Below are positions 1-64,000 of a stretch of 64,000 bases of DNA, in pieces. A program made the translations under genes and the position numbers. Under the pieces are notes generated by a model. The model was not told where the DNA came from, made no database searches, and worked only from the letters and a program-made list of their open reading frames with translations. The stretch lies in contig CAWGLD010000007.1 of the NCBI GenBank assembly GCA_963823335.1, forward strand, positions 160,001-224,000, read 5' to 3'. Position 1 is the stretch's first letter. Every line of letters begins with the position of its first letter. Origin of the DNA: an uncultured delta proteobacterium (GTDB lineage: Bacteria > Desulfobacterota > Desulfobacteria > Desulfobacterales > B30-G6).

Positions 1-2
1 TC

Positions 3-485
3 ATCAGCAAACGCGATGAAATCGCCGTCGAAGCCAAAAGAGTGTTGCAGTTGGAAATGGACCAGGCCGAATCAGGTGTCGACATCGTGACCATAGAAAT
101 GAAGAAAACCAATGTTCCCGGACCGGTTCAGCCTTCCTTTAACGAGGTCAACCAGGCTACCCAGGAAAAAGAACAGACCATCTACCAGGCCAAGGAAGAT
201 TACAACAAGGCCATACCTGCCGCCAGGGGTGAAGCGGACCGCACCATCAAGGCCGCCGAAGGTTATGCCCTGGAAAGAATCAACCTGGCCCAGGGTGACT
301 CCACCAGATTTATTGCCTTCTACAACGAGTATGCCAAGGCCAAAGATGTGACCAAGCGAAGACTATACCTCGAGACCCTGAAAGACCTGTTCCCCAAACT
401 CGGCAAAAAATACATTATCGATTCAGACCAGAAGAATCTTCTACCCCTACTCAATCTCGGCACAAAAGAAGGTGTGACCAAATGA
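3..485 (+). CDS. hflK: HflK, FtsH protease modulator (5' end outside window)
   Basis: SPFH C-terminal coiled-coil sequence (A..YA.ERINLAQGD..RF, DVTKRRLYLETL); directly upstream of hflC; frame open from position 3. Confidence 0.9.
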   Translation: MSKRDEIAVEAKRVLQLEMDQAESGVDIVTIEMKKTNVPGPVQPSFNEVNQATQEKEQTIYQAKEDYNKAIPAARGEADRTIKAAEGYALERINLAQGDSTRFIAFYNEYAKAKDVTKRRLYLETLKDLFPKLGKKYIIDSDQKNLLPLLNLGTKEGVTK

Positions 486-1423
486 AATCAAAAGGTTTAC
501 TCATAATTGTCGCGGCAGTCATCGTGATGCTTGTATACAATGGCGCCTATATTGTGGATGAAACCGAACAGGTCATCATTACCCAGTTCGGAAGGATTGT
601 CGGTAGCCCAAAAATGAACCCCGGGCTAAAATTCAAACTGCCGTTTTTCCAAAAGGCAAATTTCTTTCCCAAGAATCTTCTCGGTTGGGATGGTGATCCC
701 GGTCAGATTCCCACCCGTGATAAGACCTTTATCTGGGTTGATGCCTTTGCCAGGTGGAAAATTGTTGAGCCGGTCGCCTTTTTTCAGACAGTCAACAACC
801 GCTTCAACGCCCTTGGAAAGCTGAACGACATCATCGATCCGGCTGTGCGCAACTTTATCACCTCTCACAGCCTCATCGAAGCGGTTCGAAACACCAACCG
901 CGAAATGGATACCATTGAAATCGGTCTGGACGAGAGAGCCCAGCAAACCACCTACGCCGTTGAGGTCGGCAGGGCGAACATCACCAAAGGTATCCTGGCC
1001 CAGGCCCAGACCAAGCTGACACCCTTCGGTATCGAACTGGTGGATGTCAAAATCAAACGGATCAACTACGTGGAGCAGGTCAGGGACTCGGTCTATGGAA
1101 GGATGATTGCCGAACGAAGACAGATTGCCGAAAAATTCCGGTCAGAAGGTAAAGGAGAGGCCAGAAAAATACTGGGTGAAAAGGAAAGAGACCTGAAAAA
1201 GATCACTTCCGAAGCATACAAGACAGCCCAGGAAATCAAAGGCGCGGCCGATGCGGAGTCCACCAGGATATTTGCAGAAGCGTTTGGACGTGATCCGGAA
1301 TTTTACTCTTTTAGCAAAACCCTCGAACTTTATAGCGAGGCCCTGGATAAAGACAGCGAGTTGATTCTTTCGACGGATTCAGAGTTCTTCAAATATCTAA
1401 AAGGATATTCAGACACGCCTTAA
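482..1423 (+). CDS. hflC: HflC, FtsH protease modulator
   Basis: N-terminal TM, YIVDETEQVIITQFG, RMIAERRQIAEKFRSEG, DPEFYSF motifs. Confidence 0.93.
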   Translation: MKSKGLLIIVAAVIVMLVYNGAYIVDETEQVIITQFGRIVGSPKMNPGLKFKLPFFQKANFFPKNLLGWDGDPGQIPTRDKTFIWVDAFARWKIVEPVAFFQTVNNRFNALGKLNDIIDPAVRNFITSHSLIEAVRNTNREMDTIEIGLDERAQQTTYAVEVGRANITKGILAQAQTKLTPFGIELVDVKIKRINYVEQVRDSVYGRMIAERRQIAEKFRSEGKGEARKILGEKERDLKKITSEAYKTAQEIKGAADAESTRIFAEAFGRDPEFYSFSKTLELYSEALDKDSELILSTDSEFFKYLKGYSDTP

Positions 1424-1440
1424 AATCGTTGCACGATTTA

Positions 1441-1539
1441 TACCGCTTGTCATAATAATGTTCCGAAAATAGGGTGGCGGCATAAGGGGTTGTAGCAGAA
1501 AAAAAGTCCTCAATCGGAACGTTTTTCTGACAACCCCTA
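1441..1539. mobile_element. 99-bp miniature element (MITE-B), copy 1
   Basis: Near-identical inverted copy at 6476-6574; imperfect ends TACCGCTTGTCA / TGACAACCCCTA; TA on both flanks (1439-1440, 1540-1541). Confidence 0.75.
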
Positions 1540-1568
1540 TATATCCTGACAAACGAATATCAAAATAG

Positions 1569-1605
1569 AAAAGCACCGGAACTACCATTGGTACCGGTGC
1601 TTTTT
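1569..1605. terminator. Probable bidirectional intrinsic terminator
   Basis: AAAAGCACCGG...CCGGTGCTTTTT hairpin between converging genes. Confidence 0.7.
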
Positions 1606-1630
1606 ATTTAGAAGCTTAAAGCTTAAATCC

Positions 1631-1729
1631 TTATTTACCCTTTCTTCGCTGATGACGCGTTTTTGCCAACAGCTTTCGGTGCTTGTGCTTCCGCATTTTT
1701 TTACGACGTTTTTTAATAACACTACCCAA
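1631..1729 (-). CDS. Small basic protein, AURKAIP1/COX24-domain (ribosomal bS22-like), 32 aa
   Basis: Manual translation MGSVIKKRRKKMRKHKHRKLLAKTRHQRRKGK; TTG start with GGAGGTGA RBS; absent from ORF track. Confidence 0.85.
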   Translation of the reverse strand: MGSVIKKRRKKMRKHKHRKLLAKTRHQRRKGK

Positions 1730-1916
1730 TTGATCACCTCCAATCTAAACTGATTCTATGAATATAACTTTATTCTATAACAGTTCTATACTGTACATGT
1801 CCATACTTTTTAACACTCTTTTGATTTTTTTTGTCTGTCGCTTCACAGGATCATGTTGATCCAATTAAACAGTCATGTTACTATAACCCATCTAAAAAAA
1901 GATTAAAGGCCTCCTA

Positions 1917-2456
1917 TTGAGAAAAAGACAGCTTTTTTTAAAAGGCCACATCCACGTGGTCAACGAGTCAGTTGCCATGGCGGAAGAGCTTGTCAGTGAA
2001 TACTACAAGATGTCTGCTTCCGAATGGCTCAGACCAAAATTCGATGTCAAGACCCGCATCGACCTTTCAACGGATGAGATTGTTCCAGGCCCATTCGCGC
2101 AGGTTGTCCGCTATGAGGGCCGTCACAAAAACGCTTCGTTGGGATCGTCGTCCTATGACTATTACAAAATCTGTCTGCAGGATCATGAAATTCTTGCGGC
2201 AATAGATAAATATCAGCAACTGGAGCTTCTCCCGTTTACACTCTACATCCTCACCCATGAACTCATTCACATCGTCCGATTCAGTAAATTTCTGCAGAGT
2301 TTCAGTGCCGAACGCGAAGAAAGAATGGCTGAAGAATCAAGGGTTCATGAGCTGACCCATAAAATTCTCCGTCCGGTCCGCATTGACGGCCTCCCAGAGG
2401 TTCTCGATTTTTATATCCAATGGCGCGAGCCCATCGACGAGCTTGAAATTTCTTAA
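1917..2456 (+). CDS. Hypothetical protein with HExxH motif (possible metallopeptidase-like)
   Basis: 179-aa ORF containing THELIH. Confidence 0.6.
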   Translation: MRKRQLFLKGHIHVVNESVAMAEELVSEYYKMSASEWLRPKFDVKTRIDLSTDEIVPGPFAQVVRYEGRHKNASLGSSSYDYYKICLQDHEILAAIDKYQQLELLPFTLYILTHELIHIVRFSKFLQSFSAEREERMAEESRVHELTHKILRPVRIDGLPEVLDFYIQWREPIDELEIS

Positions 2457-2691
2457 ATCCAAATATCAAATGCTCAGATGATTGAAGAGCCTCGCGCCAA
2501 GCTACGAAGAATCTCTGACCTGGCCCAAAGGACCAGGTTTTTAATGACGGAATAAAATCCCGTATTTATGACATCTGTTATAAAATGATCATATTGTGTT
2601 TCACTCTCTTGACAACGCAAAAACACTCACTATATTAGTTCTAAATTTGGTCTAAGTACTTGTTTACAACACATTTTTCAGGAGAAAGCAC

Positions 2692-3024
2692 ATGCCCATT
2701 TATGAGTATCAATGTAAAAAATGCGGCACGATCGAAGAAGCCCTTCAAAAATTTTCCGACAAGCCCCTATCCAAGTGTAAACACTGTTCCGGGAAACTTC
2801 ACAAACTTGTTTCCCAAAGCAGCTTCCATTTGAAAGGATCGGGATGGTACGTAACCGATTATGCCAACAAGTCCAAGGATACAGCAGCCACTCCCGAAAA
2901 AAAGAATGCGGACCTTGATTCTGCCAAGCCAGAAAAAGAAGCCTCACCCGGGAAAATGACCTCGGCCTCATCTGATAAAAAAACCATTCAAAACAAAGGG
3001 ACCGACAACACCAAGAAACCTTAA
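2692..3024 (+). CDS. FmdB-family zinc-ribbon protein
   Basis: MPIYEYQCKKCG...CKHC...FHLKGSGWYVTDY. Confidence 0.88.
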   Translation: MPIYEYQCKKCGTIEEALQKFSDKPLSKCKHCSGKLHKLVSQSSFHLKGSGWYVTDYANKSKDTAATPEKKNADLDSAKPEKEASPGKMTSASSDKKTIQNKGTDNTKKP

Positions 3025-3153
3025 AAACAGCTCTTTACAAACATGAATGTGTGCTTATTTTTGATTAACAATTTTTTGCCAACCATTTAAGAAGCTATTT
3101 CAAACAGCAAGTTTCACTTACCAAAGAACGTTAAGAAAAGGAGAGAAGGAAGA

Positions 3154-3441
3154 ATGAAACTGAGACCATTACAGGACCGAATTCTGGTACAACGTGTTGC
3201 AGAGGAAACAACCACCAAGGGCGGCATCATCATTCCGGATACCGCTAAAGAAAAACCGGCAGAAGGCAAAGTCACTGCCATTGGAAACGGAAAAGTCGGT
3301 GATGATGGGAAACGGATTCCCCTTGAGATTAAAAAGGGCGACCGGATCCTTTTCGGCAAATATTCAGGCACCGAGGTTAAGATCGAAGGCGACGAATATC
3401 TGATCATGCGTGAAGACGATGTTCTTGGCATAATTGAATAA
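3154..3441 (+). CDS. groES: Co-chaperonin GroES
   Basis: [25 protein letters not shown] motifs. Confidence 0.98.
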
Positions 3442-5130
<1,689 letters not shown>

Positions 5131-5162
5131 GCTTATCTACCCATCTGTTACAAACATTATAC

Positions 5163-5197
5163 AAAGCCCTTATGCATGACTGCATAAGGGCTTTTTT
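5163..5197 (+). terminator. Intrinsic terminator of groESL
   Basis: AAAGCCCTTATGCA...TGCATAAGGGCTTTTTT. Confidence 0.85.
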
Positions 5198-5288
5198 ATT
5201 GAAATGCTTGACAAAACACCTAAAATTGAGGTATTTAAGTGGACTGTCGACTGCAAATGCCAACCGATAACATAAATGGAGATGTGTG

Positions 5289-6365
5289 ATGAACGGCAAA
5301 CACCTTATGCAGGTATTCAAGTACTTGACCGTATCCGCTGCTATAACTCTCGCCTTCTCACCCGGCGTTACAGCAGATACCGTCGAAGAAACCATAGATC
5401 ACGAAGCCGGATTCTACTACACGATCCAGCGAGGGGATACGCTCTGGGACTTGTCGGACAAATTTTTTGACTCACCGTGGTACTGGCCCGAATTGTGGCA
5501 GGAAAACGAACAGATCCCCAATCCTCACTGGATCTATCCTGGTGAGCGGATTCGGCTTTTTCAAAAACAGGGTAAAGATACTTTCACTTTCAATATCCCG
5601 GAACCTGAAATCGTTGCTCAGGAAAGTGCCGTCGAAATCGTCCAGGAGCCACCCAAACCGGAAGAAAAGACCGTTTATTATTCGTACCCGCCCATGGACG
5701 CCGTCGGCTTCATCCGCAAGGAAGCCGTCACCCCCCTTGGGTTTATCTTCAAAGTCAAAGACGATAATGTTCTGATCCATGAGGGCAACACGGTCTATAT
5801 CAGTTATGCAGACAAAGACGCCCGTCCCATTATGCAGGGCGGCAAGTACACGATCTATCGAAAACTGGATCCCACGACAGACCTCAAGCGGAACCGGCAG
5901 TTGGGAGGCCAGTATTACATTCTCGGTATCGTTGAAGTCACCCGGCTGGAAGCGGATTTTGTCATTGCAAAAGTCCTCAAATCCTTCCGCGCACTTGCCA
6001 TCAACGATTTTATTCTGCCTTACGAACAACGGCCGTCCAAGATTCCCATTTCAAAAGGTGTTCCCGATTTAGTCGGAAAAATCATCGTCTCGGAAGAGCA
6101 TGCTGAACTCATCGGTGACATGACACTGGCATTCATCGACAAAGGCAAGACCGACAAGGTCAAGGAAGGGCAGATTTACAACATTTATTACCAGGAAAAA
6201 GAAAAGGTGAAGATGCAGGGAAAAGAATCGGTGATTCTCACCCCGGTTGAATATGGCCAGCTCATCGTCCTGCACACCGAACAGGAAACCGCCACCGTGC
6301 TGGTTACCCAGACCGACAAGTCCGCATATCCGGACGCACTGATCCACACACCGCCGACCGAGTAA
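5289..6365 (+). CDS. LysM peptidoglycan-binding secreted protein
   Basis: Signal peptide, then YTIQRGDTLWDLS...WPELWQENEQIPNPHWIYPG. Confidence 0.88.
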   Translation: MNGKHLMQVFKYLTVSAAITLAFSPGVTADTVEETIDHEAGFYYTIQRGDTLWDLSDKFFDSPWYWPELWQENEQIPNPHWIYPGERIRLFQKQGKDTFTFNIPEPEIVAQESAVEIVQEPPKPEEKTVYYSYPPMDAVGFIRKEAVTPLGFIFKVKDDNVLIHEGNTVYISYADKDARPIMQGGKYTIYRKLDPTTDLKRNRQLGGQYYILGIVEVTRLEADFVIAKVLKSFRALAINDFILPYEQRPSKIPISKGVPDLVGKIIVSEEHAELIGDMTLAFIDKGKTDKVKEGQIYNIYYQEKEKVKMQGKESVILTPVEYGQLIVLHTEQETATVLVTQTDKSAYPDALIHTPPTE

Positions 6366-6368
6366 ATC

Positions 6369-6412
6369 AAAATATTTTCGCTCAGACCAATGGGCCTGAG
6401 CGAAAATATTTT
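6369..6412. terminator. Hairpin/terminator after LysM gene
   Basis: AAAATATTTTCGCTCAG...CTGAGCGAAAATATTTT. Confidence 0.65.
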
Positions 6413-6461
6413 ACCCCAAAGTAATTTAGTTTTTTTCAGAATACTGTTCAAAAAACAGCTA

Positions 6462-6709
6462 TAGAAGCCGTCTTATAGGGGTTGTCAGAAAAATGTTCCG
6501 ATTGAGGACCTTTTTTCTGCTACAACCCCTTATGCCGCCATCCTATTTTCGGAACAATATTATGACAAGCGGTATAAAAATAGGATTTTGGTTCAAGATC
6601 AAGGCAAGGTTGAGTTTCAATCCGGAGGAATACTTCTGTATTTCGAGGAATTGGAACTCAAACTCAACGCAGAGATTGGGCCAAAAGACTTTTTTGAGGC
6701 AGCTTCTTA
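6462..6709. mobile_element. ERIC-like palindromic element with nested MITE-B
   Basis: Ends AGAAGCCGTCT / AGGCAGCTTCT; body aligns with 42974-43145; internal CAAGGC and CAACGCAG; right end overlaps the pilB-like stop codon. Confidence 0.72.
6476..6574. mobile_element. 99-bp miniature element (MITE-B), copy 2, inverted
   Basis: Reverse complement of 1441-1539; TA at 6474-6475 and 6575-6576. Confidence 0.75.
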
Positions 6710-8527
6710 TTGTTCCCAGGTAACCCGCATAACCTCCTGATAGGTGGTAACCCCGGCCAGAAACTTGCCGATGGCGTTTTCGCGCAGGCTCACCATGCCC
6801 TCTTCCACGGCTTTCTCCCTTATGGCGGCAAGATCTGTTGTCTCGGTGGTCAGCTTCCGAATGGACTCGGTGAAGGGTAAAACCTCATGAATACCTATAC
6901 GACCTTTATAGCCGGTTCCCCGGCAGTGCTGACACCCTTTACCGCGGTATACCGTGACCGTTTCAGCTTTTTCGAGATGAAGCCCCATCTGTTTCAACCC
7001 GGCCGTATCGATCTGAACAGCCTCTTTGCAGCGTTCACAAATCTTGCGCACCAGGCGCTGGGAAACGATTCCCCGCAGGGTCGCCTGGATCAGAAAGGGC
7101 GGCACCCCGAGATCGATCAAGCGGGTGATGGAAGCGGGCGCATCATTGGTGTGCAGTGTCGAAAGGACCAGATGCCCGGTCAACGCCGCCTGAATGGCAT
7201 TCTCGGCCGTCTCCAGGTCGCGCATCTCCCCTATCATGATGACATCCGGGTCCTGCCGTAGAATATTCCTCAAAATTGAGCCAAAGGTGACACCCACCAC
7301 CGGATTTACCGCTATCTGGTTGAAATCCTCATGAACCATTTCGATGGGATCCTCAATGGTCGTAATGTTAATTTCAGGGGTATAGACACTTCGCAGCGTG
7401 GAGTACAGTGTCGTAGACTTGCCGCTCCCGGTGGGCCCACACACCAGCACGATACCGTTGGGCATATGAATAAACTGGTTGTAACGGATCAGGTCCGTGG
7501 GGGTAAACCCCAGCTCGTCCAGATCCTGGAACAGAATATCCGGATCCATGATCCGCATGACCACCTTTTCTCCAAAAGCCGTGGGGATCATGGATACACG
7601 GATTTCAACCTCGACACCCTCTTTTTCGGTTTTGATGCGCCCGTCCTGGGGCCGCCGCTTTTCGGCCATGTCGATCCGGGAGAGGTTCTTGATGCGGCTG
7701 ACAATGGCCGGGTGCACTTTTTTAGGAATCCTGTGGACCGTGTGCAGGACACCATCGATACGCATCCTGACCATACTGGTATCCCGCTTAGGTTCGATAT
7801 GAATGTCGCTGGCCCGCTGATCAAATGCATAGGTAAAGAGATGGCTCACGGCATTGACGATATGTGAGTCATTGGATGGGAGTTCATCCACAGACTTTAG
7901 CCGCACATACTGTTCCAGGTTCCCAAGGTCCACAATAGGTGCATTGAACTGGTTTTCAGCAGCGGCAATAGAACGCTTGAAGCCGAAAAATTCATGGATG
8001 AGTTTCAGAATGTCTGTTCGTGTGCTTACCACCACGGAGACGTCAAATTTACTGGCTCTGGCAATGTCTTCCAGGACTTCCGTATTGAAGGGATTGGCAG
8101 TAGCCACGGTCAGCCGTCCTTCACTGATGGCTATGGGAAGCACCAGATGCTTAATGGCAAAATTCCGGGGAATCGTGGTCGTGACCACATTGAGGTCCAG
8201 CTTTACAGGATCGACTTTTTTAAATGGAATTTTCCATTCCTCAGCCAGCGCAAGGTAGATTGCCTCTTCGTCAAGGACACGCTCCGGGCGCGATTGCTGC
8301 TTCAAATTCAGCACAGCGATTACATCGATCATGGTAACAGGCGTTTCAATGCGTGACGATGGCAGATCTGAATCGAGGTTTTTTTTGCGTTGCTTGGAAA
8401 GTTTTGTTTTTAAGGAATTCTTTCTCTTGAGAATTTCATCTGCTTTGGATGCCGAAATCAGTTGATGCTTGACAAGAGCCTGACAGATATTTTCATCCGA
8501 GAGGGGATGGTTGGCATCAAAGGGCAT
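6707..8527 (-). CDS. Type IV pilus/type II secretion assembly ATPase (PilB/GspE family)
   Basis: ASDIHIEP, Walker A GPTGSGKSTT, TIEDPIE, LRQDPDVIMIGEMRD, STLHTN, Zn-binding CxxC pairs. Confidence 0.92.
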   Translation of the reverse strand: MPFDANHPLSDENICQALVKHQLISASKADEILKRKNSLKTKLSKQRKKNLDSDLPSSRIETPVTMIDVIAVLNLKQQSRPERVLDEEAIYLALAEEWKIPFKKVDPVKLDLNVVTTTIPRNFAIKHLVLPIAISEGRLTVATANPFNTEVLEDIARASKFDVSVVVSTRTDILKLIHEFFGFKRSIAAAENQFNAPIVDLGNLEQYVRLKSVDELPSNDSHIVNAVSHLFTYAFDQRASDIHIEPKRDTSMVRMRIDGVLHTVHRIPKKVHPAIVSRIKNLSRIDMAEKRRPQDGRIKTEKEGVEVEIRVSMIPTAFGEKVVMRIMDPDILFQDLDELGFTPTDLIRYNQFIHMPNGIVLVCGPTGSGKSTTLYSTLRSVYTPEINITTIEDPIEMVHEDFNQIAVNPVVGVTFGSILRNILRQDPDVIMIGEMRDLETAENAIQAALTGHLVLSTLHTNDAPASITRLIDLGVPPFLIQATLRGIVSQRLVRKICERCKEAVQIDTAGLKQMGLHLEKAETVTVYRGKGCQHCRGTGYKGRIGIHEVLPFTESIRKLTTETTDLAAIREKAVEEGMVSLRENAIGKFLAGVTTYQEVMRVTWEQ

Positions 8528-8658
8528 GGGATCGGGTTATCCTTATTTTGAGTGCATAAATACTGCGTGCAGGTATAAAAATTTCTCAAGTTCCCAATAC
8601 TGAGGGTCGGCGCTATAAGCTTTAAGCTATAAGCGGAAAGCTGCTTACTGCATATAGC

Positions 8659-9132
8659 TTATGGCTTACTGCTTTCCGTGGCAGCTTCCTGATAAGCCTG
8701 CACTTTTTCCCGAAACGCTTTCTGCTTGACTTCGTAAATTTTCAACCGGGCATGGTAATCCTGGATCTTTTTTTCATGAGCGGCGATCTCTTCCGGCGTG
8801 CCGGGTGGTGGAGCCGATTCAAGACGTTGGCGCATCTCCACCAACTGACTGTATTCATTGTCGAGAACCCCCTTTTCATCCGTGAGTTCCTTTTCAACGG
8901 TCTGGGCTGTCGTCTGCTCAGAAATAGTATCAGGTGCTTGCTCAGCCACGGCCGGCTTTGTCTTGATCTCCTGATATTGATCAATATTTTCCCGTTGTGC
9001 AACAGGCACTTCTGTGAGATTGTCCGTAAAACGAAGTATGCCGTTTTGGTCCCGGTATTTGTAAATCTCTGCCGAAGAAAACATCGGCAGCACCAGCAAG
9101 GCCAGGAGCATGGTTACGATTTGCTTCATCAC
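8659..9132 (-). CDS. DUF4124-like secreted protein
   Basis: Signal peptide, then AEIYKYRDQNGILRFTD. Confidence 0.75.
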   Translation of the reverse strand: MMKQIVTMLLALLVLPMFSSAEIYKYRDQNGILRFTDNLTEVPVAQRENIDQYQEIKTKPAVAEQAPDTISEQTTAQTVEKELTDEKGVLDNEYSQLVEMRQRLESAPPPGTPEEIAAHEKKIQDYHARLKIYEVKQKAFREKVQAYQEAATESSKP

Positions 9133-9171
9133 GATGTATCCTCCATTGTAAGCGCTATTTTTCTGCGGTTT

Positions 9172-9579
9172 CTATTTTTTGATGGGTGCAGACCATGCCG
9201 TCCTGGCGCCGCTCAACGGCCCTTTGTAGATAATCCGCCATACAAAAGGATTGTTGAGTCTACCCGGTTCATATTGGAGCTCTGCCGTGCAGGGCACCAG
9301 CATTTTTGCCAGCTCCATAACGTTGCCTTTTTTGTCCACCACTTCGGTTGACTCCGTCACCAGAAAATTCATGTATCGGGTCTGTATCATCTCCGGCGTC
9401 TTGCCGATGATCCTGAGATTGATACTCTTGGTGCGCACATCATCAGGACTTGCAACTAGGCGCCGACGCTGCTGGGCGCTCTCCTGAGCGACGACGGTTC
9501 CCAGGAGAACCATCTGGCATGCCAGGGCAAAAATCAGAATTGCCGTCAGTCTATTTGGCCATCTTTTCAATATTTTCAT
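9172..9579 (-). CDS. Hypothetical secreted protein
   Basis: 135-aa ORF, signal-peptide-like N-terminus, AGGTGG RBS, co-oriented with pil genes. Confidence 0.65.
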   Translation of the reverse strand: MKILKRWPNRLTAILIFALACQMVLLGTVVAQESAQQRRRLVASPDDVRTKSINLRIIGKTPEMIQTRYMNFLVTESTEVVDKKGNVMELAKMLVPCTAELQYEPGRLNNPFVWRIIYKGPLSGARTAWSAPIKK

Positions 9580-9656
9580 GATGCCACCTTTTCTGTCATG
9601 TTTATGGCTGATTATTCATATAATATTTTCATTATGTATCGAAAATCTATCCGTGC

Positions 9657-9834
9657 TTACGCGGATCTTTCACGCCTCTGATGGGTTCATTTACAAGGCA
9701 TTCAGGAATGCAGCTGTAGTATATTCTACTGCAAATTCCTGATAACGCGGTAAATGGGCCCATCAGAGAGCGCCCGAAGGGTGAAAGTTGACGAGCAAAA
9801 ATGCTCGCCAACTTTCATGAAATATCCGCGTTTA
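9657..9834. mobile_element. ERIC-like palindromic element
   Basis: Ends ACGCGGATCTTTCA / TGAAATATCCGCGT; internal CAAGGC...AGCTGTAGT...CTAC...TAACGCGG shared with 23020-23146; overlaps pilY1 stop. Confidence 0.65.
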
Positions 9835-12800
9835 GTTGGTTCGCCATGTGGTCAATCCGCTCTTGATGTTGAACGGGGTTTCGATATCCACTTCCACCAC
9901 CTCGCCGGTACTCATCTGCAGGAAGGCCTTGGCGCCCTTTTCCCTGCCGGCATGGATACCCACGGCCGGTGGCGGCATGCCCTCTCCCAGCGGAATCTTG
10001 AACTTGACGGCCTTATAGTCCTCACCGGCCACATCTGTCGTTCCGTTGGGAAGCAGCGGTTTAAAATAAGCCGTACCGGTCTCATAGTAGACCGCATAAA
10101 AATTGCTGACCCCGCCGAACCCGCACACGTCCGCGTTGGGCGTAAAGGCCGGCAGATAGATACCGCCCCCCAGTATGGCTGGTTTGGTGATCACCCGTTC
10201 TGAGGGATCCGTAGCTTCGAGACTCCGGTACCATCCGTCATAGTAGTCCGGATAAGTAGTCTGGTCTTCGGTGTTGCGAACCACGTTCAGCAGCGTATAC
10301 CAGTCATAGATACGCGCCAGGCCACCGTCAACCATCTGATTCGTATAGACAGTATAAGGGTCTGCGTTGAACAGATCGCCAAAACCCAAGGGCAGCACAC
10401 TGGGGCTCTGCTTGAACAAGGGGTCCCGGATACCGATCATGTATTGCTGATCATCGTTGACCTTGTCTGCCTCGGTGAGATAACTGCCGGTACCGAAATA
10501 GACCCACACATCGTCCATGGCATCCACACTCAGGGATGCCGCCGCCGTGATGGGCCGGTTGCCACTGAATATCTTGGTCATGTTCCATTGAGATTTATCC
10601 AGGCTCGGGGATCTTTCCAGAGGGTTTCCTCCAGCATCATAGGTCTGGGCCTCGAGTGTACTGATATGGTAAAGATTGCCGGCCGTATCTCCGAAGTAGA
10701 TGGCATCGACGCTGTTGGTCAGATCCTTGTCCAGTGAGGCCGGTGAATTCATATAGGTATTGGCCGTTCCAGTGTCAAACTGCCAGTCACTGGCGCCTGA
10801 CGGGTAGATGGGCTCACCGGTCTTTAAATCCACCACAAACACATACCCGTTTTGGGTACTGCTCCCGTCGTAGTCCGTGGGGCCGGAACCAAACACCGCA
10901 TGCCAGTCCCCCAAGGAAAATGCGCTGCTGTCTTTATTCCCATTTTCAATGCGGATCACCGCGGGCGTAGCCCGGGTCATGCCTAACTCCGTGTAGGTTC
11001 TTTCCCACAAGAGCCTGGGATTGGCAGGATCCGTTATATCCAAGCACACATAGGCCGGGTAGAAATGGCGTGTGGTCACACCGTTCCCATCATTGAAATC
11101 GCCTTCGGCCCAGATGTGTTTCCCACCCATATTGAAACCACAGATAAGAATGGTGCGCCAGGTGGGGTCGCCGGCTGCATCGGCAACACCGATGCGGGCG
11201 TCGAACACCTTGGGTTTGAAGTCCACATAATAAACATGCGTATAGGCCGGGTCTGCCAGCCATTTGAGGTGGGGCAGCAGAGACTGGGGAATATAGGCCC
11301 ACATCTCTTCACCGATATCTGTACGGCCTATGGGTTTCTCATAGGAACCGCTGGTGGGGTCGTATTGCCAGGATGTAAAAGCATGCAGCATGCCGTCATT
11401 GGCACCCACGTAAATGGCGGTTTCCCGATCCCGATTGGCATCCAGAAAATTCTGATAGGATCGGTCGCTGTAAATGACATGATAATTGTCCACGGGCGCA
11501 GCAACCGTGACCGGGGTGGAATTGACGATGTCCCCCAGCTTCCAGGTCTGTCCGTTGGTGGTGCGCGACCGCATACCAGCCTGGTCTGTACCGCGGATGT
11601 AGGCGATGAGACTGTTCACCCGCTCATCGTGTGTAGCACCCAGATAGTCCCAGACGCCCGTTCCGCCGGAGTCCATGACACCCAGATAGGGTTTGATATC
11701 TGCTGCATTGCCTGCAGCAAAACTGATCACCTCACCATCGGAATCAAAAGATGCATAGGGCCCCTCGTCAAGCGCCTGATCATTATCGCGGTCGACAAAG
11801 GTAAAGATCTTGCGGGTGGTGGGATCCCGCTTGGCCAGGACCTTGCCCACTTCCCAGATGGGGCTGATCTCTTCCAATGCCAGGGTTTCGTAAGCATAAT
11901 CGCCGGGGTCCCCCTCACCATCGCAATCCAGGGGGTGGTGATAGAGATAATGATCCGTATAGCGGTAGATCAGGGTATCGGAGGTGGTGGCATCTGAATA
12001 GTAGGTAACGATCTTGTCCTCGGACATTGCCGTATCGAGAACACCGTTGCCGTTGACGTCTTCGCCGCCATCCAGAAGACCGTTGCCATTGAGGTCTTCA
12101 TTCAAATTCAGACGCTGGTCACCATTGGAGTCTTCCCTCAGGTTACCGCAGGGGTCGACCCACAGGGCCTGGAGATACCCCAGCCACTTGACCTCATCCG
12201 TACCTTCGATTTTGCTGGGTCGAAAATAAGCCTGGACCAGGTTGCCCTCACCCTCGGCATTGGTGGCCAGCACCGATGCTGCCGTACCCGAAGCCGCCCT
12301 GGACAGTATATCGTTGATGGCAGCCATGAGCTGGGCTTCCAGGCCATAGCCGTCCGATGCCTCGAAATAGGTGTCGGGATCTCCGTCCCCATCCTTGTCC
12401 CACTCTTTGCGGTCATCCGGATCATTCTCTTTGGTGCCGTCCGGCCTCCCATTGCCGTTACGGTCGTCAAAACCGCCCTGCCGTGCGGCTTCTTTCAGCA
12501 GGTTGTGGGCATTGGGGTCGACCGATCCAAGTGCGGCATAGACCGTGTAGAGATAGATGTTCTGTTCACCCTCGATATCATCCCGCAGATCCTTGGTGCG
12601 GGCATAAAGAGCAACGTCCTTGAGATAGTCTGTACCACCGTCCGGAAATTCACATCCAATACCGGTGCTCTCATCACAATCGATACCGTCGTCTACGGTG
12701 CTCAGAAAGGTTTCCTTGCTCATCAGCATAGTCCTTCAGGTTTGACGGAATCATCCCGTCCATGGTGGAAGCGCCGTCGGTAAGAAGAAGCACAAAACTC

Positions 12801-14350
12801 TTGGCACACCAGACTTCTTTATCCACGTGGTAGTAGGGATCGTTGACCTCGTTGAACGGGCCGGTGACACCGTTTTGGTAGTCGAGCCCATCATCGACGG
12901 CCTCCTGCTTGAAGTACTGGCTGGCCACGTAAAAGGACTCTGCCAGGGGCGTCCACGTGTCCGCAGCCGTGTTCTGCAAGTCGGTGACAAGAGATGTCAT
13001 ATTGGTGCCGATGGGTGCGGCAATGAAACCGCCGCTGCCATCCTTGCCCGTGCCGGTATCGAACCAGGTATTACCCCAGTACGCCTTGTCCCCCACCCGT
13101 TGCAGCACACCCGCCAGGTTGCCGTCCATAAAGTCCTGGGGCTCGTAATTGACATCTTTTTTGACACTGATGGTGTACCTTGCAAGATAGCCATCATAGG
13201 GAAAGCTATCGGTGTCGGCATAAATGTAACCATCCGCTATGCCAAAATAATAGTGGCCGTCGTATGGAGAGACACCGCTCCCGTCGTATTCTTTGAGAAA
13301 TGAATTGCCGGACGGGCTCTCGCCGTAAAGGGTCTGGTTGCCGCCGCCGGTCCTGGCCGTGGCCAGACCGCCCATGAGAACCTTGCGGGTCACGTCTATC
13401 TTGCGCATGCAGACCCAGTTGAGCCAGTTGCCAGACCAGGCGCCGCTGGGGTCCCGCACAAACCCGCTGCTGTAGCTGTAACGCGCATCCGGATCAAAAT
13501 ACCCGTAGTAGCGGGTGCTGGCACCAGCCGCGGCACATTCTTCATCAGTTTCGATCACCAGGACCGGCCCCGAACTGCCAGCGCCGTAGTCATAGGACAT
13601 GGCCGATCGCGACCCTGACCCGGTAAGCATGAAGGCCATGTTCTGTTCGGAAGCGTCCCAGTCAGGACGGTCCACGATCTCCTGGACAATGGATGTCAGG
13701 TCCGGTGTGCTGTAGGAAGCACCCGAAGCCCAGTCATTCGTAATGCTCCAGGCTACCGATGCGCTGGTGTCATTTCTGTCGGAGATATTGCTATCGTCTA
13801 TTGAGTAAGCACCTGCACTGCCCACATCCTCTCCCCGGATGGTGAGAGACGCGTTGCCGCTCCCGTTGGTATAGGCCTTGAAGGTAATATAGGCATTGGT
13901 GATCGTACTACCCGCCGGCACCTCGACCTTCTGGAATAGAAGTCCCACCATAGTACCAAAAGACTCCGTGCCCCAGGTCTTACATGTTCCGTTGGGTTTA
14001 TATACGATACAGACCTCCTGTGTTCCTCCACCCAGAAACAGGTTGGTGGTATTGATCATGACACTGTCGTCATCCAGATTTTCTTCGGCATCGTCTGAGG
14101 ATGCCGCGAGGCGGGCCGTTGCCGTTCCACAGTCTGCTACGCCGCCGCCATATTCATCGGTGTAGGCCTGATCGTTCATGCTGCCCGAGTTGTCGAGCAT
14201 GATCAGAATGTTGGGTTCCACGGCGGTGGCCATAAACACCGGATAGGAGGTGTAGTCAGCCAGATTCGGTTCCGCAGCATGCGCTGTTTCAAACCCCGAT
14301 AAAGAGGCAAGAACCATCCATAACCCTGTTATAATAATGATTTTTTTCAT
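9832..14350 (-). pseudogene. pilY1: PilY1/PilC type IV pilus tip adhesin, split by a frameshift near 12720 (true mutation or assembly indel)
   Basis: N-part: PNILIMLDNSGSM vWA-like, TWTPLAES, LLTDG. C-part: WKLGDIVNSTP, YVGANDGMLHAF beta-propeller. The two ORFs overlap in different frames at 12674-12729. Confidence 0.8.
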
Positions 14351-14351
14351 T

Positions 14352-14942
14352 TTATAATCCTCCTGGCACGCCCACCACCTTGCGGTAATCGGCAATCACG
14401 TTGGAGACAGCCCCTCGGGTGCTCTGTCCCCAGGAGTCGAGTTCATAATAAACAGCCACACCACCGGTGGTTCCGACGCCAATGCCTTCTACGCCACTGG
14501 CGAATTCTGCGCCACCGCCGGCCAGAACCCGGCTTCTGGTGCGTTCGACATCGACCTGGGTACTAAAACCGCCCTGCCCCAGAACAACGTCCAATGCTGG
14601 ATCATACGTATCATACCCCATCACCTGATCGAAAAAGATATCCTGGTCGGTGGCGGCATCCCAGGCAGCGCCGGCTGCGATGGAGCCGGCCTCAACGCCA
14701 AGACCCACTGGACCGCTGATATCGACGATCCGCGATATGATCTTTGGGACACCATAGACACCACTATCTGCATTGAAGAATGCGATGCGGCTGCGCTGAT
14801 CATTGCCGGCAATCTGCAGCTCCACCGTGGTGGTATCCATGGCCGACAGCCCCACCAGTGTGACAATCACCAGAATCAGAATAGCTGCAATGATGGTAAC
14901 GGAACCCGATTCATCTTGTATATGAGATCTCATCGTTTTCAT
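14352..14942 (-). CDS. pilX: PilX-like minor pilin
   Basis: ESGSVTIIAAILIL...ELQIAGNDQR...AFFNADSG. Confidence 0.8.
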   Translation of the reverse strand: MKTMRSHIQDESGSVTIIAAILILVIVTLVGLSAMDTTTVELQIAGNDQRSRIAFFNADSGVYGVPKIISRIVDISGPVGLGVEAGSIAAGAAWDAATDQDIFFDQVMGYDTYDPALDVVLGQGGFSTQVDVERTRSRVLAGGGAEFASGVEGIGVGTTGGVAVYYELDSWGQSTRGAVSNVIADYRKVVGVPGGL

Positions 14943-14958
14943 GGTGTATCCTCAAGGG

Positions 14959-15426
14959 TTATATGATCAATGGAATGATCTGCTGCATGGTGACTTCTTT
15001 TCTCACGGACGCTCCGACATGGGTGACCGTCACCACTACGGTTTTGGTTCTTTCGATGGGCCAGTCGGTGGTCACCGTATATTGAATCGTGAGTGGTCCG
15101 GTTTCGTCTGCAGGGACGGTCTCATCGATTTCACCGTTGTAATTGTTGTCGACCCTGTCTGCTGCCTGGTTCAGGACATAAACCCCGGCGGCAAGGGCCG
15201 GGTCGTCATAGGGAAGGCTTCGCAGCATTTCCAGCCTGTCCGTCGCTATCACAGCGATGTCGGTGACACCCCTGGCACTGGTGTTACCCCTGATGGACCC
15301 GGACTGCAGGGCGGCCACCCCCAGAATACCGACGGCAAATATGACCATGGCGATAAGCACTTCTATGAGTGTAAAGCCGGTATTCTCCTTGACGAACTGG
15401 ACATTTTTTCTGATGGTTGACAACAT
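14959..15426 (-). CDS. pilV: PilV-like minor pilin
   Basis: GFTLIEVLIAMVIFAVGILGVAALQ prepilin motif. Confidence 0.82.
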   Translation of the reverse strand: MLSTIRKNVQFVKENTGFTLIEVLIAMVIFAVGILGVAALQSGSIRGNTSARGVTDIAVIATDRLEMLRSLPYDDPALAAGVYVLNQAADRVDNNYNGEIDETVPADETGPLTIQYTVTTDWPIERTKTVVVTVTHVGASVRKEVTMQQIIPLII

Positions 15427-15437
15427 GAATCTTCTCC

Positions 15438-16229
15438 TTACATGAGACCGATGTTTCGGCACTTCACTTCTGAAACGTGACGGACCCGGCGGAACCCGTC
15501 ATTCTGCACCGGCAGAATGATGTTACCGGCAATGGGTTGATTGGAATAGGTGTTGGCATCCGTAAAAGGTACGGACAGGCCGGGAATCGTTTCTCCGGCC
15601 CGGGCAATAAGCGTAATCTGAACGGCGCGAATATTTCTACGCTCCTCCTCTGTGGTGGGATTCACCAGCAGACAGTTTTCTAGGCAGCCGGCAACGGTAT
15701 CATCGATCCCCAGGTAAACGAGATTCAAGGCATCGATGTTGGATGCCAGCCGCTGCCCGTTCCGTAGCAGGTGACAGGGGTTGTTGTTGACGCCCTGCAG
15801 GGCGTCGTTAACACCATCCTGGTTGGCATCGTTGCTGAGTGCATAGGTCAGCTGCTCTGGTATGCGGTCGTACCATTCCCCGGCTTCGTCGACAGTACCG
15901 TCCCGATCGTTGTCTATCCCATCCGCTTCACCGCCGGTTATGTCCAGTGAGATGGTGATTGCATCGGCAGAGGCGACATCGATACCGGAATCCGCCAGAC
16001 CCGACGGATCGAGTCCGGCAAGCCGGATATCCCTTTCCATGAAATACATGGCAACCCGGACGTTCTGCTGCATGTCCACAACCTGGTTCTGGGTGTTGTT
16101 GACGCGCATCTGCTGTACGTATGCCTGGTAAATACCCGTCATGACCATTCCGGAGATAGTCATGGCTATCAGGATTTCTATGAGTGTAAATCCGGCACTG
16201 TTTTTGAGATGTGGATCGTTCATTTTCAT
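15438..16229 (-). CDS. pilW: PilW-like minor pilin
   Basis: GFTLIEILIAM...MQQNVRVAM...DIRLAG. Confidence 0.82.
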   Translation of the reverse strand: MKMNDPHLKNSAGFTLIEILIAMTISGMVMTGIYQAYVQQMRVNNTQNQVVDMQQNVRVAMYFMERDIRLAGLDPSGLADSGIDVASADAITISLDITGGEADGIDNDRDGTVDEAGEWYDRIPEQLTYALSNDANQDGVNDALQGVNNNPCHLLRNGQRLASNIDALNLVYLGIDDTVAGCLENCLLVNPTTEEERRNIRAVQITLIARAGETIPGLSVPFTDANTYSNQPIAGNIILPVQNDGFRRVRHVSEVKCRNIGLM

Positions 16230-16261
16230 TCCTGCTCCCGAATGGTTTAAATAACACTATC

Positions 16262-16744
16262 TCATTCTTGAATTCTTGAACTGCCTGCCAACTCGAGGAC
16301 TATCTGTCGGGCATTCCCCCTGGTGTCTGCCAGGGTTATGGTTCCCGCACTTGACGCTACTCCCTGAGTGTCGAAAACCACCCAATCCCCTGGAAGGGTG
16401 GTGGCCGATATATCAATATCGTTCGCCAGTGCCTTTTGCACAAGAATCCTCTCTCCCGCGTCTAAAACACCGTTACCGCTATTGGCCGGGTCTCCGGCGC
16501 CGTCATCCAGAAATGCCGTATAGCTTGCATTCCCGGTATCGAACATCAGCACATAATTGATATTGTCCTTTACCGCCTGAACACGTGTTTTCTGGAGGAT
16601 GGCCAAGACATCCCTGGATGCACCCCCCAGCTTGAATTTGGGTACCCAGGCGATAAAATTGGGTATGACAACGGCTGAAAGTATCGCCACGATGGCAATG
16701 GTGACCATCAACTCCATTAATGTAAAACCAGACGTTTTTTGCAT
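16262..16744 (-). CDS. FimT/GspH-family pseudopilin
   Basis: GFTLMELMVTIAIVAIL prepilin motif; start uncertain. Confidence 0.82.
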   Translation of the reverse strand: MQKTSGFTLMELMVTIAIVAILSAVVIPNFIAWVPKFKLGGASRDVLAILQKTRVQAVKDNINYVLMFDTGNASYTAFLDDGAGDPANSGNGVLDAGERILVQKALANDIDISATTLPGDWVVFDTQGVASSAGTITLADTRGNARQIVLELAGSSRIQE

Positions 16745-17305
16745 GATGTTTTCTCCCTGCCCCAAAATCGATACAATTTGTGTGCCATCTTTCATATCTA
16801 TGGCGAACCAGTCGCCCGTTCAGGGCTATATTTCCCGCATTTATCATTTTAACATACTGATATTTATACTATAATTTATTTCAGCTTCCATCATGCTCCT
16901 GGAAAGTCAGAGGGCTGAATATGACCCCATCTGAAAGACAAAACTGGACAACTATTAATTTTTTTTACACTGCCATTAAGGCACTTTATAGATCGTATGG
17001 GTGATGCACGCACGGCAAGACAAATATATACCTAAGTATAGTAAGTATTCATTGCGTACATTTGCAGGATTGATTGGCTTGTAACGATGGGGCTATCTTA
17101 CGACACAATAACTAAAAAGTCAAATACTATCTGCTGCTTAGACCTGCAGCGGCACGCATGTATACGCCATCCGTGTGACGGGGGGACGCAATACCCACGC
17201 CCTCCAAGGGGGCTGTAATATCCAATATCGAATATCGGTTACATGAATTTCGAAGTGCAGGATTTAGATCAGAATTTAATGTTCAGCAAAATGGAGGCGC
17301 ACATC

Positions 17306-17833
17306 ATGCGGGCAAAGGGTGGTTTTACATTGATCGAGCTACTCACGGTCATTTCGATTCTCGGCATTTTAATGGCCCTGTCCATACCCAACTTCAGAGG
17401 CTGGCAAACCAATCGCAAATTGCGCATCGCTACTACGGAGTTATACCATGTCCTGCAGCACGCCAGGCTCTTCGCCGTCAAGGAAAACAGAAAAGTCATC
17501 GTCTCTTTTGACCCGGATGGCAACCGGCAACTGGAGGGCGACTATATCGCCTTTGTAGACAATGGCTTCGACCGCAGCACGTTCTGGACCCGGGAACCTG
17601 ATGAAAAAATTGTTAAAAAAGGCCGCATATCAGAGGATATCGAACTCTATGATGTCTCCTTTGCCGGGGGCATACCGCGGATCCGTTACGACCCCCTGGG
17701 TCTGCCCAATGGGTTCGGCGGCCATATCTATCTGACCAACACCCAAAAACGATATCTGGGAATTCACGTCAACATCACCGGAAGTCCACGAATTGTGAAA
17801 AGCGAGGATGGAACGCGGGGGAGTTGGGACTAG
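17306..17833 (+). CDS. FimT/GspH-family pseudopilin (divergently transcribed)
   Basis: GFTLIELLTVISILGIL; GGAGG RBS before ATG 17306. Confidence 0.8.
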   Translation: MRAKGGFTLIELLTVISILGILMALSIPNFRGWQTNRKLRIATTELYHVLQHARLFAVKENRKVIVSFDPDGNRQLEGDYIAFVDNGFDRSTFWTREPDEKIVKKGRISEDIELYDVSFAGGIPRIRYDPLGLPNGFGGHIYLTNTQKRYLGIHVNITGSPRIVKSEDGTRGSWD

Positions 17834-18033
17834 AGCAGGGTTGGAGGGGCTGAGGGGGATACAAGGGTTGGAGGGTAGCTGACAGCTGTGGGTGGACAGC
17901 TGCATCACAGCTTCCAGGCATCCTGGCGGCACAGCATACCGGGGTCGGAGGGGTGGAGATTTGCGAGGGTCGGAGGGTTTGGGTGAGGGGTAAGGGTCAG
18001 GAGCGGGTGAAAGAATCAATTGGAGATGAAAAC

Positions 18034-18390
18034 ATGTTGAAAAGTTTCAGAGAGCTAAAGGTTTGGCAGAAATCTTATGATCTTTGTTTGGCGGTTTTTA
18101 AAATAACAAAGGACTTTCCAAAGGAAGAAATGTATGTCCTTTCATCTCAGATGAGAAAATCAGCCTTGTCTATTCCTTCCAATATCGCCGAAGGGTATGG
18201 CCGTAAAACCAGAGCGGATTATATTCGAATATTGTACATAGCCTATGGTTCGGCATGTGAACTAGACACCCAAATATCACTATCAGGAGATCTAAACTAT
18301 ATCCAGGGTAGCCAACTTGAAAAACTTCAGGAGGAAATTTCCGAAGTAGGAATGATGTTAAGGGCCCTCATACGAGCCTTAGATAAATAA
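18034..18390 (+). CDS. Four-helix-bundle protein (23S rRNA intervening-sequence family)
   Basis: SFRELKVWQKS...FPKEE.Y.L.SQMR..A.SIPSNIAEG.GR. Confidence 0.9.
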   Translation: MLKSFRELKVWQKSYDLCLAVFKITKDFPKEEMYVLSSQMRKSALSIPSNIAEGYGRKTRADYIRILYIAYGSACELDTQISLSGDLNYIQGSQLEKLQEEISEVGMMLRALIRALDK

Positions 18391-18499
18391 TCTAACTCTA
18401 AAAGCACTCACCATACAGCTTTTCGTTGTGTCCACAAAAAGGGCTTTGCAGATAGCGGAAAGCTTTCGGCTACCCTCCAACCCTCCACACCTCCAACCC

Positions 18500-19330
18500 T
18501 CAACCCCTAAAATAGGCTACCCCATTCCTAAGCATCTCCAAGCCCGGGGTCAGTCCTGAAGGCATAGGCTCGCCCTTGCGCTTCAGCTTCTCCTTCATGA
18601 GCGGCCAGTCCGGGTGGTTGGTCCAGTGATTGTAGGCTTCCGGATGAGGCATGAGTCCAAATATCCGGCCGGTGGGGTCACAGATACCGGCAATGTCAAG
18701 AATCGATCCATTGGGGTTGTGGGGAAAGGCCTGGTCTGCGGGGCGGCCATCCGGCAGTGCATACTGAAGGGCCACCTGCTGATTGTCCGCCAGGCGCTTC
18801 AAATTTTCGGGATCGGTATAGAATTTGCCTTCACCGTGCCTGACAGGCAGTTCCAAATCTGTCAGACCCCTTGTATAAACACAGGGGGATTCGGTATTGA
18901 CGCGCATGTTCACCCATTGATCCCTGAAATTGCCGCAGTCATTGAATGTCACGGCCACGCTGCGCGCGGCATTTTCAGGATGCTGACCGGACAAGTCGAA
19001 TCCCGGCAAAAGCCCCAGATTGACCAAGGTCTGAAATCCATTGCAGATTCCCAGAACCAGATTACCTTTTTCGACAAATTCGAAAAGATCCTTACCGATG
19101 CTTGTCTTCATCCGTACGGCTTGAATCACACCCGCGCCATGGTCGTCTCCCCAGCTGAACCCACCCCCGAAAACAAGAATTTGAAAATCGGACAGACTCA
19201 CGGCACCGGCGATCAAGGCATTGATGTGAACCCGCCGTGCTGAAGCACCTGCCAGCTCAAAGGCATAAGCTGTTTCGTTATCGCAGTTCAATCCATATCC
19301 GGTCAGAACCAGTACATTCACCGCTTTCAT
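18500..19330 (-). CDS. purQ: FGAM synthase glutaminase subunit
   Basis: GGFSWGD, LGICNGFQ, HGEGK, GLMPHPE. Confidence 0.93.
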   Translation of the reverse strand: MKAVNVLVLTGYGLNCDNETAYAFELAGASARRVHINALIAGAVSLSDFQILVFGGGFSWGDDHGAGVIQAVRMKTSIGKDLFEFVEKGNLVLGICNGFQTLVNLGLLPGFDLSGQHPENAARSVAVTFNDCGNFRDQWVNMRVNTESPCVYTRGLTDLELPVRHGEGKFYTDPENLKRLADNQQVALQYALPDGRPADQAFPHNPNGSILDIAGICDPTGRIFGLMPHPEAYNHWTNHPDWPLMKEKLKRKGEPMPSGLTPGLEMLRNGVAYFRG

Positions 19331-22323
19331 ATGAGGGCTCCAAATGATGCTTTCCAGGCTTTTTTAAGATCGGAAACAAGCAGGGCAACCATGGGTCTGC
19401 GATCCATATCCGCTATCTTCAGTTCAGGCGTCTCGGTAACACTGCCGATGCAGGCGCAGGGCAGATCCTTGAAAATCGTCTCAAAGGCGGTCTTGTTGTC
19501 CGGATCCACAGTTATGATAAATCGCCCTGCCGATTCCGAAAAGAGCAATGCATCGTTGCGACGACATCCTTGTTCAGGGACCGATTCCAGATTCAGATCC
19601 ATTCCCAGATTACCACCCATGGCCACCATGGCCAGATGCACCCCCAGGCCACCCCGATAGACACCATGGACAGAGGCCACCAGTTCCAGGTTTATGGCAT
19701 GTGCCACGGCATGGTAAAGTTTGAGAAACTGCCGGGGAGTCACCACCGGGATATTACAGCCGATATATCCCAGATGCGCATAATATTCTGAAGCCCCCAT
19801 TTCGTTGCGGGTGACACCAGCCACATAGACGAGATCACCAGGAACCTTGCTCTCCATGGTAACACACTTGTGTACGTCCTGGACAATGCCGGTGGCTGAA
19901 AACTGCAGTGTCTCCAGTGCCGAGACCTTGTGGGATTCACCGTAGCGGCCCGTCAGGTGACCATCCACGTACATGCTGTCTTTGCCGGACAGAAGCGGGA
20001 TTTCATATGCAAGGCACATGTCACGCAGGGCTCTGCAAGATCGAACCAGTTGTGCCGCCTTGAATTTGCCGTCCGGATTTTTCCGGGGATCGTACTGGAT
20101 ACTGGGCCAGCAAAAATTGTCAACCCCGCCGATATGATCCAATCCGGCACCCACGGCCACCAGACGGCGGACAGCCTCATCCATGGTGCAGGTGGTCATG
20201 TGGAAGGCATCGATGGCCGAATAGAACGGCAGGAGTGCCTGTGAAAAGGCCAGCCCCTTCCCGGATGTAAGCACCGGCCTGATAACACTCGCATCGCTGA
20301 CCATATCCCTTGCAGCACCCACCAGGGGCTTGATCACACTCGTTCCCTGAACCTCGTGGTCATATTGCCGGACAATCCATTCCTTCGAGGCAATGTTGGC
20401 ACGGGACAGCAGGTCCAGCAGGAGCCGGTTGAAATCCACGGGTGCGTCGAGGACCGGTTCATAGAGACCCCGCTGCTCCGGTGATGTCCATTCAGCGTCG
20501 AACTCCCACTGGGGAAAACCTGATTTCAACAAGTCCATATCCACGTAAGCACATGTTTTTCCATCATAAGTGATGTGGAGCCGGCCTGAATCGGTGTAGG
20601 TGCCGATAATGGTGCTTTCAACCGCATGCAGGGCCGACAGTTCGAGAAAACGATCGATATGTTCCGGCGCTACCGCCACCGTCATCCGCTCCTGTGATTC
20701 CGATATCCAGATCTCCCACTGGTCCAGCCCTTCATATTTCAAAGGAACTTTTTCAAGCTGGATGTGGCATCCATTGGAAAAGCGGGCGGTCTCACCCACC
20801 GACGAAGAGAGCCCGCCACCACCGTTGTCGGTAATAAACCGCATAAGTCCTTCATCCCGGGCTTCCAGGAGAAAATCGTGCATTTTTTTCTGGGTATAGG
20901 GATCACCGATCTGTACATGCCCGGCAGGCGTATTTTCAGAAAATGTTTCAGATGCCGCTGTAACACCATGAATGCCGTCCTTACCAACTCTCCCGCCGCT
21001 CATGACCACCAGGTCACCCGGTTCGATATCCTTTTCATGGGAAGGCTTGCCCTGCACCAATACCGGCATGATCCCCAATGCCGTTACAAAAACCAGGCAT
21101 TTCCCGATATATCCGGGGTGAAACGTGACCTGACCATAGGTCGTGGGAATACCGCTTTTATTACCCCCGTCCCGAACACCCTCGATCACACCGTCCAGGA
21201 GTCGCCTCGGGTGCAACCGTGGTTTGAGATCACCGTCATAATTGCGGGGCCCCACACAAAACCCGTAGCTGCCCATAATCAGCTTCGATCCTTTACCCGT
21301 CCCCATGGGGTCCCTGTAGATACCGACAATACCTGTAATGGCCCCGCCGTAGGCCTCCATGTTGGAGGGTGAATTATGCGTTTCTCCTGTAATGACATAG
21401 TGGTGCTCGTCGTCGAACTTCCCGGCACCGGCATTGTCCCAGAGCACCGACACCACCCATGGTTTCTGTGCCTTCAGTTGAAGTGTCGGTGCTTCGATGC
21501 ATGTTTTGAAAAGGCTGTCGATCAGATCTGTCTCACCGGTGGAAAGGTCGCTATACCGAAACAAACCCTGGAACGTATTGTGATTGCAATGGTCGCTGCG
21601 GGCCTGGGAAATGTATTCCAGTTCCAGGTCCGTAGGGTTGTGAAGTCCCTTTGCAGCGCGCTCTTTCTGATTTGCCTGCGTGAGAAAATAAGCTCGTATG
21701 GTGGGAATATCATTGGGGTTGAGGGCCAGATTTCTTTCATCACTCAAGCGCATAAGCGTTGCATCGCTGTCGATGGGGATGTCTGACACCGTGGGTCTGT
21801 GATCCAGGATGACTCTGGGTGTTATCATGCCGATGCCCAGGGCGGGATTCCAGGAATCTTTTGAATATATTATTCGTTGCTGGATAAGATCGTTCGCCAG
21901 GAGTTCTCCAGCGATTTTATCGGCCTCCTCGGGGAGCAGTCCTTGGCATCGAATGCAATAACGTCTGGAGGTATAGACCGCCTCGTTTTGGTCAAGGGAA
22001 ACACCCAGAACATCCCTGATGGCCTCAATGGCCGTGCTCCCGGGATTGTCTCTGACACCCGGCCGGTATCCCACCCAGATCATCCAGTCGAAAGTCATCG
22101 GCAATGGATCATAGGACGATATCTGCGTAACCGGGTTGGTGAAGATCTCTGTCTGAATGGTTTTGAGCTGTTCCGCCGACAATTCCGCGTCGATGGTAAG
22201 AATGTGGACAACCCGCACCTGCTGAAGCTGGATACCGAAATAATCTTCGGCCTTTTTGCGAATCCCCTCACCTTCAGCGTCGGGCATCTCGGGTTTAAGC
22301 GCAATCTCGAGTCTGTGGGGCAT
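19327..22323 (-). CDS. purL: FGAM synthase synthetase subunit (with N-terminal PurS-like region)
   Basis: SDHCNH, ETHNSPS, GGRVGKDGIHG, ISESQERM, QYDHEVQG. Confidence 0.93.
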   Translation of the reverse strand: MPHRLEIALKPEMPDAEGEGIRKKAEDYFGIQLQQVRVVHILTIDAELSAEQLKTIQTEIFTNPVTQISSYDPLPMTFDWMIWVGYRPGVRDNPGSTAIEAIRDVLGVSLDQNEAVYTSRRYCIRCQGLLPEEADKIAGELLANDLIQQRIIYSKDSWNPALGIGMITPRVILDHRPTVSDIPIDSDATLMRLSDERNLALNPNDIPTIRAYFLTQANQKERAAKGLHNPTDLELEYISQARSDHCNHNTFQGLFRYSDLSTGETDLIDSLFKTCIEAPTLQLKAQKPWVVSVLWDNAGAGKFDDEHHYVITGETHNSPSNMEAYGGAITGIVGIYRDPMGTGKGSKLIMGSYGFCVGPRNYDGDLKPRLHPRRLLDGVIEGVRDGGNKSGIPTTYGQVTFHPGYIGKCLVFVTALGIMPVLVQGKPSHEKDIEPGDLVVMSGGRVGKDGIHGVTAASETFSENTPAGHVQIGDPYTQKKMHDFLLEARDEGLMRFITDNGGGGLSSSVGETARFSNGCHIQLEKVPLKYEGLDQWEIWISESQERMTVAVAPEHIDRFLELSALHAVESTIIGTYTDSGRLHITYDGKTCAYVDMDLLKSGFPQWEFDAEWTSPEQRGLYEPVLDAPVDFNRLLLDLLSRANIASKEWIVRQYDHEVQGTSVIKPLVGAARDMVSDASVIRPVLTSGKGLAFSQALLPFYSAIDAFHMTTCTMDEAVRRLVAVGAGLDHIGGVDNFCWPSIQYDPRKNPDGKFKAAQLVRSCRALRDMCLAYEIPLLSGKDSMYVDGHLTGRYGESHKVSALETLQFSATGIVQDVHKCVTMESKVPGDLVYVAGVTRNEMGASEYYAHLGYIGCNIPVVTPRQFLKLYHAVAHAINLELVASVHGVYRGGLGVHLAMVAMGGNLGMDLNLESVPEQGCRRNDALLFSESAGRFIITVDPDNKTAFETIFKDLPCACIGSVTETPELKIADMDRRPMVALLVSDLKKAWKASFGALI

Positions 22324-22335
22324 TACTTACCATCC

Positions 22336-22659
22336 TTATTTGAAGACTGAAAAAACGGAGCCTTTAACCTTGCGGAAAACACTCTTTTCGCCTTCAAGCA
22401 ACTTCTCCATTTCCCCCGGGTCAAGATGAACTGCGCCGCATCCTTTATTAACGCATAAGTCGATCTTGACATTTTTTAGGTCCACTTCCACCAGGCTGTG
22501 GGTGCCGCATCTAAAGCAGTGGTTCTTGTGAGCGCTGCTATAGGCGTTATTGGCCTCTTTTAAGGCCGCTGCCCGGCATTTCTCAATTAGCTTCCGGTCT
22601 TGATCCTGAAAGTAAAAATCTTCTCCCTTGGGTTTAATAACATTGCGTTCATCTTTCAT
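22336..22659 (-). CDS. Zinc-finger (zf-TFIIB-like) protein
   Basis: CFRCG...IDLC...CGAVHLDPGEMEKL. Confidence 0.7.
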   Translation of the reverse strand: MKDERNVIKPKGEDFYFQDQDRKLIEKCRAAALKEANNAYSSAHKNHCFRCGTHSLVEVDLKNVKIDLCVNKGCGAVHLDPGEMEKLLEGEKSVFRKVKGSVFSVFK

Positions 22660-23019
22660 GGCCCACCTCCTTTGGTCAGTTTTGTTTTATTCCTTTGGGT
22701 CTATCGATATTGCCAAATGTGACGTATTGGAAATTTGCTATCCTGAACCGAAAAATCGAGCGCATTCCCCGTGGCTTGCCGCGGGGAATACGAGCGAATC
22801 TAAATTAGACAGAATTCCTTACGGTCGCTGCGAGGTTCTTCAATATCAAAAACAAATGCAAAATGAAATATCCAAATAAAATCGCTGCGCGATTTCATAT
22901 GACGCGGCGTTGTCGCTTTTATGGCGACACTTGTCTTTCGAGCAGCATTTGCGCTTCGCGCATAATTTTAATTTGTTGTTGTTAAACATCAATGTCATTA
23001 ACTTAACGGCAATAGATAC

Positions 23020-23146
23020 TAATTCGGATATTTTGACGTGCGCTTGCTGTAGCCGCAAGGCGCCGGACCATGAAGCTGTAGTTTGCTACCGCGAATGGTC
23101 CGTAACACAGCGGATACAGTGAGCTCGCTTCAAAATAACCGGGTTA
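23020..23146. mobile_element. ERIC-like 127-bp palindromic element
   Basis: Ends TAATTCGGATATTTTGA / TCAAAATAACCGGGTTA; internal CAAGGCG and TAACACAG; overlaps rseP stop. Confidence 0.7.
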
Positions 23147-24211
23147 GCTGGTGAATATACGCGTAATGTCATTGTAAAATACAAAGATCATCAACATGAT
23201 CAAGATAAAAATGCCGGCCTGCTGGGCAACCTCGCGTGTGCGGATGTTCACCGGCCTGCCGATGATGAGTTCTATGAGGAAAAAGAGGATGTGCCCGCCA
23301 TCCAGTACCGGAATGGGCAGGAAGTTGATGATAGCCAGATTGATACTGAGCAGAGCAATCAGAAAAACGAAATTCACGGCGCCTTCCCTGGCCTGCTGAC
23401 CCGCGAGTTCCGCAATCATGATGGGGCCGCCGATGGTCTTGGTGGAGATTTTTCCCTTGATAAGCTTGGCAATGCTGACAACGGTCAGTTCTGCAATGCT
23501 GTAGGTTTGCCGGACACTTTCGATCACTGCCTCGCCAATGCCGAGCTTGCGGTTCTCCACATCTCCTGCCGATGCCACACCAATGAAATATCGCTGGATG
23601 TCTTCACCGAACAGGTTTTTTGTTTCTTTGGCAATCGGTTTGATTTCAAGGGTGATCACTTCATCCAGCCGTTGAATCGAAAATATAAGGGGTCGGCCAT
23701 TGCTGGCAGTAATGCCGTCCGCCATCTCTTCCCAGGTGGAAATCGCCTGCCCATCGATGGCCTTGATGATGTCTCCCTTTTGCAGACCGCTTTCATGCGC
23801 CGGCATATTTTCCTGAACATCTCCAATGGTGGGCCGAAGGATATAGGTTCCTGATAAAAGGAAAATACCGAGAAAGATCAGTATCGCCAGCAGAATATTG
23901 AAAAGAGGTCCAGCAGCAACGATGAGCAGTTTTTTCAAAACATGTTTATGGGTAAATGAAAGGGGAATTTCTTCGGGATCCATTTCCACGGCAGGGTCCT
24001 CACCGACCATCTTCACGTAGCCCCCCAGGGGAATAGCGGATACACGGTAATCCGTAATACCGGCTTTCCAGCCGAATATTCGAGGACCGAATCCAAGAGA
24101 AAACTTTTCAACCCCCACACCGAACATTCGTGCAAACAGAAAATGTCCCAATTCATGAAAAAAAATCAAGACACCCAGCACGACAATAAATGCAAGTATA
24201 CTGGTTCCCAT
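23144..24211 (-). CDS. rseP: RIP metalloprotease RseP
   Basis: HELGHF, AAGP..N, PDZ region, NFLPIPVLDGG. Confidence 0.95.
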   Translation of the reverse strand: MGTSILAFIVVLGVLIFFHELGHFLFARMFGVGVEKFSLGFGPRIFGWKAGITDYRVSAIPLGGYVKMVGEDPAVEMDPEEIPLSFTHKHVLKKLLIVAAGPLFNILLAILIFLGIFLLSGTYILRPTIGDVQENMPAHESGLQKGDIIKAIDGQAISTWEEMADGITASNGRPLIFSIQRLDEVITLEIKPIAKETKNLFGEDIQRYFIGVASAGDVENRKLGIGEAVIESVRQTYSIAELTVVSIAKLIKGKISTKTIGGPIMIAELAGQQAREGAVNFVFLIALLSINLAIINFLPIPVLDGGHILFFLIELIIGRPVNIRTREVAQQAGIFILIMLMIFVFYNDITRIFTS

Positions 24212-24381
24212 AATTTGGCTCTTTAAAAATAATTTGTTCCCGGGTTCATAAGGTCCCGGCGCTGATTAAACCCTGTCAACTACGCTGTCGAATATATTCA
24301 GTCGTAGTAAATCCCAAATTAGAATCTAAATAATAAGAATGATGTTGGGGTCCGTCAACCTCGGCAGATGGATTGAAGAAA

Positions 24382-25557
24382 TCAATCGCTTTCTGATCCG
24401 GTTTCGATCAATCGGGAGGCTTCTATTCTAGCCCCCTGGTCCGCAATCAAAATATCATCCAAGGATGGCGCCGGCTGATTGGTATGATTCGCCAGGGTCT
24501 GTTCGATGACAAGCGGGATCCGGTCAAACGACAGTCGGCGCTTCAAAAAAGCATGTACAGCCACCTCGTTGGCTGCATTCAAAACAGCCGGCAGGGTCCC
24601 GCCTGTCTTGCCGGCTTTCATGGCCAGCCCCAAACATGAAAATTTTCCCATATCCGGCTCCTCGAAGGTAAAGGAACCGATTTCGGCGAAATCAGGCAAT
24701 GGCTGCGCCAGGGGCAGTCGTTCTGGAAATGACAAGGCAAAAGCGATGGCAACTTTCATATCGGGTATGCCGAGTTGGGCGAGAATAGAGCCGTCCTGAA
24801 ATGAAACCATGGAGTGAATAATGCTTTGAGGGTGTACGACAACCCGAATCCTGTCCATCTCCACATTAAAAAGATGTCTGGCCTCGATGACCTCCAGCCC
24901 CTTGTTCATGAGTGTGGCTGAATCGACAGTGATTTTGGGTCCCATCTGCCAGTTGGGGTGGTTCAGAGCGGCATCGGGGCTGACATCCGAAAACGATTGG
25001 GCCGGCATGTTCAGGAAAGGGCCGCCTGAGGCCGTTATCAGCAGCACATCCAGATCGGATGCCCGCTGTCCCATCAGGCACTGAAATATGGCGCTATGCT
25101 CGCTGTCCACCGGAATGATGTCCACCCCTTTTTTTTGGGCAAGCTGCATGACCAGTTCACCTGCCATGACCAGTGTTTCCTTGTTGGCCAGGGCGATGTC
25201 CTTACCTGCCTCTATGGCTGCGATGGTCGGCATCAAGCCGGCTGCACCCACAATCGCCGTCAGGACCATGTCGGATGTTTCATAAGCTGCTGCGGTTTGA
25301 TATCCGGACTCACCATACACGATGTTGACACCCATCCCCTTGGACAGCACACGTTCCAGGTCCGCTGCCCCTGTCTCGTCGAATACGGCTACCAATTCAG
25401 GTCGAAATTGTTCGATCTGTTCGGCCAGTTTGGAAATATTTTGTCCGGCGGTTAGAACCTTTGCGCTAAAACGTTCAGGAAATTGTGCCACAATCTTGAG
25501 AGCGTTGGTGCCAATGGATCCGGTTGAACCGAGAATAGTGAGGTTTTTCATATACAT
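24382..25557 (-). CDS. dxr: 1-deoxy-D-xylulose-5-phosphate reductoisomerase
   Basis: LGSTGSIG, LANKE, PVDSEHSAIFQ, TASGGPF. Confidence 0.97.
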   Translation of the reverse strand: MYMKNLTILGSTGSIGTNALKIVAQFPERFSAKVLTAGQNISKLAEQIEQFRPELVAVFDETGAADLERVLSKGMGVNIVYGESGYQTAAAYETSDMVLTAIVGAAGLMPTIAAIEAGKDIALANKETLVMAGELVMQLAQKKGVDIIPVDSEHSAIFQCLMGQRASDLDVLLITASGGPFLNMPAQSFSDVSPDAALNHPNWQMGPKITVDSATLMNKGLEVIEARHLFNVEMDRIRVVVHPQSIIHSMVSFQDGSILAQLGIPDMKVAIAFALSFPERLPLAQPLPDFAEIGSFTFEEPDMGKFSCLGLAMKAGKTGGTLPAVLNAANEVAVHAFLKRRLSFDRIPLVIEQTLANHTNQPAPSLDDILIADQGARIEASRLIETGSESD

Positions 25558-25560
25558 CTC

Positions 25561-26373
25561 TTAAAACAGATACATCTTGAACAGATAAGCCACGGGCGCT
25601 GCAAACATCGTTGCATCGGCTCGATCCAATATTCCGCCATGACCTGGTAAAATCCCGCCTGAATCCTTGATATGGGCCACACGCTTGAGTCCGGATTCAA
25701 ACAGATCGCCCATCTGACCCATGATGCCCAGTGAAATAAAAAAAAGAAAACTGATTCCCCAGGGCAATTCGGGCAGAAGCAAGAATTTGAAACAGACACC
25801 GATAAGGATGTTGACGACGATACCGCCAAGAGATCCTTCAATGGTTTTTTTCGGGCTCACCGCCGGATTCAGTTTGTGCTTTCCAAAAAATGTACCGGCG
25901 TAAAGCGCACCGACATCTCCTGCAAACACAATTGCCAGTATCAAAATAATCCATTTTGCGCCTTCCATTTGCTCACCATCCCGAATCAGGATCAGGTAAG
26001 AAAGCAGCACCGGGACATAAATGATACCAAACACCGTCTTTTTGGCTGTCTCATAGACGTGACGATTTTTTTTATACAGGAAGACCGACAGCAGCGCGGT
26101 AACGATAAAATACAGGGAGAATATATGAAACATGAGTTCGGCAGCATGATAATGAGCTGCCCATGCGATCATTGGGATGAACAGGTAACCGGTCAGAACG
26201 ATAAGATTCCTGGCACTCTCACGACTGTCACTGAAAACCACACGGGTATATTCCCAGAAGCCCATCATTGCCAGGAGTCCGATAAATGCCGAGAAAATAA
26301 CACCGCCCTTGATGATGATGTAAATCAGAAAGGGTAATGCAACAAGACCTGTAATCCAGCGTTTTAGATGCAT
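25561..26373 (-). CDS. cdsA: Phosphatidate cytidylyltransferase
   Basis: SPKKTIEG, GDLFES.LKR...IKDSG.ILPGHGGILDR; start placed at MHLKR. Confidence 0.93.
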   Translation of the reverse strand: MHLKRWITGLVALPFLIYIIIKGGVIFSAFIGLLAMMGFWEYTRVVFSDSRESARNLIVLTGYLFIPMIAWAAHYHAAELMFHIFSLYFIVTALLSVFLYKKNRHVYETAKKTVFGIIYVPVLLSYLILIRDGEQMEGAKWIILILAIVFAGDVGALYAGTFFGKHKLNPAVSPKKTIEGSLGGIVVNILIGVCFKFLLLPELPWGISFLFFISLGIMGQMGDLFESGLKRVAHIKDSGGILPGHGGILDRADATMFAAPVAYLFKMYLF

Positions 26374-26570
26374 GGCATTGGTGATGGTGTCGCAAAAAGC
26401 CATAAAATCTGTCTTTTTACGAGAGTGTTTTGTGTTTGGTGTTTTGTGCTTGACAGTATAATAACTTTGAACCAAAAAAGCGAGCGCATTCCCCGTAGGT
26501 TTTTCAATATCAGACCATATTTCATAACAGACTAAATACTAAACACAAAATACAATTTCCCACAAGTGAT

Positions 26571-27323
26571 TTACGTCTGATTAATTCGGCCGAATCTGCG
26601 TTCGCGGCTCTGGAAATCACCCAGTATGGCCATGAACTCTTCTCGTGAAAATTCCGGCCAGAGGGTATCCGTAACAAAAATCTCTGCGTAAGCGATCTGC
26701 CACAACAGAAAATTACTGATCCGCATGTCACCGCCGGTCCTGATGAGCAGATCCGGGTCACACATCCCCCGGGTGTATAAATTATCGGATACGATATCGG
26801 GGGTGATGGCGGAGGGATCCAATTGACCGTTTTTTACACGGACTGCAACCTGTTTCACCATCTCAACGATCTCGGCTCTGCCGCCATAACTGAGTGCCAG
26901 ATTCAGTGTCAGTCCCGTGTTCGATGCCGTCATTTCCATATTCCGCTGCAGCACGCTGCGGACGCCTTTCGGAATTCGGTGTATCTGTCCGATGGCATTT
27001 AAGCGAACGTTGTTTTGATGCATCTCCATTGCTTCGGACTTCAAAAAGCGCTTTAGGAGATCCATCAGGGCAGCAACTTCTGTTTTGGGCCGTTGCCAGT
27101 TCTCTGTCGAGAAAGCGTAAAGCGTCAGAATATTGATGCCGATTTCACAGCAGGTACGAACAATCCTTCTGACAGCATCAGCTCCTTTTTCATGTCCGTT
27201 GATGCGGTTCATCAAACGCTGTTTGGCCCAGCGTCCGTTTCCATCCATGATGATGGCGATATGAGAAGGAAGCGTTGAAAGGTCAGGATCACCAGGGCCG
27301 GGGTGAGCAATATTAGAATTCAA
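26571..27323 (-). CDS. uppS: Undecaprenyl diphosphate synthase
   Basis: HIAIIMDGNGRWA, YAFSTENW, RISNFLLWQ; start uncertain. Confidence 0.95.
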   Translation of the reverse strand: MNSNIAHPGPGDPDLSTLPSHIAIIMDGNGRWAKQRLMNRINGHEKGADAVRRIVRTCCEIGINILTLYAFSTENWQRPKTEVAALMDLLKRFLKSEAMEMHQNNVRLNAIGQIHRIPKGVRSVLQRNMEMTASNTGLTLNLALSYGGRAEIVEMVKQVAVRVKNGQLDPSAITPDIVSDNLYTRGMCDPDLLIRTGGDMRISNFLLWQIAYAEIFVTDTLWPEFSREEFMAILGDFQSRERRFGRINQT

Positions 27324-27870
27324 GAATTTCTTTCTCTTTTTCTTTGTAAATAACATCTACCTGCTTGATGTGGTCATCCGTTATTTCTTGAATTTGATCC
27401 TGACCCTTGAAGAATTCGTCTTCTGATATATCGCCTTCCTTCTTGAAACCTTTGATAAGCTCGTTGGAATCCCGTCGAATGTTGCGCATGGCGATCTTGT
27501 GCTCTTCACACACTTTGTGAATTACCTTGACCAGTTCCTTGCGTCTCTCCTCGGTGAGGGGCGGAATGGATATCCGGATGATCTTACCATCGCTCGAAGG
27601 CGTGAGGCCCAGATCTGACTTCAATAATGCCTTTTCAATTTCCTTGATAACCGATACATCCCAGGGTTGAATGGTAATCAGACGACTCTCAGGAACAGAC
27701 ATTGTGGCCATCTGGTTGAGAGGCGTCAGTGTCCCGTAATAGTCTACCCGGATACCATCCAGCAGGGACAATGAAGCTCGACCTGTCCGAACGCGTTTCA
27801 ACTCATTTTTCAATGCAGCAATGGTTTTCCCCATCCGCTCCGTTGTTTCCTGATAAATGTCATCCAGCAT
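27313..27870 (-). CDS. frr: Ribosome recycling factor
   Basis: RTGRAS, DYYG..TPL.Q, PPLTEERRKELVK. Confidence 0.97.
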   Translation of the reverse strand: MLDDIYQETTERMGKTIAALKNELKRVRTGRASLSLLDGIRVDYYGTLTPLNQMATMSVPESRLITIQPWDVSVIKEIEKALLKSDLGLTPSSDGKIIRISIPPLTEERRKELVKVIHKVCEEHKIAMRNIRRDSNELIKGFKKEGDISEDEFFKGQDQIQEITDDHIKQVDVIYKEKEKEILEF

Positions 27871-27890
27871 CGGGTTTTTCCTTTTTGGGT

Positions 27891-28036
27891 TAGTGCCCAC
27901 CCACAGATGTGGGGCTTTGCGTGAGTTCAAGGCGGGCGTCAGATTTGAACCACAGGAATAGCGAGCTATTTTGAGAGATCAAATCATGGCGCCCAACGCA
28001 TAAATCGTGCAAAAGAGCCATTTGCGGGTGGCACTA
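27891..28036. mobile_element. ERIC-like palindromic element between pyrH and frr
   Basis: Ends TAGTGCCCACCCACAGATG / CATTTGCGGGTGGCACTA; internal CAAGGCG and CAACGCA; overlaps pyrH stop. Confidence 0.7.
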
Positions 28037-28750
28037 ATTATGAATATAAGTGCCTATGGCCTCACCGCAACCAACACGTTTGATATTACCTTTTTTCTTC
28101 AGGTTGAACACCACCAGAGGCAGATGGTTGTCCATGGCCAGTGAGATGGCCGTCATATCCATAACTTTCAATTGCTTTTCAATGACTTCCATGTAGGTAA
28201 TATCGTCGAAACGTTTAGCATCCGGGTTGTTAACCGGATCGGCATCATAGAGCCCGTCCACCTTGGTTGCCTTGAAAAGGATCTCGGCATGAATCTCCTG
28301 GGCCCTCAGAACTGCGGCTGTATCGGTGGTAAAATACGGGTTGCCGGTCCCGGCTGCAAAAATAACAACACGGCCTTTTTCCAGATGTCGGGCAGCCCTT
28401 CTGCGAATATATGGCTCGGCGACTTCGTGCATGGAGATAGCTGTCTGAACGCGGGTTTGTATGCCCCTCTTTTCCAGTGCGTCCTGTATGGCAAGACTGT
28501 TCATGATTGTCGCCAGCATCCCCATGTGATCCGCCGAGGTTCGCTCCATGCCGTGAGAGCTTGCTGCAACACCCCTGAAAATGTTGCCACCACCAACAAC
28601 GACAGCCAGTTCGACACCCAGTTCATATATAGACTGAATCTCTCCAGCGACATAGCCCAGCATTTCCTGACTGATACCGAATGCCTGATCTCCCATGAGG
28701 GCCTCACCACTCAGTTTTAGCAACACTCTCTGGTACTTGGCGCCGGGCAT
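28034..28750 (-). CDS. pyrH: UMP kinase
   Basis: [27 protein letters not shown]. Confidence 0.97.
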
Positions 28751-28753
28751 TGG

Positions 28754-29350
28754 TTAATCCCCTATCTGGAATCGTGCAAACCGCCGGATATTGATCTTTT
28801 CACCGGTTTTGGCGATCACGTCGTTCAGGTAGTCCTGGATGGTCATGTTGGGGTCCCGAACATAGACCTGATTCATGAGACAGCTTTCCTTGAAAAATTT
28901 AATGAGCTTGCCTTCTGCGATTTTATCGACCATCTTTTCAGGCTTTCCCATCTCCAGCGCCTGGGCACGATAGATTTCTTTTTCTTTTTCGATAAGCTCA
29001 GGAGACACGTCCTCCGGAAGAATACCCACGGGGTTGGTGGCGGCGATATGCATGGCGATGTTCTTTACAAACTCCATAAAGTCATCAGTCTTGGCTACAA
29101 AATCGGTTTCACAGTTGACCTCCACCAGAACACCAATTTTGCCTCCCATATGGATATAGGCCTGCACGGCACCTTCCTTGGTAGCTCTTCCAGCTCTTTT
29201 CTGCGCGGTTGCCAGGCCTTTTTTGCGTAAATATTCAATCGACTTTTCAATATCACCGCTACACTCCGCCAATGCGTGTTTACAGTCCATGATGCCTGCC
29301 CCGGATTTTTCACGGAGCTGTTTAACCATTGCTGCACTAATCTCTGACAT
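28754..29350 (-). CDS. tsf: Elongation factor Ts (short form)
   Basis: VKQLREKSGAGIMDCK, EVNCETDFVA. Confidence 0.97.
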   Translation of the reverse strand: MSEISAAMVKQLREKSGAGIMDCKHALAECSGDIEKSIEYLRKKGLATAQKRAGRATKEGAVQAYIHMGGKIGVLVEVNCETDFVAKTDDFMEFVKNIAMHIAATNPVGILPEDVSPELIEKEKEIYRAQALEMGKPEKMVDKIAEGKLIKFFKESCLMNQVYVRDPNMTIQDYLNDVIAKTGEKINIRRFARFQIGD

Positions 29351-29352
29351 AT

Positions 29353-30258
29353 CTATTCTCCTGTATCTTCAGCTTTCGCCTCTTCTACTGTGGATGCTTC
29401 GGCCTCTGGTTCCGACGGCGTTTCCTCTTTGGTGGATCGGCGGATAATTTCTACGACAGGCCCCTTGGTACCATCTGAAATAACTTTTCTCTCTCCCGGT
29501 TTCAGATCATCAGCTGTATCGACCGTAAGATCTTTTTCGATTTTCTTGTCTGAGGCTGCCTGTTTCTTTTCCTCATAAAGCTCCCTGCCCTCGATACAGG
29601 CATCGGAAATTCTGGAGGAGACCAATCGGATGGCCCTGATGGCATCATCGTTTCCAGGAATAATGAAATCGATATCATCCGGATCACAATTGGTATCCAC
29701 TATCGCCACAATGGGAATGCCCAAACGCCGGCCTTCACGGACCGCAATTGCCTCGTTTTTCGGATCGATAATAAACATAGCCCCGGGAAGTTTTGTCATG
29801 TTGCGGATCCCTCCCAGGGTGTTATCGAGTTTGACACGCTCCTTACCGAGTTTCAGTCTCTCCTTTTTTGGAAACAGTTCGATGGACCCGTCATTTTCTA
29901 TGGTGTTCAGATGGTTGAGCCGATCGATACTCTGCTTGATGGTCTTGAAGTTGGTCAGCATGCCGCCAAGCCATCGGTTGTGCACATAAAACATTTCACA
30001 TCGATTGGATTCTTCGTAAACAGATTCCCGGGCCTGTTTTTTTGTTCCGACAAATAACACCGACTCTCCTCTTGCAACGGTATCCACTATGAAGTCGTAG
30101 ACCGTCCTGAACATCCGGACAGTCTTCTGCAGATCGATAATATAAATGCCGTTTCTTGCCCCGAAGATATAGGGTTTCATCTTTGGATTCCATCGTTTGG
30201 TCTGATGACCGAAATGAACGCCGGCCTCCAGGAGTTCCTTCATCGTAATGTACGCCAT
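29353..30258 (-). CDS. rpsB: 30S ribosomal protein S2
   Basis: [27 protein letters not shown]. Confidence 0.98.
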
Positions 30259-30264
30259 GTCTTT

Positions 30265-30372
30265 CTCCTTTTCTCTTGGTTTTTCCTTGCGCTTTTATCC
30301 TCCCGGCTTCCGACTTCAATGGAAAAATTTCCATCTGAAGCACCAGGAAACAGGTCCAAAAGCGTGTGGTAT
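30265..30372 (-). promoter_or_regulatory. Probable rpsB leader (S2 autogenous-control-type RNA)
   Basis: Minus strand CACACGCTTTT...GGTGC...AAAAGCG nested stems directly upstream of rpsB; position-based inference. Confidence 0.5.
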
Positions 30373-30603
30373 TTGTGCGTTATTCTTAAACAGTGATTTG
30401 TAACAAATTCAATATTGGGATGCAACCTTTTTTTGCACTCTTGGGTGTCATTTATCCTTATGGACGTCATTAGCGCTTCGTGCGACACTTCGCCTTCGGC
30501 GGTAATTTATGGTCATTAGTCCTTCGGGCGTTATTAGCGTTTTGCGCGTAATTTATTGCTGCCAAGAGCCGATAGCTTTCGGCCCCCCTCCAACCCTTGT
30601 TTT

Positions 30604-31512
30604 TTACTCAAACCCTCCAACCCTCCTTCTCATACACACCACCCGGTCATTTCCGGCGTAATCCTTTCGAACGGATACGGCCTCGTAATGCCCATCAGCG
30701 CCGGCTATTGCCGTCACAGTGTCTTTCTGGTTGTATCCGATCTCCATTATCAGGTGGCCGCCCGGTTTCAGGCATGGCCACACATTTTGAACAAGATATC
30801 GCAGACACACCAGACCATCGGCACCCGCATCGAGGGCCGACAAGGGTTCGTAACGATAAATTTCGGCCTGCAGATTCGGAATATCGCCACTTGGGACATA
30901 GGGCGGATTCGACACGATCAGATCAAATGGTTTGGCCGATGTCCGCAACGGGCCCAGCCAGTCCCCCGTAAAAAAATGAACATCGGTCAATCCATTTTCT
31001 GCGGCATTGGCTTTGGCAAGAACGGTTGCCTTTTCCGAAATATCGGAAGCAAAATATAGGGGGCCTTGACACTGGGAAGCGATGGAAAGAACAATAGCAC
31101 CGGAGCCGGTTCCCAGGTCGAGAACACGATAAGGCGGATCAGGGCTTTCTTGATCCAGGATAGCCAGAGCTGTTTCCACCAGACACTCGGTATCGGGTCT
31201 GGGAATCAGGACATCCTGCGTTACCGCCAAAGACAGTGACCAGAACTCCTTGTTGCCCACAATGTAAGCTACGGGTTCCCTCTTTCGCCGGCGTTGAGCC
31301 AGTTGTTTGAATGCTGAGAGTTCATCCTTGTTCAGGGGGCGATCATATTGCAAATAGAGATCAATCCGTTGCAGCTGAAGTGCATGAGACAACAATATTT
31401 CAGCGGTTGCTCTGGGGCTGTCGATATGGTGTGATTTAAAATAGGATGCCGCCCAATTGATTAGCTTAAGAATGGTCCAAGGGTTGTTCCTGTCTGTCGC
31501 CTGAGTGTTCAT
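30604..31512 (-). CDS. prmC: Release factor glutamine methyltransferase
   Basis: [23 protein letters not shown]. Confidence 0.95.
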
Positions 31513-32566
31513 TCTTCAATGCCTGGGCCTGGTAATAGGTTGTCAGTTCATCCACGATTTCGTCGATATCGCCCTGCAGGATGCTTTCCAGTCTGTAGAG
31601 GGTAAGACCAATGCGATGATCCGTTACCCTTCCCTGGGGAAAGTTGTAGGTTCGGATCCGTTCGCTTCGGTCACCACTGCCCACCTGGCTCTTGCGCTCT
31701 TGGGACCGTTTTTCGTCCTGTTCCCGTATCTTGGCATCGAGCAGGCGAGCACTCAGAACCTTCATGGCTTTGGCTTTGTTTTTGTGCTGCGACTTCTCGT
31801 CCTGGCAGGTTACAACGACACCGGTGGGAAGATGGGTGAGGCGCACGGCCGAGTCCGTTGTGTTGACGGACTGCCCTCCTGGACCGGTTGATCGGAAAAC
31901 ATCGACCTTGATATCGTTCGGATCGATGTCGATATCCACCTCTTCCGCCTCAGGCAAAACAGCCACGGTAACGGCGGATGTATGGATGCGGCCCTGGGTC
32001 TCCGTCGCAGGGACCCTTTGAACACGATGGGTACCGCTCTCGTACTTGAGACGACTGTAGGCGTTTTTGCCCTTGACCATCGCAATGATTTCCTTCAGCC
32101 CACCGACACCTGTTGCATGATGGCCCAGAATCTCCACCTGCCAGTTCGTTATCTCGGCAAAACGCTGGTACATTTTAAAAAGATCGCTGGCAAACAGCCC
32201 GGCCTCCTCTCCACCGGTACCGGCCCGGATTTCGATAATAACATTCTTACCGTCCAGGGGATCTTTGGGGATCAGATGTTTTTTGAGTTCCGCCTCCAGG
32301 GACGCTTTCTTTTCATTCAAACGATCGATCTCATCCCTTGCCAGCATGTTGATTTCCGGATCCTCGTCCTTAAGAAGCTCCAGACTTTCATCGATTCCGA
32401 CAGCGACGGCCTGATAGTCCATAAATACGGCCACGATTTTACTGAGGTCTGAATGCTCGCGGGCATACTTCTGGTATACTTCCTGATCCTGAATAATCTT
32501 TGGATCGCTCAGAAGTCCTTCGAGTTTATAATATCGTTTTTCAATGCCGATCAGTTTGTCAAACAT
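31466..32566 (-). CDS. prfA: Peptide chain release factor 1
   Basis: [15 protein letters not shown] (PxT), GGQ motif, [15 protein letters not shown]. Confidence 0.97.
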
Positions 32567-32724
32567 GGCAGCCTGCTATGTCCATCGCATCCGTTAAAAC
32601 ACATGATTCCGGCACACCTCTTAACGCCGAAACAGCTCGACGGGCGTTAAACACAAAAACACGAAAACGCCTGGTTTCGTGCTTTTGTGTTTGGGGCAAG
32701 GTCCCCGGTTCATTCGCTAACGGT

Positions 32725-32943
32725 TCAGTTATCCGCCTTATCTTGAAATTTCGCGTATTTTCTGCGAAATCTTTCAATGCGGCCGGCTGTATCGATGAGC
32801 TTTTGTTTCCCAGTGAAAAAAGGGTGACATTTGGAGCAGATCTCAACGCTGATATTCTCTTTGGTCGAGCCAACCTCCAAAATGTTGCCACATGCACATT
32901 TGATGTTTGTTTCCGTATACTTCGGATGAATGTCCGCTTTCAT
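32725..32943 (-). CDS. rpmE: 50S ribosomal protein L31
   Basis: MKADIHPKY...CACG...[10 protein letters not shown]. Confidence 0.97.
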
Positions 32944-32960
32944 TTAATAGTAACCCCCTG

Positions 32961-34208
32961 TTATGTGTTCATAGATTCCAGAAAATCTTTATTATCCTTT
33001 GTTCCGGTCATTTTTTCAAGTAAAAATTCGAGTGAATCCACCGGATTTAAGGAAGAAAGCAATTTTCTCAATATCCATACTCGGTTTAATGTCTTTTCAT
33101 CAAGCAACAGTTCTTCTTTTCGGGTCCCTGATTTGTTGATATCGATAGCCGGAAAGAGTCGTTTGTCCGATAGTCTTCTGTCCAGCTGGAGTTCCATGTT
33201 TCCAGTGCCCTTGAATTCCTCAAAAATGACCTCATCCATACGACTGCCGGTATCGACAAGTGCGGTTGCAATAATGGTGAGACTGCCGCCCTCTTCGATG
33301 TTTCGTGCCGCGCCAAAAAATCTCTTTGGACGTTGAAGGGCATTGGAATCCACACCGCCCGAAAGAATCTTACCGCTGGGCGGCATGACGGAGTTGTAGG
33401 CCCTGGCCAAACGCGTAATACTGTCCAGCAGAATAATGACATTCTTTTTGTGCTCTACGAGTCTCTTGGCCTTTTCAATCACCATTTCGGCCACCTGAAC
33501 ATGTCTTTCAGCAGGTTCGTCGAAGGTGGAACTGATTACCTCTCCCTTGACCGATCTCTGCATATCGGTAACCTCTTCAGGCCGCTCATCGATCAACAAG
33601 ACAAATAACTCAACATCCTTATGGCTGGCCACAATACTGTTGGCAATAAATTGCAGCAACATGGTCTTGCCTGTTCTGGGTGGAGATACGATCAAGCCCC
33701 TCTGACCAAACCCGATGGGCGTCATGAGATCCATAATACGTGTCGAATAGTTATCTTTGTCGGATTCAAGATTTACCTTTTTGTCAGGATACAGGGGCGT
33801 CAAGTTATCAAAAAGGATCTTGTCGCGCGCAACTTCCGGGTCTTCATAGTTGACGGCCTCAACTTTCAGAAGCGCAAAATATCGCTCAGATTCCTTTGGT
33901 TGACGAATCTGACCCGAAACAGTGTCACCGGTACGCAAGTTGAAGCGGCGTATCTGTGATGGAGACACGTAGATATCATCCGGACCGGGCAGATAGTTGT
34001 AGTTGGGTGCCCTCAGAAAGCCGAAACCGTCCGGCAGAATTTCCAATGTGCCTTCTCCGAATATCAGCCCATCTTTCTCTATCTGGGCTTGAAGCAGGGC
34101 AAAAATAAGCTCCTGTTTGCGCATGCCGGCAGCCTGATCTATTTTAAGATCCTTGGCCATTTTGGCGAGTTGACTGATCTTCATGTCTTTTAGTTCAACA
34201 ATATTCAT
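32961..34208 (-). CDS. rho: Transcription termination factor Rho
   Basis: [29 protein letters not shown]. Confidence 0.98.
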
Positions 34209-34668
34209 TTGTTACCTACCTCTTTGATTAATGTGACTATCGATTTCAGCAATGTAAAGAAAAACTAAATTGCAGGCGGCTTATAGTCTGCTAGTCGTGT
34301 CGAGGAAATTTCGAGTGTTTTGTGATATTCTTAACCTTGCAGATGTTTTTTAACCCCTCAGAAAAAAAGATTCCCCCTGCCCCCGAACCATGCGATACCA
34401 AAAAAACAGGCAGATTTTTGGATACATGATAGTGCCTGAAACATTTGTATCAAAGGGTTGCAGCGTCGACAGGACGCTCATCACATTGCTTGAGATGGGT
34501 TGCAGGTATTTTTCAAAAGGCGGGTCCGTGCCTTGATTTACTGTATAGATAATTCATGATTGCGTGCCTGTCAAGCTTTTTGGTAGAAACATAGTGGAAA
34601 ATATAATCCTTAAACCGATCATATCTGTATTGACCTATTCATTAAAAACCGCATAGGCTTACGAGGTC

Positions 34669-36078
34669 ATGAACCATTTCAACATAGATCCTCTCCCCAG
34701 GAAAAAGGGCGTTTATATCGTAGGCGGTTCTTTGAGGGATCGTTTTTTAGGCAGAACCCCCACAGATGTGGATATCGCTGTTCATGGTGATGCAGAGCAG
34801 TTTGCCCACGAACTGGCCACAAAACTGAACAGCCGTGTCATTGCCATGGGCAGGCAGACGCATTCTATGTTTCGTGTGGTCAGCCAAAACCGTATCTTCG
34901 ATATTTCACCCCTGCAGGGTGCCACCATTGAAGAAGATCTTAAAAATCGGGATTTTACGATCAACGCCCTGGCCTATGAAACAGTGTCGGCAAAAGTCAT
35001 CGATATCGCCCGTGGGCTTCAGGATATCCAGGACAGGCAGATCCGACAGGTTTCAAATACCTGTTTTCAGTCAGACCCCTTACGCCTCCTGAGAGCATTT
35101 CGAATCGCAGCCCAACTGGGCTTCAAAATAGAAAAACAGACCCTCGAGACACTCCGGAACAACACCCATCTGATCACCGATACTGCCGCCGAGCGAATAC
35201 GCTCAGAGCTGTTCGGCATCCTTGGGACATCGGACACCCATGACTGGCTGCGGAAAATGGCCGATACCGGGATTTTATTTCGTATTCTGCCGGAAATGAT
35301 CGCCATGAAAGGCTGCCCTCAAAACAGCTACCATGCCTTCGATGTTTTTGAACACACTATCCGAACAGTTCATCACGTTGAAGAGTTGACCACCCAGGAC
35401 CAACGTGATGACCTGGATCCTCGACCCTTGACGGCACCCATGGATATGCCCCGCCAAATCCGCCTGAAATTGTCAGCCTTGCTGCATGACTTGGGCAAAC
35501 CGCTGAACATGCAGCGAACCATTGGCGGTCGGGTCAGGTTTACGGGTCACGCCTTCACCGGCGCGCGGATGGTGGGCGGCCTTGGTGAGAGGCTTCGATT
35601 TTCCCGCAACGAGATCGAACATGCCGTAAAGATGGTTCGATTTCATCTCAGACCGCTGTTCCTGTTTAACGCCAGGCAGAAAAATACTTTGACGCAAAGA
35701 AGTATCACCCGGTTCTTCTTGAAAACGCATGCCGTTACCGCTGACATACTCCTGCTTTCCCTGGCCGACATGCGAGCAAAGCAGGTTTCTGCATATGCGG
35801 CGGACTCTGGATTTGAGCTGTTTATCAGGGAATTGATTCACCAGTATGAATCCGTTTTCAGGCCGTCCCTTGAAACCCCCGCCCTCATATCCGGTCATGA
35901 CCTGGTCCATTACCTGCAGCTGACACCCTCACCCCTGTTTAAACAGATTCTTGCCTGTACAAGAGAACATCAACTGACCGGCCAGATAACGACCCGTAAA
36001 GAGGCACTCAAATTAGCGGCGGATGCAATCACCAACAATGCACCCTTGGAGCTTGACATTGCTAAGCGGTTTTTGTAG
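34669..36078 (+). CDS. CCA-adding enzyme/poly(A) polymerase family nucleotidyltransferase with HD domain
   Basis: YIVGGSLRD, DVDIA, RDFTINA, DPLRLLRAFR, LLHDLGK. Confidence 0.88.
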   Translation: MNHFNIDPLPRKKGVYIVGGSLRDRFLGRTPTDVDIAVHGDAEQFAHELATKLNSRVIAMGRQTHSMFRVVSQNRIFDISPLQGATIEEDLKNRDFTINALAYETVSAKVIDIARGLQDIQDRQIRQVSNTCFQSDPLRLLRAFRIAAQLGFKIEKQTLETLRNNTHLITDTAAERIRSELFGILGTSDTHDWLRKMADTGILFRILPEMIAMKGCPQNSYHAFDVFEHTIRTVHHVEELTTQDQRDDLDPRPLTAPMDMPRQIRLKLSALLHDLGKPLNMQRTIGGRVRFTGHAFTGARMVGGLGERLRFSRNEIEHAVKMVRFHLRPLFLFNARQKNTLTQRSITRFFLKTHAVTADILLLSLADMRAKQVSAYAADSGFELFIRELIHQYESVFRPSLETPALISGHDLVHYLQLTPSPLFKQILACTREHQLTGQITTRKEALKLAADAITNNAPLELDIAKRFL

Positions 36079-36179
36079 AAGCTGTAATTGTTCAGGCACA
36101 TAGACTGCAGGCTTTGAGACTGAAAGCGTAGACCGTATATGACCACACGCAGTATCTAGAAGCTATAGCCTTCAGCCGA

Positions 36180-36300
36180 GTCAACTACCACCCGTGAAAC
36201 GGGTGGCTTGGATTTCCCCCAAAATGGGGGAAAAACAAAGGAGACGGCACGTCTCCGTAAGTTCAGGTTCGGAACCGCGTGCCAAGCACGCGGTTTGTAG
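36180..36300. mobile_element. Probable non-autonomous IS200/IS605-derived hairpin element
   Basis: GTCAACTA + CCACCCGT-GAA-ACGGGTGG + CTTG resembles IS605/IscB-type ends; terminal hairpin AACCGCGTGC-CAA-GCACGCGGTT. Confidence 0.5.
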
Positions 36301-36364
36301 AACAATCAAGTTTGATCGTAGATTATTAATTATACAATAGGGATTCAAAAAAAAGGAGACGTAC

Positions 36365-37039
36365 ATGAACATTTTATTTTTCGGTCCAAATGGCAGTGGC
36401 AAAGGTACTCAAGGATCTATCGTCAAGGATAAATACCAGACCCCTCACATCGAATCGGGTGCTATTTTTCGTGAAAACATTTCCAATGGCACTGAACTCG
36501 GGGCCCAGGCCAAAGCGTACATAGACAAAGGCGACCTGGTTCCTGACGACATCACCATCCCCATGATTCTCGACCGCCTTCAGCGTGATGATTGTAAAGC
36601 TGGATGGCTGCTGGATGGTTTTCCGAGAAACAAGAACCAGGCCATCAAGCTGGACGAGGCCCTCAAGGCGGCCGGTATGCGTCTCGATATTGTCGTAGAG
36701 ATCCTGCTGGACCGTGAAATAGCCAAAAACAGAATCATGGGCCGCAGACTATGTGAAAATGACAACAATCACCCCAACAATATCTTTATCGATGTCATCA
36801 AACCGGACGGTGACAACTGTCGTGTCTGCGGTGGTGGCCTGAAAACACGCGATGATGACCAGGACGAAGAAGCCATCAACAAACGGCACAATATCTATTA
36901 TGACACCGAGGTGGGCACGTTGGCATCCGCTTACTACTTTAGAGATCTTGCGCAACAGGGGCAAAACCTCAAATATATTACCCTGAATGGCGAGCCCAGC
37001 GTCAAGGACGTCACCAACGAACTGCTTTCAAAGTTGTAA
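36365..37039 (+). CDS. adk: Adenylate kinase
   Basis: GPNGSGKGTQ, GDLVPD, LDGFPR, Cys/His LID. Confidence 0.96.
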   Translation: MNILFFGPNGSGKGTQGSIVKDKYQTPHIESGAIFRENISNGTELGAQAKAYIDKGDLVPDDITIPMILDRLQRDDCKAGWLLDGFPRNKNQAIKLDEALKAAGMRLDIVVEILLDREIAKNRIMGRRLCENDNNHPNNIFIDVIKPDGDNCRVCGGGLKTRDDDQDEEAINKRHNIYYDTEVGTLASAYYFRDLAQQGQNLKYITLNGEPSVKDVTNELLSKL

Positions 37040-37182
37040 ATGGCTCTCAGGAGCAAACGACCATCCGTGAAATCATTTTTTTGCTTGCAATTTGATTTAT
37101 AAGTCATTATAAATGCCTGTTTACATAATTGACGATCGAGAATGCTGTTGCATATTTCGTGGAGAAAAGGGGGCGATGTAGT

Positions 37183-37386
37183 TTGAAGGCTATTGAAGTA
37201 AAGGTTTACGATAATGACCTTGAAAAAGCCATGCGGATCTTGAAGAAAAAAATTCAGAACGACGGACTTTTCAAACGGTTAAAACTCAAAAAAAGTTATG
37301 AAAAACCGAGTGAATACAGACGACGAAAACAGCGCGAAGCACTAAGACGTCAGCGGATAGCTGCTTCAAGACGCAGGTACCGATAA
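37183..37386 (+). CDS. rpsU: 30S ribosomal protein S21
   Basis: LEKAMRILKKK...YEKPSE.RRRK; TTG start. Confidence 0.93.
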   Translation: MKAIEVKVYDNDLEKAMRILKKKIQNDGLFKRLKLKKSYEKPSEYRRRKQREALRRQRIAASRRRYR

Positions 37387-37404
37387 GCTTTTGCTCATTT
37401 TTTT

Positions 37405-37442
37405 GCCCGGCAGCGTTTCCATAAACTGCCGGGTTTTTTTTT
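37405..37442 (+). terminator. Intrinsic terminator after rpsU
   Basis: CCCGGCAG...CTGCCGGG followed by T run. Confidence 0.85.
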
Positions 37443-37513
37443 GAGCTTTAAGCTGTAAGCCGTAGGTCATAAGCCGCTTATAGCTTAAAGCTAATAGCTC
37501 AGGGCTAATATAA

Positions 37514-38812
37514 ATGCATACCCATCAAACTTACAACGACTGTCTGACCGCCATGTACAGCCTCAGAAGATTCGGTATCAAGATGGGGCTTTCAACCATC
37601 AGGCGTATTTTGAAGGAACTCGGAAACCCGCAGGATAATTTTGGTTGCATTCATGTGGCGGGCACCAACGGAAAGGGCTCCATTGCCTCGGGTATCGCTT
37701 CTATCTTGAATGCCGCCGGATACCGGACCGGACTGTACACCTCCCCTCATCTGGTAACTTTCAATGAGCGGATCAGCATCAATGGCAGCCACATATCCAA
37801 TGCCAGAGTTGTGGCAGCCTACCATGCCGTCAAAAACGTCCATAAGGGTTCCCGGGAGCCAACCTTCTTCGAATTTTCGACAGCCATGGCTTTCTATGAT
37901 TTTGGCCGGGAAGGAATTGACTGGGCCGTCATTGAAACCGGTATGGGTGGGCGACTCGATGCCACCAATATCGTCAGGCCGGCCGTCAGTATCATTTCCA
38001 ACCTGTCACTGGAGCACCGGGAATACCTGGGCGACACCCTGGCGCAAATTGCCGCTGAAAAGGGCGGCATCATAAAAAAGGGCGTACCCGTTGTCACAGG
38101 TGTCAGACAACCAGGGGCGCTGTCCGTACTGACCGACATCGCTGCCGCAAAATCAGCCCCTGTCTTCCGTCTGGGAAAACACTTTCGGGTGCGCAGGAAA
38201 TCAGGCAGCACTTTTACCTTTTTCGGTATCCAGAACCGATGGCCAGACATGAAAACCCGTCTCATGGGCAGGCACCAGATCGACAATGCCGCCATCTCCC
38301 TGGCTGCATGTGAACTCCTGAATCGTGGTGGGGTTTCCATCTCGGAAGATAACTGCCGACAGGGCCTGTTGAACCTGAGCTGGCCTGGCAGGCTCGAAGT
38401 TGTTTGCGAGTCCCCCAGGATCATCCTGGACGGGGCTCACAATCTGATCGCTGCCCGAAAACTGGCCGCCTTCCTGGCAAAGGAAACAGACCAGCGTCCC
38501 ATCACCATGGTCATCGGTATCCTGGACGACAAACCATATGAAGCCATGTTGTCGGCCCTCATTCCTGTCACAAAAAAGGTGATATTCACCCGACCCAAAA
38601 TCGATCGAGGCCTGCCCCCGGAAACGCTGTATGAAGAAGCCCGTCAATATGGGAAGGAGATGACGATCTTGCCGGATGTCCACCAGGCTGTCCAGCAGGC
38701 AGTCAACCAGGCAGCACCCGATGATGTCATCTGCATTGCCGGCTCCCTTTACGTCGTCGGTGAAGCCAAGACGTCCCTTTCTCAACACCTGCCACCGAAC
38801 CTTTGCACTTGA
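37514..38812 (+). CDS. folC: Folylpolyglutamate synthase/dihydrofolate synthase
   Basis: HVAGTNGKGS, YTSPHL, ETGMGGRLDATN, LDGAHN, GSLY. Confidence 0.95.
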   Translation: MHTHQTYNDCLTAMYSLRRFGIKMGLSTIRRILKELGNPQDNFGCIHVAGTNGKGSIASGIASILNAAGYRTGLYTSPHLVTFNERISINGSHISNARVVAAYHAVKNVHKGSREPTFFEFSTAMAFYDFGREGIDWAVIETGMGGRLDATNIVRPAVSIISNLSLEHREYLGDTLAQIAAEKGGIIKKGVPVVTGVRQPGALSVLTDIAAAKSAPVFRLGKHFRVRRKSGSTFTFFGIQNRWPDMKTRLMGRHQIDNAAISLAACELLNRGGVSISEDNCRQGLLNLSWPGRLEVVCESPRIILDGAHNLIAARKLAAFLAKETDQRPITMVIGILDDKPYEAMLSALIPVTKKVIFTRPKIDRGLPPETLYEEARQYGKEMTILPDVHQAVQQAVNQAAPDDVICIAGSLYVVGEAKTSLSQHLPPNLCT

Positions 38813-38845
38813 CAGAAACATCCGCTTCACTTACTTATGCCCCAT

Positions 38846-38921
38846 GCGCCCGTAGCTCAGTGGATAGAGCGTCAGCCTCCGGAGCTGAAAGCCGCTGGTT
38901 CGATCCCAGCCGGGCGTACCA
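38846..38921 (+). tRNA. tRNA-Arg(CCG)
   Basis: Cloverleaf GCGCCCG...CGGGCGT-ACCA; anticodon arm TCAGC-CTCCGGA-GCTGA; GGTTCGATCC T-loop. Confidence 0.96.
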
Positions 38922-38929
38922 TAAATAAT

Positions 38930-38965
38930 AGCAGGGACTGTAGAAGTGATTCTGAGTCCCTGTTT
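38930..38965 (+). terminator. Hairpin after tRNA-Arg
   Basis: AGCAGGGACT...AGTCCCTGTTT. Confidence 0.55.
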
Positions 38966-39358
38966 CATTTTGACAGATTGCTATACCCAACACTATATCC
39001 AAAAGCTGATCCAACAATGGCCTGACAATGAAACAGAGCACTGACCTTTTAGAAAGCACCATCGCCCTCATCAAGGATACCCTATATTGAAAATCCCGCT
39101 GTAAAATAGCCTAAATCTCTTTAACTTTATCATTGCCAGTTATCGGATAATTGATAAAGCTCTAATCATACATCACAAGTTCGGCATTAAATAAACTTTG
39201 CAATTAGGAAGAACTCTGTTTAAGTAGGCATAAAGTTTTACATGCATTAGTTAACAAATGAATAATACTACCGGTCTCGATTTTCTGATGCGGTTTTAGC
39301 AAGGGCAAGACATGGGAATCGTGATCTAAGGAGTAACAACGCTATATAGGGTGACGCT

Positions 39359-39733
39359 ATGAGGATCAAATGGCTTGTTATAATTGCGATATCGTTAATA
39401 ATGATCGGATGCGGGCCACAAACCCGGATTCAAAAGACCTATATTCAAATGGATCATGAAAATGCTGGCGAAGTGATTATTTTCAACTCTTTCGATGAGG
39501 TTGGAAGATCTTACATAAAGGTGGCAGCACTTGAGGTTACCACTCACAAGCCCCCCAATAATACAGAAAGAAACAAAATGATAGAATCCCTCAAATCCAA
39601 GGCTCGCAAAGTTAGTGCAGAGGGTATTGTTATCATTGATGAAGGGCGTCACGTCAGTAGAATACGCTTTGAAGGCCGTTATCGAGATTTCTACATTTTT
39701 TTCATAAAAGGTATCGCAATCGTTTATGAGTAA
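39359..39733 (+). CDS. Hypothetical lipoprotein
   Basis: Lipobox-like LIMIGC; LKSKARKVSAEGIVI. Confidence 0.7.
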   Translation: MRIKWLVIIAISLIMIGCGPQTRIQKTYIQMDHENAGEVIIFNSFDEVGRSYIKVAALEVTTHKPPNNTERNKMIESLKSKARKVSAEGIVIIDEGRHVSRIRFEGRYRDFYIFFIKGIAIVYE

Positions 39734-39782
39734 TACGCCTCAGACTATAACATGTCCTACAGCCCTTTGAATTCTGGTAGTA

Positions 39783-39953
39783 TCTCCAACAATCCGGTAG
39801 ATATCAGACCCCTAATATTTTACCGGTGTGTGAAAATTATCACCACCGACCGAATCTTGCACTGATAGACCCTACCTTGGCATCGTGGGCATAGCCAGAT
39901 GGTATCGGCAATAATTTCGTTGAATTTGATAACTGGACCTATCTCCATGTATC
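39783..39953 (+). repeat. 171-bp array repeat R1
   Basis: TCTCCAAC...TACCGGTGTG...AATCTTGCA...GGTATCGG...TGATAACTGGA..ATCTCCATGTATC. Confidence 0.93.
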
Positions 39954-40020
39954 GGTAGTTGAGTGATATTTGGTTTTCTGAACAGATATCCTAATCAACC
40001 ATCGTGGAAACAGCTAATCC

Positions 40021-40049
40021 TTGACCTCTTTCCCCATGTTATGTATAAA
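40021..40049 (+). promoter_or_regulatory. Sigma70-type promoter
   Basis: TTGACC-17 bp-TATAAA. Confidence 0.65.
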
Positions 40050-40201
40050 TTTAAAGCGCACTTAAATCACAGCTAATCTGATACTGAATAACACTTACAT
40101 CTGACCTGGCCTCCTATTCAATCTGAAAGAACCTTTCCAAGGCATATCATCTTCTATTAACACCCAAGAGGTCTCCCGAGTTTAAGTAAGGAGGAACAAT
40201 C

Positions 40202-41218
40202 ATGAAAACGGCTGCAATCACCGGAAAAGATCGGATGGAAGCTTCCTTTGAAGGAAAAAAATTGGACCGGCACCCTGTATTGCTGTTGCTAGGTGGCCAT
40301 TACGCAGAAATGGCTGGCTACTCCCTTGAGCAGTTTTTAACACAACCGGAAGCTGCCCTGGAGACCTTGAAGCTAACCTGCAAGGAGCTCGATTCTGATG
40401 TCATGTTTGTTCCGCTCAATCCAATGATGCCGGATGCCCTGGAAGCCTTCAGAAAGCTCTTGGGCAAACTGCCGAGCATCAAAAAGGAAGATATCAAAAA
40501 AAAGCTTCCGAAATGGACCGTTAGAAAACCTCGGGAGGATCTACTTTTCAGCGGGCATCTCGACATGTGTGAAACATGTGTCAATGTATTTTCTGAATAC
40601 CATATCGAAACCATGATCGGCGGTCCATGGAGTTTTGCTCTGGAGTTAAGAGGTGCAAACGAAGCAATGCTGGACATATATGACGACAAACCATTCCTTC
40701 ATGACCTCATGAACTACACAACCGAAACCGTTATTGCCAGATGTTTGACTGTCTTGGATATCGGTGTATTCCCCTTCATAGGTGATCCCTCTGCAGGCAT
40801 GAGTCTGATATCACCGGATGTGTATCGAGAGCACGTACTGCCCTATCATAAAAGAATCGTAGATGCAGTGCATGAAAGGGGTGGTCGAATCGCTTTCCAC
40901 ATCTGCGGACACGTGGATCCCATTTTCGAGGACCTCATCGACCTCGGTATCGATGGACTGAGTATCGACGCGCCGTCATCTCTCGAAAAGCTCTTTGAAT
41001 TGGGGAGAGGAAAAACCACGATCATCGGAAATGTGGATCCCATACTCTTTATCGAGGGAACCACTGATCAGCTAGAAGCAGAAGCAAAAAAATGTATGGA
41101 AATCGCCCAGGGGGAAGCCAAATATGTCATTGGTCCAGGCTGTCAGATACCCCTTATGGCAAATCTTGATAACATCCGAGCATTCACAAAAGCCTGCCAC
41201 ACTTACGGAAAGTTTTAG
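40202..41218 (+). CDS. Uroporphyrinogen decarboxylase / MtaA-CmuA family protein
   Basis: GPWSFALELRG, LISPDVYREHVLPY, FHICG, GNVDP, GPGCQIP. Confidence 0.85.
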   Translation: MKTAAITGKDRMEASFEGKKLDRHPVLLLLGGHYAEMAGYSLEQFLTQPEAALETLKLTCKELDSDVMFVPLNPMMPDALEAFRKLLGKLPSIKKEDIKKKLPKWTVRKPREDLLFSGHLDMCETCVNVFSEYHIETMIGGPWSFALELRGANEAMLDIYDDKPFLHDLMNYTTETVIARCLTVLDIGVFPFIGDPSAGMSLISPDVYREHVLPYHKRIVDAVHERGGRIAFHICGHVDPIFEDLIDLGIDGLSIDAPSSLEKLFELGRGKTTIIGNVDPILFIEGTTDQLEAEAKKCMEIAQGEAKYVIGPGCQIPLMANLDNIRAFTKACHTYGKF

Positions 41219-41360
41219 AAGTTATCTCAAAAAAGTTTTTTAGCCCAATTTCTGTGTTGGTCCCTTGCTTCAACTCCTCGGAATACTTGAGTATGCCTGC
41301 GGGTTGAAGTTCGGGCCCGCCTTGAACTTGAGCCAAAATCCTTTTTTTGAGATGGCTCTA
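41216..41360. mobile_element. ERIC-like palindromic element
   Basis: Inverted homolog of 42974-43145; ends TAGAAGTTATCTCAAAAAA / TTTTTTGAGATGGCTCTA; overlaps the preceding TAG stop. Confidence 0.78.
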
Positions 41361-41506
41361 GTCAGAATATTTCATAAAGAATTTCGATTAATCTGCAGTG
41401 ATTGGATTTGGCGCGAAATTTGAACTACAACATGTGACTATGAACGAATAATTGAAAATATCTGGCACGTATCTCAGGATTTTAAAAATCTTAGAAACCT
41501 GAAATC

Positions 41507-41677
41507 TCTCCAACAAAAACAAGGTTATCCGGCACCTGAAATTTTACCGGTGTGCGATTATTATCACAACAGACAGAATCTTGTATTCATAGGTCCTTCC
41601 GTGATACCGTGGTGATCACCAGATGGTATCGGTAATAATTTCATCGTATCTGATAACTGGACATCTCTCCATCTATC
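41507..41677 (+). repeat. 171-bp array repeat R2
   Basis: Colinear with R1; ATCTCTCCA at both ends. Confidence 0.93.
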
Positions 41678-41709
41678 ACCATGCCAAAAGTTAGCATTCA
41701 GGGGATGCA

Positions 41710-42153
41710 ATGAGTACCATCAAACATACAGCAGGTTTCCATATAAACCAGCCAATAGACATACTATTTCCTTTGTTTAGCGCAGAAGGAGAAAAACTTT
41801 GGGTTCCAGGCTGGGATTATGAAAGCATAATGGGATACGGCGATCTTCATGAGGACTACATTTTTTTAACAAAGAATCATGACCATGCTTCGACTGATGC
41901 GATTTGGCTCGTAAAACAATATAAGCCGGAATCCCATTTTGTGCAGTTTTATAAGGTCGAACCAGAAGATAAAGTAGGCATTATTACTGTTCAGTGCACA
42001 AAGATGAATGAATCCCTAACTCAGGTTGATGTCAGCTATGAATATATAGGTTTAAGTAAAAAGGGTGATGAATTTATAGAAAGTTTTACATCGGCTGAAT
42101 ACAAAGCGTTTATTGCTGAATGGAATAGTTTGCTTGTGGGTTACTTTGAATAA
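41710..42153 (+). CDS. Hypothetical protein (possibly SRPBCC/START-like)
   Basis: LFPLFSAEGEKLWVPGW; fills the R2-R3 interval. Confidence 0.7.
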   Translation: MSTIKHTAGFHINQPIDILFPLFSAEGEKLWVPGWDYESIMGYGDLHEDYIFLTKNHDHASTDAIWLVKQYKPESHFVQFYKVEPEDKVGIITVQCTKMNESLTQVDVSYEYIGLSKKGDEFIESFTSAEYKAFIAEWNSLLVGYFE

Positions 42154-42167
42154 AATATCAAAGCATC

Positions 42168-42338
42168 TTAGCAGTAAAAACAAAGATGTCAGACACATAA
42201 AATTTTACCGGTGTGCGAATATAATCACAATCGACCAAATCTTGCATTCATAACCTTCTCCGTGGTACCGTAAGGATGCCCAAATGGTATCTGACAAATT
42301 CCCAAATTGTCAAATAGTTGGACTTGTCTCCATCTATC
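42168..42338 (+). repeat. 171-bp array repeat R3 (left end degenerate)
   Basis: Colinear with R1; right-arm subtype shared with R11. Confidence 0.9.
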
Positions 42339-42387
42339 CTGTATTGGGATGATAATTTGTGAGCAGCTGGAACCTATAAGGCAACAA

Positions 42388-42564
42388 ATGACATATAATT
42401 TCGATCCTGACCGATGGTACGAAAATGAACTTTTCGTAATTCAATCAAAATATAAATCTGGCCAAATGACCAAACAAGAGCATAATGAGGCAGTCGAGGA
42501 ACTTGATCGAAAGCATACGATGATGTGGGAACGATTAGACGGTTCCTATCAAATTTTAAAATAG
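42388..42564 (+). CDS. Small hypothetical protein (58 aa)
   Basis: MTYNFDPDRWYENE...MWERLDGSYQILK; fills the R3-S1 interval. Confidence 0.65.
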   Translation: MTYNFDPDRWYENELFVIQSKYKSGQMTKQEHNEAVEELDRKHTMMWERLDGSYQILK

Positions 42565-42600
42565 ATATCTGCAACTTGGTCTAACCGGTAATGTTCTCCA
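42564..42600 (+). repeat. 37-bp short site S1
   Basis: GATATCTGCAACTTGGTCTAACCGGTAATGTTCTCCA. Confidence 0.75.
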
Positions 42601-42737
42601 AAAGTTGGCTGGAAGTTGGTTTTCTGACAATCTGACATTTCGTGAGGCTCAAATTACGGTCATCCATTTCCACTATTCAATCATAATATCGCAATAGATG
42701 GCAAATTTTCCATCGAATATTACTGTTCGGGCAAACA

Positions 42738-43279
42738 CTATGAATGCGGTTCATCGCCTGCTAATCTCAGTTTATCACATTCCTCTAAATAAGCTTTAGC
42801 AAGCAATATTTTTCCGTTCACATGACTTGGATTTTCTTGGCAGAAAGGTTCTAATTCTGCTATTACATCATCGTATTTTTCTTGTTCAAACAAACCACAT
42901 GCCTTGGAATATGGATCTGTTGGCTCAGTTGGAGAGAGTTCTCCATACAGTTCTGCCTTTTTACAGATAAGACTAGAAGCCATCTCAAAAAAAGGGTTTT
43001 GGCTCAAGTTCAAGGCGACCTCGAACTTCAACCCGCAGGTGCCCGCAGGAAATGCCCTTGGGGTGCATACTGAAGTATCCCGAGGAGTTGAAGCAAGGGA
43101 CCAACACAGAAATTGGGTCAAAAAACTTTTTTGAGATAGCTTCTAATCTGTTGTTCTGTTGTTCCTTCCTCCGTCATTGCCCTTATGAGGGCTTAAGAAC
43201 AAGGATTGGGCAGACAAAGAGATGGAAACAAGATGGACAATAGTAAGAGGTACGGTAAGATTCTGTGAAGGTGTTTCAT
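42738..43279 (-). pseudogene. Secreted TPR-like protein, disrupted
   Basis: Signal peptide MKHLHRILPYLLLLSILF; in-frame TAA at codon 29; element 42974-43145 interrupts EQQI/SLICKK, which rejoin in frame when it and one TA are removed. Confidence 0.65.
42974..43145. mobile_element. ERIC-like palindromic element with TA duplication
   Basis: Ends TAGAAGCCATCTCAAAAAA / TTTTTTGAGATAGCTTCTA; about 26 extra internal bases relative to 41216-41360. Confidence 0.8.
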
Positions 43280-43483
43280 AGCGGCCATATCCTTTATTAA
43301 GGTTTGGAGCAGCTACTAAAGCACATATATAATTACACCATCAAAAAGATAAAGGAAGGATTAGGGTGTATATACTTGACATTACACGTTATCTTTGGCA
43401 CCTTGCTACTGGTGATGATCAGATTTTGCCTGCAAGACGTTTTATTACTTTTAAATGTTCTGGGAAACTGAGGGAGAGGGTTA

Positions 43484-43849
43484 ATGGTAGATAACTCTCG
43501 TCTGGTATACTCGACTGGCTCCGGACGGATCTGCCCTGATTGCGGAAAGACTGCACAAAAATGTTCCTGCAAAAGGAAGAAAGTCAAACTCCAGAGTAAT
43601 ATACATATTGACGGAATCATTCGTATCAGTAGAGAATCGAAAGGTCGGAAAGGTAAAACGGTGACCGCCATCTCAGGGTTTCATGAAGGTACCGATGACC
43701 TTAAACAGATTGCTAAGAACCTAAAAAGCCACTGTGGTTCCGGTGGTTCGATTAAGGACGGGATTATCATCATTCAGGGGGATCACCGGCAGACGATTCA
43801 AAGTGAATTGCAGAAACAAGGTTTTAAGGTAAAACTTGCTGGTGGGTAA
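43484..43849 (+). CDS. SUI1-family translation factor (YciH-like)
   Basis: SRLVYST, KGRKGKTVTAI, CGSGGSIKDG.IIIQGDHR. Confidence 0.9.
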   Translation: MVDNSRLVYSTGSGRICPDCGKTAQKCSCKRKKVKLQSNIHIDGIIRISRESKGRKGKTVTAISGFHEGTDDLKQIAKNLKSHCGSGGSIKDGIIIIQGDHRQTIQSELQKQGFKVKLAGG

Positions 43850-43978
43850 GACTGTATGAAAAAGATACGGGATGATAACCCAAAAATATGTGGGTGCTTC
43901 CCTTCAGCTTTTCGGGCTGTCTTTGCATGGTTTATGAGCCCGTTAAAAATAGTTTAATAAAAACTGAGGTGATAAGGT

Positions 43979-44581
43979 ATGAAACGGATTCTATGCCATG
44001 GAGACAGTTTGACCGAGGGGACGGATATCGAGGTAGCATACCGCTGGCCGTCCTTGTTGCAAAATGCACTGGGTACAGAGGTGATCAATACCGGTATCGG
44101 GGGCGATACCACAGCAGGACTGCTAAGCCGATTCTCAACAGATGTGATTCCCCGCAAGCCTGATGCGGTGATCCTCATGGGGGGAACCAACGATTTCTGG
44201 TGGGACCTGCCGACCAACAATGTACTTGCCAACCTTTTTTCCATGGCCTACCAGGCCCAGTTTCATGGAATTGCGCCTCTGTTTGGATTGCCAATTCCAC
44301 TTGATGGTGATCGGGCAGCCAAACAACCGTACAGTCCACCTGAATCGGGCTATGACCAACTGCTGATTAAAATGAAGTCTCTGGGACAAAGACTAAAAGC
44401 CGCAGCAGACGAGAGTGATATCCCTGTCCTGGATTTTTACCACCTTTTCATTGATGACGGCGGTCAACTCCGCTCACATTTGTTTTTGGATGACGGAGTG
44501 CATGCCAATCGTCAAGGACATAGACTGATGGCAGAATTGGCCACATCAAAAATTGGGAACCTCTTCTTGTTAAAAACCTGA
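43979..44581 (+). CDS. GDSL/SGNH hydrolase
   Basis: GDSLTEG, NTGIGGDTT, GGTND, DGVH. Confidence 0.9.
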   Translation: MKRILCHGDSLTEGTDIEVAYRWPSLLQNALGTEVINTGIGGDTTAGLLSRFSTDVIPRKPDAVILMGGTNDFWWDLPTNNVLANLFSMAYQAQFHGIAPLFGLPIPLDGDRAAKQPYSPPESGYDQLLIKMKSLGQRLKAAADESDIPVLDFYHLFIDDGGQLRSHLFLDDGVHANRQGHRLMAELATSKIGNLFLLKT

Positions 44582-44606
44582 CCCTTGCGGATCTGGAATT
44601 GAAGCT

Positions 44607-44663
44607 ATGTTTATCTACTTAGACACAGAAACCACTGGCTCAGGATCAGAAGACAGACTTTGC
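44607..44663 (+). pseudogene. 5' stub of a DEDDh 3'-5' exonuclease gene
   Basis: MFIYLDTETTG ExoI motif, then runs into intron-like sequence. Confidence 0.55.
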
Positions 44664-44816
44664 CATGCCTTCCCCTTAACGCTCACCACAATGGCTCTTT
44701 ACCGATGCAGCTTAAGGTGGTTTGAAGCCTGCTCCTGTAAGCCGACTCCGAGGGGCCTGCCCTCATCTTCTGTGCAGTTACGCACACTTTATATTAAAAG
44801 TGCGCTCGTGGCGCAC
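44663..44816 (-). mobile_element. 5' fragment of a group II intron (part of domain I)
   Basis: Minus strand begins GTGCGCCACG (GUGYG 5' splice consensus), then hairpin GCGCACTTT..AAAGTGTGC; no RT ORF or domain V seen. Confidence 0.65.
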
Positions 44817-44825
44817 TTGGAAGCA

Positions 44826-45500
44826 TCAAAGGTTTTGATTGGCATCTGGAAATTTCACATTTTTTAATTTTGTGTTATTGAGTTTAACATTACTCATGTG
44901 AGCATTAGCGAAATTGGTATTGAAAATTTGAGCGTTGTGGAAATTGATCTCTCGCAGTGTTGCATTGCTAAAGTCAGCCAATTGGATGGTGCTATCTGTT
45001 AAGTTGATATGTTCGAGTACCGCGGACTCCCATGTTGAGTATCTGAGGTTGGTACCCGCAAGATTAGTATTTTGGAGTACAGCTTTCGATAAATATGCAT
45101 TATGAAAGAAGGTCCCGCTAAAATCGACATCTGCTACGGTAGCATTGGAAACCTCTGCAAATTGGAGATTGGCTCTGGTAGCATCGCAGCCCTCCAAGAC
45201 AGCCCCTGTCAGGATACTCCATTGAAGATGGGCCTGACTTAGTCGGCATCCCCGAATTATAGCCCCTTGGAAATTAGATGTCCTTAAATTGGCTCCAGAA
45301 AAATTGACATCCTGAATAACCGCTCTTGTCAGGATGACACCAAACAACTCACGACCAGATAGGTCTATTCCTTTCAATTCAGCCTTTTTCCCAAGCTTGC
45401 CCTTTGATTCCAGCCATTGTCGATGATGCATCAGCACCAAATCTAAATCATGAAAGGATATTTTTTTGCGAGGCGTGTTCTGCATATAACTATTTATCAT
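44826..45500 (-). CDS. Pentapeptide repeat protein
   Basis: HRQWLESKG..G..AEL, then A(N/D)Lxx repeats. Confidence 0.9.
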   Translation of the reverse strand: MINSYMQNTPRKKISFHDLDLVLMHHRQWLESKGKLGKKAELKGIDLSGRELFGVILTRAVIQDVNFSGANLRTSNFQGAIIRGCRLSQAHLQWSILTGAVLEGCDATRANLQFAEVSNATVADVDFSGTFFHNAYLSKAVLQNTNLAGTNLRYSTWESAVLEHINLTDSTIQLADFSNATLREINFHNAQIFNTNFANAHMSNVKLNNTKLKNVKFPDANQNL

Positions 45501-45521
45501 ATTTTGTTCGAATTTCTGTTT

Positions 45522-45818
45522 TTAGGGATGTTGGGCCTTCTTAACTGCAGCCGAAAGTACTTCCCTATCTGGAATATTGTCAAAAGCGATACACTCGTTG
45601 ATTACAATTGATGGCACGGCAGGCATTCGGTTACAAATTGCCCTAAGTTCAGCGTGTCGCATCACACCCTCTTTGGACCCGACATCGACCACCGTCCATT
45701 GAAGGGCTCCCTTCTCAAATTCGGGGGCAATTTCCTCCAGTATTGCAAGTGCCAAATCACACAACATGCACCCTTTCTTTTTGGCAATAATTTCGACCAT
45801 TACGTTTTGCGAATCCAT
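45522..45818 (-). CDS. Thioredoxin-like protein
   Basis: GCMLC CxxC and VPSIVIN cis-Pro motif; start uncertain. Confidence 0.7.
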   Translation of the reverse strand: MDSQNVMVEIIAKKKGCMLCDLALAILEEIAPEFEKGALQWTVVDVGSKEGVMRHAELRAICNRMPAVPSIVINECIAFDNIPDREVLSAAVKKAQHP

Positions 45819-46366
45819 GTGCCTATATTCCTTTTCGAGCATCTTCAATTTTAATCTTATATGTTTTTGTCTTAATCCCGAAGTGATATTGCTGTGGTGA
45901 TTGAATGGAGGGTATCGTGCCCTCCATACTCTTGAAAAAATTGTCAGAAATCTACTAATCCAGCAAGAAGAAATATTGTGATACCATCATTTCATTGAGA
46001 GCCTGCTGATTTGTGATACCATGTCTTTCTAATGTTCGTCGAAATGTAATATTCTCTTATGCCAGGTTTGCATGAGGCTGTGATCTGTGGTTGATATCTC
46101 AGGCCTCTGAAGCCAGCAGCGATCAGCACTAAATGCTGCCAATAATTGAATCATAAGCGGCCTCCTTCAACGATCAAGTGATCCGTTGAAATCTGTAAAA
46201 TAGATTGACCGCTTCTGTGTATCAACATATACAGTCTCATTTACGGATTGAAGGCTGCCCGCAGCATGCGAAGCACGGCCGCACGGCAGAACCTGCGGGT
46301 AATGCGCCCACTATTACCGGTTCAAGTCACGCCACATGAACCGGGTATTCTAAAAATAGATTAATC

Positions 46367-47821
46367 ATGACCAACCTACAACATACTGAGAAAAAAGACA
46401 ATTCAAAGATAGAAGATATGCCTGCATTAAAGGCGTCGATAAAAGACGGGGTATCCCACGCAGTGATGATGGGCAGCGGAGAGACCTATCTGGGCCCATT
46501 CGGAATTTTTCTGCACGCCAGCACATTGCAAGTTGGCTTGCTGGCCAGTTTACCGCAACTGTTCGGAGCCGTTATGCAATGGGCAGGAGCTATCAATATG
46601 GACCGCATTCGCAGCCGGCGACAGGTGGTCATTGTCGGCGCCGCAATCCAGGCCTTGACTCTCATTCCCATGGCACTGATCCCATTTTTTTTCGGAAAAG
46701 GATCCTCGCCGGTCCTTTATCTATTGGCATTAATCATGGTCTATCAGGCGGCCAATGGAGCTGTTTTGCCGGTTTGGAACAGTCTGATTGGCGACCTTGT
46801 GCCAACGGATATCCGGGGGCGGTATTTCGGCCAGCGCAACCGTTTGATCGGGATGAGCACCTTTATCGCTCTTTTGATTGCCGGTGTCATCTTGCATATC
46901 TTCGCAAAGGCGGGCATTCCAGAATGGGGGTTTTTGGTGATTTTCTCAATGGCCTTTCTGGCACGACTGAATTCCGTGCGCTGGCTTGCAAAGTATTCCG
47001 ATCCTGAATTCAAGATCATGCCGGACCAAGTTTTCACTTTCCGCCAATTCCTTAGACGATCACCCCGCTCCAATTTTGCCAAATTCGTCTTCTTTATCGG
47101 GGCCATCAATCTCTGTGTGGCATTTTCCGCGCCCTATTTCGCCCTTTACATGCTTAGGGACCTCAAATTCACCTATATTGAATTCACAGTGGTCACAGGG
47201 ATCGTCACCATCACCCAATTTCTCGCCTTTCGCTACTGGGGAGGAATAAGCGATCGATTTGGGAACAAAATGATCCTCAATGTTTGCGGCTGGGGAGTGG
47301 CTGTGGTCCCTGCGCTTTGGGTAGTTTCCCACCACATCCTGTATTTGGTCATCATCCAGATCTACAGCGGATTGGTTTGGTCCGGATTCAGCCTGGCTTC
47401 TGCGAATTTCCTCTTCGATGCGGTCACTCCGCCCAAAAGAGCGCGTTGCGTTGCCTATCAAGGCCTGGTGAACGGAATCTTTGTCATTACCGGATCATTG
47501 GCAGGCGGACTTGTTGCCGGTCATCTGCCTCGCAGTCTCTCTTTAGGTCCTTGGACCTGGAGCCCGACATTCATGCTTCCCGTCATTTTTCTCATTTCCG
47601 GGATCATGCGGATGATCGCAGCAGGGGTCTTTCTGCGAAAATTCAAAGAGGTCCGGCCGGTTGAGCCCATCCGCCATCGGGATTTCATTTTCCGCATCAG
47701 CCACATCCGGCCCATCGCCGGGGCCACCTTTAGTCTGATGACAGGCCCGTTTCGGGAGCACCGGGAGACCCATAAGGTGAATCAAGGTAACAAGGCAAAA
47801 AAGGAACGCGATCGGCAATGA
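46367..47821 (+). CDS. MFS transporter
   Basis: Many TM segments; DLVP.DIRGRYFG.R, WGGISDRFGNK. Confidence 0.88.
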   Translation: MTNLQHTEKKDNSKIEDMPALKASIKDGVSHAVMMGSGETYLGPFGIFLHASTLQVGLLASLPQLFGAVMQWAGAINMDRIRSRRQVVIVGAAIQALTLIPMALIPFFFGKGSSPVLYLLALIMVYQAANGAVLPVWNSLIGDLVPTDIRGRYFGQRNRLIGMSTFIALLIAGVILHIFAKAGIPEWGFLVIFSMAFLARLNSVRWLAKYSDPEFKIMPDQVFTFRQFLRRSPRSNFAKFVFFIGAINLCVAFSAPYFALYMLRDLKFTYIEFTVVTGIVTITQFLAFRYWGGISDRFGNKMILNVCGWGVAVVPALWVVSHHILYLVIIQIYSGLVWSGFSLASANFLFDAVTPPKRARCVAYQGLVNGIFVITGSLAGGLVAGHLPRSLSLGPWTWSPTFMLPVIFLISGIMRMIAAGVFLRKFKEVRPVEPIRHRDFIFRISHIRPIAGATFSLMTGPFREHRETHKVNQGNKAKKERDRQ

Positions 47822-48118
47822 CAAGCAAAAACTCACAAGTTTTTGTAAAAACTCGAATATTCCCTATATCATCTTGTTGAAACATACTGGTATCCATACG
47901 ATTCGAATCCAACCTCGTCAAGTACCCCACCGGATTGATCAAATCTGGTTAAGTCGACTTCAACATCGAATCCCAAATACATTTGAGTCAATAAGATGAT
48001 AACAATCAGGCAGTTGCATTTCTATCAGCTTAATATTCACACGATTACCCTAAAACGTGTGTTCACGATTGTATACCGCACGCAAAATTTTCATTAGTAA
48101 ATCTGTGATCACTGGTAC

Positions 48119-48289
48119 TCTCCAACAAAGCGGTAGATCTCAGGCCCCTAAAATATTACCGGTGTGCGAAAATAGTCACAACGGGCTAAATCTTTTGTTC
48201 ATAGGTCATTCCTGTGCCCGATTGACATAACCAGATGGTATCGGTAATTTTACCTTAAAAACTGATACTTGGTCTTATCTCCATGTATC
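48119..48289 (+). repeat. 171-bp array repeat R4
   Basis: Colinear with R1. Confidence 0.92.
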
Positions 48290-48562
48290 TATACTTTGTT
48301 GATATTTTAGTTTAGTTTCAGCAAGTGGAAATATATGGCACCCCTATTGATCATCTTTTCAATTTGTACACAATATATGTAATTATTTTCCCATTTATTA
48401 TTTACCCCACCTGTAATCTTACATAACTATAAGTAATCAATCATAATATATATATTTTGGGGCCGGTATGGCTCTTGCATAGCATTAAGAGTGCTACCAA
48501 TAATTCTTTAAAAATACTGTAATTTCCGAAACTGTTGCATAGTAATGGAGGTATTAGGCGAT

Positions 48563-49219
48563 ATGGAAACCGTTTATGACTTTGATAATTTAAGAAGAAG
48601 AAATGAGAGAAAAGAGTATCATGAACACCCATTTGATGATTACTATGAGTATCTTCAGATAAGCCCCAACGCAGATTTGGAGACCATCGAAAGAGTCTAT
48701 CGTTTGTTGGCAAAAAAATATCATACCGACAACAAAGCTACAGGAAATCTTGATAAATTTGAGCTTTTAACAAGAGCTTATAAAACCGTATCGAACCCAG
48801 AAAAGCGTGCGGCCTATGACGCGAATTATGAAGAGGTTAAAAATAATCAATGGAAGGCAATCGCCAAAGCATCCTCCTCTGAAGGATTTGGGACGGACGC
48901 GCAAATTCGTCGTACAATCTTATCAATACTTTATATAAGCCGCCGGGAGAATCCGTCAAAATCTGGAGTAGGTAATTGGCAATTGGAAAAATTGATGGAA
49001 TATCCGGAAAAAACATTAGAATTTCACATTTGGTACCTGAAAGAAAAGCGTTGGATTGAGCGTTCAGAAACTGGCGGATTTGAAATTACAGCTAACGGAG
49101 TTGATGAAATTGAAAAAGACGGGTTAATTTTGGGAAAAGATCGTTTGCTGACTGAATCATCTGAATCATCTGAAAATTATGAAAGTATTAAATTAATAGA
49201 AGGCGACAGTTCATCTTAA
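48563..49219 (+). CDS. DnaJ-domain protein (HPD replaced by HTD)
   Basis: DYYEYLQISPNA...YRLLAKKYHTD...RAAYD; start uncertain. Confidence 0.8.
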   Translation: METVYDFDNLRRRNERKEYHEHPFDDYYEYLQISPNADLETIERVYRLLAKKYHTDNKATGNLDKFELLTRAYKTVSNPEKRAAYDANYEEVKNNQWKAIAKASSSEGFGTDAQIRRTILSILYISRRENPSKSGVGNWQLEKLMEYPEKTLEFHIWYLKEKRWIERSETGGFEITANGVDEIEKDGLILGKDRLLTESSESSENYESIKLIEGDSSS

Positions 49220-49239
49220 GAGTTCAAAATCTTGTGATT

Positions 49240-49410
49240 TCTCCTACGAAAACAAAGATATCAACCCCCTGATATTGTACCGGTGTGCGAAAATAATCAC
49301 AACAGACCAAATCTTGCATTCATAAGCCCCTCCGTGGTACCTTGGCGATGACCAAATGGTATCGGTAATAATTTCAGAAGGACTGATAACTGGACTTATC
49401 TCCATAAATC
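49240..49410 (+). repeat. 171-bp array repeat R5
   Basis: Colinear with R1. Confidence 0.93.
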
Positions 49411-49597
49411 AAAGGTAAATGCCAGTATTCCCCTTTGAAAAATTTTTGAAACTTGAAATATTCTTATTACATCAGCGAATCAAGGTATTTTGAAGCTCTG
49501 AATAACTTGTAATATCCAATTTTTTAAAGCTGCTGCTATGTGCTTTTTGATTGTAATGGTCAGTTTCTCGAATTTAAATCAAAAAAAGGAGGACCAA

Positions 49598-50065
49598 ATG
49601 ATGAATAGTTTTATAAAAGCAATGATTTTAATTGGCATCACTGTATTCGGATCTATACTGTTTTTGCAGCAACCAGCACATGCTCACTGTCAAATTCCAT
49701 GTGGAATCTATGATGACCACGCGAGAGTTCAATCGATGCTTGAAGATACCGCTACCGTAGAAAAGTCAGTTAATTTGATTATTGAGTTGGCAGATAAGTC
49801 CGATGCACAATCCCAAAACCAATTGGTTCGTTGGGTGATGAATAAGGAAAAACATGCCCAGCAAATTATCTCTACCATCAGTGACTACTTTTTAACGCAA
49901 CGAGTCAAACCGAGCCAAAAAGACTATTCTGAACGTTTATTAAAGCACCATGCGGTAATTATTGCAGCAATGGAGGCCAAACAAAATGTTGATATGAAAT
50001 ACGTGAAGAACCTAAAGGATAGTGTTGAGGCTCTTTTATCTTACTATCCAGAGCACAAGCAATAA
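49598..50065 (+). CDS. sodN: Nickel superoxide dismutase family protein with signal peptide
   Basis: AHA followed by Ni-hook HCQIPCGIYD; AGGAGG RBS. Confidence 0.82.
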   Translation: MMNSFIKAMILIGITVFGSILFLQQPAHAHCQIPCGIYDDHARVQSMLEDTATVEKSVNLIIELADKSDAQSQNQLVRWVMNKEKHAQQIISTISDYFLTQRVKPSQKDYSERLLKHHAVIIAAMEAKQNVDMKYVKNLKDSVEALLSYYPEHKQ

Positions 50066-50090
50066 AAAACTCATAGAACATGGCGGCTTA

Positions 50091-50260
50091 ACTCGGACAG
50101 CATAAAGATATCAGGCACCTGAAATTTTACCGGTGTGCGAAAATAATCACAACCGCCCATTTCTTGCATTGATAGGAGCTCCTGTGGTACCTTGGCGATG
50201 ACCATATGGTATCGGTAAAATTTGCATTGGGCTTGATAACTGGACTTCTCTCCATGTATC
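50091..50260 (+). repeat. ~171-bp array repeat R6
   Basis: Colinear with R1; left end degenerate. Confidence 0.92.
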
Positions 50261-50319
50261 TGTAATGCGATAATATCCCGATACGGAAGGAATGATGGGT
50301 ATGGTAGATAGGATTTATT

Positions 50320-50583
50320 ATGGGTAGAGATAAAAATAAATTCAAGTATTTTGAAAATAAGGAATGTGAGTTTTACCCTTGTCACATTGAAGGTCAGAAT
50401 TGTTTGTTTTGTTACTGTCCTCTTTACTGGATACCAATTGATTGCGAAGGTAAATATAGAGTGTTAAGAGATGGCATAATAGATTGTTCTAATTGTACTA
50501 AACCACATGATTCTGATGGCTGGGATTTCGTTCAGAATAAGCTCAGAGAAGCTTTTAAATGGATAGCTGATAACAGGGAATAA
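50320..50583 (+). CDS. Cysteine-rich small domain protein
   Basis: FENKECEFYPCH...NCLFCYCPLY...DCSNCTKPH. Confidence 0.82.
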   Translation: MGRDKNKFKYFENKECEFYPCHIEGQNCLFCYCPLYWIPIDCEGKYRVLRDGIIDCSNCTKPHDSDGWDFVQNKLREAFKWIADNRE

Positions 50584-50706
50584 CTAATAAGGCTTCAAAA
50601 TCATAGGTTGTGATATAGTTCTTTCGGTAAACTTGAAAACCTCCCTGCTGAAACGGGGTGTCTTCCTGGCATTATGGTGAGGTGCTAATTTTAAATGAAT
50701 TAGAAA

Positions 50707-50743
50707 GATATCTGCAATTGTGCTAATATGGTAATGTTCTCCT
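50707..50743 (+). repeat. 37-bp short site S2
   Basis: GATATCTGCAATTGTGCTAATATGGTAATGTTCTCCT. Confidence 0.72.
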
Positions 50744-50887
50744 CAAAGGTTTGGGTCCTACGGGGATAATAGTAAAAATTTCAAATTCAGAAGCTCAGGA
50801 AAGATTGTTTTCTTGTATTTAACATAATATTTGATAGATGAAAATTTTTCCGTCTAATACTAAATAATTATTTCTGCACCAATAGAG

Positions 50888-51751
50888 GTGGACATCATGA
50901 AACCAAATGAAATACCAGCCGATGTGACTATCATAGATATACTTTCTGATAGTTCATACGCACTTGAACATATCAAAGGTGCCAAGAATTTCAGTGTCTA
51001 TGAAACCGCATTCTTGGATAAGATTCAGGAAGCTTTCACGCCTGATGACAAACTCTTGGTGTACGGGCTTAACAACAAGACCGAAGAAGCCCAAAGAGCA
51101 CAAGACTTGCTCACCCAAGCTGGCTATGAAGCAGACATCCTCGATGGTGGGTTGGTAGCCTGGAAAGAAGCAGGATTGCCGGTTGAAGCTATCGACAGAC
51201 TTACTACACCTATGGTCGGAGAGTACAAGGTCGTACCTGAGACCAGTCGTGTCGAATGGACTGGTCGGAATATCGGTAATAAGCATACCGGTAACATCAA
51301 GGTAAAATCCGGTTATCTTAAATTCGAGGACGGCGTTCCAAAAGAAGGCTCAGTCGTGGTCGATATGGACACCATCAATAACGTCGATCTTGATCCCGAA
51401 TTCAAGCCGATGCTCGAAGCTCATCTGAAGAGCCATGATTTTTTTGCGGTAGAAAAGTATCCGACCGCACAAATTGACGTGACCGGTGTTGAGGAGATTT
51501 TAGGACTGATCAGCGCACCGAACTATCGAGTGACCGCTAACCTGACCATCAAGGACATAGCAAATAAGGTCTCTTTCCTTGCATTTGTGCATGAGAAAGA
51601 AGGTCAGGCTGCCATGAATGCCCACTTTGATATCGATCGGAGTCTGTGGGATATCAAGTATGGTTCAGAGAGATTCTTCTCACGTCTTGGCATCCACCTG
51701 ATCGATGATACCATCTCCTTGGATGTCATCCTTTTCGGTGAGAAGGATTAA
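50888..51751 (+). CDS. Rhodanese-like + YceI fusion protein
   Basis: HIKGAKN...LDGGLVAWKEAGLP, then SRVEWTGR, HLKSHDFF.VEKYP, IDRSLWDIKYGS. Confidence 0.85.
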   Translation: MDIMKPNEIPADVTIIDILSDSSYALEHIKGAKNFSVYETAFLDKIQEAFTPDDKLLVYGLNNKTEEAQRAQDLLTQAGYEADILDGGLVAWKEAGLPVEAIDRLTTPMVGEYKVVPETSRVEWTGRNIGNKHTGNIKVKSGYLKFEDGVPKEGSVVVDMDTINNVDLDPEFKPMLEAHLKSHDFFAVEKYPTAQIDVTGVEEILGLISAPNYRVTANLTIKDIANKVSFLAFVHEKEGQAAMNAHFDIDRSLWDIKYGSERFFSRLGIHLIDDTISLDVILFGEKD

Positions 51752-51761
51752 AGCTTTTATT

Positions 51762-51932
51762 ACTCCAACGAAAGTGCAGTTATCAGACCCCTAAAATATT
51801 ACCGGTGTGTGAAAATAATCACAGCCGGTCAAATCTTGCATGGATAGGGTCTCCCGTGGTACCTTGGGGATGACCAAACGGTATCGGTAATATTGCCGTT
51901 GATCTTGATAACTGGACTTCTCTCCATGTATC
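51762..51932 (+). repeat. 171-bp array repeat R7
   Basis: Colinear with R1. Confidence 0.93.
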
Positions 51933-52117
51933 TGCAATTTAATATTTCTTTGATACATACAAGAAATTATTTCGCAAAAGATATAATTTGAAACCCTTCA
52001 TAAGAGTCCCCTATTTTTATGCTTGTAATTCATTTGCAACGAATCAATAATTAACCTTGTACGAAAGACGGATTGCCGAAGAAAATTGGTATTCTGCCAT
52101 ATGGCCGAAAAAAAATT

Positions 52118-53314
52118 ATGAAAGAACGAAGATACGACATTGATTGGGTAAGGGTGATAGCAACATTGGCTGTCTTTATCTTTCACAGCGGCCGTTTCTT
52201 CGATAAGTTGGACTGGCACCTAAAAAATGCTCAGCAGAGCTTCTTTCTAACCATGTTCGTTGGTTTTCTGGATCTGTGGATAATGCCTCTTCTGTTCCTG
52301 CTTTCTGGTCTGGGAACCTGGTACTCGCTGAAATTCAGGGGCAGCGGGCAATATCTCTTTGAGAGGGTCAAGCGGCTCCTAATCCCTCTGTACACGGTGG
52401 GCGCCTTTATCCTATTGCCACCCCAGTTCTACTTTGAGCTTATTACCCATGGAAGAGATGTTCTCTCCATCTGGGAAGTGATTCCGCCACTCTATGGGGG
52501 GCCCCTTAGATTTTCCCTTGATGCGCCCTATCTCATCAATCTCTGGAGCGGTCATTTGTGGTTTCTTCAGTTTCTCTTTATCGTGTCTCTCTTGATACTG
52601 CCGCTGCTTCTATATCTCAAATCTGATCCAGGTCGGCACCTTATCGCATGGTTGGCGGATTGGAGCGATCGTCGGGGTGGTATATTCCTGTTCCTGGTTC
52701 CACTGGTCCTCGTGCGGGTCGGTCTGAGAGGCTTTTTTCATGGAGCGCATACTTGGGCCGATCTTTTCTATTATGCGGTCTTTTTTGTCATAGGCTATGT
52801 TATCGCAGCCGACAGACGTTATACAGAAGGCTATAAGAGACTTGGGTGGGTATTCCTGGTTCTGGGTATCGCTGCCTATGCGGGTGAAGGTGCTCTCATT
52901 ATTGGATTTCACTACCCTTATCCGGGCGCCGAGTCCTTCTCGTGGACATACGTGCTCTTTAACATCGTGATCAGCATCGGCAACTTTTGTTGGGTCATGT
53001 TCATTCTGAGCCTGACTGCCAAATACATGAATTTCAACCACAAGGTGCTGACTTACGGTAACGAGGCGGTGCTACCCTTTTACATCTTTCATCAAACGAT
53101 AATCCTTTGCGTCGGCTGGTTCGTCATACGCTGGAACATCGGCATAGGGCCGAAGTATGTTATCATCGCCTTGGTTTCATTTGCCCTGATCATGTTCCTG
53201 TACGACTTGCTCGTCAGACGTTTCAATGTGATGCGGCTTTTCTTCGGCATGAGACCAAAGAAGAAGCCTTCAAAAACACCCGACCCGCAACTCTCGACAA
53301 GGACTTCCACCTGA
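52118..53314 (+). CDS. Acyltransferase-3 family membrane protein (MdoC/OpgC-like)
   Basis: RRYDIDWVR, MPLLFLLSG, ERVKRLLIP, HLWFL, PFYIFHQ. Confidence 0.88.
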   Translation: MKERRYDIDWVRVIATLAVFIFHSGRFFDKLDWHLKNAQQSFFLTMFVGFLDLWIMPLLFLLSGLGTWYSLKFRGSGQYLFERVKRLLIPLYTVGAFILLPPQFYFELITHGRDVLSIWEVIPPLYGGPLRFSLDAPYLINLWSGHLWFLQFLFIVSLLILPLLLYLKSDPGRHLIAWLADWSDRRGGIFLFLVPLVLVRVGLRGFFHGAHTWADLFYYAVFFVIGYVIAADRRYTEGYKRLGWVFLVLGIAAYAGEGALIIGFHYPYPGAESFSWTYVLFNIVISIGNFCWVMFILSLTAKYMNFNHKVLTYGNEAVLPFYIFHQTIILCVGWFVIRWNIGIGPKYVIIALVSFALIMFLYDLLVRRFNVMRLFFGMRPKKKPSKTPDPQLSTRTST

Positions 53315-53413
53315 ATGTCAAGCGACTTAAACGGAATTGTGGTAACAAGGTGTGCCACCGCCCAGCCAGTCGCTGAAACCTGACCGTCCTGATTGTTAGT
53401 GTGATTCCATGTA

Positions 53414-53585
53414 TCTCAAACAAAACGGTAGATATTGGGTACCCTAAAATAATACTGGTGTGCGAAAATAATCACAACAGGCCAAATCTTGTATTCATAA
53501 GCTCTACCGTGGTACCGTGGCGATGACCAGATGGTATCGGCAATAATTTCATTGAGCTTGATAACTGGACTTGTCTCCATGTATC
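53414..53585 (+). repeat. ~171-bp array repeat R8
   Basis: Colinear with R1; shares downstream tail with R1. Confidence 0.92.
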
Positions 53586-53648
53586 GGTACTTGGCTGATA
53601 TTTGGTTTTCAGACAAGATACCACATGCTTTTCACTTCCAAAAATGAT

Positions 53649-53677
53649 TTGACAATATCAAATAATTGCAGCATAGT
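53649..53677 (+). promoter_or_regulatory. Sigma70-type promoter
   Basis: TTGACA-17 bp-CATAGT. Confidence 0.6.
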
Positions 53678-53899
53678 TTTTTAAACATACTTAAAGTTCA
53701 GTTGAAACTGGATTAATTTTGTCTTAAATCTACAATTCCTATCGCATCTCTATCTACTGACCTCAATCACAACATCGATTTGATCTGCAATCTGTTCTTC
53801 TTTCATTCCTGATCATTTGATTTTCATTACTTTGTGGTGTTGAAAATTCCTTTGGAATTTTCTTTATTGTCAAACAACAAACATTAAAGGAGTGAAAAA

Positions 53900-54376
53900 A
53901 TGAAAGTTTACTCAAGAGTTTTATTCTCTCGAAAATTTATTGTGGTTGTTAGTTTTCTTTTACTTTTTGGTATTTTTATTATGCCTGCCATGGCATCTGA
54001 CCGCTTTGTTAACAATGGCGATGGTACTGTTACAGACACAAAGACTGGACTGATGTGGTCAGCAGCAGACAATGGGAATCACATAAACTGGAAGGATGCC
54101 TGTTCTTATTGTCAAAGTTGCAGTGTTGGCGGCCACACAGACTGGCGAATGCCAACATTGGCAGAACTAAAAAGTCTTTATGCTCCTGTAATAACGAACG
54201 AATATGGTTACCATATTACTACATTTATAGGTACTACTGCCGAAAGTTGTTGGGCTTCAGAGACTCGTGGCGAGGAAGCTGCCCGTTTTAATTTCAGGTA
54301 TGGGCAAGAGTATTGGCTGCGACAATTTCACTCAGGCTCAGGTAGGGCCTTACCTGTGCGGAATGTTAATTATTAA
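53900..54376 (+). CDS. DUF1566 (Lcl C-terminal) domain secreted protein
   Basis: RFVNNGDGTVTDTKTGLMW, DWRMPTLAEL. Confidence 0.88.
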   Translation: MKVYSRVLFSRKFIVVVSFLLLFGIFIMPAMASDRFVNNGDGTVTDTKTGLMWSAADNGNHINWKDACSYCQSCSVGGHTDWRMPTLAELKSLYAPVITNEYGYHITTFIGTTAESCWASETRGEEAARFNFRYGQEYWLRQFHSGSGRALPVRNVNY

Positions 54377-54515
54377 ACCGGATCCTAACATTCGGAGATA
54401 TACAAGTTGTCAGTTGCAGACCGCTCCACGGGGCTGTAACTGTTTTTGATGACACATCACAATTGAATTAGCAGTGAACTTTTAGTTTAAAGAAAAACAG
54501 ACTTTATGTCGTACA

Positions 54516-54686
54516 GCTCCAACAAAAACAAAGATATCAGACCCCCGAAAAATTGCCGGTGTGCGAAAATAATCACAACAGGTCAAATCTTGCATTCATG
54601 GAGCCTGCCATGCTACCGTGGACATTACCATATGATATCGGTAAAATTTGCATCGGGCTTGATAACTGGACTTCTCTCCATGTATC
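54516..54686 (+). repeat. 171-bp array repeat R9
   Basis: Colinear with R1. Confidence 0.93.
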
Positions 54687-54925
54687 TAAAGTTGGGACAT
54701 TGCATGAGTACCGCCAGAACAACCTACTCAAAATGTTTGAAACACCTCATTTCTTGACCGTTCCTAACAAATCATGTATGTACTCTATATTGCACCCAGT
54801 TCACATCTGAGCTGAAGCTGATTGTCCACTATTGTGCCTGAGTTGACCTGAACTTCAACCTGTTCATACCTTCCCAAGCAATATTATTTCCACAGCATCT
54901 ATCCATTGATCTGAAAGGGGGCATT

Positions 54926-55375
54926 ATGAAATCCATCATCGTTGCCACTTTTGTAAGCATCTTTATTTTAGCTAATGGTTTCCAAGCTGTTGCGGCAGAC
55001 AAATATTCTGTATCTGGTGAAATCATTTTTTATGAAGAACAAGGGGAATTTATTTTAAAGCTTAAAACCCAAGATGAATTGGAAAATGCCGTAAAGACAA
55101 TTCCACCAGAAAGATATCTATTGATAAAGCCTACCTCAGACCAACTTAAAGCTAAAAAGGTTACTTTTTCATTTACGAATATTCCCGCTGGCAGCTATTG
55201 TATCTCCTGCCTTCATGACCTAAATAAAAATGGGGAATTGGATCGTGTTCCTGAAACTGGTTTTCCTGTTGAGCCATATGGTTATTCAGGGCCATTGGCA
55301 TTTGGAAAGCCTATGTGGGAGGATGTAAGCTTTAAAGTAGATAAGGATATTAGTGGGATCAAAATCAAGCTATAG
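54926..55375 (+). CDS. DUF2141-like secreted protein
   Basis: G.Y.IS.LHDLNKNGELD...P.EPYGYS. Confidence 0.8.
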   Translation: MKSIIVATFVSIFILANGFQAVAADKYSVSGEIIFYEEQGEFILKLKTQDELENAVKTIPPERYLLIKPTSDQLKAKKVTFSFTNIPAGSYCISCLHDLNKNGELDRVPETGFPVEPYGYSGPLAFGKPMWEDVSFKVDKDISGIKIKL

Positions 55376-55389
55376 CCTGTATTGTACTA

Positions 55390-55560
55390 TCTCCAACAAA
55401 AACAAAGATATCAAGCGCCCAAAATATTACCGGTGTGCGAAAATAATCGCAACAAACAGAATCTTGTATTCATGAGCCCTGCCGTGGTACGCTGGGCATA
55501 ACCAGATGGTATCGGTAATATTTGCATCAAACTTGATAATTGGACATCTCTCCATATATC
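55390..55560 (+). repeat. 171-bp array repeat R10
   Basis: Colinear with R1. Confidence 0.93.
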
Positions 55561-55596
55561 AGTGATTACTCGATAGTTGGTTATAATGGAAGAGCT

Positions 55597-57216
55597 ATGA
55601 ATTTGCTTCAGAATAGGAAGTACATGACTTTTCGTATCCTTGCCACGTTATTAGGTCTGGTATCTTTTTATTCTTTCTCTGCCGCATCGATTATCATCTA
55701 CCCAACAGGAGCTTGGCAAGCTTCTACTCCTGAAGAACAAGGGATGGAATCTCAAGCCCTTGCTGAAATGATGGAGTACATAAAGAAAAACAGTTTCAAC
55801 ATTGATAGTATATCAGTTGTACGAAACGGTTTTATGGTTTTCGATGCATACTTTTGGCCATTTTCAAAGGGGCAAAAGCATATTATTCATTCATGTACAA
55901 AAAGCATTATGTCAGCATTGATAGGCATTGCTATCGATAAAGGATACATTCAAGATGTGAACCAATCCATTATCGATTTTTTCCCAGATAGAGCATTTGC
56001 GAATAATAGTGACCTTAAAAAGTCCATTACGCTTGAAAACCTACTAATGATGGCATCAGGCTTGAAATGCAGGGACTCTTATCTTTATCGCTGGAAGGGA
56101 TTGTTTGAAATGCGATATAGCAGGGATTGGGCTCAATATGTTCTCGACCTTCCCATGGTTGAGCCTCCAGGTAAAAAGTTTGAATATTGCAATGGAGTCT
56201 CATATCTCCTATCTGTCATTATCCAAAATTCAACAAATATGACAACTTTAGATTTTGCAAGAGAGCATCTATTTGATCCCCTTGGCATATTTGAAATTGG
56301 TTGGGCAAATAGTCCTCAGGGTGTTGATATCGGATATGGTGAGATGTGGTTAAAGCCTCATGATATGGCCAAATTTGGATGGCTATATCTAAATAAGGGA
56401 CAATGGGGCAACAAACAGATAATACCTTCAACATGGGTTGAGGTTTCTACACGTGGGCATATCGATACTACGCTTTTTGATCAATATGGGTATCAGTGGT
56501 GGATCGATTCTGCTGGATATTATATGGCTGTTGGATATAAAGGCCAGCGTATTTTCGTTGTGCCGGAAAAAAATATTGTGGCGGTCTTTACCAGTGATCT
56601 GACCGGCAGGAATAGTTTAGTTTCTAAAAATTTGCTGGACTATTACATAATTCCAGCTGCATCTTCACCTACCGTATTATCACCAAACGTGGAAGAACAA
56701 GCCAGACTGGGTGCATTAATAAATAGTGTCGCCAAGGCTCCATTGGCCGGATTTGTTTGGATTTCAGAAAATAAGGGAATAGCGAAAGATGGTGTTTTTA
56801 AGAGAACAGCATCACCGGCTTTTAAGTTTGAGTATCCATTGGGTAGTAAAAAAATAGCAATTGCCTATCCAAGTCAGATAATGAGAATGAGAACTCCAAG
56901 AGACTTTGAATTTTCTGCCTTTGTTGGTGATATCCCTGAGGGTTTAGAGTTAGAAGACTTCGGGCAAAAATTTTATGCCAAGGAGATAGAGAATGTTGGT
57001 TCAGATATCAAAGTCATTATTAATAAAGAAATCACGCTTAAGTGTGGTACGAAAGCATATCAAACGGAACTTACATGGGTATTGAATAATACTATGCTGA
57101 TAAGGACTTTTCTCGTAACAGCATACAAGGATGGGAAATATGTATTTATAGACGCTCACCCATGGAAAAATGAGAATAACGCTGAACTAATTGTTCAGAG
57201 TTTAATATTTAGATAG
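55597..57216 (+). CDS. Serine hydrolase, beta-lactamase class C-like, with C-terminal extension
   Basis: SCTK (SxxK), YCN, LLMMASG, YGYQWW; start uncertain (55597 or 55624). Confidence 0.85.
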   Translation: MNLLQNRKYMTFRILATLLGLVSFYSFSAASIIIYPTGAWQASTPEEQGMESQALAEMMEYIKKNSFNIDSISVVRNGFMVFDAYFWPFSKGQKHIIHSCTKSIMSALIGIAIDKGYIQDVNQSIIDFFPDRAFANNSDLKKSITLENLLMMASGLKCRDSYLYRWKGLFEMRYSRDWAQYVLDLPMVEPPGKKFEYCNGVSYLLSVIIQNSTNMTTLDFAREHLFDPLGIFEIGWANSPQGVDIGYGEMWLKPHDMAKFGWLYLNKGQWGNKQIIPSTWVEVSTRGHIDTTLFDQYGYQWWIDSAGYYMAVGYKGQRIFVVPEKNIVAVFTSDLTGRNSLVSKNLLDYYIIPAASSPTVLSPNVEEQARLGALINSVAKAPLAGFVWISENKGIAKDGVFKRTASPAFKFEYPLGSKKIAIAYPSQIMRMRTPRDFEFSAFVGDIPEGLELEDFGQKFYAKEIENVGSDIKVIINKEITLKCGTKAYQTELTWVLNNTMLIRTFLVTAYKDGKYVFIDAHPWKNENNAELIVQSLIFR

Positions 57217-57234
57217 ACTGCCGATAGCTGGTAC

Positions 57235-58794
57235 CTTTCCTATAGGTAGATGTTGTGGAGGCGAGCGAGCCCGTAGGGTGTAGCTCGCGGAGTCTCCACA
57301 ACTCTATCGATAGGGGTTTTCAAGCCTTAAATTCCCCCGTAATTATCCAATTCCAAAATAATAAAGGTGAAACTCCCCTGTTTAATGAGCCATCAGGTTT
57401 TGGCCTGTGGCATAATTGATGCGTAGTCTGCAATGAAGCAGCTACAAAACAAAAGGAGTTTCACCTATGAAAAAACGAAACATTTATCAGAATCAAAGTC
57501 AAGATTTACTTAGTCTTTTTGAGGCGGCTGGCAGCAGTGAAAAAGTGATGTGCGTGCCGTTAGATTATGCAAAGAAAGATCATTTGGCGATGTTTTGCAA
57601 TGGGTACGGTGATATTTTGCGAAAACCGTTTTCAGTGAAGAACACGCCAGAAGGCATAGCATACATCGATGATCAGGTAACGCGTTCCTGCCGGCGGCGT
57701 GGCATAAAAAAGGAGCATGTCTTTTTTGGTGGTGAAGATGCCAATTCATTTGCGAAAAATTTTGTCAGCACATTACGAAGCAAAGGCTTTCTTGTTGCCA
57801 ATGTGAATGCGCATGACGCAAAAAAACAGCGTGGGAATCTGCAAGCCAGTACTGATCGAATAGATTTAATGGGCATTGCCACCATGCTGTTGAATTGTCG
57901 TGCCAACTGCGGTCCTGCTCAATCCGGCATCTATCGTAATCTTCGCACCCTTGTTCGCCATCGGCGCAAGCTGGTTCAAATGTTAACTGAAGTAAAAAAT
58001 CGAGTGCATGGAATTGTCGATGAGCTTTTCCCCGGATTCTTAAATGAAAAGAATAGCGGTATCGTTCCGTTTACACAAAGTTCACTATACTTGATGGAAG
58101 ATCGTTTTAGTCCGAAACAGATCCGTCGTCGCAGACGTCAAAAGCTGATCGAAATTCTTAAGCGATTTGGTACTTCAAAGGCTGAGAAAACGGCCGCTAA
58201 ACTTCAACAGTATGCGGCAAATGTACTGCATGCCCCGGTTGAATATGTTGATACAATGCAGCTATCCCTGGCCCAGCATGTCAAACACATAAGGTGTTTA
58301 AAAGAAAGTGTTGCGCAGATGGATAAGGAGATAGCGTTGAATCTGTCACAAACCCAAGGCGCTTTTCTGACAAGTGTACGCGGCATTGGTCTTGTTTTGG
58401 CAGCCGGCGTAACCGCTGAGATCGGAGATTTAAATGAACAAAAGTCTCTCAATAATTTGGCATCCTATTCAGGCATCATCCCGCGTGTTAAACAAACCGG
58501 TGGTACCGATGGCAAAACGTATACAGGACCGGTAGCCACCCTGTCCGTCCGAAAACTAATTATGGCTCCAAGGTACTCTGATCCTGGGATCGCTCAGAGA
58601 TCTCGTCATACCAGTTTGTCAAGATCGGACGTTATGGGCAGGGGTTACCACCTGTTATGCTGAACTTTGAATAACTGAAACTGTGATGGCTAAGACTGGT
58701 TCATTTAAAAGATATCAAAACCGGCCCGGACCGGTACAGGGGAAGTGTTGCCTAAAATTTGCGGAGAATATTGGCTTGACTTTATTCTGGTACT
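57235..58794 (+). mobile_element. IS110-family insertion sequence (probably internally deleted)
   Basis: CT at both proposed ends (57235-57236, 58793-58794); joining the ends gives TTGACT-17 bp-TATAGG. Confidence 0.7.
57467..58663 (+). pseudogene. IS110-family transposase, C-terminus apparently truncated after about 58535
   Basis: DEDD-like LDYAK / GGED / TDRID; RGIGLVLAAGVTAEIGD...LASYSGIIP...QTGG, after which the family-like sequence stops. Confidence 0.8.
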
Positions 58795-58973
58795 CCAACT
58801 AATCCACGGTGAAAGGGGCCTCTGAAAAGCTTTGATACCATACTATCCAGCGAATTCCTGACCTAAAAGGTAAGTCTGTCAATTCAAGTATAAGCCAGGA
58901 CATTGTCAAAAGACGGACATTACATTACAAATTCACCACACAAGATTGACTTGACCTGACACCCTTAATTGAT

Positions 58974-59016
58974 GGTATCTGCAATAAGGCCCGAATGATG
59001 ATTGTCTCCATGTATC
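58974..59016 (+). repeat. 37-bp short site S3 plus TGTATC
   Basis: GGTATCTGCAATAAGGCCCGAATGATGATTGTCTCCA-TGTATC, then the R1/R8-type tail. Confidence 0.75.
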
Positions 59017-59043
59017 GGTAATTGGATATATTTGGTTTCATGC

Positions 59044-59072
59044 TTGACTGAAAATATTTCCTTCTGTATATC
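59044..59072 (+). promoter_or_regulatory. Sigma70-type promoter
   Basis: TTGACT-17 bp-TATATC. Confidence 0.58.
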
Positions 59073-59226
59073 AATTAAAACACTTAAATTTCATCTCTTC
59101 TGAAGTTGATGTGCCTTTCCTAAATCTACACTTCATTCTAAGTTGCCCTGTCAAAGCTTTAAACTGCTCTTTTCTCACTTCGATCATTAATAGAAACCAA
59201 ATATGAAAGTGAAAGGAGACCGAAAA

Positions 59227-60120
59227 ATGAAAAGACTATTCATACTGATTCTTTCTTTAATTCTAATGGGATTTGCTGCAGGACAAAAACCGCAGGCTGC
59301 TGAAATTGTAAAACTGACTGAAAAAACAACAAATATTGAGTCTTTTGAAATATGCTATAATGAAGGTGGGAAAGGAGAAACTGTCCTTTTGTTACATGGT
59401 TTTGGTGGAATGAAGGAAATGTGGACTGAATTTGCACAATTTCTTATTCCATCATACCGTGTCATTATTTTAGATCTACCAGGTCATGGGAAAAGCACAA
59501 AAAGCATTGAAGCATCATATACCATTGAAAAGCAGGCAGAGAGAATTGACCAATTTGCTAATTCTTTGGGATTGTCCAAGTTTCATATAGCAGGGAATTC
59601 AATGGGAGGAACCATTTCTGGGGAGTATGCTGTTAATTATCCTGATCGATTATTAAGTTTAGGGTTGTTCGATACAGGCGGGGTTCTTTCTAACAAAATG
59701 AGTGATTTTATATCAATTCTCATGTCCGAAGGAAAAAACATCCTGATTGCAAAAAATCGAGAAGAATATGATAAAGTTTTAGAATTCGTATTTTTTAAAA
59801 TTCCTTCTTGGCCACAAGAACGCATGGATGGAGCTTTTGAAAGAAGTATTGCGGACCCCGAATTAAAGGAAAAAATATTTGAGGACATCACGAATGGATA
59901 CCAAATACCTCTACAATTTAACCTAAATAAAATCAATGCACCAACATTAATTCTTTGGGGTGATAAAGACCGAATCTTAGACGTATCTTGTGCTAAAATT
60001 CTTGAAAAGGGAATTTCAAATTCAAAAACAGTTATTATGAAAGATATGGGTCATTGCCCCCAAATGGAACGTCCAGAAGAAACAGCTAATCATTATATTG
60101 AATATCTACGGAGCATATAA
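59227..60120 (+). CDS. Alpha/beta hydrolase (lipase-like), secreted
   Basis: LLHGFGG, DLPGHG, GNSMGG, WGDKD, GHCPQME. Confidence 0.9.
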   Translation: MKRLFILILSLILMGFAAGQKPQAAEIVKLTEKTTNIESFEICYNEGGKGETVLLLHGFGGMKEMWTEFAQFLIPSYRVIILDLPGHGKSTKSIEASYTIEKQAERIDQFANSLGLSKFHIAGNSMGGTISGEYAVNYPDRLLSLGLFDTGGVLSNKMSDFISILMSEGKNILIAKNREEYDKVLEFVFFKIPSWPQERMDGAFERSIADPELKEKIFEDITNGYQIPLQFNLNKINAPTLILWGDKDRILDVSCAKILEKGISNSKTVIMKDMGHCPQMERPEETANHYIEYLRSI

Positions 60121-60145
60121 TCATAAGAGGTAAAAGAATTCTCTT

Positions 60146-60174
60146 GCAGGGTCAGAAATGGCCCTGCCTTTTTT
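60146..60174 (+). terminator. Intrinsic terminator
   Basis: GCAGGGTCA-GAAA-TGGCCCTGC then T run. Confidence 0.7.
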
Positions 60175-60188
60175 ACAGATTGCCAATA

Positions 60189-60359
60189 TCTCCAACGATT
60201 CGGTAGATATCAGACACTTAAAATATTACCGGTGTGCGAATATATTCACAACAGGTCAAATCTTGCATTCATAGGTGTCTCCATGGTACCTTGGGGATGA
60301 CTATATGGTATCTGACAATTTATCAGATTATCGGATAGTTGGATTTGTCTCCATCTATC
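60189..60359 (+). repeat. 171-bp array repeat R11
   Basis: Colinear with R1; right-arm subtype shared with R3. Confidence 0.92.
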
Positions 60360-60396
60360 TGTAATGGCTGTTATTGGATCATAAGGAAGTTCGATT

Positions 60397-60837
60397 ATGC
60401 CCATTGAGATACAAGATTGTGATGGTGGTATAGGCAATATCATTATAAGTCGAGGGGTGGTTACGGATCAAGAACTTGTCGATACCTTGAATGAACATCT
60501 AACACATAACAAAGAAAAATTAAAAAGATACAAATACATTCTTTTTGATCACACAGCATTAACAAAGTTGGATATCACTAAAGAAACCGTAGAATTTATT
60601 GCAGGACTATGGGAAGACATCTCGAGAGCTAATCCAGATCCTATAACTGCAATGATAGCTAATGTTTCAATTGGAGCTAATATCGATCTTATCAATAGAA
60701 TTTCGAGAATGCATGAATTATTTATTCATCGGTCGTGTTGGGAAACCATGGTATTTAGAACTAAAATAGAAGCGGTGAGATGGATCAAGGAAAAGGTTAG
60801 AGAAAAATTTGGAATTAATAATCTGACATTTGATTAA
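60397..60837 (+). CDS. Hypothetical protein (possibly STAS/SEC14-like)
   Basis: 146-aa ORF filling R11-S4; ends VFRTKIEAVRWI. Confidence 0.68.
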   Translation: MPIEIQDCDGGIGNIIISRGVVTDQELVDTLNEHLTHNKEKLKRYKYILFDHTALTKLDITKETVEFIAGLWEDISRANPDPITAMIANVSIGANIDLINRISRMHELFIHRSCWETMVFRTKIEAVRWIKEKVREKFGINNLTFD

Positions 60838-60869
60838 ACTCAGACATGGTTCACGTGCTCGAAAAAAAA

Positions 60870-60906
60870 GATATCTGCAATTTGGTCTAACTGTGAATAT
60901 TCTCCA
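60870..60906 (+). repeat. 37-bp short site S4
   Basis: GATATCTGCAATTTGGTCTAACTGTGAATATTCTCCA followed by TCTATCTGCAATT. Confidence 0.78.
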
Positions 60907-60949
60907 TCTATCTGCAATTGAAATACAAGGTTCACTAAAAGGAGGAATC

Positions 60950-61426
60950 ATGATAGGCGGGTTGGCCTTCCAAGATGAGTCTTATATTAAAAATAACCAT
61001 TGCTGGGTGTGTGGTAATGATAATCCTTATGGGCTTTATATTAAAAGCCAATGGGATGGTGACGAATCTATTTGCGAATGGGAACCAAAGGATTATCATT
61101 GTGCAGGTTGGCCTATCGTATTAAACGGAGGTGTCATTTCTGGTATTATGGATTGCCACTGTATATGCACAGCCATTGCGGAATATTACAAAGATAAAAC
61201 CTTTGAAGAAAAGGAATCACCAAAATATTGGTTTGCCACAGTCTCACTAAAAGTTGATTTTCTAAAACCAGCTGCTGTAGATAAACCTGTTCAGCTACGG
61301 GCAAAGATTAAGGAAATGCATAAAAAGAAAGCTGTTGTTTCATGCTCTTTATACTCGGATGGTGTAGAATGTGCGCAATGTGAAATGATTGGTGTACGAG
61401 TTCCTGCTAACGTAGGGCAGAAGTGA
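60950..61426 (+). CDS. PaaI-family thioesterase
   Basis: CWVCG.DNPYGL, LNGGVISGIMDCH, TVSLKVDFLKP; AGGAGG RBS. Confidence 0.85.
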   Translation: MIGGLAFQDESYIKNNHCWVCGNDNPYGLYIKSQWDGDESICEWEPKDYHCAGWPIVLNGGVISGIMDCHCICTAIAEYYKDKTFEEKESPKYWFATVSLKVDFLKPAAVDKPVQLRAKIKEMHKKKAVVSCSLYSDGVECAQCEMIGVRVPANVGQK

Positions 61427-61427
61427 C

Positions 61428-61464
61428 GTTATCTGTAATTTGACCGGACTATTGATTATCTCCC
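61428..61464 (+). repeat. 37-bp short site S5
   Basis: GTTATCTGTAATTTGACCGGACTATTGATTATCTCCC, one base after the stop codon. Confidence 0.65.
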
Positions 61465-61604
61465 TATCACAGTTGCTCGGGCTTACATGAAAACCGTGTT
61501 GAATTATTACAACCACAATCTTTATATCCATGGAACAATCTCCCACACTGTGAAATACAAATAATCGACAATATGAAAGCCATCATAAGAACGGAGCTTT
61601 AAAA

Positions 61605-61769
61605 ATGTCCAAGGGTGTTAATGAGAGAAAGCTGACTTGTTCAGATATTGGATACCGTGGAAAACCATTGGACAAGTTATCTAAAGATGAGTTTATTGAT
61701 CTTTGTCTTAAATTAGCCCAATCAATTCATGATTGCTCGACTGACGAAGCACCATGTAAAAATGTTTAA
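61605..61769 (+). CDS. Small hypothetical protein (54 aa)
   Basis: Manual translation MSKGVNERKLTCSDIGYRGKPLDKLSKDEFIDLCLKLAQSIHDC...; GGAG RBS; not in ORF track. Confidence 0.55.
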   Translation: MSKGVNERKLTCSDIGYRGKPLDKLSKDEFIDLCLKLAQSIHDCSTDEAPCKNV

Positions 61770-61869
61770 GCATGTGAACTATGGCTGGATATCCTTGTAT
61801 TGTCGCCTACAATGTGGTATTAACAAAACACTCATGCTAAAATAATTAATGGTCAAAAAATAATACCAC

Positions 61870-62280
61870 GTGAAAGATCAAATTAGAAACAAGAAAGGTT
61901 TTACCCTTGTTGAAGTCATTGCCGTTTTAGTAATTCTGGGTATCCTTGCAGCCGTGGCCATTCCAAAGTTTTTTGATATGCAGGAGAACGCCCGCATTAA
62001 AGGCTTAGCCAGTTGTATTGCGGTATTGAGCGGAGAGGCCAAATTAGCCTTTGCTAATAATATAATAAATGCCGGCCCCGATGGAAGGTATGATGGTTAT
62101 ATAGGCATCGGTGATCCTGATTTCATTGTGACAGGTCAATCTGTAAATACGCCCGCTTCTGGTACTATCAAGTACAAGAACCATCCTGATGTTTATAATC
62201 TTATTTGGACGCCCGGTCCTTCTACCGGACCCGAAAATAAGAAAAGACCTGGATATTTTACCTTGGGCAGTAAGATTTAG
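61870..62280 (+). CDS. Type IV pilin-like protein
   Basis: KKGFTLVEVIAVLVILGILAAVAIP. Confidence 0.85.
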   Translation: MKDQIRNKKGFTLVEVIAVLVILGILAAVAIPKFFDMQENARIKGLASCIAVLSGEAKLAFANNIINAGPDGRYDGYIGIGDPDFIVTGQSVNTPASGTIKYKNHPDVYNLIWTPGPSTGPENKKRPGYFTLGSKI

Positions 62281-62348
62281 CAATTGACAAAGACACATTT
62301 CACGGAACCTAAGTAGGGTCAATTTTAGCCCTATTCTTTTTGGTGACA

Positions 62349-62515
62349 TCTCCAAACGGTAGATATCAGACCCCTGAAAATTTACCGGTGTGCGAAAATA
62401 ATCACAATAGACCAAATCCTGCATTGATAGGGTCTCCCATGGTGCGCTGGGCATGACCAGATGGTATCGGCAATAATTTGGTTGAGTTTGATAACTGGAC
62501 TTATCTCCATCAATC
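62349..62515 (+). repeat. ~167-bp array repeat R12
   Basis: Colinear with R1; shortened left spacer. Confidence 0.92.
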
Positions 62516-62741
62516 ACAGATTTCAAATTCAATATTTATTAGCGTAACCTTCGGTTTTGACGTATTTTCCTCAACCCCAAGATGTTGCGGTTGTAGATTC
62601 TTATAATCTGAAAGCGACGGATCATGCTATCAGATATTTCATTGCAGGTGATTGTCTCCACATCTCACACTTGCATCACAGGATAGCTAAGAAAAGATGA
62701 CATGATTGGAGATTCATATTTTCAGAATTTAGGAGGGAAAA

Positions 62742-64000
62742 ATGAAAATATTTATTTTAAGTTTTCGTAAAATAATATTTTGTATTCTTGCTTTTTTCCT
62801 TTTCGCATTCGTGACTGAAAATGCAGTTGGCGAACAATCCAAAGAGCGCGAATACTGGCCAACCTCAGGTTGGAAGACTTCAATCCCAGAGAAGCAGGGG
62901 ATGGATTCCGCCAAACTATTGATAGCAGACGAGTTTATTCAGAACAGACTTCCCGATGCATTTAGCTTGCTGGTTGTCAAGAATGGCTATTTAGTCTTTG
63001 AGAAATATTACTCGTTGGGAAGTCGGGAAAAATATGCTGACGTCCATTCCGTTACTAAAAGTTTTACATCAGCCTTAATTGGTATCGCACTGGACAAAGG
63101 TTATCTTAATAGTGTTGATCAAAAACTTGTCGATTTTTTTCCTGAATATATCACTGATGAATCAGATCCGATGAAACAGGAGATCAGTCTTAGACACCTA
63201 TTAACAATGAGTGCCGGGTTTAAGTGGAACGATTGGGGTCCTAGCATGCGGAACTGGTTATATTGTTCTTCGAATTGGGTAAAATCTGCGATTCAACTCC
63301 CGCAAGAAAATACTCCGGGTGACATATTTAATTACAATTCATCAACGTCACATCTTCTGTCAGCAATCCTGTCAAAATCTTCTGAAACAAACACGTTGGA
63401 TTTCGCAAAGCAATACCTTTTCGAACCATTAGGGATTCAATCAGCCTATTGGCATGAAGACCAGCAAGGATACCATATTGGCGGTTTTGGTTTGGGTTTT
63501 TCAGCACGGGATTTGGCAAAATTCGGCTTCCTGTACTTAAATAATGGGTATTGGAATGGTCAATCTATTGTCTCTGAATTTTGGGTGAATCAATCGACCA
63601 GTCAACAAATACAAGCCTGTCAAGCCATCCCATTTATGGTAAATTTGGGTATGGGTATCAATGGTGGGTGAAAAAAGTCGATGGTTGCAAAAGCTATAGG
63701 GCACTGGGGAAGGCGAGGACAATTCATTGTGGTCGTTCCGGAACTGGATCTTGTCATTGCAGTAACATCCAACCCCGTGCAGCCTCACCCGCCGACTTCC
63801 ATTCATTACAATCCTCTTTTTGATCTGGTTGCAGCCGCTGTTAAAAGGAATAGGCCGCCGAAAAAACCACTGGTTGCTGTTGAATTGCCCCCTGATGTGA
63901 AGACCTTCATATCTGACTATAATCAAGCCAGATATGATAAATCTAGAAAATGTCAGAGCTGATTTCGGATCGTTTTCTCCATGAGGGAGTTACCAAGCAA
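62742..64000 (+). pseudogene. Serine hydrolase (class C beta-lactamase-like), frameshifted, running off the window
   Basis: SVTK, YNS; family sequence continues in other frames (YGYQWW in 63581-63823, GQFIVVVPELDLV in 63681-63962). Confidence 0.75.

Follow-up and report, generated by a model that had tools for sequence, protein, structure and literature searches.

This locus raises the question of whether a 25-kb row of unrelated genes, each set beside a conserved repeat, is an integron array or something built differently. A sequence-only reading of the window (the whole stretch of 64,000 nucleotides analysed here) had proposed a platform for capturing or shuffling genes, based on a site other than attC and an unknown recombinase. 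The comparisons below support such a platform, in that single units recur elsewhere with breaks at the repeat's conserved ends, and we consider it fairly probable that we are dealing with an integron-like platform of cassettes that has sites and a recombinase of its own. The 175-base repeat marks points of gene swapping between species, probably by way of a small Xer-like recombinase and not an integron integrase. The genome has no IntI, and there is now a candidate enzyme, a Xer-like tyrosine recombinase nested in copies of the repeat. If this holds, the array captures genes as an integron does but is made differently, from other parts.

Repeat search in the window recovered one family of 12 co-oriented copies (66–83% identity to its reference copy), at the coordinates given by the sequence-only reading, and their alignment, with 59 invariant columns and a mean column identity of 73%, returns essentially the consensus written there (Table 1). 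The nhmmer profile matched the 12 copies with E values of 1e-44 to 1e-52 and found nothing on contig C7 upstream of 199781 (window 39781), so that the 39 kb preceding tRNA-Arg(CCG) contain no copy, as had been claimed. The five short related sites are likewise real and start where the table places them. Past the window, the array extends to C7 235835 and totals 19 copies. The whole genome holds 89 profile matches, 52 of them near full length, in about 12 clusters, with numerous partial and split copies. Long arrays are co-oriented internally; both strands are represented in two clusters (C1 141–165 kb and C4 145–181 kb). The copies are no random scatter: they form co-oriented arrays beside co-oriented genes, the neighbouring ORF sharing the repeat's orientation upstream at 47 and downstream at 46 of the 52 copies, the stop codon lying a median of 60 bp ahead of the repeat and the next start codon a median of 223.5 bp after it. 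Genes and modules succeed each other in regular alternation, two modules never being direct neighbours.

Table 1. Features of the tRNA-Arg array, in window coordinates
Feature	Position	Strand	Remark
tRNA-Arg(CCG)	38846..38921	+	Left border of the 43-kb island containing the array
Repeat copy 1	39781..39956	+	L part, middle, R part with core; alignment and profile
Repeat copy 2	41505..41678	+	Alignment and profile
Repeat copy 3	42169..42339	+	L start atypical; alignment and profile
Short site S1	42564..42600	+	R-part-like: ATCTGCAA motif, ~19 nt, TCTCC
Repeat copy 4	48118..48291	+	Alignment and profile
DnaJ-domain unit	48278..49242	+	98% identity with G007:C20:117005-117971, in other context; identity begins at TCTCCAT
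Repeat copy 5	49237..49411	+	Alignment and profile
Ni-superoxide-dismutase unit	49383..50222	+	95% identity with G004:C12, from R core to ~95 bp inside copy 6
Repeat copy 6	50096..50263	+	L start degenerate; alignment and profile
Short site S2	50707..50743	+	Repeat search
Rhodanese-YceI unit	50743..51758	+	90% identity with G001:C17, from TCTCC of S2 to just short of the L start of copy 7
Repeat copy 7	51760..51934	+	Alignment and profile
Repeat copy 8	53412..53588	+	Alignment and profile
DUF1566 (Lcl_C) gene with downstream repeat copy 9	53575..54686	+	Duplicate at C7 226984-228096
Repeat copy 9	54515..54687	+	Alignment and profile
Repeat copy 10	55388..55563	+	Alignment and profile
IS110-family transposase	57467..58663		Pfam
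Short site S3	58974..59016	+	Repeat search
Repeat copy 11	60187..60362	+	Alignment and profile
Short site S4	60870..60912	+	Repeat search
Short site S5	61428..61470	+	Most degenerate of the short sites
Repeat copy 12	62350..62516	+	Alignment and profile; array continues beyond

The repeat has two conserved ends. At its 3' end stands an invariant TCTCCAT(N)TATC core, and the R core is laid out as 10-bp inverted arms around a 6-bp spacer (GATAACTGGA-CTTNTC-TCCATGTATC). The 5' end opens with a second CTCC motif, CTCCAAC, so that CTCC is directly shared by both module ends; the ~120 bp between them carry recurring ATCGGTAAT-like words. Conservation 5' of the L start is weak (0.1–0.7 bits), which counts against a cassette platform. 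On its antisense strand, the L part carries a recurrent sigma-70-like match, TTGTGA-17-TAAAAT.

Pfam upheld the gene functions named in the sequence-only reading, which had overlooked the IS110-family transposase. The cargo comprises URO-D, DnaJ, Sod_Ni, Cys-rich zf-like, Rhodanese+YceI, Acyl_transf_3, Lcl_C/DUF1566 and DUF2141 proteins, two Beta-lactamase-family proteins, an alpha/beta hydrolase, 4HBT and N_methyl pilin; to these Pfam added SUI1, a GDSL lipase, an MFS transporter and a minus-strand pentapeptide protein, besides the transposase. When a unit is taken as the span between successive sites, 14 of the 16 complete units hold exactly one + strand gene, in line with the earlier "nearly always"; the exceptions are a 5.7-kb stretch (42595–48278) and the IS110-containing unit. 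The setting of the array had to be corrected, since all of it on C7 is enclosed in a 43-kb tRNA-Arg island with an ordinary integrase at the far end. The right border, beyond the window, is a degenerate repeat of the 3' half of the tRNA (C7 241868–241925), with the integrase (375 aa) adjoining it. That no integrase was in view is correct for tyrosine recombinases within the window.

The distribution of the units among relatives supports their mobility. With 20 kb of the array as query, matches in five congeners came solely as isolated units on separate contigs. Shared units are 90–100% identical, as against 81–86% for the core DNA beside tRNA-Arg, and the comparison of gene order downstream of this tRNA, which the earlier reading had called for, found none common to relatives. 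In eight of the nine pairs examined, the TCTCCAT(N)TATC core is where high identity sets in; in the ninth, the GDSL lipase pair, neither end has a site. The 3' ends fall at or beside the L start (CTCC(A/T)AC) in five pairs, and at the next R core, in mid-repeat and at the start of a truncated repeat in one pair each. These ends are not uniform, thus a gene plus its downstream site is not the sole type of unit, a point against the cassette platform. Furthermore, the array contains a duplicate (C7 213575–214686 and 226984–228096, 4 mismatches) whose start and end both lie inside the 12-mer core TCTCCATGTATC. The repeats upstream of its two copies differ up to this 12-bp core, and the shared sequence is therefore too little for ordinary homologous exchange. 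Two genes adjacent in both G002 and the present genome have a repeat between them in the former and none in the latter, which indicates that the module is able to come and go alone, like a mobile mini-element. Public contigs showed no direct sign of recombination, the joints seen in them being short repeat-to-repeat ones only, which allow no interpretation. No unoccupied docking site (R core plus L start) was found, compared with 50 R and 43 L junctions, and this too weighs against the platform.

The candidate enzyme is a 278-aa Xer-like tyrosine recombinase, encoded antisense between the repeat's two ends in this genome. At C1 163779–164846 the order is L part (profile positions 4–66), antisense recombinase, R part (111–176), and it is repeated at G001:C18. 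Across 80 genome loci surveyed, the gene has the R part immediately upstream at 12 and the L part immediately downstream at 5, in every case on the strand opposite to the gene. At C1 and C9 of this genome and at G001:C18, the recombinase unit stands at the head of an array, divergent from the cassettes. This unit measures 1.1 kb; the 175-bp repeat keeps both of its ends and lacks ~900 bp of interior. Given the nesting of the gene between the L and R parts of these special copies, the repeat is the recombinase-less form of the 1.1-kb unit. The family is large (4196 homologues at E ≤ 1e-5), and contigs of ~1.0–1.4 kb that bear it are common in metagenomes. The catalytic residues R142, K165, H224, R227, H251 and Y260 are invariant in an eight-sequence alignment and intact 278-aa forms were found; as a family, the enzyme looks functional. 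An A9 run stands out of frame in 33 of 44 recombinase loci, down to 58% protein identity; two cultured Desulfosarcina strains with complete genomes are among these. Six loci have an open frame and no run, and a single one carries an in-frame A8.

The distribution of this gene also supplies points against the cassette platform. The present genome has two copies only, one with the A9 frame break and one truncated. The window's array is without a nested recombinase gene; it opens at a tRNA, in an island whose integrase is a different one. Among 12 repeat-positive relatives of the family the recombinase was detected in 7, and several repeat-rich genomes yielded none with the query used. Desulfosarcina widdelii has the recombinase together with just four copies of its end sequence.

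On the cassette reading, which we favour, we infer that units recombine within the array. Each ~175-bp repeat would act as a recombination module with a Xer-type core at its 3' end, its ~120-bp middle perhaps serving as accessory DNA, and the CTCC junctions would delimit single-gene units. Site-specific recombination between directly repeated modules would excise and re-insert these units, presumably through circular intermediates, and the short 37–43-bp sites may be modules reduced to the R part. The predicted enzyme is the 278-aa simple (Xer-like) recombinase, which would cut the cores. Its expression may be throttled by the A9 run at codons 19–21, in which case a full-length product would need the loss of one A, either by transcriptional slippage or as a mutational switch.

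The repeat could also be a MITE-like, miniature and recombinase-less derivative of a 1.1-kb integrative mini-element, run by a tyrosine recombinase and accumulating 3' of genes in accessory islands. It would then not mobilise genes; the usual turnover of islands, or homologous recombination from one copy to another, would reshuffle those in between. We regard this as unlikely. It does accommodate the recombinase gene flanked by L and R parts, the abundant partial and split copies, the module that varies between one same gene pair, the CTCC at both ends, comparable to attL/attR of an integrated element, the frequent small recombinase contigs in metagenomes, and a genome in which other small mobile repeats are plentiful. 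What it does not accommodate is that other species have single units from between the copies, with identity broken exactly at the cores (8/9 pairs), that a 12-bp core is too short for the homologous exchange needed by the duplicate, that two modules never stand side by side, and that orientation inside arrays is strict. Use of the sites by host XerC/XerD, as at the dif modules of Acinetobacter plasmids, with the nested recombinase as passenger or regulator, seems quite improbable. The nested gene keeps a constant position inside the module across many genomes, and the sites are 175-bp direct repeats, whereas those of dif modules, going by the accounts drawn on here, are 28 bp and alternate in orientation; these facts are set against the Xer-like arm-spacer-arm layout of the R core, the two full-length Xer-sized tyrosine recombinases of this genome (C3 and C5), and the persistence of arrays where the nested recombinase went undetected.

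An intergenic element in a single orientation, ~220 bp ahead of the next start codon and with the sigma-70-like match described above, might instead be a shared promoter, leader RNA, terminator or small RNA of an exported/stress-protein regulon and not a recombination site. This we hold to be very improbable, because no Rfam family matched the repeat, compensatory change was found in 0 of 27 predicted pairs, the repeat folds no better than shuffles do, and neither promoter-like (26 versus 24.0 expected) nor terminator-like sites (6 versus 5.6) are enriched. Moreover, the cargo genes have unrelated functions, the element contains a nested recombinase gene, and shared units break at its ends. 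Scarcely credible is a classical integron array that has lost its integrase (CALIN) and has unusually long attC sites. It would fit the single co-oriented gene per site, the presence of a group II intron and an IS110-family element, as in integrons, and the L start CTCCAAC, which agrees with the R'' consensus at six of seven positions. However, the 52 copies form no hairpin on either strand (mean z −0.86 and −0.65, no better than shuffles), their ends pair with each other in just 10, GTTRRRY is missing at the 3' end, the best integron-integrase match in this genome scores 88.5 bits, below the cut-off of 265, and the associated recombinase scores 32–44 bits on the integron model. The repeat fails as an attC site: it forms no hairpin and has neither R'' nor R' boxes, and IntI is absent from the genome. 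Together with the negative Rfam search, this supports the earlier view of a site other than attC.

The cassette platform that we favour resembles integrons, especially sedentary chromosomal ones, in its long rows of co-oriented genes, mostly single and unrelated, with a conserved repeat beside each, in units that occur in other species and contexts with break-points at the repeat, in arrays hosting other mobile elements, and, in some arrays, in a recombination core that separates the cassettes from a divergent tyrosine recombinase gene. Unlike IntI, the recombinase is of the simple type with no IntI insertion evident, and its gene is nested within a site. The site itself is non-palindromic and non-folding, with an arm-spacer-arm core that suits double-stranded recombination; exchange points lie at both module ends, and arrays are many per genome. 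Like MITEs and other non-autonomous derivatives, the repeat consists of both ends of a longer unit and far outnumbers the autonomous form, but it has no terminal inverted repeats and no transposase-type target duplication, only direct CTCC at its ends, and its copies are restricted to ordered co-oriented arrays. Single genes alternating with direct element copies also recall the translocatable units of IS26, in which direct IS copies alternate with single resistance genes and arrays grow as one IS together with one gene is inserted conservatively beside another IS; the IS26 enzyme is a DDE transposase. The joining of a Xer core to long accessory DNA recalls cer/psi, where ~180 bp of one-sided accessory DNA favours excision between direct repeats and the sites solely resolve plasmid multimers. 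To our knowledge, neither IS26 nor cer/psi builds chromosomal cassette banks.

The nearest published precedent, as far as the source describes it, is the rAID-1 arrays of gut Bacteroidales (Ross et al., bioRxiv 10.1101/471110), which are likewise widespread within one bacterial order. Their recombinase is described as lying 5' of the array with the genes co-directional with it, their cargo as immunity genes and the arrays as low in G+C. Compared by description alone, the present system differs in a recombinase gene antisense to and nested in the repeat, in a cargo of general accessory metabolism and envelope genes, and in a host from a marine-sediment sulfate-reducer lineage. The Acinetobacter plasmid dif modules (pdif; PMC6449649, PMC13141974) are, in their published descriptions, similar as small accessory-gene modules bordered by Xer-type sites and shuffled between replicons; they use 28-bp XerC/XerD sites and the host XerCD, as opposed to the 175-bp direct repeats with long accessory DNA, the candidate dedicated, element-encoded recombinase and the chromosomal arrays of up to 19 units seen here. 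IS elements are described as targeting dif sites specifically (PMC10132070). As for other mobile DNA, a group II intron, an IS110-family element and a DDE-type IS have settled inside the array, and the genome is rich in further small mobile repeats.

The approximately 175-bp direct repeat was recovered by the repeat search at all 12 of the co-oriented positions that the sequence-only reading had assigned to it, and the 12-copy alignment (A1) has 59 invariant columns and a mean column identity of 73%. The five short related sites were located as well, with starts at 42564, 50707, 58974, 60870 and 61428; they take the form ATCTGCAA(T), about 19 nt, TCTCC, and match the R part (the 3' part) of the long repeat, but have a shorter spacer. 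A profile search of the whole genome (nhmmer, E<1e-3), which that reading had suggested, gave 89 matches in 4.37 Mb, 52 of them nearly full length. The matches form about a dozen clusters and are co-oriented inside long arrays, with matches on both strands in two clusters (contig C1, 141-165 kb, and contig C4, 145-181 kb). On C7, of which the window is positions 160001-224000, the array holds 19 copies, all on the + strand, which run from 199781 (window 39781) to 235835 and thus past the window end; the claimed absence of copies before tRNA-Arg, the only tRNA in the window (ARAGORN), was borne out by zero profile matches there.

The gene list of the earlier reading was confirmed by Pfam, which adds an IS110-family transposase, and its description of units that nearly always hold one gene agrees with exactly one + strand gene in 14 of the 16 window units. 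Genome-wide, the neighbouring ORF is co-oriented upstream of 47 and downstream of 46 of the 52 nearly full-length copies, and the median distance of the repeat is 60 bp from the stop codon before it, against 223.5 bp from the start codon after it. In having one ORF and one site, in their co-orientation and in the sharing of single units with other species, the units correspond to integron cassettes. Right before copy 8, a defective L start (TCAAAC) directly adjoins a core-like ATTCCATGTATC, an arrangement that resembles a fused junction or a unit with almost nothing in it. There is also a longer repeat variant, comprising the module and about 260 bp downstream, which is kept as a block in two species at 82-90% identity and may be a larger non-autonomous form.

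Conservation along the module peaks at three places. At the 5' start, CTCCAAC leads into A-rich sequence and then GATATC; the middle holds the block TTACCGGTGTGCGAAAATAATCAC; and at the 3' end, about 20 nt separate GGTATCGGTAAT from GATAACTGGA-CTTNTC-TCCATGTATC. The last of these elements consists of two 10-bp inverted arms flanking a 6-bp spacer (a 10-6-10 core), and shares its arm-spacer-arm layout with Xer, Cre and FLP-type cores; it is the only fully conserved small stem picked by RNAalifold. A ATCGGTAAT-like word occurs three times per module, directly in the R part, again just past the core, and inverted in the 5' L part. Upstream of the L start conservation is weak (0.1-0.7 bits). A 28-bp dif-like 'empty site', rebuilt from the cassette ends (ATTRCCGAT, inverted, ahead of the L start; ATCGGTAAT behind the core), was dropped because its upstream arm lies in this weakly conserved stretch, and no unoccupied docking site, in which the L start would directly follow the R core, was found in the genome or in the fetched loci. 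The L part also has a recurrent sigma-70-like match (TTGTGA, 17 nt, TAAAAT, TACAAT or TATTAT), which is antisense to the upstream gene and points outward.

Integrons, the textbook gene-capture machine, are defined by IntI and folded attC sites. IntI has an additional segment in its catalytic domain, attC is an imperfect palindrome with RYYYAAC and GTTRRRY boxes that folds as single-stranded DNA, and the integrase gene adjoins the array together with a primary insertion site, attI. The sequence-only reading held that the repeat is not attC, and on both folding and the GTTRRRY box the copies indeed depart from attC. Six Rfam matches were obtained over window 38000-64000 (E<=1), with zero on any repeat copy; of the 27 pairs predicted by RNAalifold for the repeat, none has a compensatory change; and no GTTRRRY box is present at the 3' end of the repeat. 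One copy folded as ssDNA gave z = -1.28 for the top and +0.50 for the bottom strand, and the 52 full copies gave mean z values of -0.86 and -0.65, respectively, with the two ends pairing in 10 of 52. In the genome (93.9% complete), the best match to the integron-integrase model TIGR02249 scores 88.5 bits against a cut-off of 265. Since Rfam match, fold, covariation, GTTRRRY and IntI are all absent, the repeat is not attC, nor is the region what is left of a classical integron; the same lack of a fold, of the box and of an IntI above cut-off makes an atypical attC extremely improbable. That the repeat is instead a regulatory element is highly improbable too, as promoter-like and terminator-like matches in it are not enriched over shuffles.

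What the repeat derives from is suggested by its association with a recombinase gene. One of the 11 PF00589 matches in the genome sits inside a split repeat on C1, where the L and R parts enclose a tyrosine-recombinase gene that runs antisense and has a terminator hairpin of its own. The layout recurs on contig C18 of a relative (G001), and on contig C9 a truncated recombinase copy, 96% identical, follows an L part; beside it is a lysine/alanine-rich ORF with a histone H1-like HC2 match. Of 80 Desulfobacterales MAG loci, 12 have the R part immediately upstream of the recombinase gene and 5 have the L part immediately downstream, always on the other strand, and the rest hold recombinases (55-65% identity) too distant for the repeat profile. 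The 175-bp repeat aligns with the 1.1-kb recombinase unit at 51/66 positions in the L part and 46/53 in the R part. Because the ends of the repeat are those that flank the recombinase, we take the repeat to be the recombinase-less form of the 1.1-kb unit. An origin of the repeat middle (profile 68-110) from the 5' end of the recombinase gene gained no support, the alignment being scattered. MITEs are deletion derivatives of autonomous elements, with inverted repeats at their termini and duplicated target sites. The repeat derives from a recombinase-carrying unit; inverted termini were not seen, the ends share a direct CTCC, and the copies are arrayed, not dispersed.

The recombinase unit heads arrays at C1 164846, C9 36155 and G001:C18, where it is divergent from the cassettes with the R core between; at other loci it is internal, and it is absent from the window's array. 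No solo end copies were found within 40 kb of two variant recombinase units (57-60%) on contig C16 of the relative G007, and the cultured Desulfosarcina widdelii has just 4 copies of its recombinase-unit end sequence. By blastn, 12 of 14 further genomes from the same family carry the repeat, as does the one genome of a second family, and it was not found in the 25 other sampled families of the order; the recombinase is present in 7 of the 14 same-family genomes, all repeat-positive. At E<=1e-5 the protein has 4196 homologues, and many of their contigs are about 1.0-1.4 kb long. The recombinase is present in cultured D. widdelii and D. variabilis, and experiments are therefore feasible.

Judged from its CB+CAT size and catalytic residues, the nested protein is a simple tyrosine recombinase. 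Its nearest solved structures are XerA (4a8e, E = 9.6e-15), XerD and XerA; the alignment to 4a8e runs end to end over 278 aa without a large insertion, and the six catalytic residues are invariant across an 8-sequence alignment. All the named family models score below their cut-offs, with 112-113 bits for NCBIfam XerA_Arch (cut-off 220), 47-61 bits for XerD/XerC (cut-offs about 330) and, for the intact nested recombinases, 32-44 bits for TIGR02249.

The gene has an unusual frame structure. Each of the copies first inspected, all from the genus and family, changes frame at TCN-A9-TAC: about 22 codons precede this join, and what follows is in the +1 frame. Among 44 loci with the N-terminus covered, 33 carry A9 and are out of frame, one carries A8 and is in frame, one has A8 with another defect, six have no run and an open frame, and three have A6, A7 or A10. 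Intact 278-aa proteins reading ...SKKNT... are found in metagenomes. Assembly error and simple decay are both ruled out, since the A9 state persists down to 58% protein identity and is also seen in two complete genomes of cultured strains. Slippage-dependent expression is known for some IS transposases, and the A9 run is read here as a putative slippage-dependent switch.

Gene order at tRNA-Arg, which had been put forward as a comparison to make, is not shared with relatives: a 20-kb array query against five congeners matched units in isolation, on different contigs. Homology to C7 ends 13-70 bp past tRNA-Arg in four congeners, and no stretch of C7 190-250 kb of at least 300 bp was found in their next 8-20 kb. 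Core DNA beside tRNA-Arg is 81-86% identical, and the shared units exceed this (Table); a beta-lactamase-like unit (L033) has 79% identity to contig C3 of G004. We compared the ends of nine pairs, namely seven cross-genome units, the in-array duplicate and a GDSL-lipase pair. In eight of the nine, a repeat or short site supplies the TCTCCAT(N)TATC core at which high identity starts, the exception being the GDSL-lipase pair, which has a site at neither end; immediately left of the core the partners are often quite different. For five pairs the 3' end falls at or beside a CTCC(A/T)AC L start; one of these has another mobile element inserted exactly at the junction in G007. The duplicate ends at the next R core and therefore carries its gene and a whole module, and the remaining 3' ends lie mid-repeat in one pair and at the start of a 5'-truncated repeat in another. 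Moreover, the same two genes are adjacent with a module in G002:C76 and without one on C1. The break-points and this stand-alone module together indicate that both module ends behave as exchange points, and from the sequence comparisons module and gene can apparently move jointly or separately. Among 49 core-to-core intervals checked for in-genome duplicates, only one full and one partial case were found. Public reads from four DNA runs of four studies, compared with window 44001-64000, gave short contigs and uneven cover, with repeat-to-repeat joints that have short sides or unknown letters between.

These data make it probable, in our judgement, that the arrays are an integron-like platform. 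Each directly repeated module would carry an Xer-type core, single-gene units would be exchanged at CTCC junctions, and a dedicated recombinase would be nested in the module. The main rival holds that the module is a selfish mini-integrative element and the genes are bystanders. It accounts for the nesting of the recombinase and for the independent presence or absence of the module, but leaves unexplained the precise, repeated break-points of the shared single-gene units and the regular alternation of gene and module, and we regard it as unlikely. Use of the sites by host Xer, whose type of core has the same layout, is quite improbable. For the platform of exchanged units, it is possible, and we propose it tentatively, that the integron principle was invented independently: a dedicated Xer-like recombinase, gated by A9 slippage, would act on double-stranded arm-spacer-arm cores in 175-bp modules, supply each genome of marine-sediment Desulfobacterales with a dozen banks (about 90 sites), and trade single genes between species.

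Such a system would be integron-like in its working, yet stands outside the definition of an integron as regards both IntI and folded attC. Precedents for Xer-type cassette or module arrays are rAID-1 of Bacteroidales (10.1101/471110) and the dif modules of Acinetobacter (PMC6449649, PMC13141974). The mark of rAID-1 is an XerD-like recombinase that shares at least 44% identity with the B. fragilis prototype and lies 5' of co-directional genes, whereas the Desulfobacterales recombinase is antisense and nested, the comparison being one of layout. The dif modules are each bounded by 28-bp XerC-spacer-XerD sites used by host XerCD; here the repeats are 175-bp direct repeats, although a 10-6-10 core is present. 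Neither rAID-1 nor the dif modules are described as having a two-ended module of 175 bp or a recombinase that is nested and recoded. A literature search found no description of this system and met only integron and tyrosine-recombinase papers.

If the proposal is correct, there would be a second gene-capture system, which works through a plain Xer-like enzyme and unfolded sites and has a built-in slippage switch, and cassette banks would be a general solution attainable from chromosome-resolution parts. Integron-finding software would then overlook a large part of the mobile gene pool in anoxic sediments, given the approximately 90 sites per genome, their occurrence across the family and the thousands of metagenome recombinase homologues. 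The 26-bp core, the 278-aa enzyme and the A8/A9 switch are testable parts and could serve as a recombination tool.

The C7 array sits within a 43-kb island bordered by tRNA-Arg on one side and a degenerate copy of the tRNA 3' half on the other. Inspection of the sequence past 64000 for a recombinase, as had been advised, revealed an ordinary 375-aa tyrosine integrase at the island's far end. Other mobile DNA has settled in the array. A group II intron fragment in the window and a complete intron farther along both run antisense to the cassettes; the insertion point of the complete intron directly follows the palindrome CAAGATCTTG and is outside the recombination core. A DDE-type IS is inserted inside the R core of a repeat and separates TCTCC from (T)CCATTAATC.

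Coordinates of features (C, contigs of the genome under study; G, relatives' genomes; L001, fetched DNA just beyond the window, L001 x = C7 224000 + x)
Feature	Location	Strand	Remarks
tRNA-Arg(CCG)	window 38846-38921		island border
Unrelated 140-175-bp repeat	window 41216-41357; 42974-43147 (inverted)		
Group II intron 5' fragment	window 44653-44816	-	just downstream of minus-strand pentapeptide gene
DnaJ unit	window 48278-49242		98% to G007:C20
Sigma-70-like match, examples	window 49274-49302; 50124-50152; 53449-53477	-	
Core-like sequence at defective L start	window 53404-53415		
105-bp long-hairpin element	window 57223-57327		precedes IS110-family transposase
IS110-family transposase	window 57467-58663		DEDD_Tnp_IS110 + Transposase_20
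In-array duplicate	C7 213575-214686 = 226984-228096		4 mismatches
DDE-type IS	C7 231158-232936 (L001 about 7158-8936)		DDE_Tnp_1_6, DUF772; inverted ends
Complete group II intron	C7 233003-234923 (L001 about 9003-10923)	-	RT + maturase ORF
375-aa tyrosine integrase	C7 240497-241925 (L001 16497-17925)		range includes the degenerate tRNA-Arg copy beside it
Degenerate tRNA 3'-half copy	C7 241868-241925		island border
NiSOD unit			95% to G004:C12
Rhodanese-YceI unit			90% to G001:C17
Shared unit	C4 540841-541820		98-100% to G001:C18
Shared unit	C1 1513166-1514806		about 92-96% to G007:C20
Shared unit	C9 about 45520-46501		96-100% to G005:C2
Shared unit	C9 46741-47269		about 92% to G004:C19
Split repeat, L part	C1 164846-164784		profile 4-66; repeat orientation
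Split repeat, R part	C1 163844-163779		profile 111-176; repeat orientation
Lysine/alanine-rich ORF	C9 36873-37136	-	
Longer repeat variant	C1 96189-96636; C9 19150-19586; three places in G007:C20 (L118)		
Solo 105-bp copies	C1:117029; C1:1248160; C4:170875; C9:36073; elsewhere		87-100% identical
Cyclase + TPR family	C1 148275-150086		decayed copies C1 103189, 151855, 165271, C9 38009, 41659

The left end of the IS110-family element, ahead of the transposase, is a 105-bp piece with a hairpin that has no Rfam match. Several solo copies of this piece abut the L start of a repeat, and its insertion point in G007 is precisely the L junction of the DnaJ unit. Insertion targeted at these sites is a possibility for the IS110-family element, whose guide (bridge) RNA might be encoded in the hairpin region.

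Two other multi-copy families were observed. One is an unrelated 140-175-bp repeat, which all five congeners searched carry at many loci and in either orientation; its copies are 91-96% identical to the first of the two window stretches and 77-94% to the second, and it looks like a young, active MITE. Finally, an adenylate/guanylate cyclase + TPR gene family is present in multiple copies, with 70-82% DNA identity, inside arrays both here and in relatives.

Follow-up and report, generated by a model that had tools for sequence, protein, structure and literature searches.

Several insertion sequences of the IS110 family home to repeated, protein-bound DNA: IS4321 and IS5075 target the inverted repeats of the Tn21 family, and ISPpu9/ISPpu10 or IS621 target REP sequences. 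The element described here is of the same kind but has another class of target and another host group. IS1111-attC elements reportedly insert into the attC sites of integron cassettes, as Tetu and Holmes in 2008 and Post and Hall in 2009 are said to have described. These likewise parasitise recombination sites between gene cassettes, insert in one orientation and leave dead stumps in arrays, but the target in the present case is not an attC site; it is a palindromic core linked to an Xer-like recombinase. RNA-guided homing of IS110/IS1111 elements to repeats and to cassette recombination sites is thus already known, and in kind the finding is an ordinary one. The targeting of a repeated cassette site is, however, unusually clear in the relatives of the IS in the window (the whole stretch of 64,000 nucleotides that was analysed).

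With the IS1111 group, as it is covered in parts of PMC11208160 and PMC11187229, the present family shares a recombinase with a DEDD and a probable Tnp domain, a CT core at both boundaries without other duplication, orientation-specific insertion into one short sequence, and a non-coding RNA that has one loop for the target and one for the donor, located 3' of the gene in a long right end. The bridge RNA or seekRNA is placed in the right end of the IS1111 group in the same portions of these papers. Differences are that the recombinase has 482 amino acids, against roughly 300–460 for the known ones in the part of PMC11208160 that treats them, and that the left end is long (237 nt) and contains a conserved hairpin. 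The subterminal inverted repeats of 7–17 bp that this part of PMC11208160 gives for the IS1111 group were not seen by eye in the present ends, where only a terminal palindrome GGTACC / GGTACT of about 5–6 bp was found. IS621, of the IS110 group, is the structurally solved bridge recombinase (excerpts of PMC11208160 and PMC13626964). To judge from these excerpts, the present family has in common with it left guides of 8–9 nt in top-strand sense, right guides complementary to the core plus 4–7 nt, a handshake dinucleotide, placed 3' of the right target guide and pairing with the final two bases of the donor, and a repeated chromosomal target. In IS621, according to the same excerpts, the RNA lies in the left end, whereas it lies in the right end of the present family; moreover, no sequence similarity between the two was detectable by phmmer, and the present donor site is palindromic around the core.

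We assign a probability of about 0.82 to the reading that the window element is a defective, IS1111-like IS of the IS110 family, taken jointly with the account of its ends, guides, homing, deletion and excision given below.

Family assignment and state of the window copy

An IS110-family element with a CT core was proposed in the initial annotation, and this agrees with the Pfam matches and with the CT found at both boundaries. The open reading frame at 57467–58663 matches DEDD_Tnp_IS110 (PF01548; E 1.2e-18, residues 32–189, profile positions 3–155 of 155) and Transposase_20 (PF02371; E 7.6e-10). Of the latter a deletion leaves only profile positions 3–56 of 87; in full-length relatives PF02371 is present according to precomputed annotations. 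Membership of the IS110 family is drawn from Pfam and architecture, since NCBIfam model NF033542 gave 130.8 bits on a full-length relative, under its curated cut-off of 140, a phmmer search of PDB sequences with the full-length relative returned no match, and Rfam at E ≤ 1 returned nothing for the window element or the full-length relative.

The window reading frame has 1199 homologues. The best of these has 482 amino acids and spans only 90% of the frame, the match being confined to the first ~358 residues. The gene is called truncated on the basis of Pfam, the homologue lengths and BLAST against full-length loci. In one such locus (L038) the two sides of the window junction map to positions 2572 and 3082. 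About 124 codons on the C-terminal side fell to the deletion, as did about 135 nt of right-end sequence in which both target guides lie. Metagenome contigs with loose ends at 58524–58538 run on either into the C-terminal part of the recombinase or into the right-guide block. Intact relatives measure about 2.07 kb and carry a 482-aa recombinase and a two-loop bridge RNA 3' of the gene. Lacking the C-terminal part of its recombinase and all of the target-binding loop, the window copy, which is the only one in the genome, is by its sequence a dead element. It would have inserted at an array core and later lost 510 bp as well as one CT at its right tip, and autonomous movement would no longer be possible. 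The defect of this copy is absent from the initial annotation.

Table 1. Coordinates of the IS, its target and related traces in the window.
Feature	Position	Strand	Content or basis
Left half of target	57217..57229	+	left arm of array core (..ctgccgatag) and left CT core 57228-57229
Left end (LE)	57230..57466	+	237 nt, non-coding, starts GGTACC
TACCTT, candidate -10 of circle-junction promoter	57232..57237	+	inferred from conservation
Truncated recombinase gene	57467..58537	+	codons 1-357 of 482; DEDD/RuvC-like domain and first part of Tnp domain
Deletion junction	58537..58538	+	internal loss of 509-510 bp
Out-of-context ORF tail	58538..58663	+	right-end RNA sequence read as protein to a chance stop
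Right-end remnant	58538..58792	+	donor-binding loop of bridge RNA only
Left donor guide GGTACTCT	58572-58579	+	34 right-end RNAs, aligned and folded to a consensus
Right donor guide TACCAG plus 2 nt	58609-58614	+	34 right-end RNAs, aligned and folded to a consensus
TTGACT, -35 hexamer	58776..58781	+	position conserved in relatives
Right CT core	58793..58794	+	junctions of relatives
Right target half and rest of type-B array module	58795..59030	+	CCAAC, right arm TAATCCACGG, second core-like motif CTCCATG near 59007
IS footprint of 8 bp, CTGGTACT	48112..48119	+	before CTCCAAC of array repeat R4
Possible decayed footprint CTGGTAGTAT	39774..39783	+	before CTCCAAC of first array repeat; weak

Element boundaries and putative junction promoter

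Comparison with empty sites and 106 related loci, together with the guide RNA of the element, puts the CT cores at 57228–57229 and 58793–58794, so bracketing an IS that is placed at 57230–58792. The right core had already been recognised in the initial annotation and is borne out by the junctions of relatives. The end strings quoted there were also recovered at the positions given: GCTGGTAC-CT-TTCCTATAGG with CT at 57235–57236 on the left, and on the right TTGACT, TTATTCTGGTA, CT and CCAACTAATCC. The left core is another matter. In the initial annotation it was CT 57235–57236, the IS began at 57237 and the target already contained CTGGTAC; the empty site would then read CTGGTAC-CT-CCAAC (..gatagCTGGTAC..), as opposed to ..gatag-CT-CCAAC in the boundaries preferred here, and the junction would be TTGACT-17-TATAGG. 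CTGGTAC does occur at both junctions, CTGGTACT-CTCCAAC is found at three sites in the genome, and the count of 17 nt is arithmetically correct for the ends chosen. However, CTGGTAC is lacking in about 65 of the 69 listed left ends of type A and in each of the four empty sites of type B. In relatives the dinucleotide after CTGGTAC varies (CT, CA, AT, GT), and CT 57235–57236 is therefore no conserved core. The right donor guide TACCAG reads CT plus GGTA, which puts GGTA inside the element, one related insertion (L054) sits behind a CTGGTACT footprint, and TATAGG is replaced in relatives by variants such as TGTAGA and GAGAGG. These observations make the earlier placement, 7 nt too far to the right, highly improbable.

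At empty sites of either type, A or B, the sequence is ..gat(a/g)t-CT-CCAAC, and the absence of CTGGTAC from them assigns the left core to 57228–57229 and GGTAC 57230–57234 to the interior of the IS. The consensus left flank of related insertions is aAAACCTnnGATAT-CT, and the left-flank consensus of occupied sites is the left flank of the empty ones. Relatives show LT-CT-GGTACC on the left and GGTACT-CT-RT on the right, with the CT core at both boundaries and no target duplication longer than that core. In L054 the footprint is followed by CT and then GGTACC; the left junction of L010 is hidden by N. The right junction in relatives is GGTACT-CT-CCAAC, and the window copy and L019 have GGTA-CT- at this position. 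The empty site as first reconstructed resembles array repeat R4 only through the 8-bp IS footprint in R4, and the distance to the preceding stop codon, put at about 20 bp, is 12 nt from the stop (57214–57216) to the insertion point. The left target half begins 1 nt past this stop codon, which ends an upstream cassette gene of the beta-lactamase family.

No empty allele of the window site was seen; the left-flank cassette had no usable match in 4 related genomes. A joint across the IS was likewise not found in the contigs of four metagenome runs, a search of contigs only that does not show absence. These four were examined out of 22 runs listed, the best of which contained 0.49 of the sampled words. 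A single joint was reported in the metagenome contigs, from 57627 to 57714 on one contig (side 26), and it allowed no interpretation.

The left end aligns over its full length with those of relatives. A long conserved hairpin at about 57239–57314 has a minimum free energy of -93 kcal/mol (z -8.5) and shows compensatory changes at 15 of 26 pairs in a consensus of 40 sequences; further on, a 3' structure of the left end pairs with the ribosome-binding site. Two readings of the hairpin were dropped. As a terminator it gave no call in a simple terminator scan, and as a left-end bridge RNA of the IS110-group type it contains GTTGGGGAG, whose likeness to a right guide is not matched by covariation with the flanks.

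Joined at their CT cores, the ends of intact relatives would form a conserved junction promoter TTGACT-17-TACCTT. The candidate -10 position in the left end is conserved as TACNNT (TACCTT 40, TACCAT 15, TACATT 6, others 8; n = 69) and the -35 hexamer as TTGACT in 36, TTGATT in 24, TTGAAT in 6 and other forms in 2 (n = 68). The distance from the -35 hexamer to the right core is fixed at 13 nt in relatives but is 11 nt in the window copy because one CT is missing. The idea of a junction promoter in the initial annotation thus survives with TACCTT as the -10 element, but not the particular promoter TTGACT-17-TATAGG, as the true spacing of these hexamers in the window copy is 24 nt. Circle formation would be a step of the proposed cycle; no circle junction was found among the 106 related loci, nor in the contigs of 4 runs (contigs only).

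Guide RNA and choice of target

In intact relatives the right end of about 395 nt encodes a bridge RNA of about 190 nt, both loops included. The consensus fold of the right-end RNAs has two internal-loop domains and 47 pairs, 7 of them with compensatory changes. The alignment fold was used, as in a single-sequence fold of the right end the two donor guides pair together. Guides and handshake dinucleotide were assigned after IS621, following the relevant parts of PMC11208160 and PMC13626964. In the right-end remnant of the window copy an inner stem separates the two donor guides, which fit the family donor junction GGTACT-CT-GGTA. The donor loop (GGTACTCT / TACCAG) would read the joined ends of the element, GGTACT-CT-GGTACC. 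The target loop would on one side read the left arm plus core, for example GTGATAC-CT, and on the other side the core plus spacer, as the reverse complement of CT-CCAAC; a further AG would, as a handshake dinucleotide, serve the CT with which the element ends. The target guides specify GTGATAT-CT-CCAAC, which is the left arm plus spacer of the array repeat core, and the IS family would therefore be predicted to insert, in a single orientation, at the point where the left arm of the palindromic inter-cassette core meets its 7-nt spacer.

The right target guide matches the right flank at a mean of 6.69 of 7 positions over 68 loci, 60 of them perfect and with 11 distinct guides, as compared to 4.26 (sd 0.19) for shuffled guide-flank pairings. 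For the left target guide the match to the left flank is 6.1 of 8 over 71 loci (shuffled 4.34, sd 0.12). A poor right-guide fit was found in 4 of the 68 loci (L019, L022, L071, L114), and in target class CTGACCC the best left-guide fit needs an offset of 1 nt. Since the guides match the flanks, targeting of the left edge of the array repeat is supported at the level of sequence. All seven IS left ends in the source genome (7/7), which is that of a sediment bacterium, adjoin the edge of the array core. The suggestion in the initial annotation that the IS targets the array repeat is borne out by these left ends and by the guide-flank match in the 68 loci. Module HMMs recognise type-A or type-B modules in only 6 of 64 right flanks, and the remaining class-1 loci share the same short core; the common target is therefore the short core and not the whole module. 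At the window site the right arm TAATCCACGG is the reverse complement of the usual left arm. A genome-wide CTCCAAC logo was unusable, being swamped by an unrelated word-repeat family (CCCTCCAACC..).

The array core itself is a palindromic arm-7 nt-arm site. An attC-like R''/R' hairpin is absent from the repeat (consensus fold -2.15 kcal/mol), and none of the integron-integrase models reached its cut-off on the array-linked recombinase (34.6 bits against a cut-off of 265). That an IS110-type recombinase builds the cassette array was put forward in the initial annotation as well. In its favour, the conserved spacer of the repeat has the CT core at its edge, and the IS family and the repeats are found in the same sediment lineages. 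In a survey of 201 genomes of the order, however, the type-A repeat occurs in 8 and the transposase in 6 (counted at E ≤ 1e-60, in MAG assemblies that often lose IS copies), and only the source genome has both. Both genomes of the same genus have repeats and no transposase, the source genome has about 90 repeat matches against one dead IS, and the donor motif GGTACT-CT-GGTACC is not in the repeats. The full-length repeat module carries a gene for an Xer-like tyrosine recombinase, which is present in 6 of the 8 repeat-bearing genomes; loci L137 and L139 have intact copies of it, and the arm motif of the core recurs 35–45 nt downstream. A building role of the IS is hardly credible on these grounds, and the Xer-like recombinase is the better candidate.

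In a wider and more tentative reading, which we consider possible but would not favour, the IS lineage specialises in parasitising a cassette-array system, as yet undescribed, which belongs to marine Desulfobacterales and is operated by the Xer-like tyrosine recombinase. The target loop would then read the left arm and 7-nt spacer of the palindromic core of this system, and in sister IS lineages the 9-nt right guide would have changed so as to follow the spacers specific to their host lineages (CTCCAAC, CTGCAAT, CTTGCCA and others), the left-arm guide being kept. In that case the many left-end stumps and the 8-bp footprints would document how, in nature, a bridge recombinase excises out of register at half-sites. 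The 482-aa bridge recombinases form a large unnamed clade (1199 database relatives) with a fully readable natural guide code, and the 11 distinct right guides with near-perfect flank matches could interest those who mine for programmable recombinases. The palindromic core linked to the Xer-like recombinase points to an integron-like cassette system worth a study of its own.

Stumps and footprints in the source genome

Besides the window copy, the genome carries, at the array core site, six stumps of the left end and three footprints of 8 bp. The 15-mer at R4 recurs at C1:155577 and C11:7369, where about 0.008 occurrences are expected by chance in the genome, and in L054 a new insertion lies behind a footprint of the CTGGTACT type. 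All six stumps of the source genome end as X-CT-CCAAC. Where the parent sequence is known, the X-CT coincides with a CT within the left end (57304, 57326), and CT occurs at only 13 of its 237 positions.

We infer that stumps and footprints arose by aberrant excision in which the right-end core was joined to a cryptic CT, and as products of faulty excision they would bear on how bridge recombinases excise. It could also be supposed that the hairpin pieces (73–130 nt) are an independent miniature element or repeat variant, beside which an IS starting at about 57328 was inserted. C1:117034 and C1:1248259 indeed look like empty sites, with 100% identity up to 57327 followed by CTCCAAC, and the hairpin bin 57222–57308 has a summed contig depth of 28–672 in four metagenome runs, against 0.15–10 for the flanks. 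Yet in every relative whose contig includes the left end the hairpin stands at a fixed distance from the recombinase gene, the pieces are of 5 lengths, nested within one another and sharing one left end, C4:534709 reaches 30 nt past 57327 and L031 858 nt into the gene, and the donor guide reads the hairpin-side terminus. An independent element of this type is very unlikely.

Production of the stumps and footprints by the Xer-like tyrosine recombinase of the array, and not by the IS recombinase, deserves more weight, but we still regard it as unlikely. The surviving half-core (CTCCAAC plus right arm) would recombine with secondary sites that have nothing but CT in common with it, a behaviour known from integron integrases at such sites. 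In favour, the crossover coincides exactly with the border between arm and spacer in the palindromic core, the Xer-like gene is associated with the repeat modules, and the cryptic stump sites, which resemble neither target nor donor half-sites, fit none of the IS guides. Against this, the occupied site has lost its left arm, and a 7-nt repeat present at both ends of the IS, and read by its donor guide, accounts for CTGGTACT. In other genomes, the 858-nt stump L031 ends likewise at X-CT-CCAAC, two of the four stumps inspected (L034, L035) do not end at CT-CCAAC, and L033 combines an internal deletion with a different truncation.

Termini, guide RNA and target recognition

The strings quoted in the initial annotation of the IS110-family element are all present at the positions it gave, and the right end with its CT core stands. 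The left core, however, was placed at CT 57235-57236, and five observations put it at CT 57228-57229. The type-A left ends listed from the source genome (69) mostly read ..ccgtggatat-CTCCAAC, and unoccupied type-B sites of the source genome and its relatives read ..gttgatgt-CT-CCAACTCATCAACGG, in both cases without CTGGTAC. At occupied sites the stretch of 12-14 nt before CTGGTAC has the consensus aAAACCTnnGATAT, as does the corresponding stretch before CTCCAAC at empty sites. Among relatives the dinucleotide after CTGGTAC is CT, CA, AT or GT and, being variable, is not a core. In the fetched locus L054 the left flank is followed by CTGGTACT, CT and GGTACC..., a fresh insertion behind an old footprint, which fits only an element starting with GGTACC. 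Finally, the donor guides of the element itself read GGTACT+CT and CT+GGTA. The element is thus bordered by one CT per side. Since the left end had been misplaced, the empty site reconstructed from it was also wrong; the predicted site is ..gatag-CT-CCAAC. Nearly all relatives terminate in GGTACT-CT, and the window copy and locus L019 in GGTA-CT, with one CT fewer.

The right ends are about 395 nt long, and alignment of 21 relatives shows two blocks that vary in step with the flanks. The consensus fold of 34 right-end sequences (47 pairs, compensatory changes in 7) has two domains, in each of which an internal loop separates a stem from an inner stem. Over 68 loci with 11 distinct guides, the right target guide matches its flank at a mean of 6.69 of 7 informative bases (perfect in 60, a score of at least 6 in 64), against 4.26 (sd 0.19, maximum 4.93) for shuffled pairings; the fit is poor in L019, L022, L071 and L114. 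Against the left flank, the left target guide reaches 6.1 of 8 over 71 loci, compared with 4.34 (sd 0.12) after shuffling, and a 1-nt offset gives the best fit in one target class. The earlier proposal that the element targets the array repeat, to be checked by aligning the flanks of homologs, is supported by this matching.

The guide layout is the same as that of IS621 as set out in PMC11208160, where left guides have top-strand sense and include the core and right guides are complementary to the core plus 4-7 nt. Beyond the 3' end of the right target guide, an additional AG complements the last CT of the element; in the IS621 work such an AG is termed a "handshake guide" that favours insertion (PMC13626964). 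A long right end that encodes the guide RNA is the pattern of the IS1111 group (PMC11208160). No Rfam family matched the right-end RNA of the window element or of the one full-length relative searched. Within the IS110 family the element belongs to the IS1111-like branch, as a new and divergent member, although its clade may already be included in bridge-RNA papers. Its behaviour resembles that of the IS1111-attC elements, with a different kind of cassette recombination site as its target.

The source genome contains about 90 occurrences of the array repeat, which form co-oriented arrays on several contigs; the window array begins just 3' of a tRNA gene and its repeats lie between unrelated genes. 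The element reads the first ~25 bp of the ~230-nt module and not the module as a whole, and a type-A or type-B module was matched in just 6 of 64 right flanks of relatives. The left edge of type B is a palindrome, with an arm CCGTGGAT.., a 7-nt spacer CTCCAAC, of which the core CT forms bases 1-2, and a reverse-complement arm. The class-1 flanks of loci L038, L040, L054 and L055 have the short core in common, and in them, as in many relatives, the arm motif is repeated 35-45 nt 3' of the core. Each module closes ~215 nt downstream with a second core-like motif, ..TAT-CTCCATG-TATC (e.g. near window 59007). The array also contains an Rfam match to group II intron domains; attC sites are a known target of group IIC introns. 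The 60 nt preceding the repeat are nearly identical (1 difference) in two cassettes of this array, which suggests a recent cassette duplication within it.

Coordinates and guide sequences of the element, its remnants and the array (window numbering unless a contig, C, is given)
Feature	Location	Detail
Element	57230-58792
Right core CT	58793-58794
Recombinase ORF	57467-58663	398 aa
Deletion joint	58537/58538	positions 2572 and 3082 of L038
First domain, loop 5' side		block such as GTGATACC
First domain, loop 3' side (9-nt block)		GTTGGAGAG with right flank CTCCAAC
Same block		ATTGCAGAG with CTGCAAT
Same block		TGGCAAGAG with CTTGCCA
Same block		GGGTCAGAA with CTGACCC
Same block		TTTACAGAG with CTGTAAA
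Same block		AAGGCAGAG with CTGCCTT
Second domain, loop		invariant GGTACTCT and TACCAG
Donor loop kept in window copy	58572-58579; 58609-58614	GGTACTCT; TACCAG
Palindrome	58783-58812	right arm TAATCCACGG
Left-end stumps	C1:117034, C1:1248259, C1:1771640, C4:170952, C4:534709, C9:36078
8-bp footprint before CTCCAAC	C1:155577, window 48112, C11:7369	CTGGTACT
Left-end fragment	C4:494382-494620	239 bp, 100% identity to window 57274-57512
tRNA gene	38846-38918	directly upstream of first cassette and first repeat (39784)
Group II intron D1-D4	44653-44764, minus strand	RF01999, 98 bits
Near-identical cassette ends	54457-54516; C7:227866-227925
Phage-type integrase (398-aa frame)	C7:240497-241693	~4.7 kb past last repeat
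Full-length type-A module with Xer-like gene	C1:163752-164854	L135 5752-6854; array strand minus

Internal deletion, junction and remnants

The ORF of the element matches Pfam DEDD_Tnp_IS110 (E 1.2e-18) and, over profile positions 3-56 of 87 only, i.e. the first two thirds, Transposase_20, which upholds the family assignment. It is the sole recombinase-bearing copy in the 4.37-Mb, 11-contig assembly. A database search with the ORF gave 1199 relatives; in the top 120 the usual length is 482 aa, and these are 80-96% identical and span just 90% of the ORF. Loci were fetched from species genomes (26) and metagenome contigs (80), and every relative derives from MAGs or short metagenome contigs. BLAST of the element against full-length loci revealed a single internal deletion of 509-510 bp, and metagenome contigs with loose ends at 58524-58538 run on into the missing gene or RNA part. 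Lost are ~124 C-terminal codons and ~135 nt 3' of the gene, the final 42 codons of the ORF being right-end sequence translated by chance, and the entire target loop is missing. Compared with intact elements of ~2.07 kb, the window copy is, judged by its sequence, dead, a defect that the initial annotation had overlooked. Around residues ~345-350 lies a motif KQ(S/T)GG, the putative place of the serine nucleophile of IS110 recombinases; the variable residue is T in the window copy (residue ~345) as well as in P0006 and P0055, and S in P0103.

The circle-junction promoter read as TTGACT, 17 bp, TATAGG fails, since with the true ends these hexamers would be 24 nt apart in the window copy and TATAGG is unconserved. 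Joined ends of intact relatives would bring TTGACT 17 nt from TACCTT (left-end bases 3-8), a pair that could act as their junction promoter; the spacing in the window copy would be 15. As -35 hexamer, 68 loci have TTGACT (36), TTGATT (24), TTGAAT (6) or another sequence (2); as candidate -10, 69 have TACCTT (40), TACCAT (15), TACATT (6) or another TACNNT (8). No circle-junction sequence was found in the 106 loci or in contigs of four metagenome runs. The first ~85 nt of the left end form a long, conserved hairpin with compensatory changes at 15 of 26 pairs (40 sequences), and the ribosome-binding site pairs with the 3' part of the left end. A simple terminator scan did not call the hairpin. 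Summed contig depth in four sediment/aquatic metagenome runs was 28-672 over the hairpin (57222-57308), 0.15-10 over the flanks and 0-171 over the rest of the element; stumps or relatives carrying the hairpin seem to far outnumber whole elements.

Pieces of the left end, comprising its first 73-130 nt, are also present at six further array sites of the source genome. All six stumps start with left flank-CT-GGTACC and finish with X-CT-CCAAC, where X-CT is a left-end CT wherever the parent sequence is known (57304 twice, 57326 twice); CT occurs at 13 of 237 left-end positions. In another genome, L031 carries an 858-nt stump ending ..TTCG-CT-CCAAC; the stumps of L034 and L035 end differently, and L033 combines an internal deletion with another truncation. 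Three sites carry an 8-bp footprint before CTCCAAC, where chance would yield ~0.008 such 15-mers. Recombination across the 7-nt repeat that the element has at both ends would leave this footprint. Stumps and footprints probably both arose by mis-registered excision in which the right-end core was used every time. IS621 excision is reported to require donor-arm recognition alone in a recent preprint (10.64898/2026.08.31.748434), which makes a loose choice of partner plausible. A live alternative is that the array's own recombinase made them at secondary sites. A further left-end fragment on C4, including the first 15 codons, has no recognisable junction on either side.

Candidate recombinase of the array

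It had also been speculated that an IS110-type recombinase helps build the array. A sample of 201 genomes of the order gave the type-A repeat in 8, the transposase (called at E<=1e-60) in 6 and both together only in the source genome; the two same-genus genomes have the repeat, and the transposase was not found in them. Because IS copies are easily lost from MAGs, this count is weak evidence by itself. The idea is unsupported, and an Xer-like tyrosine recombinase appears the better candidate. On C1 an Xer-like gene on the opposite strand interrupts a type-A module between model positions 73 and 119, in the order left half, small hairpin, gene and right half, the last being the upstream region of the gene. 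The gene has a 277-aa open frame and matches NF040815 with 102 bits, below the cut-off of 220. The same layout is present in L137, L139 and L140, giving four of seven loci examined; L136 has the left module half and a truncated gene, and no module match was obtained in L138 and L141. The gene occurs in 5/5 individually tested repeat-bearing genomes and in 39 of the 201 genomes, among them 6 of the 8 that have the repeat. In view of this layout and occurrence, a recombinase-carrying element looks like the source from which the common ~230-nt repeats derive by loss of the gene. In the C1 locus (L135 5890-5960), the +1 frame has an ATG with a good ribosome-binding site; an A9 run follows 17 codons after this ATG, and the 277-aa frame opens directly after a TGA that overlaps this ATG.
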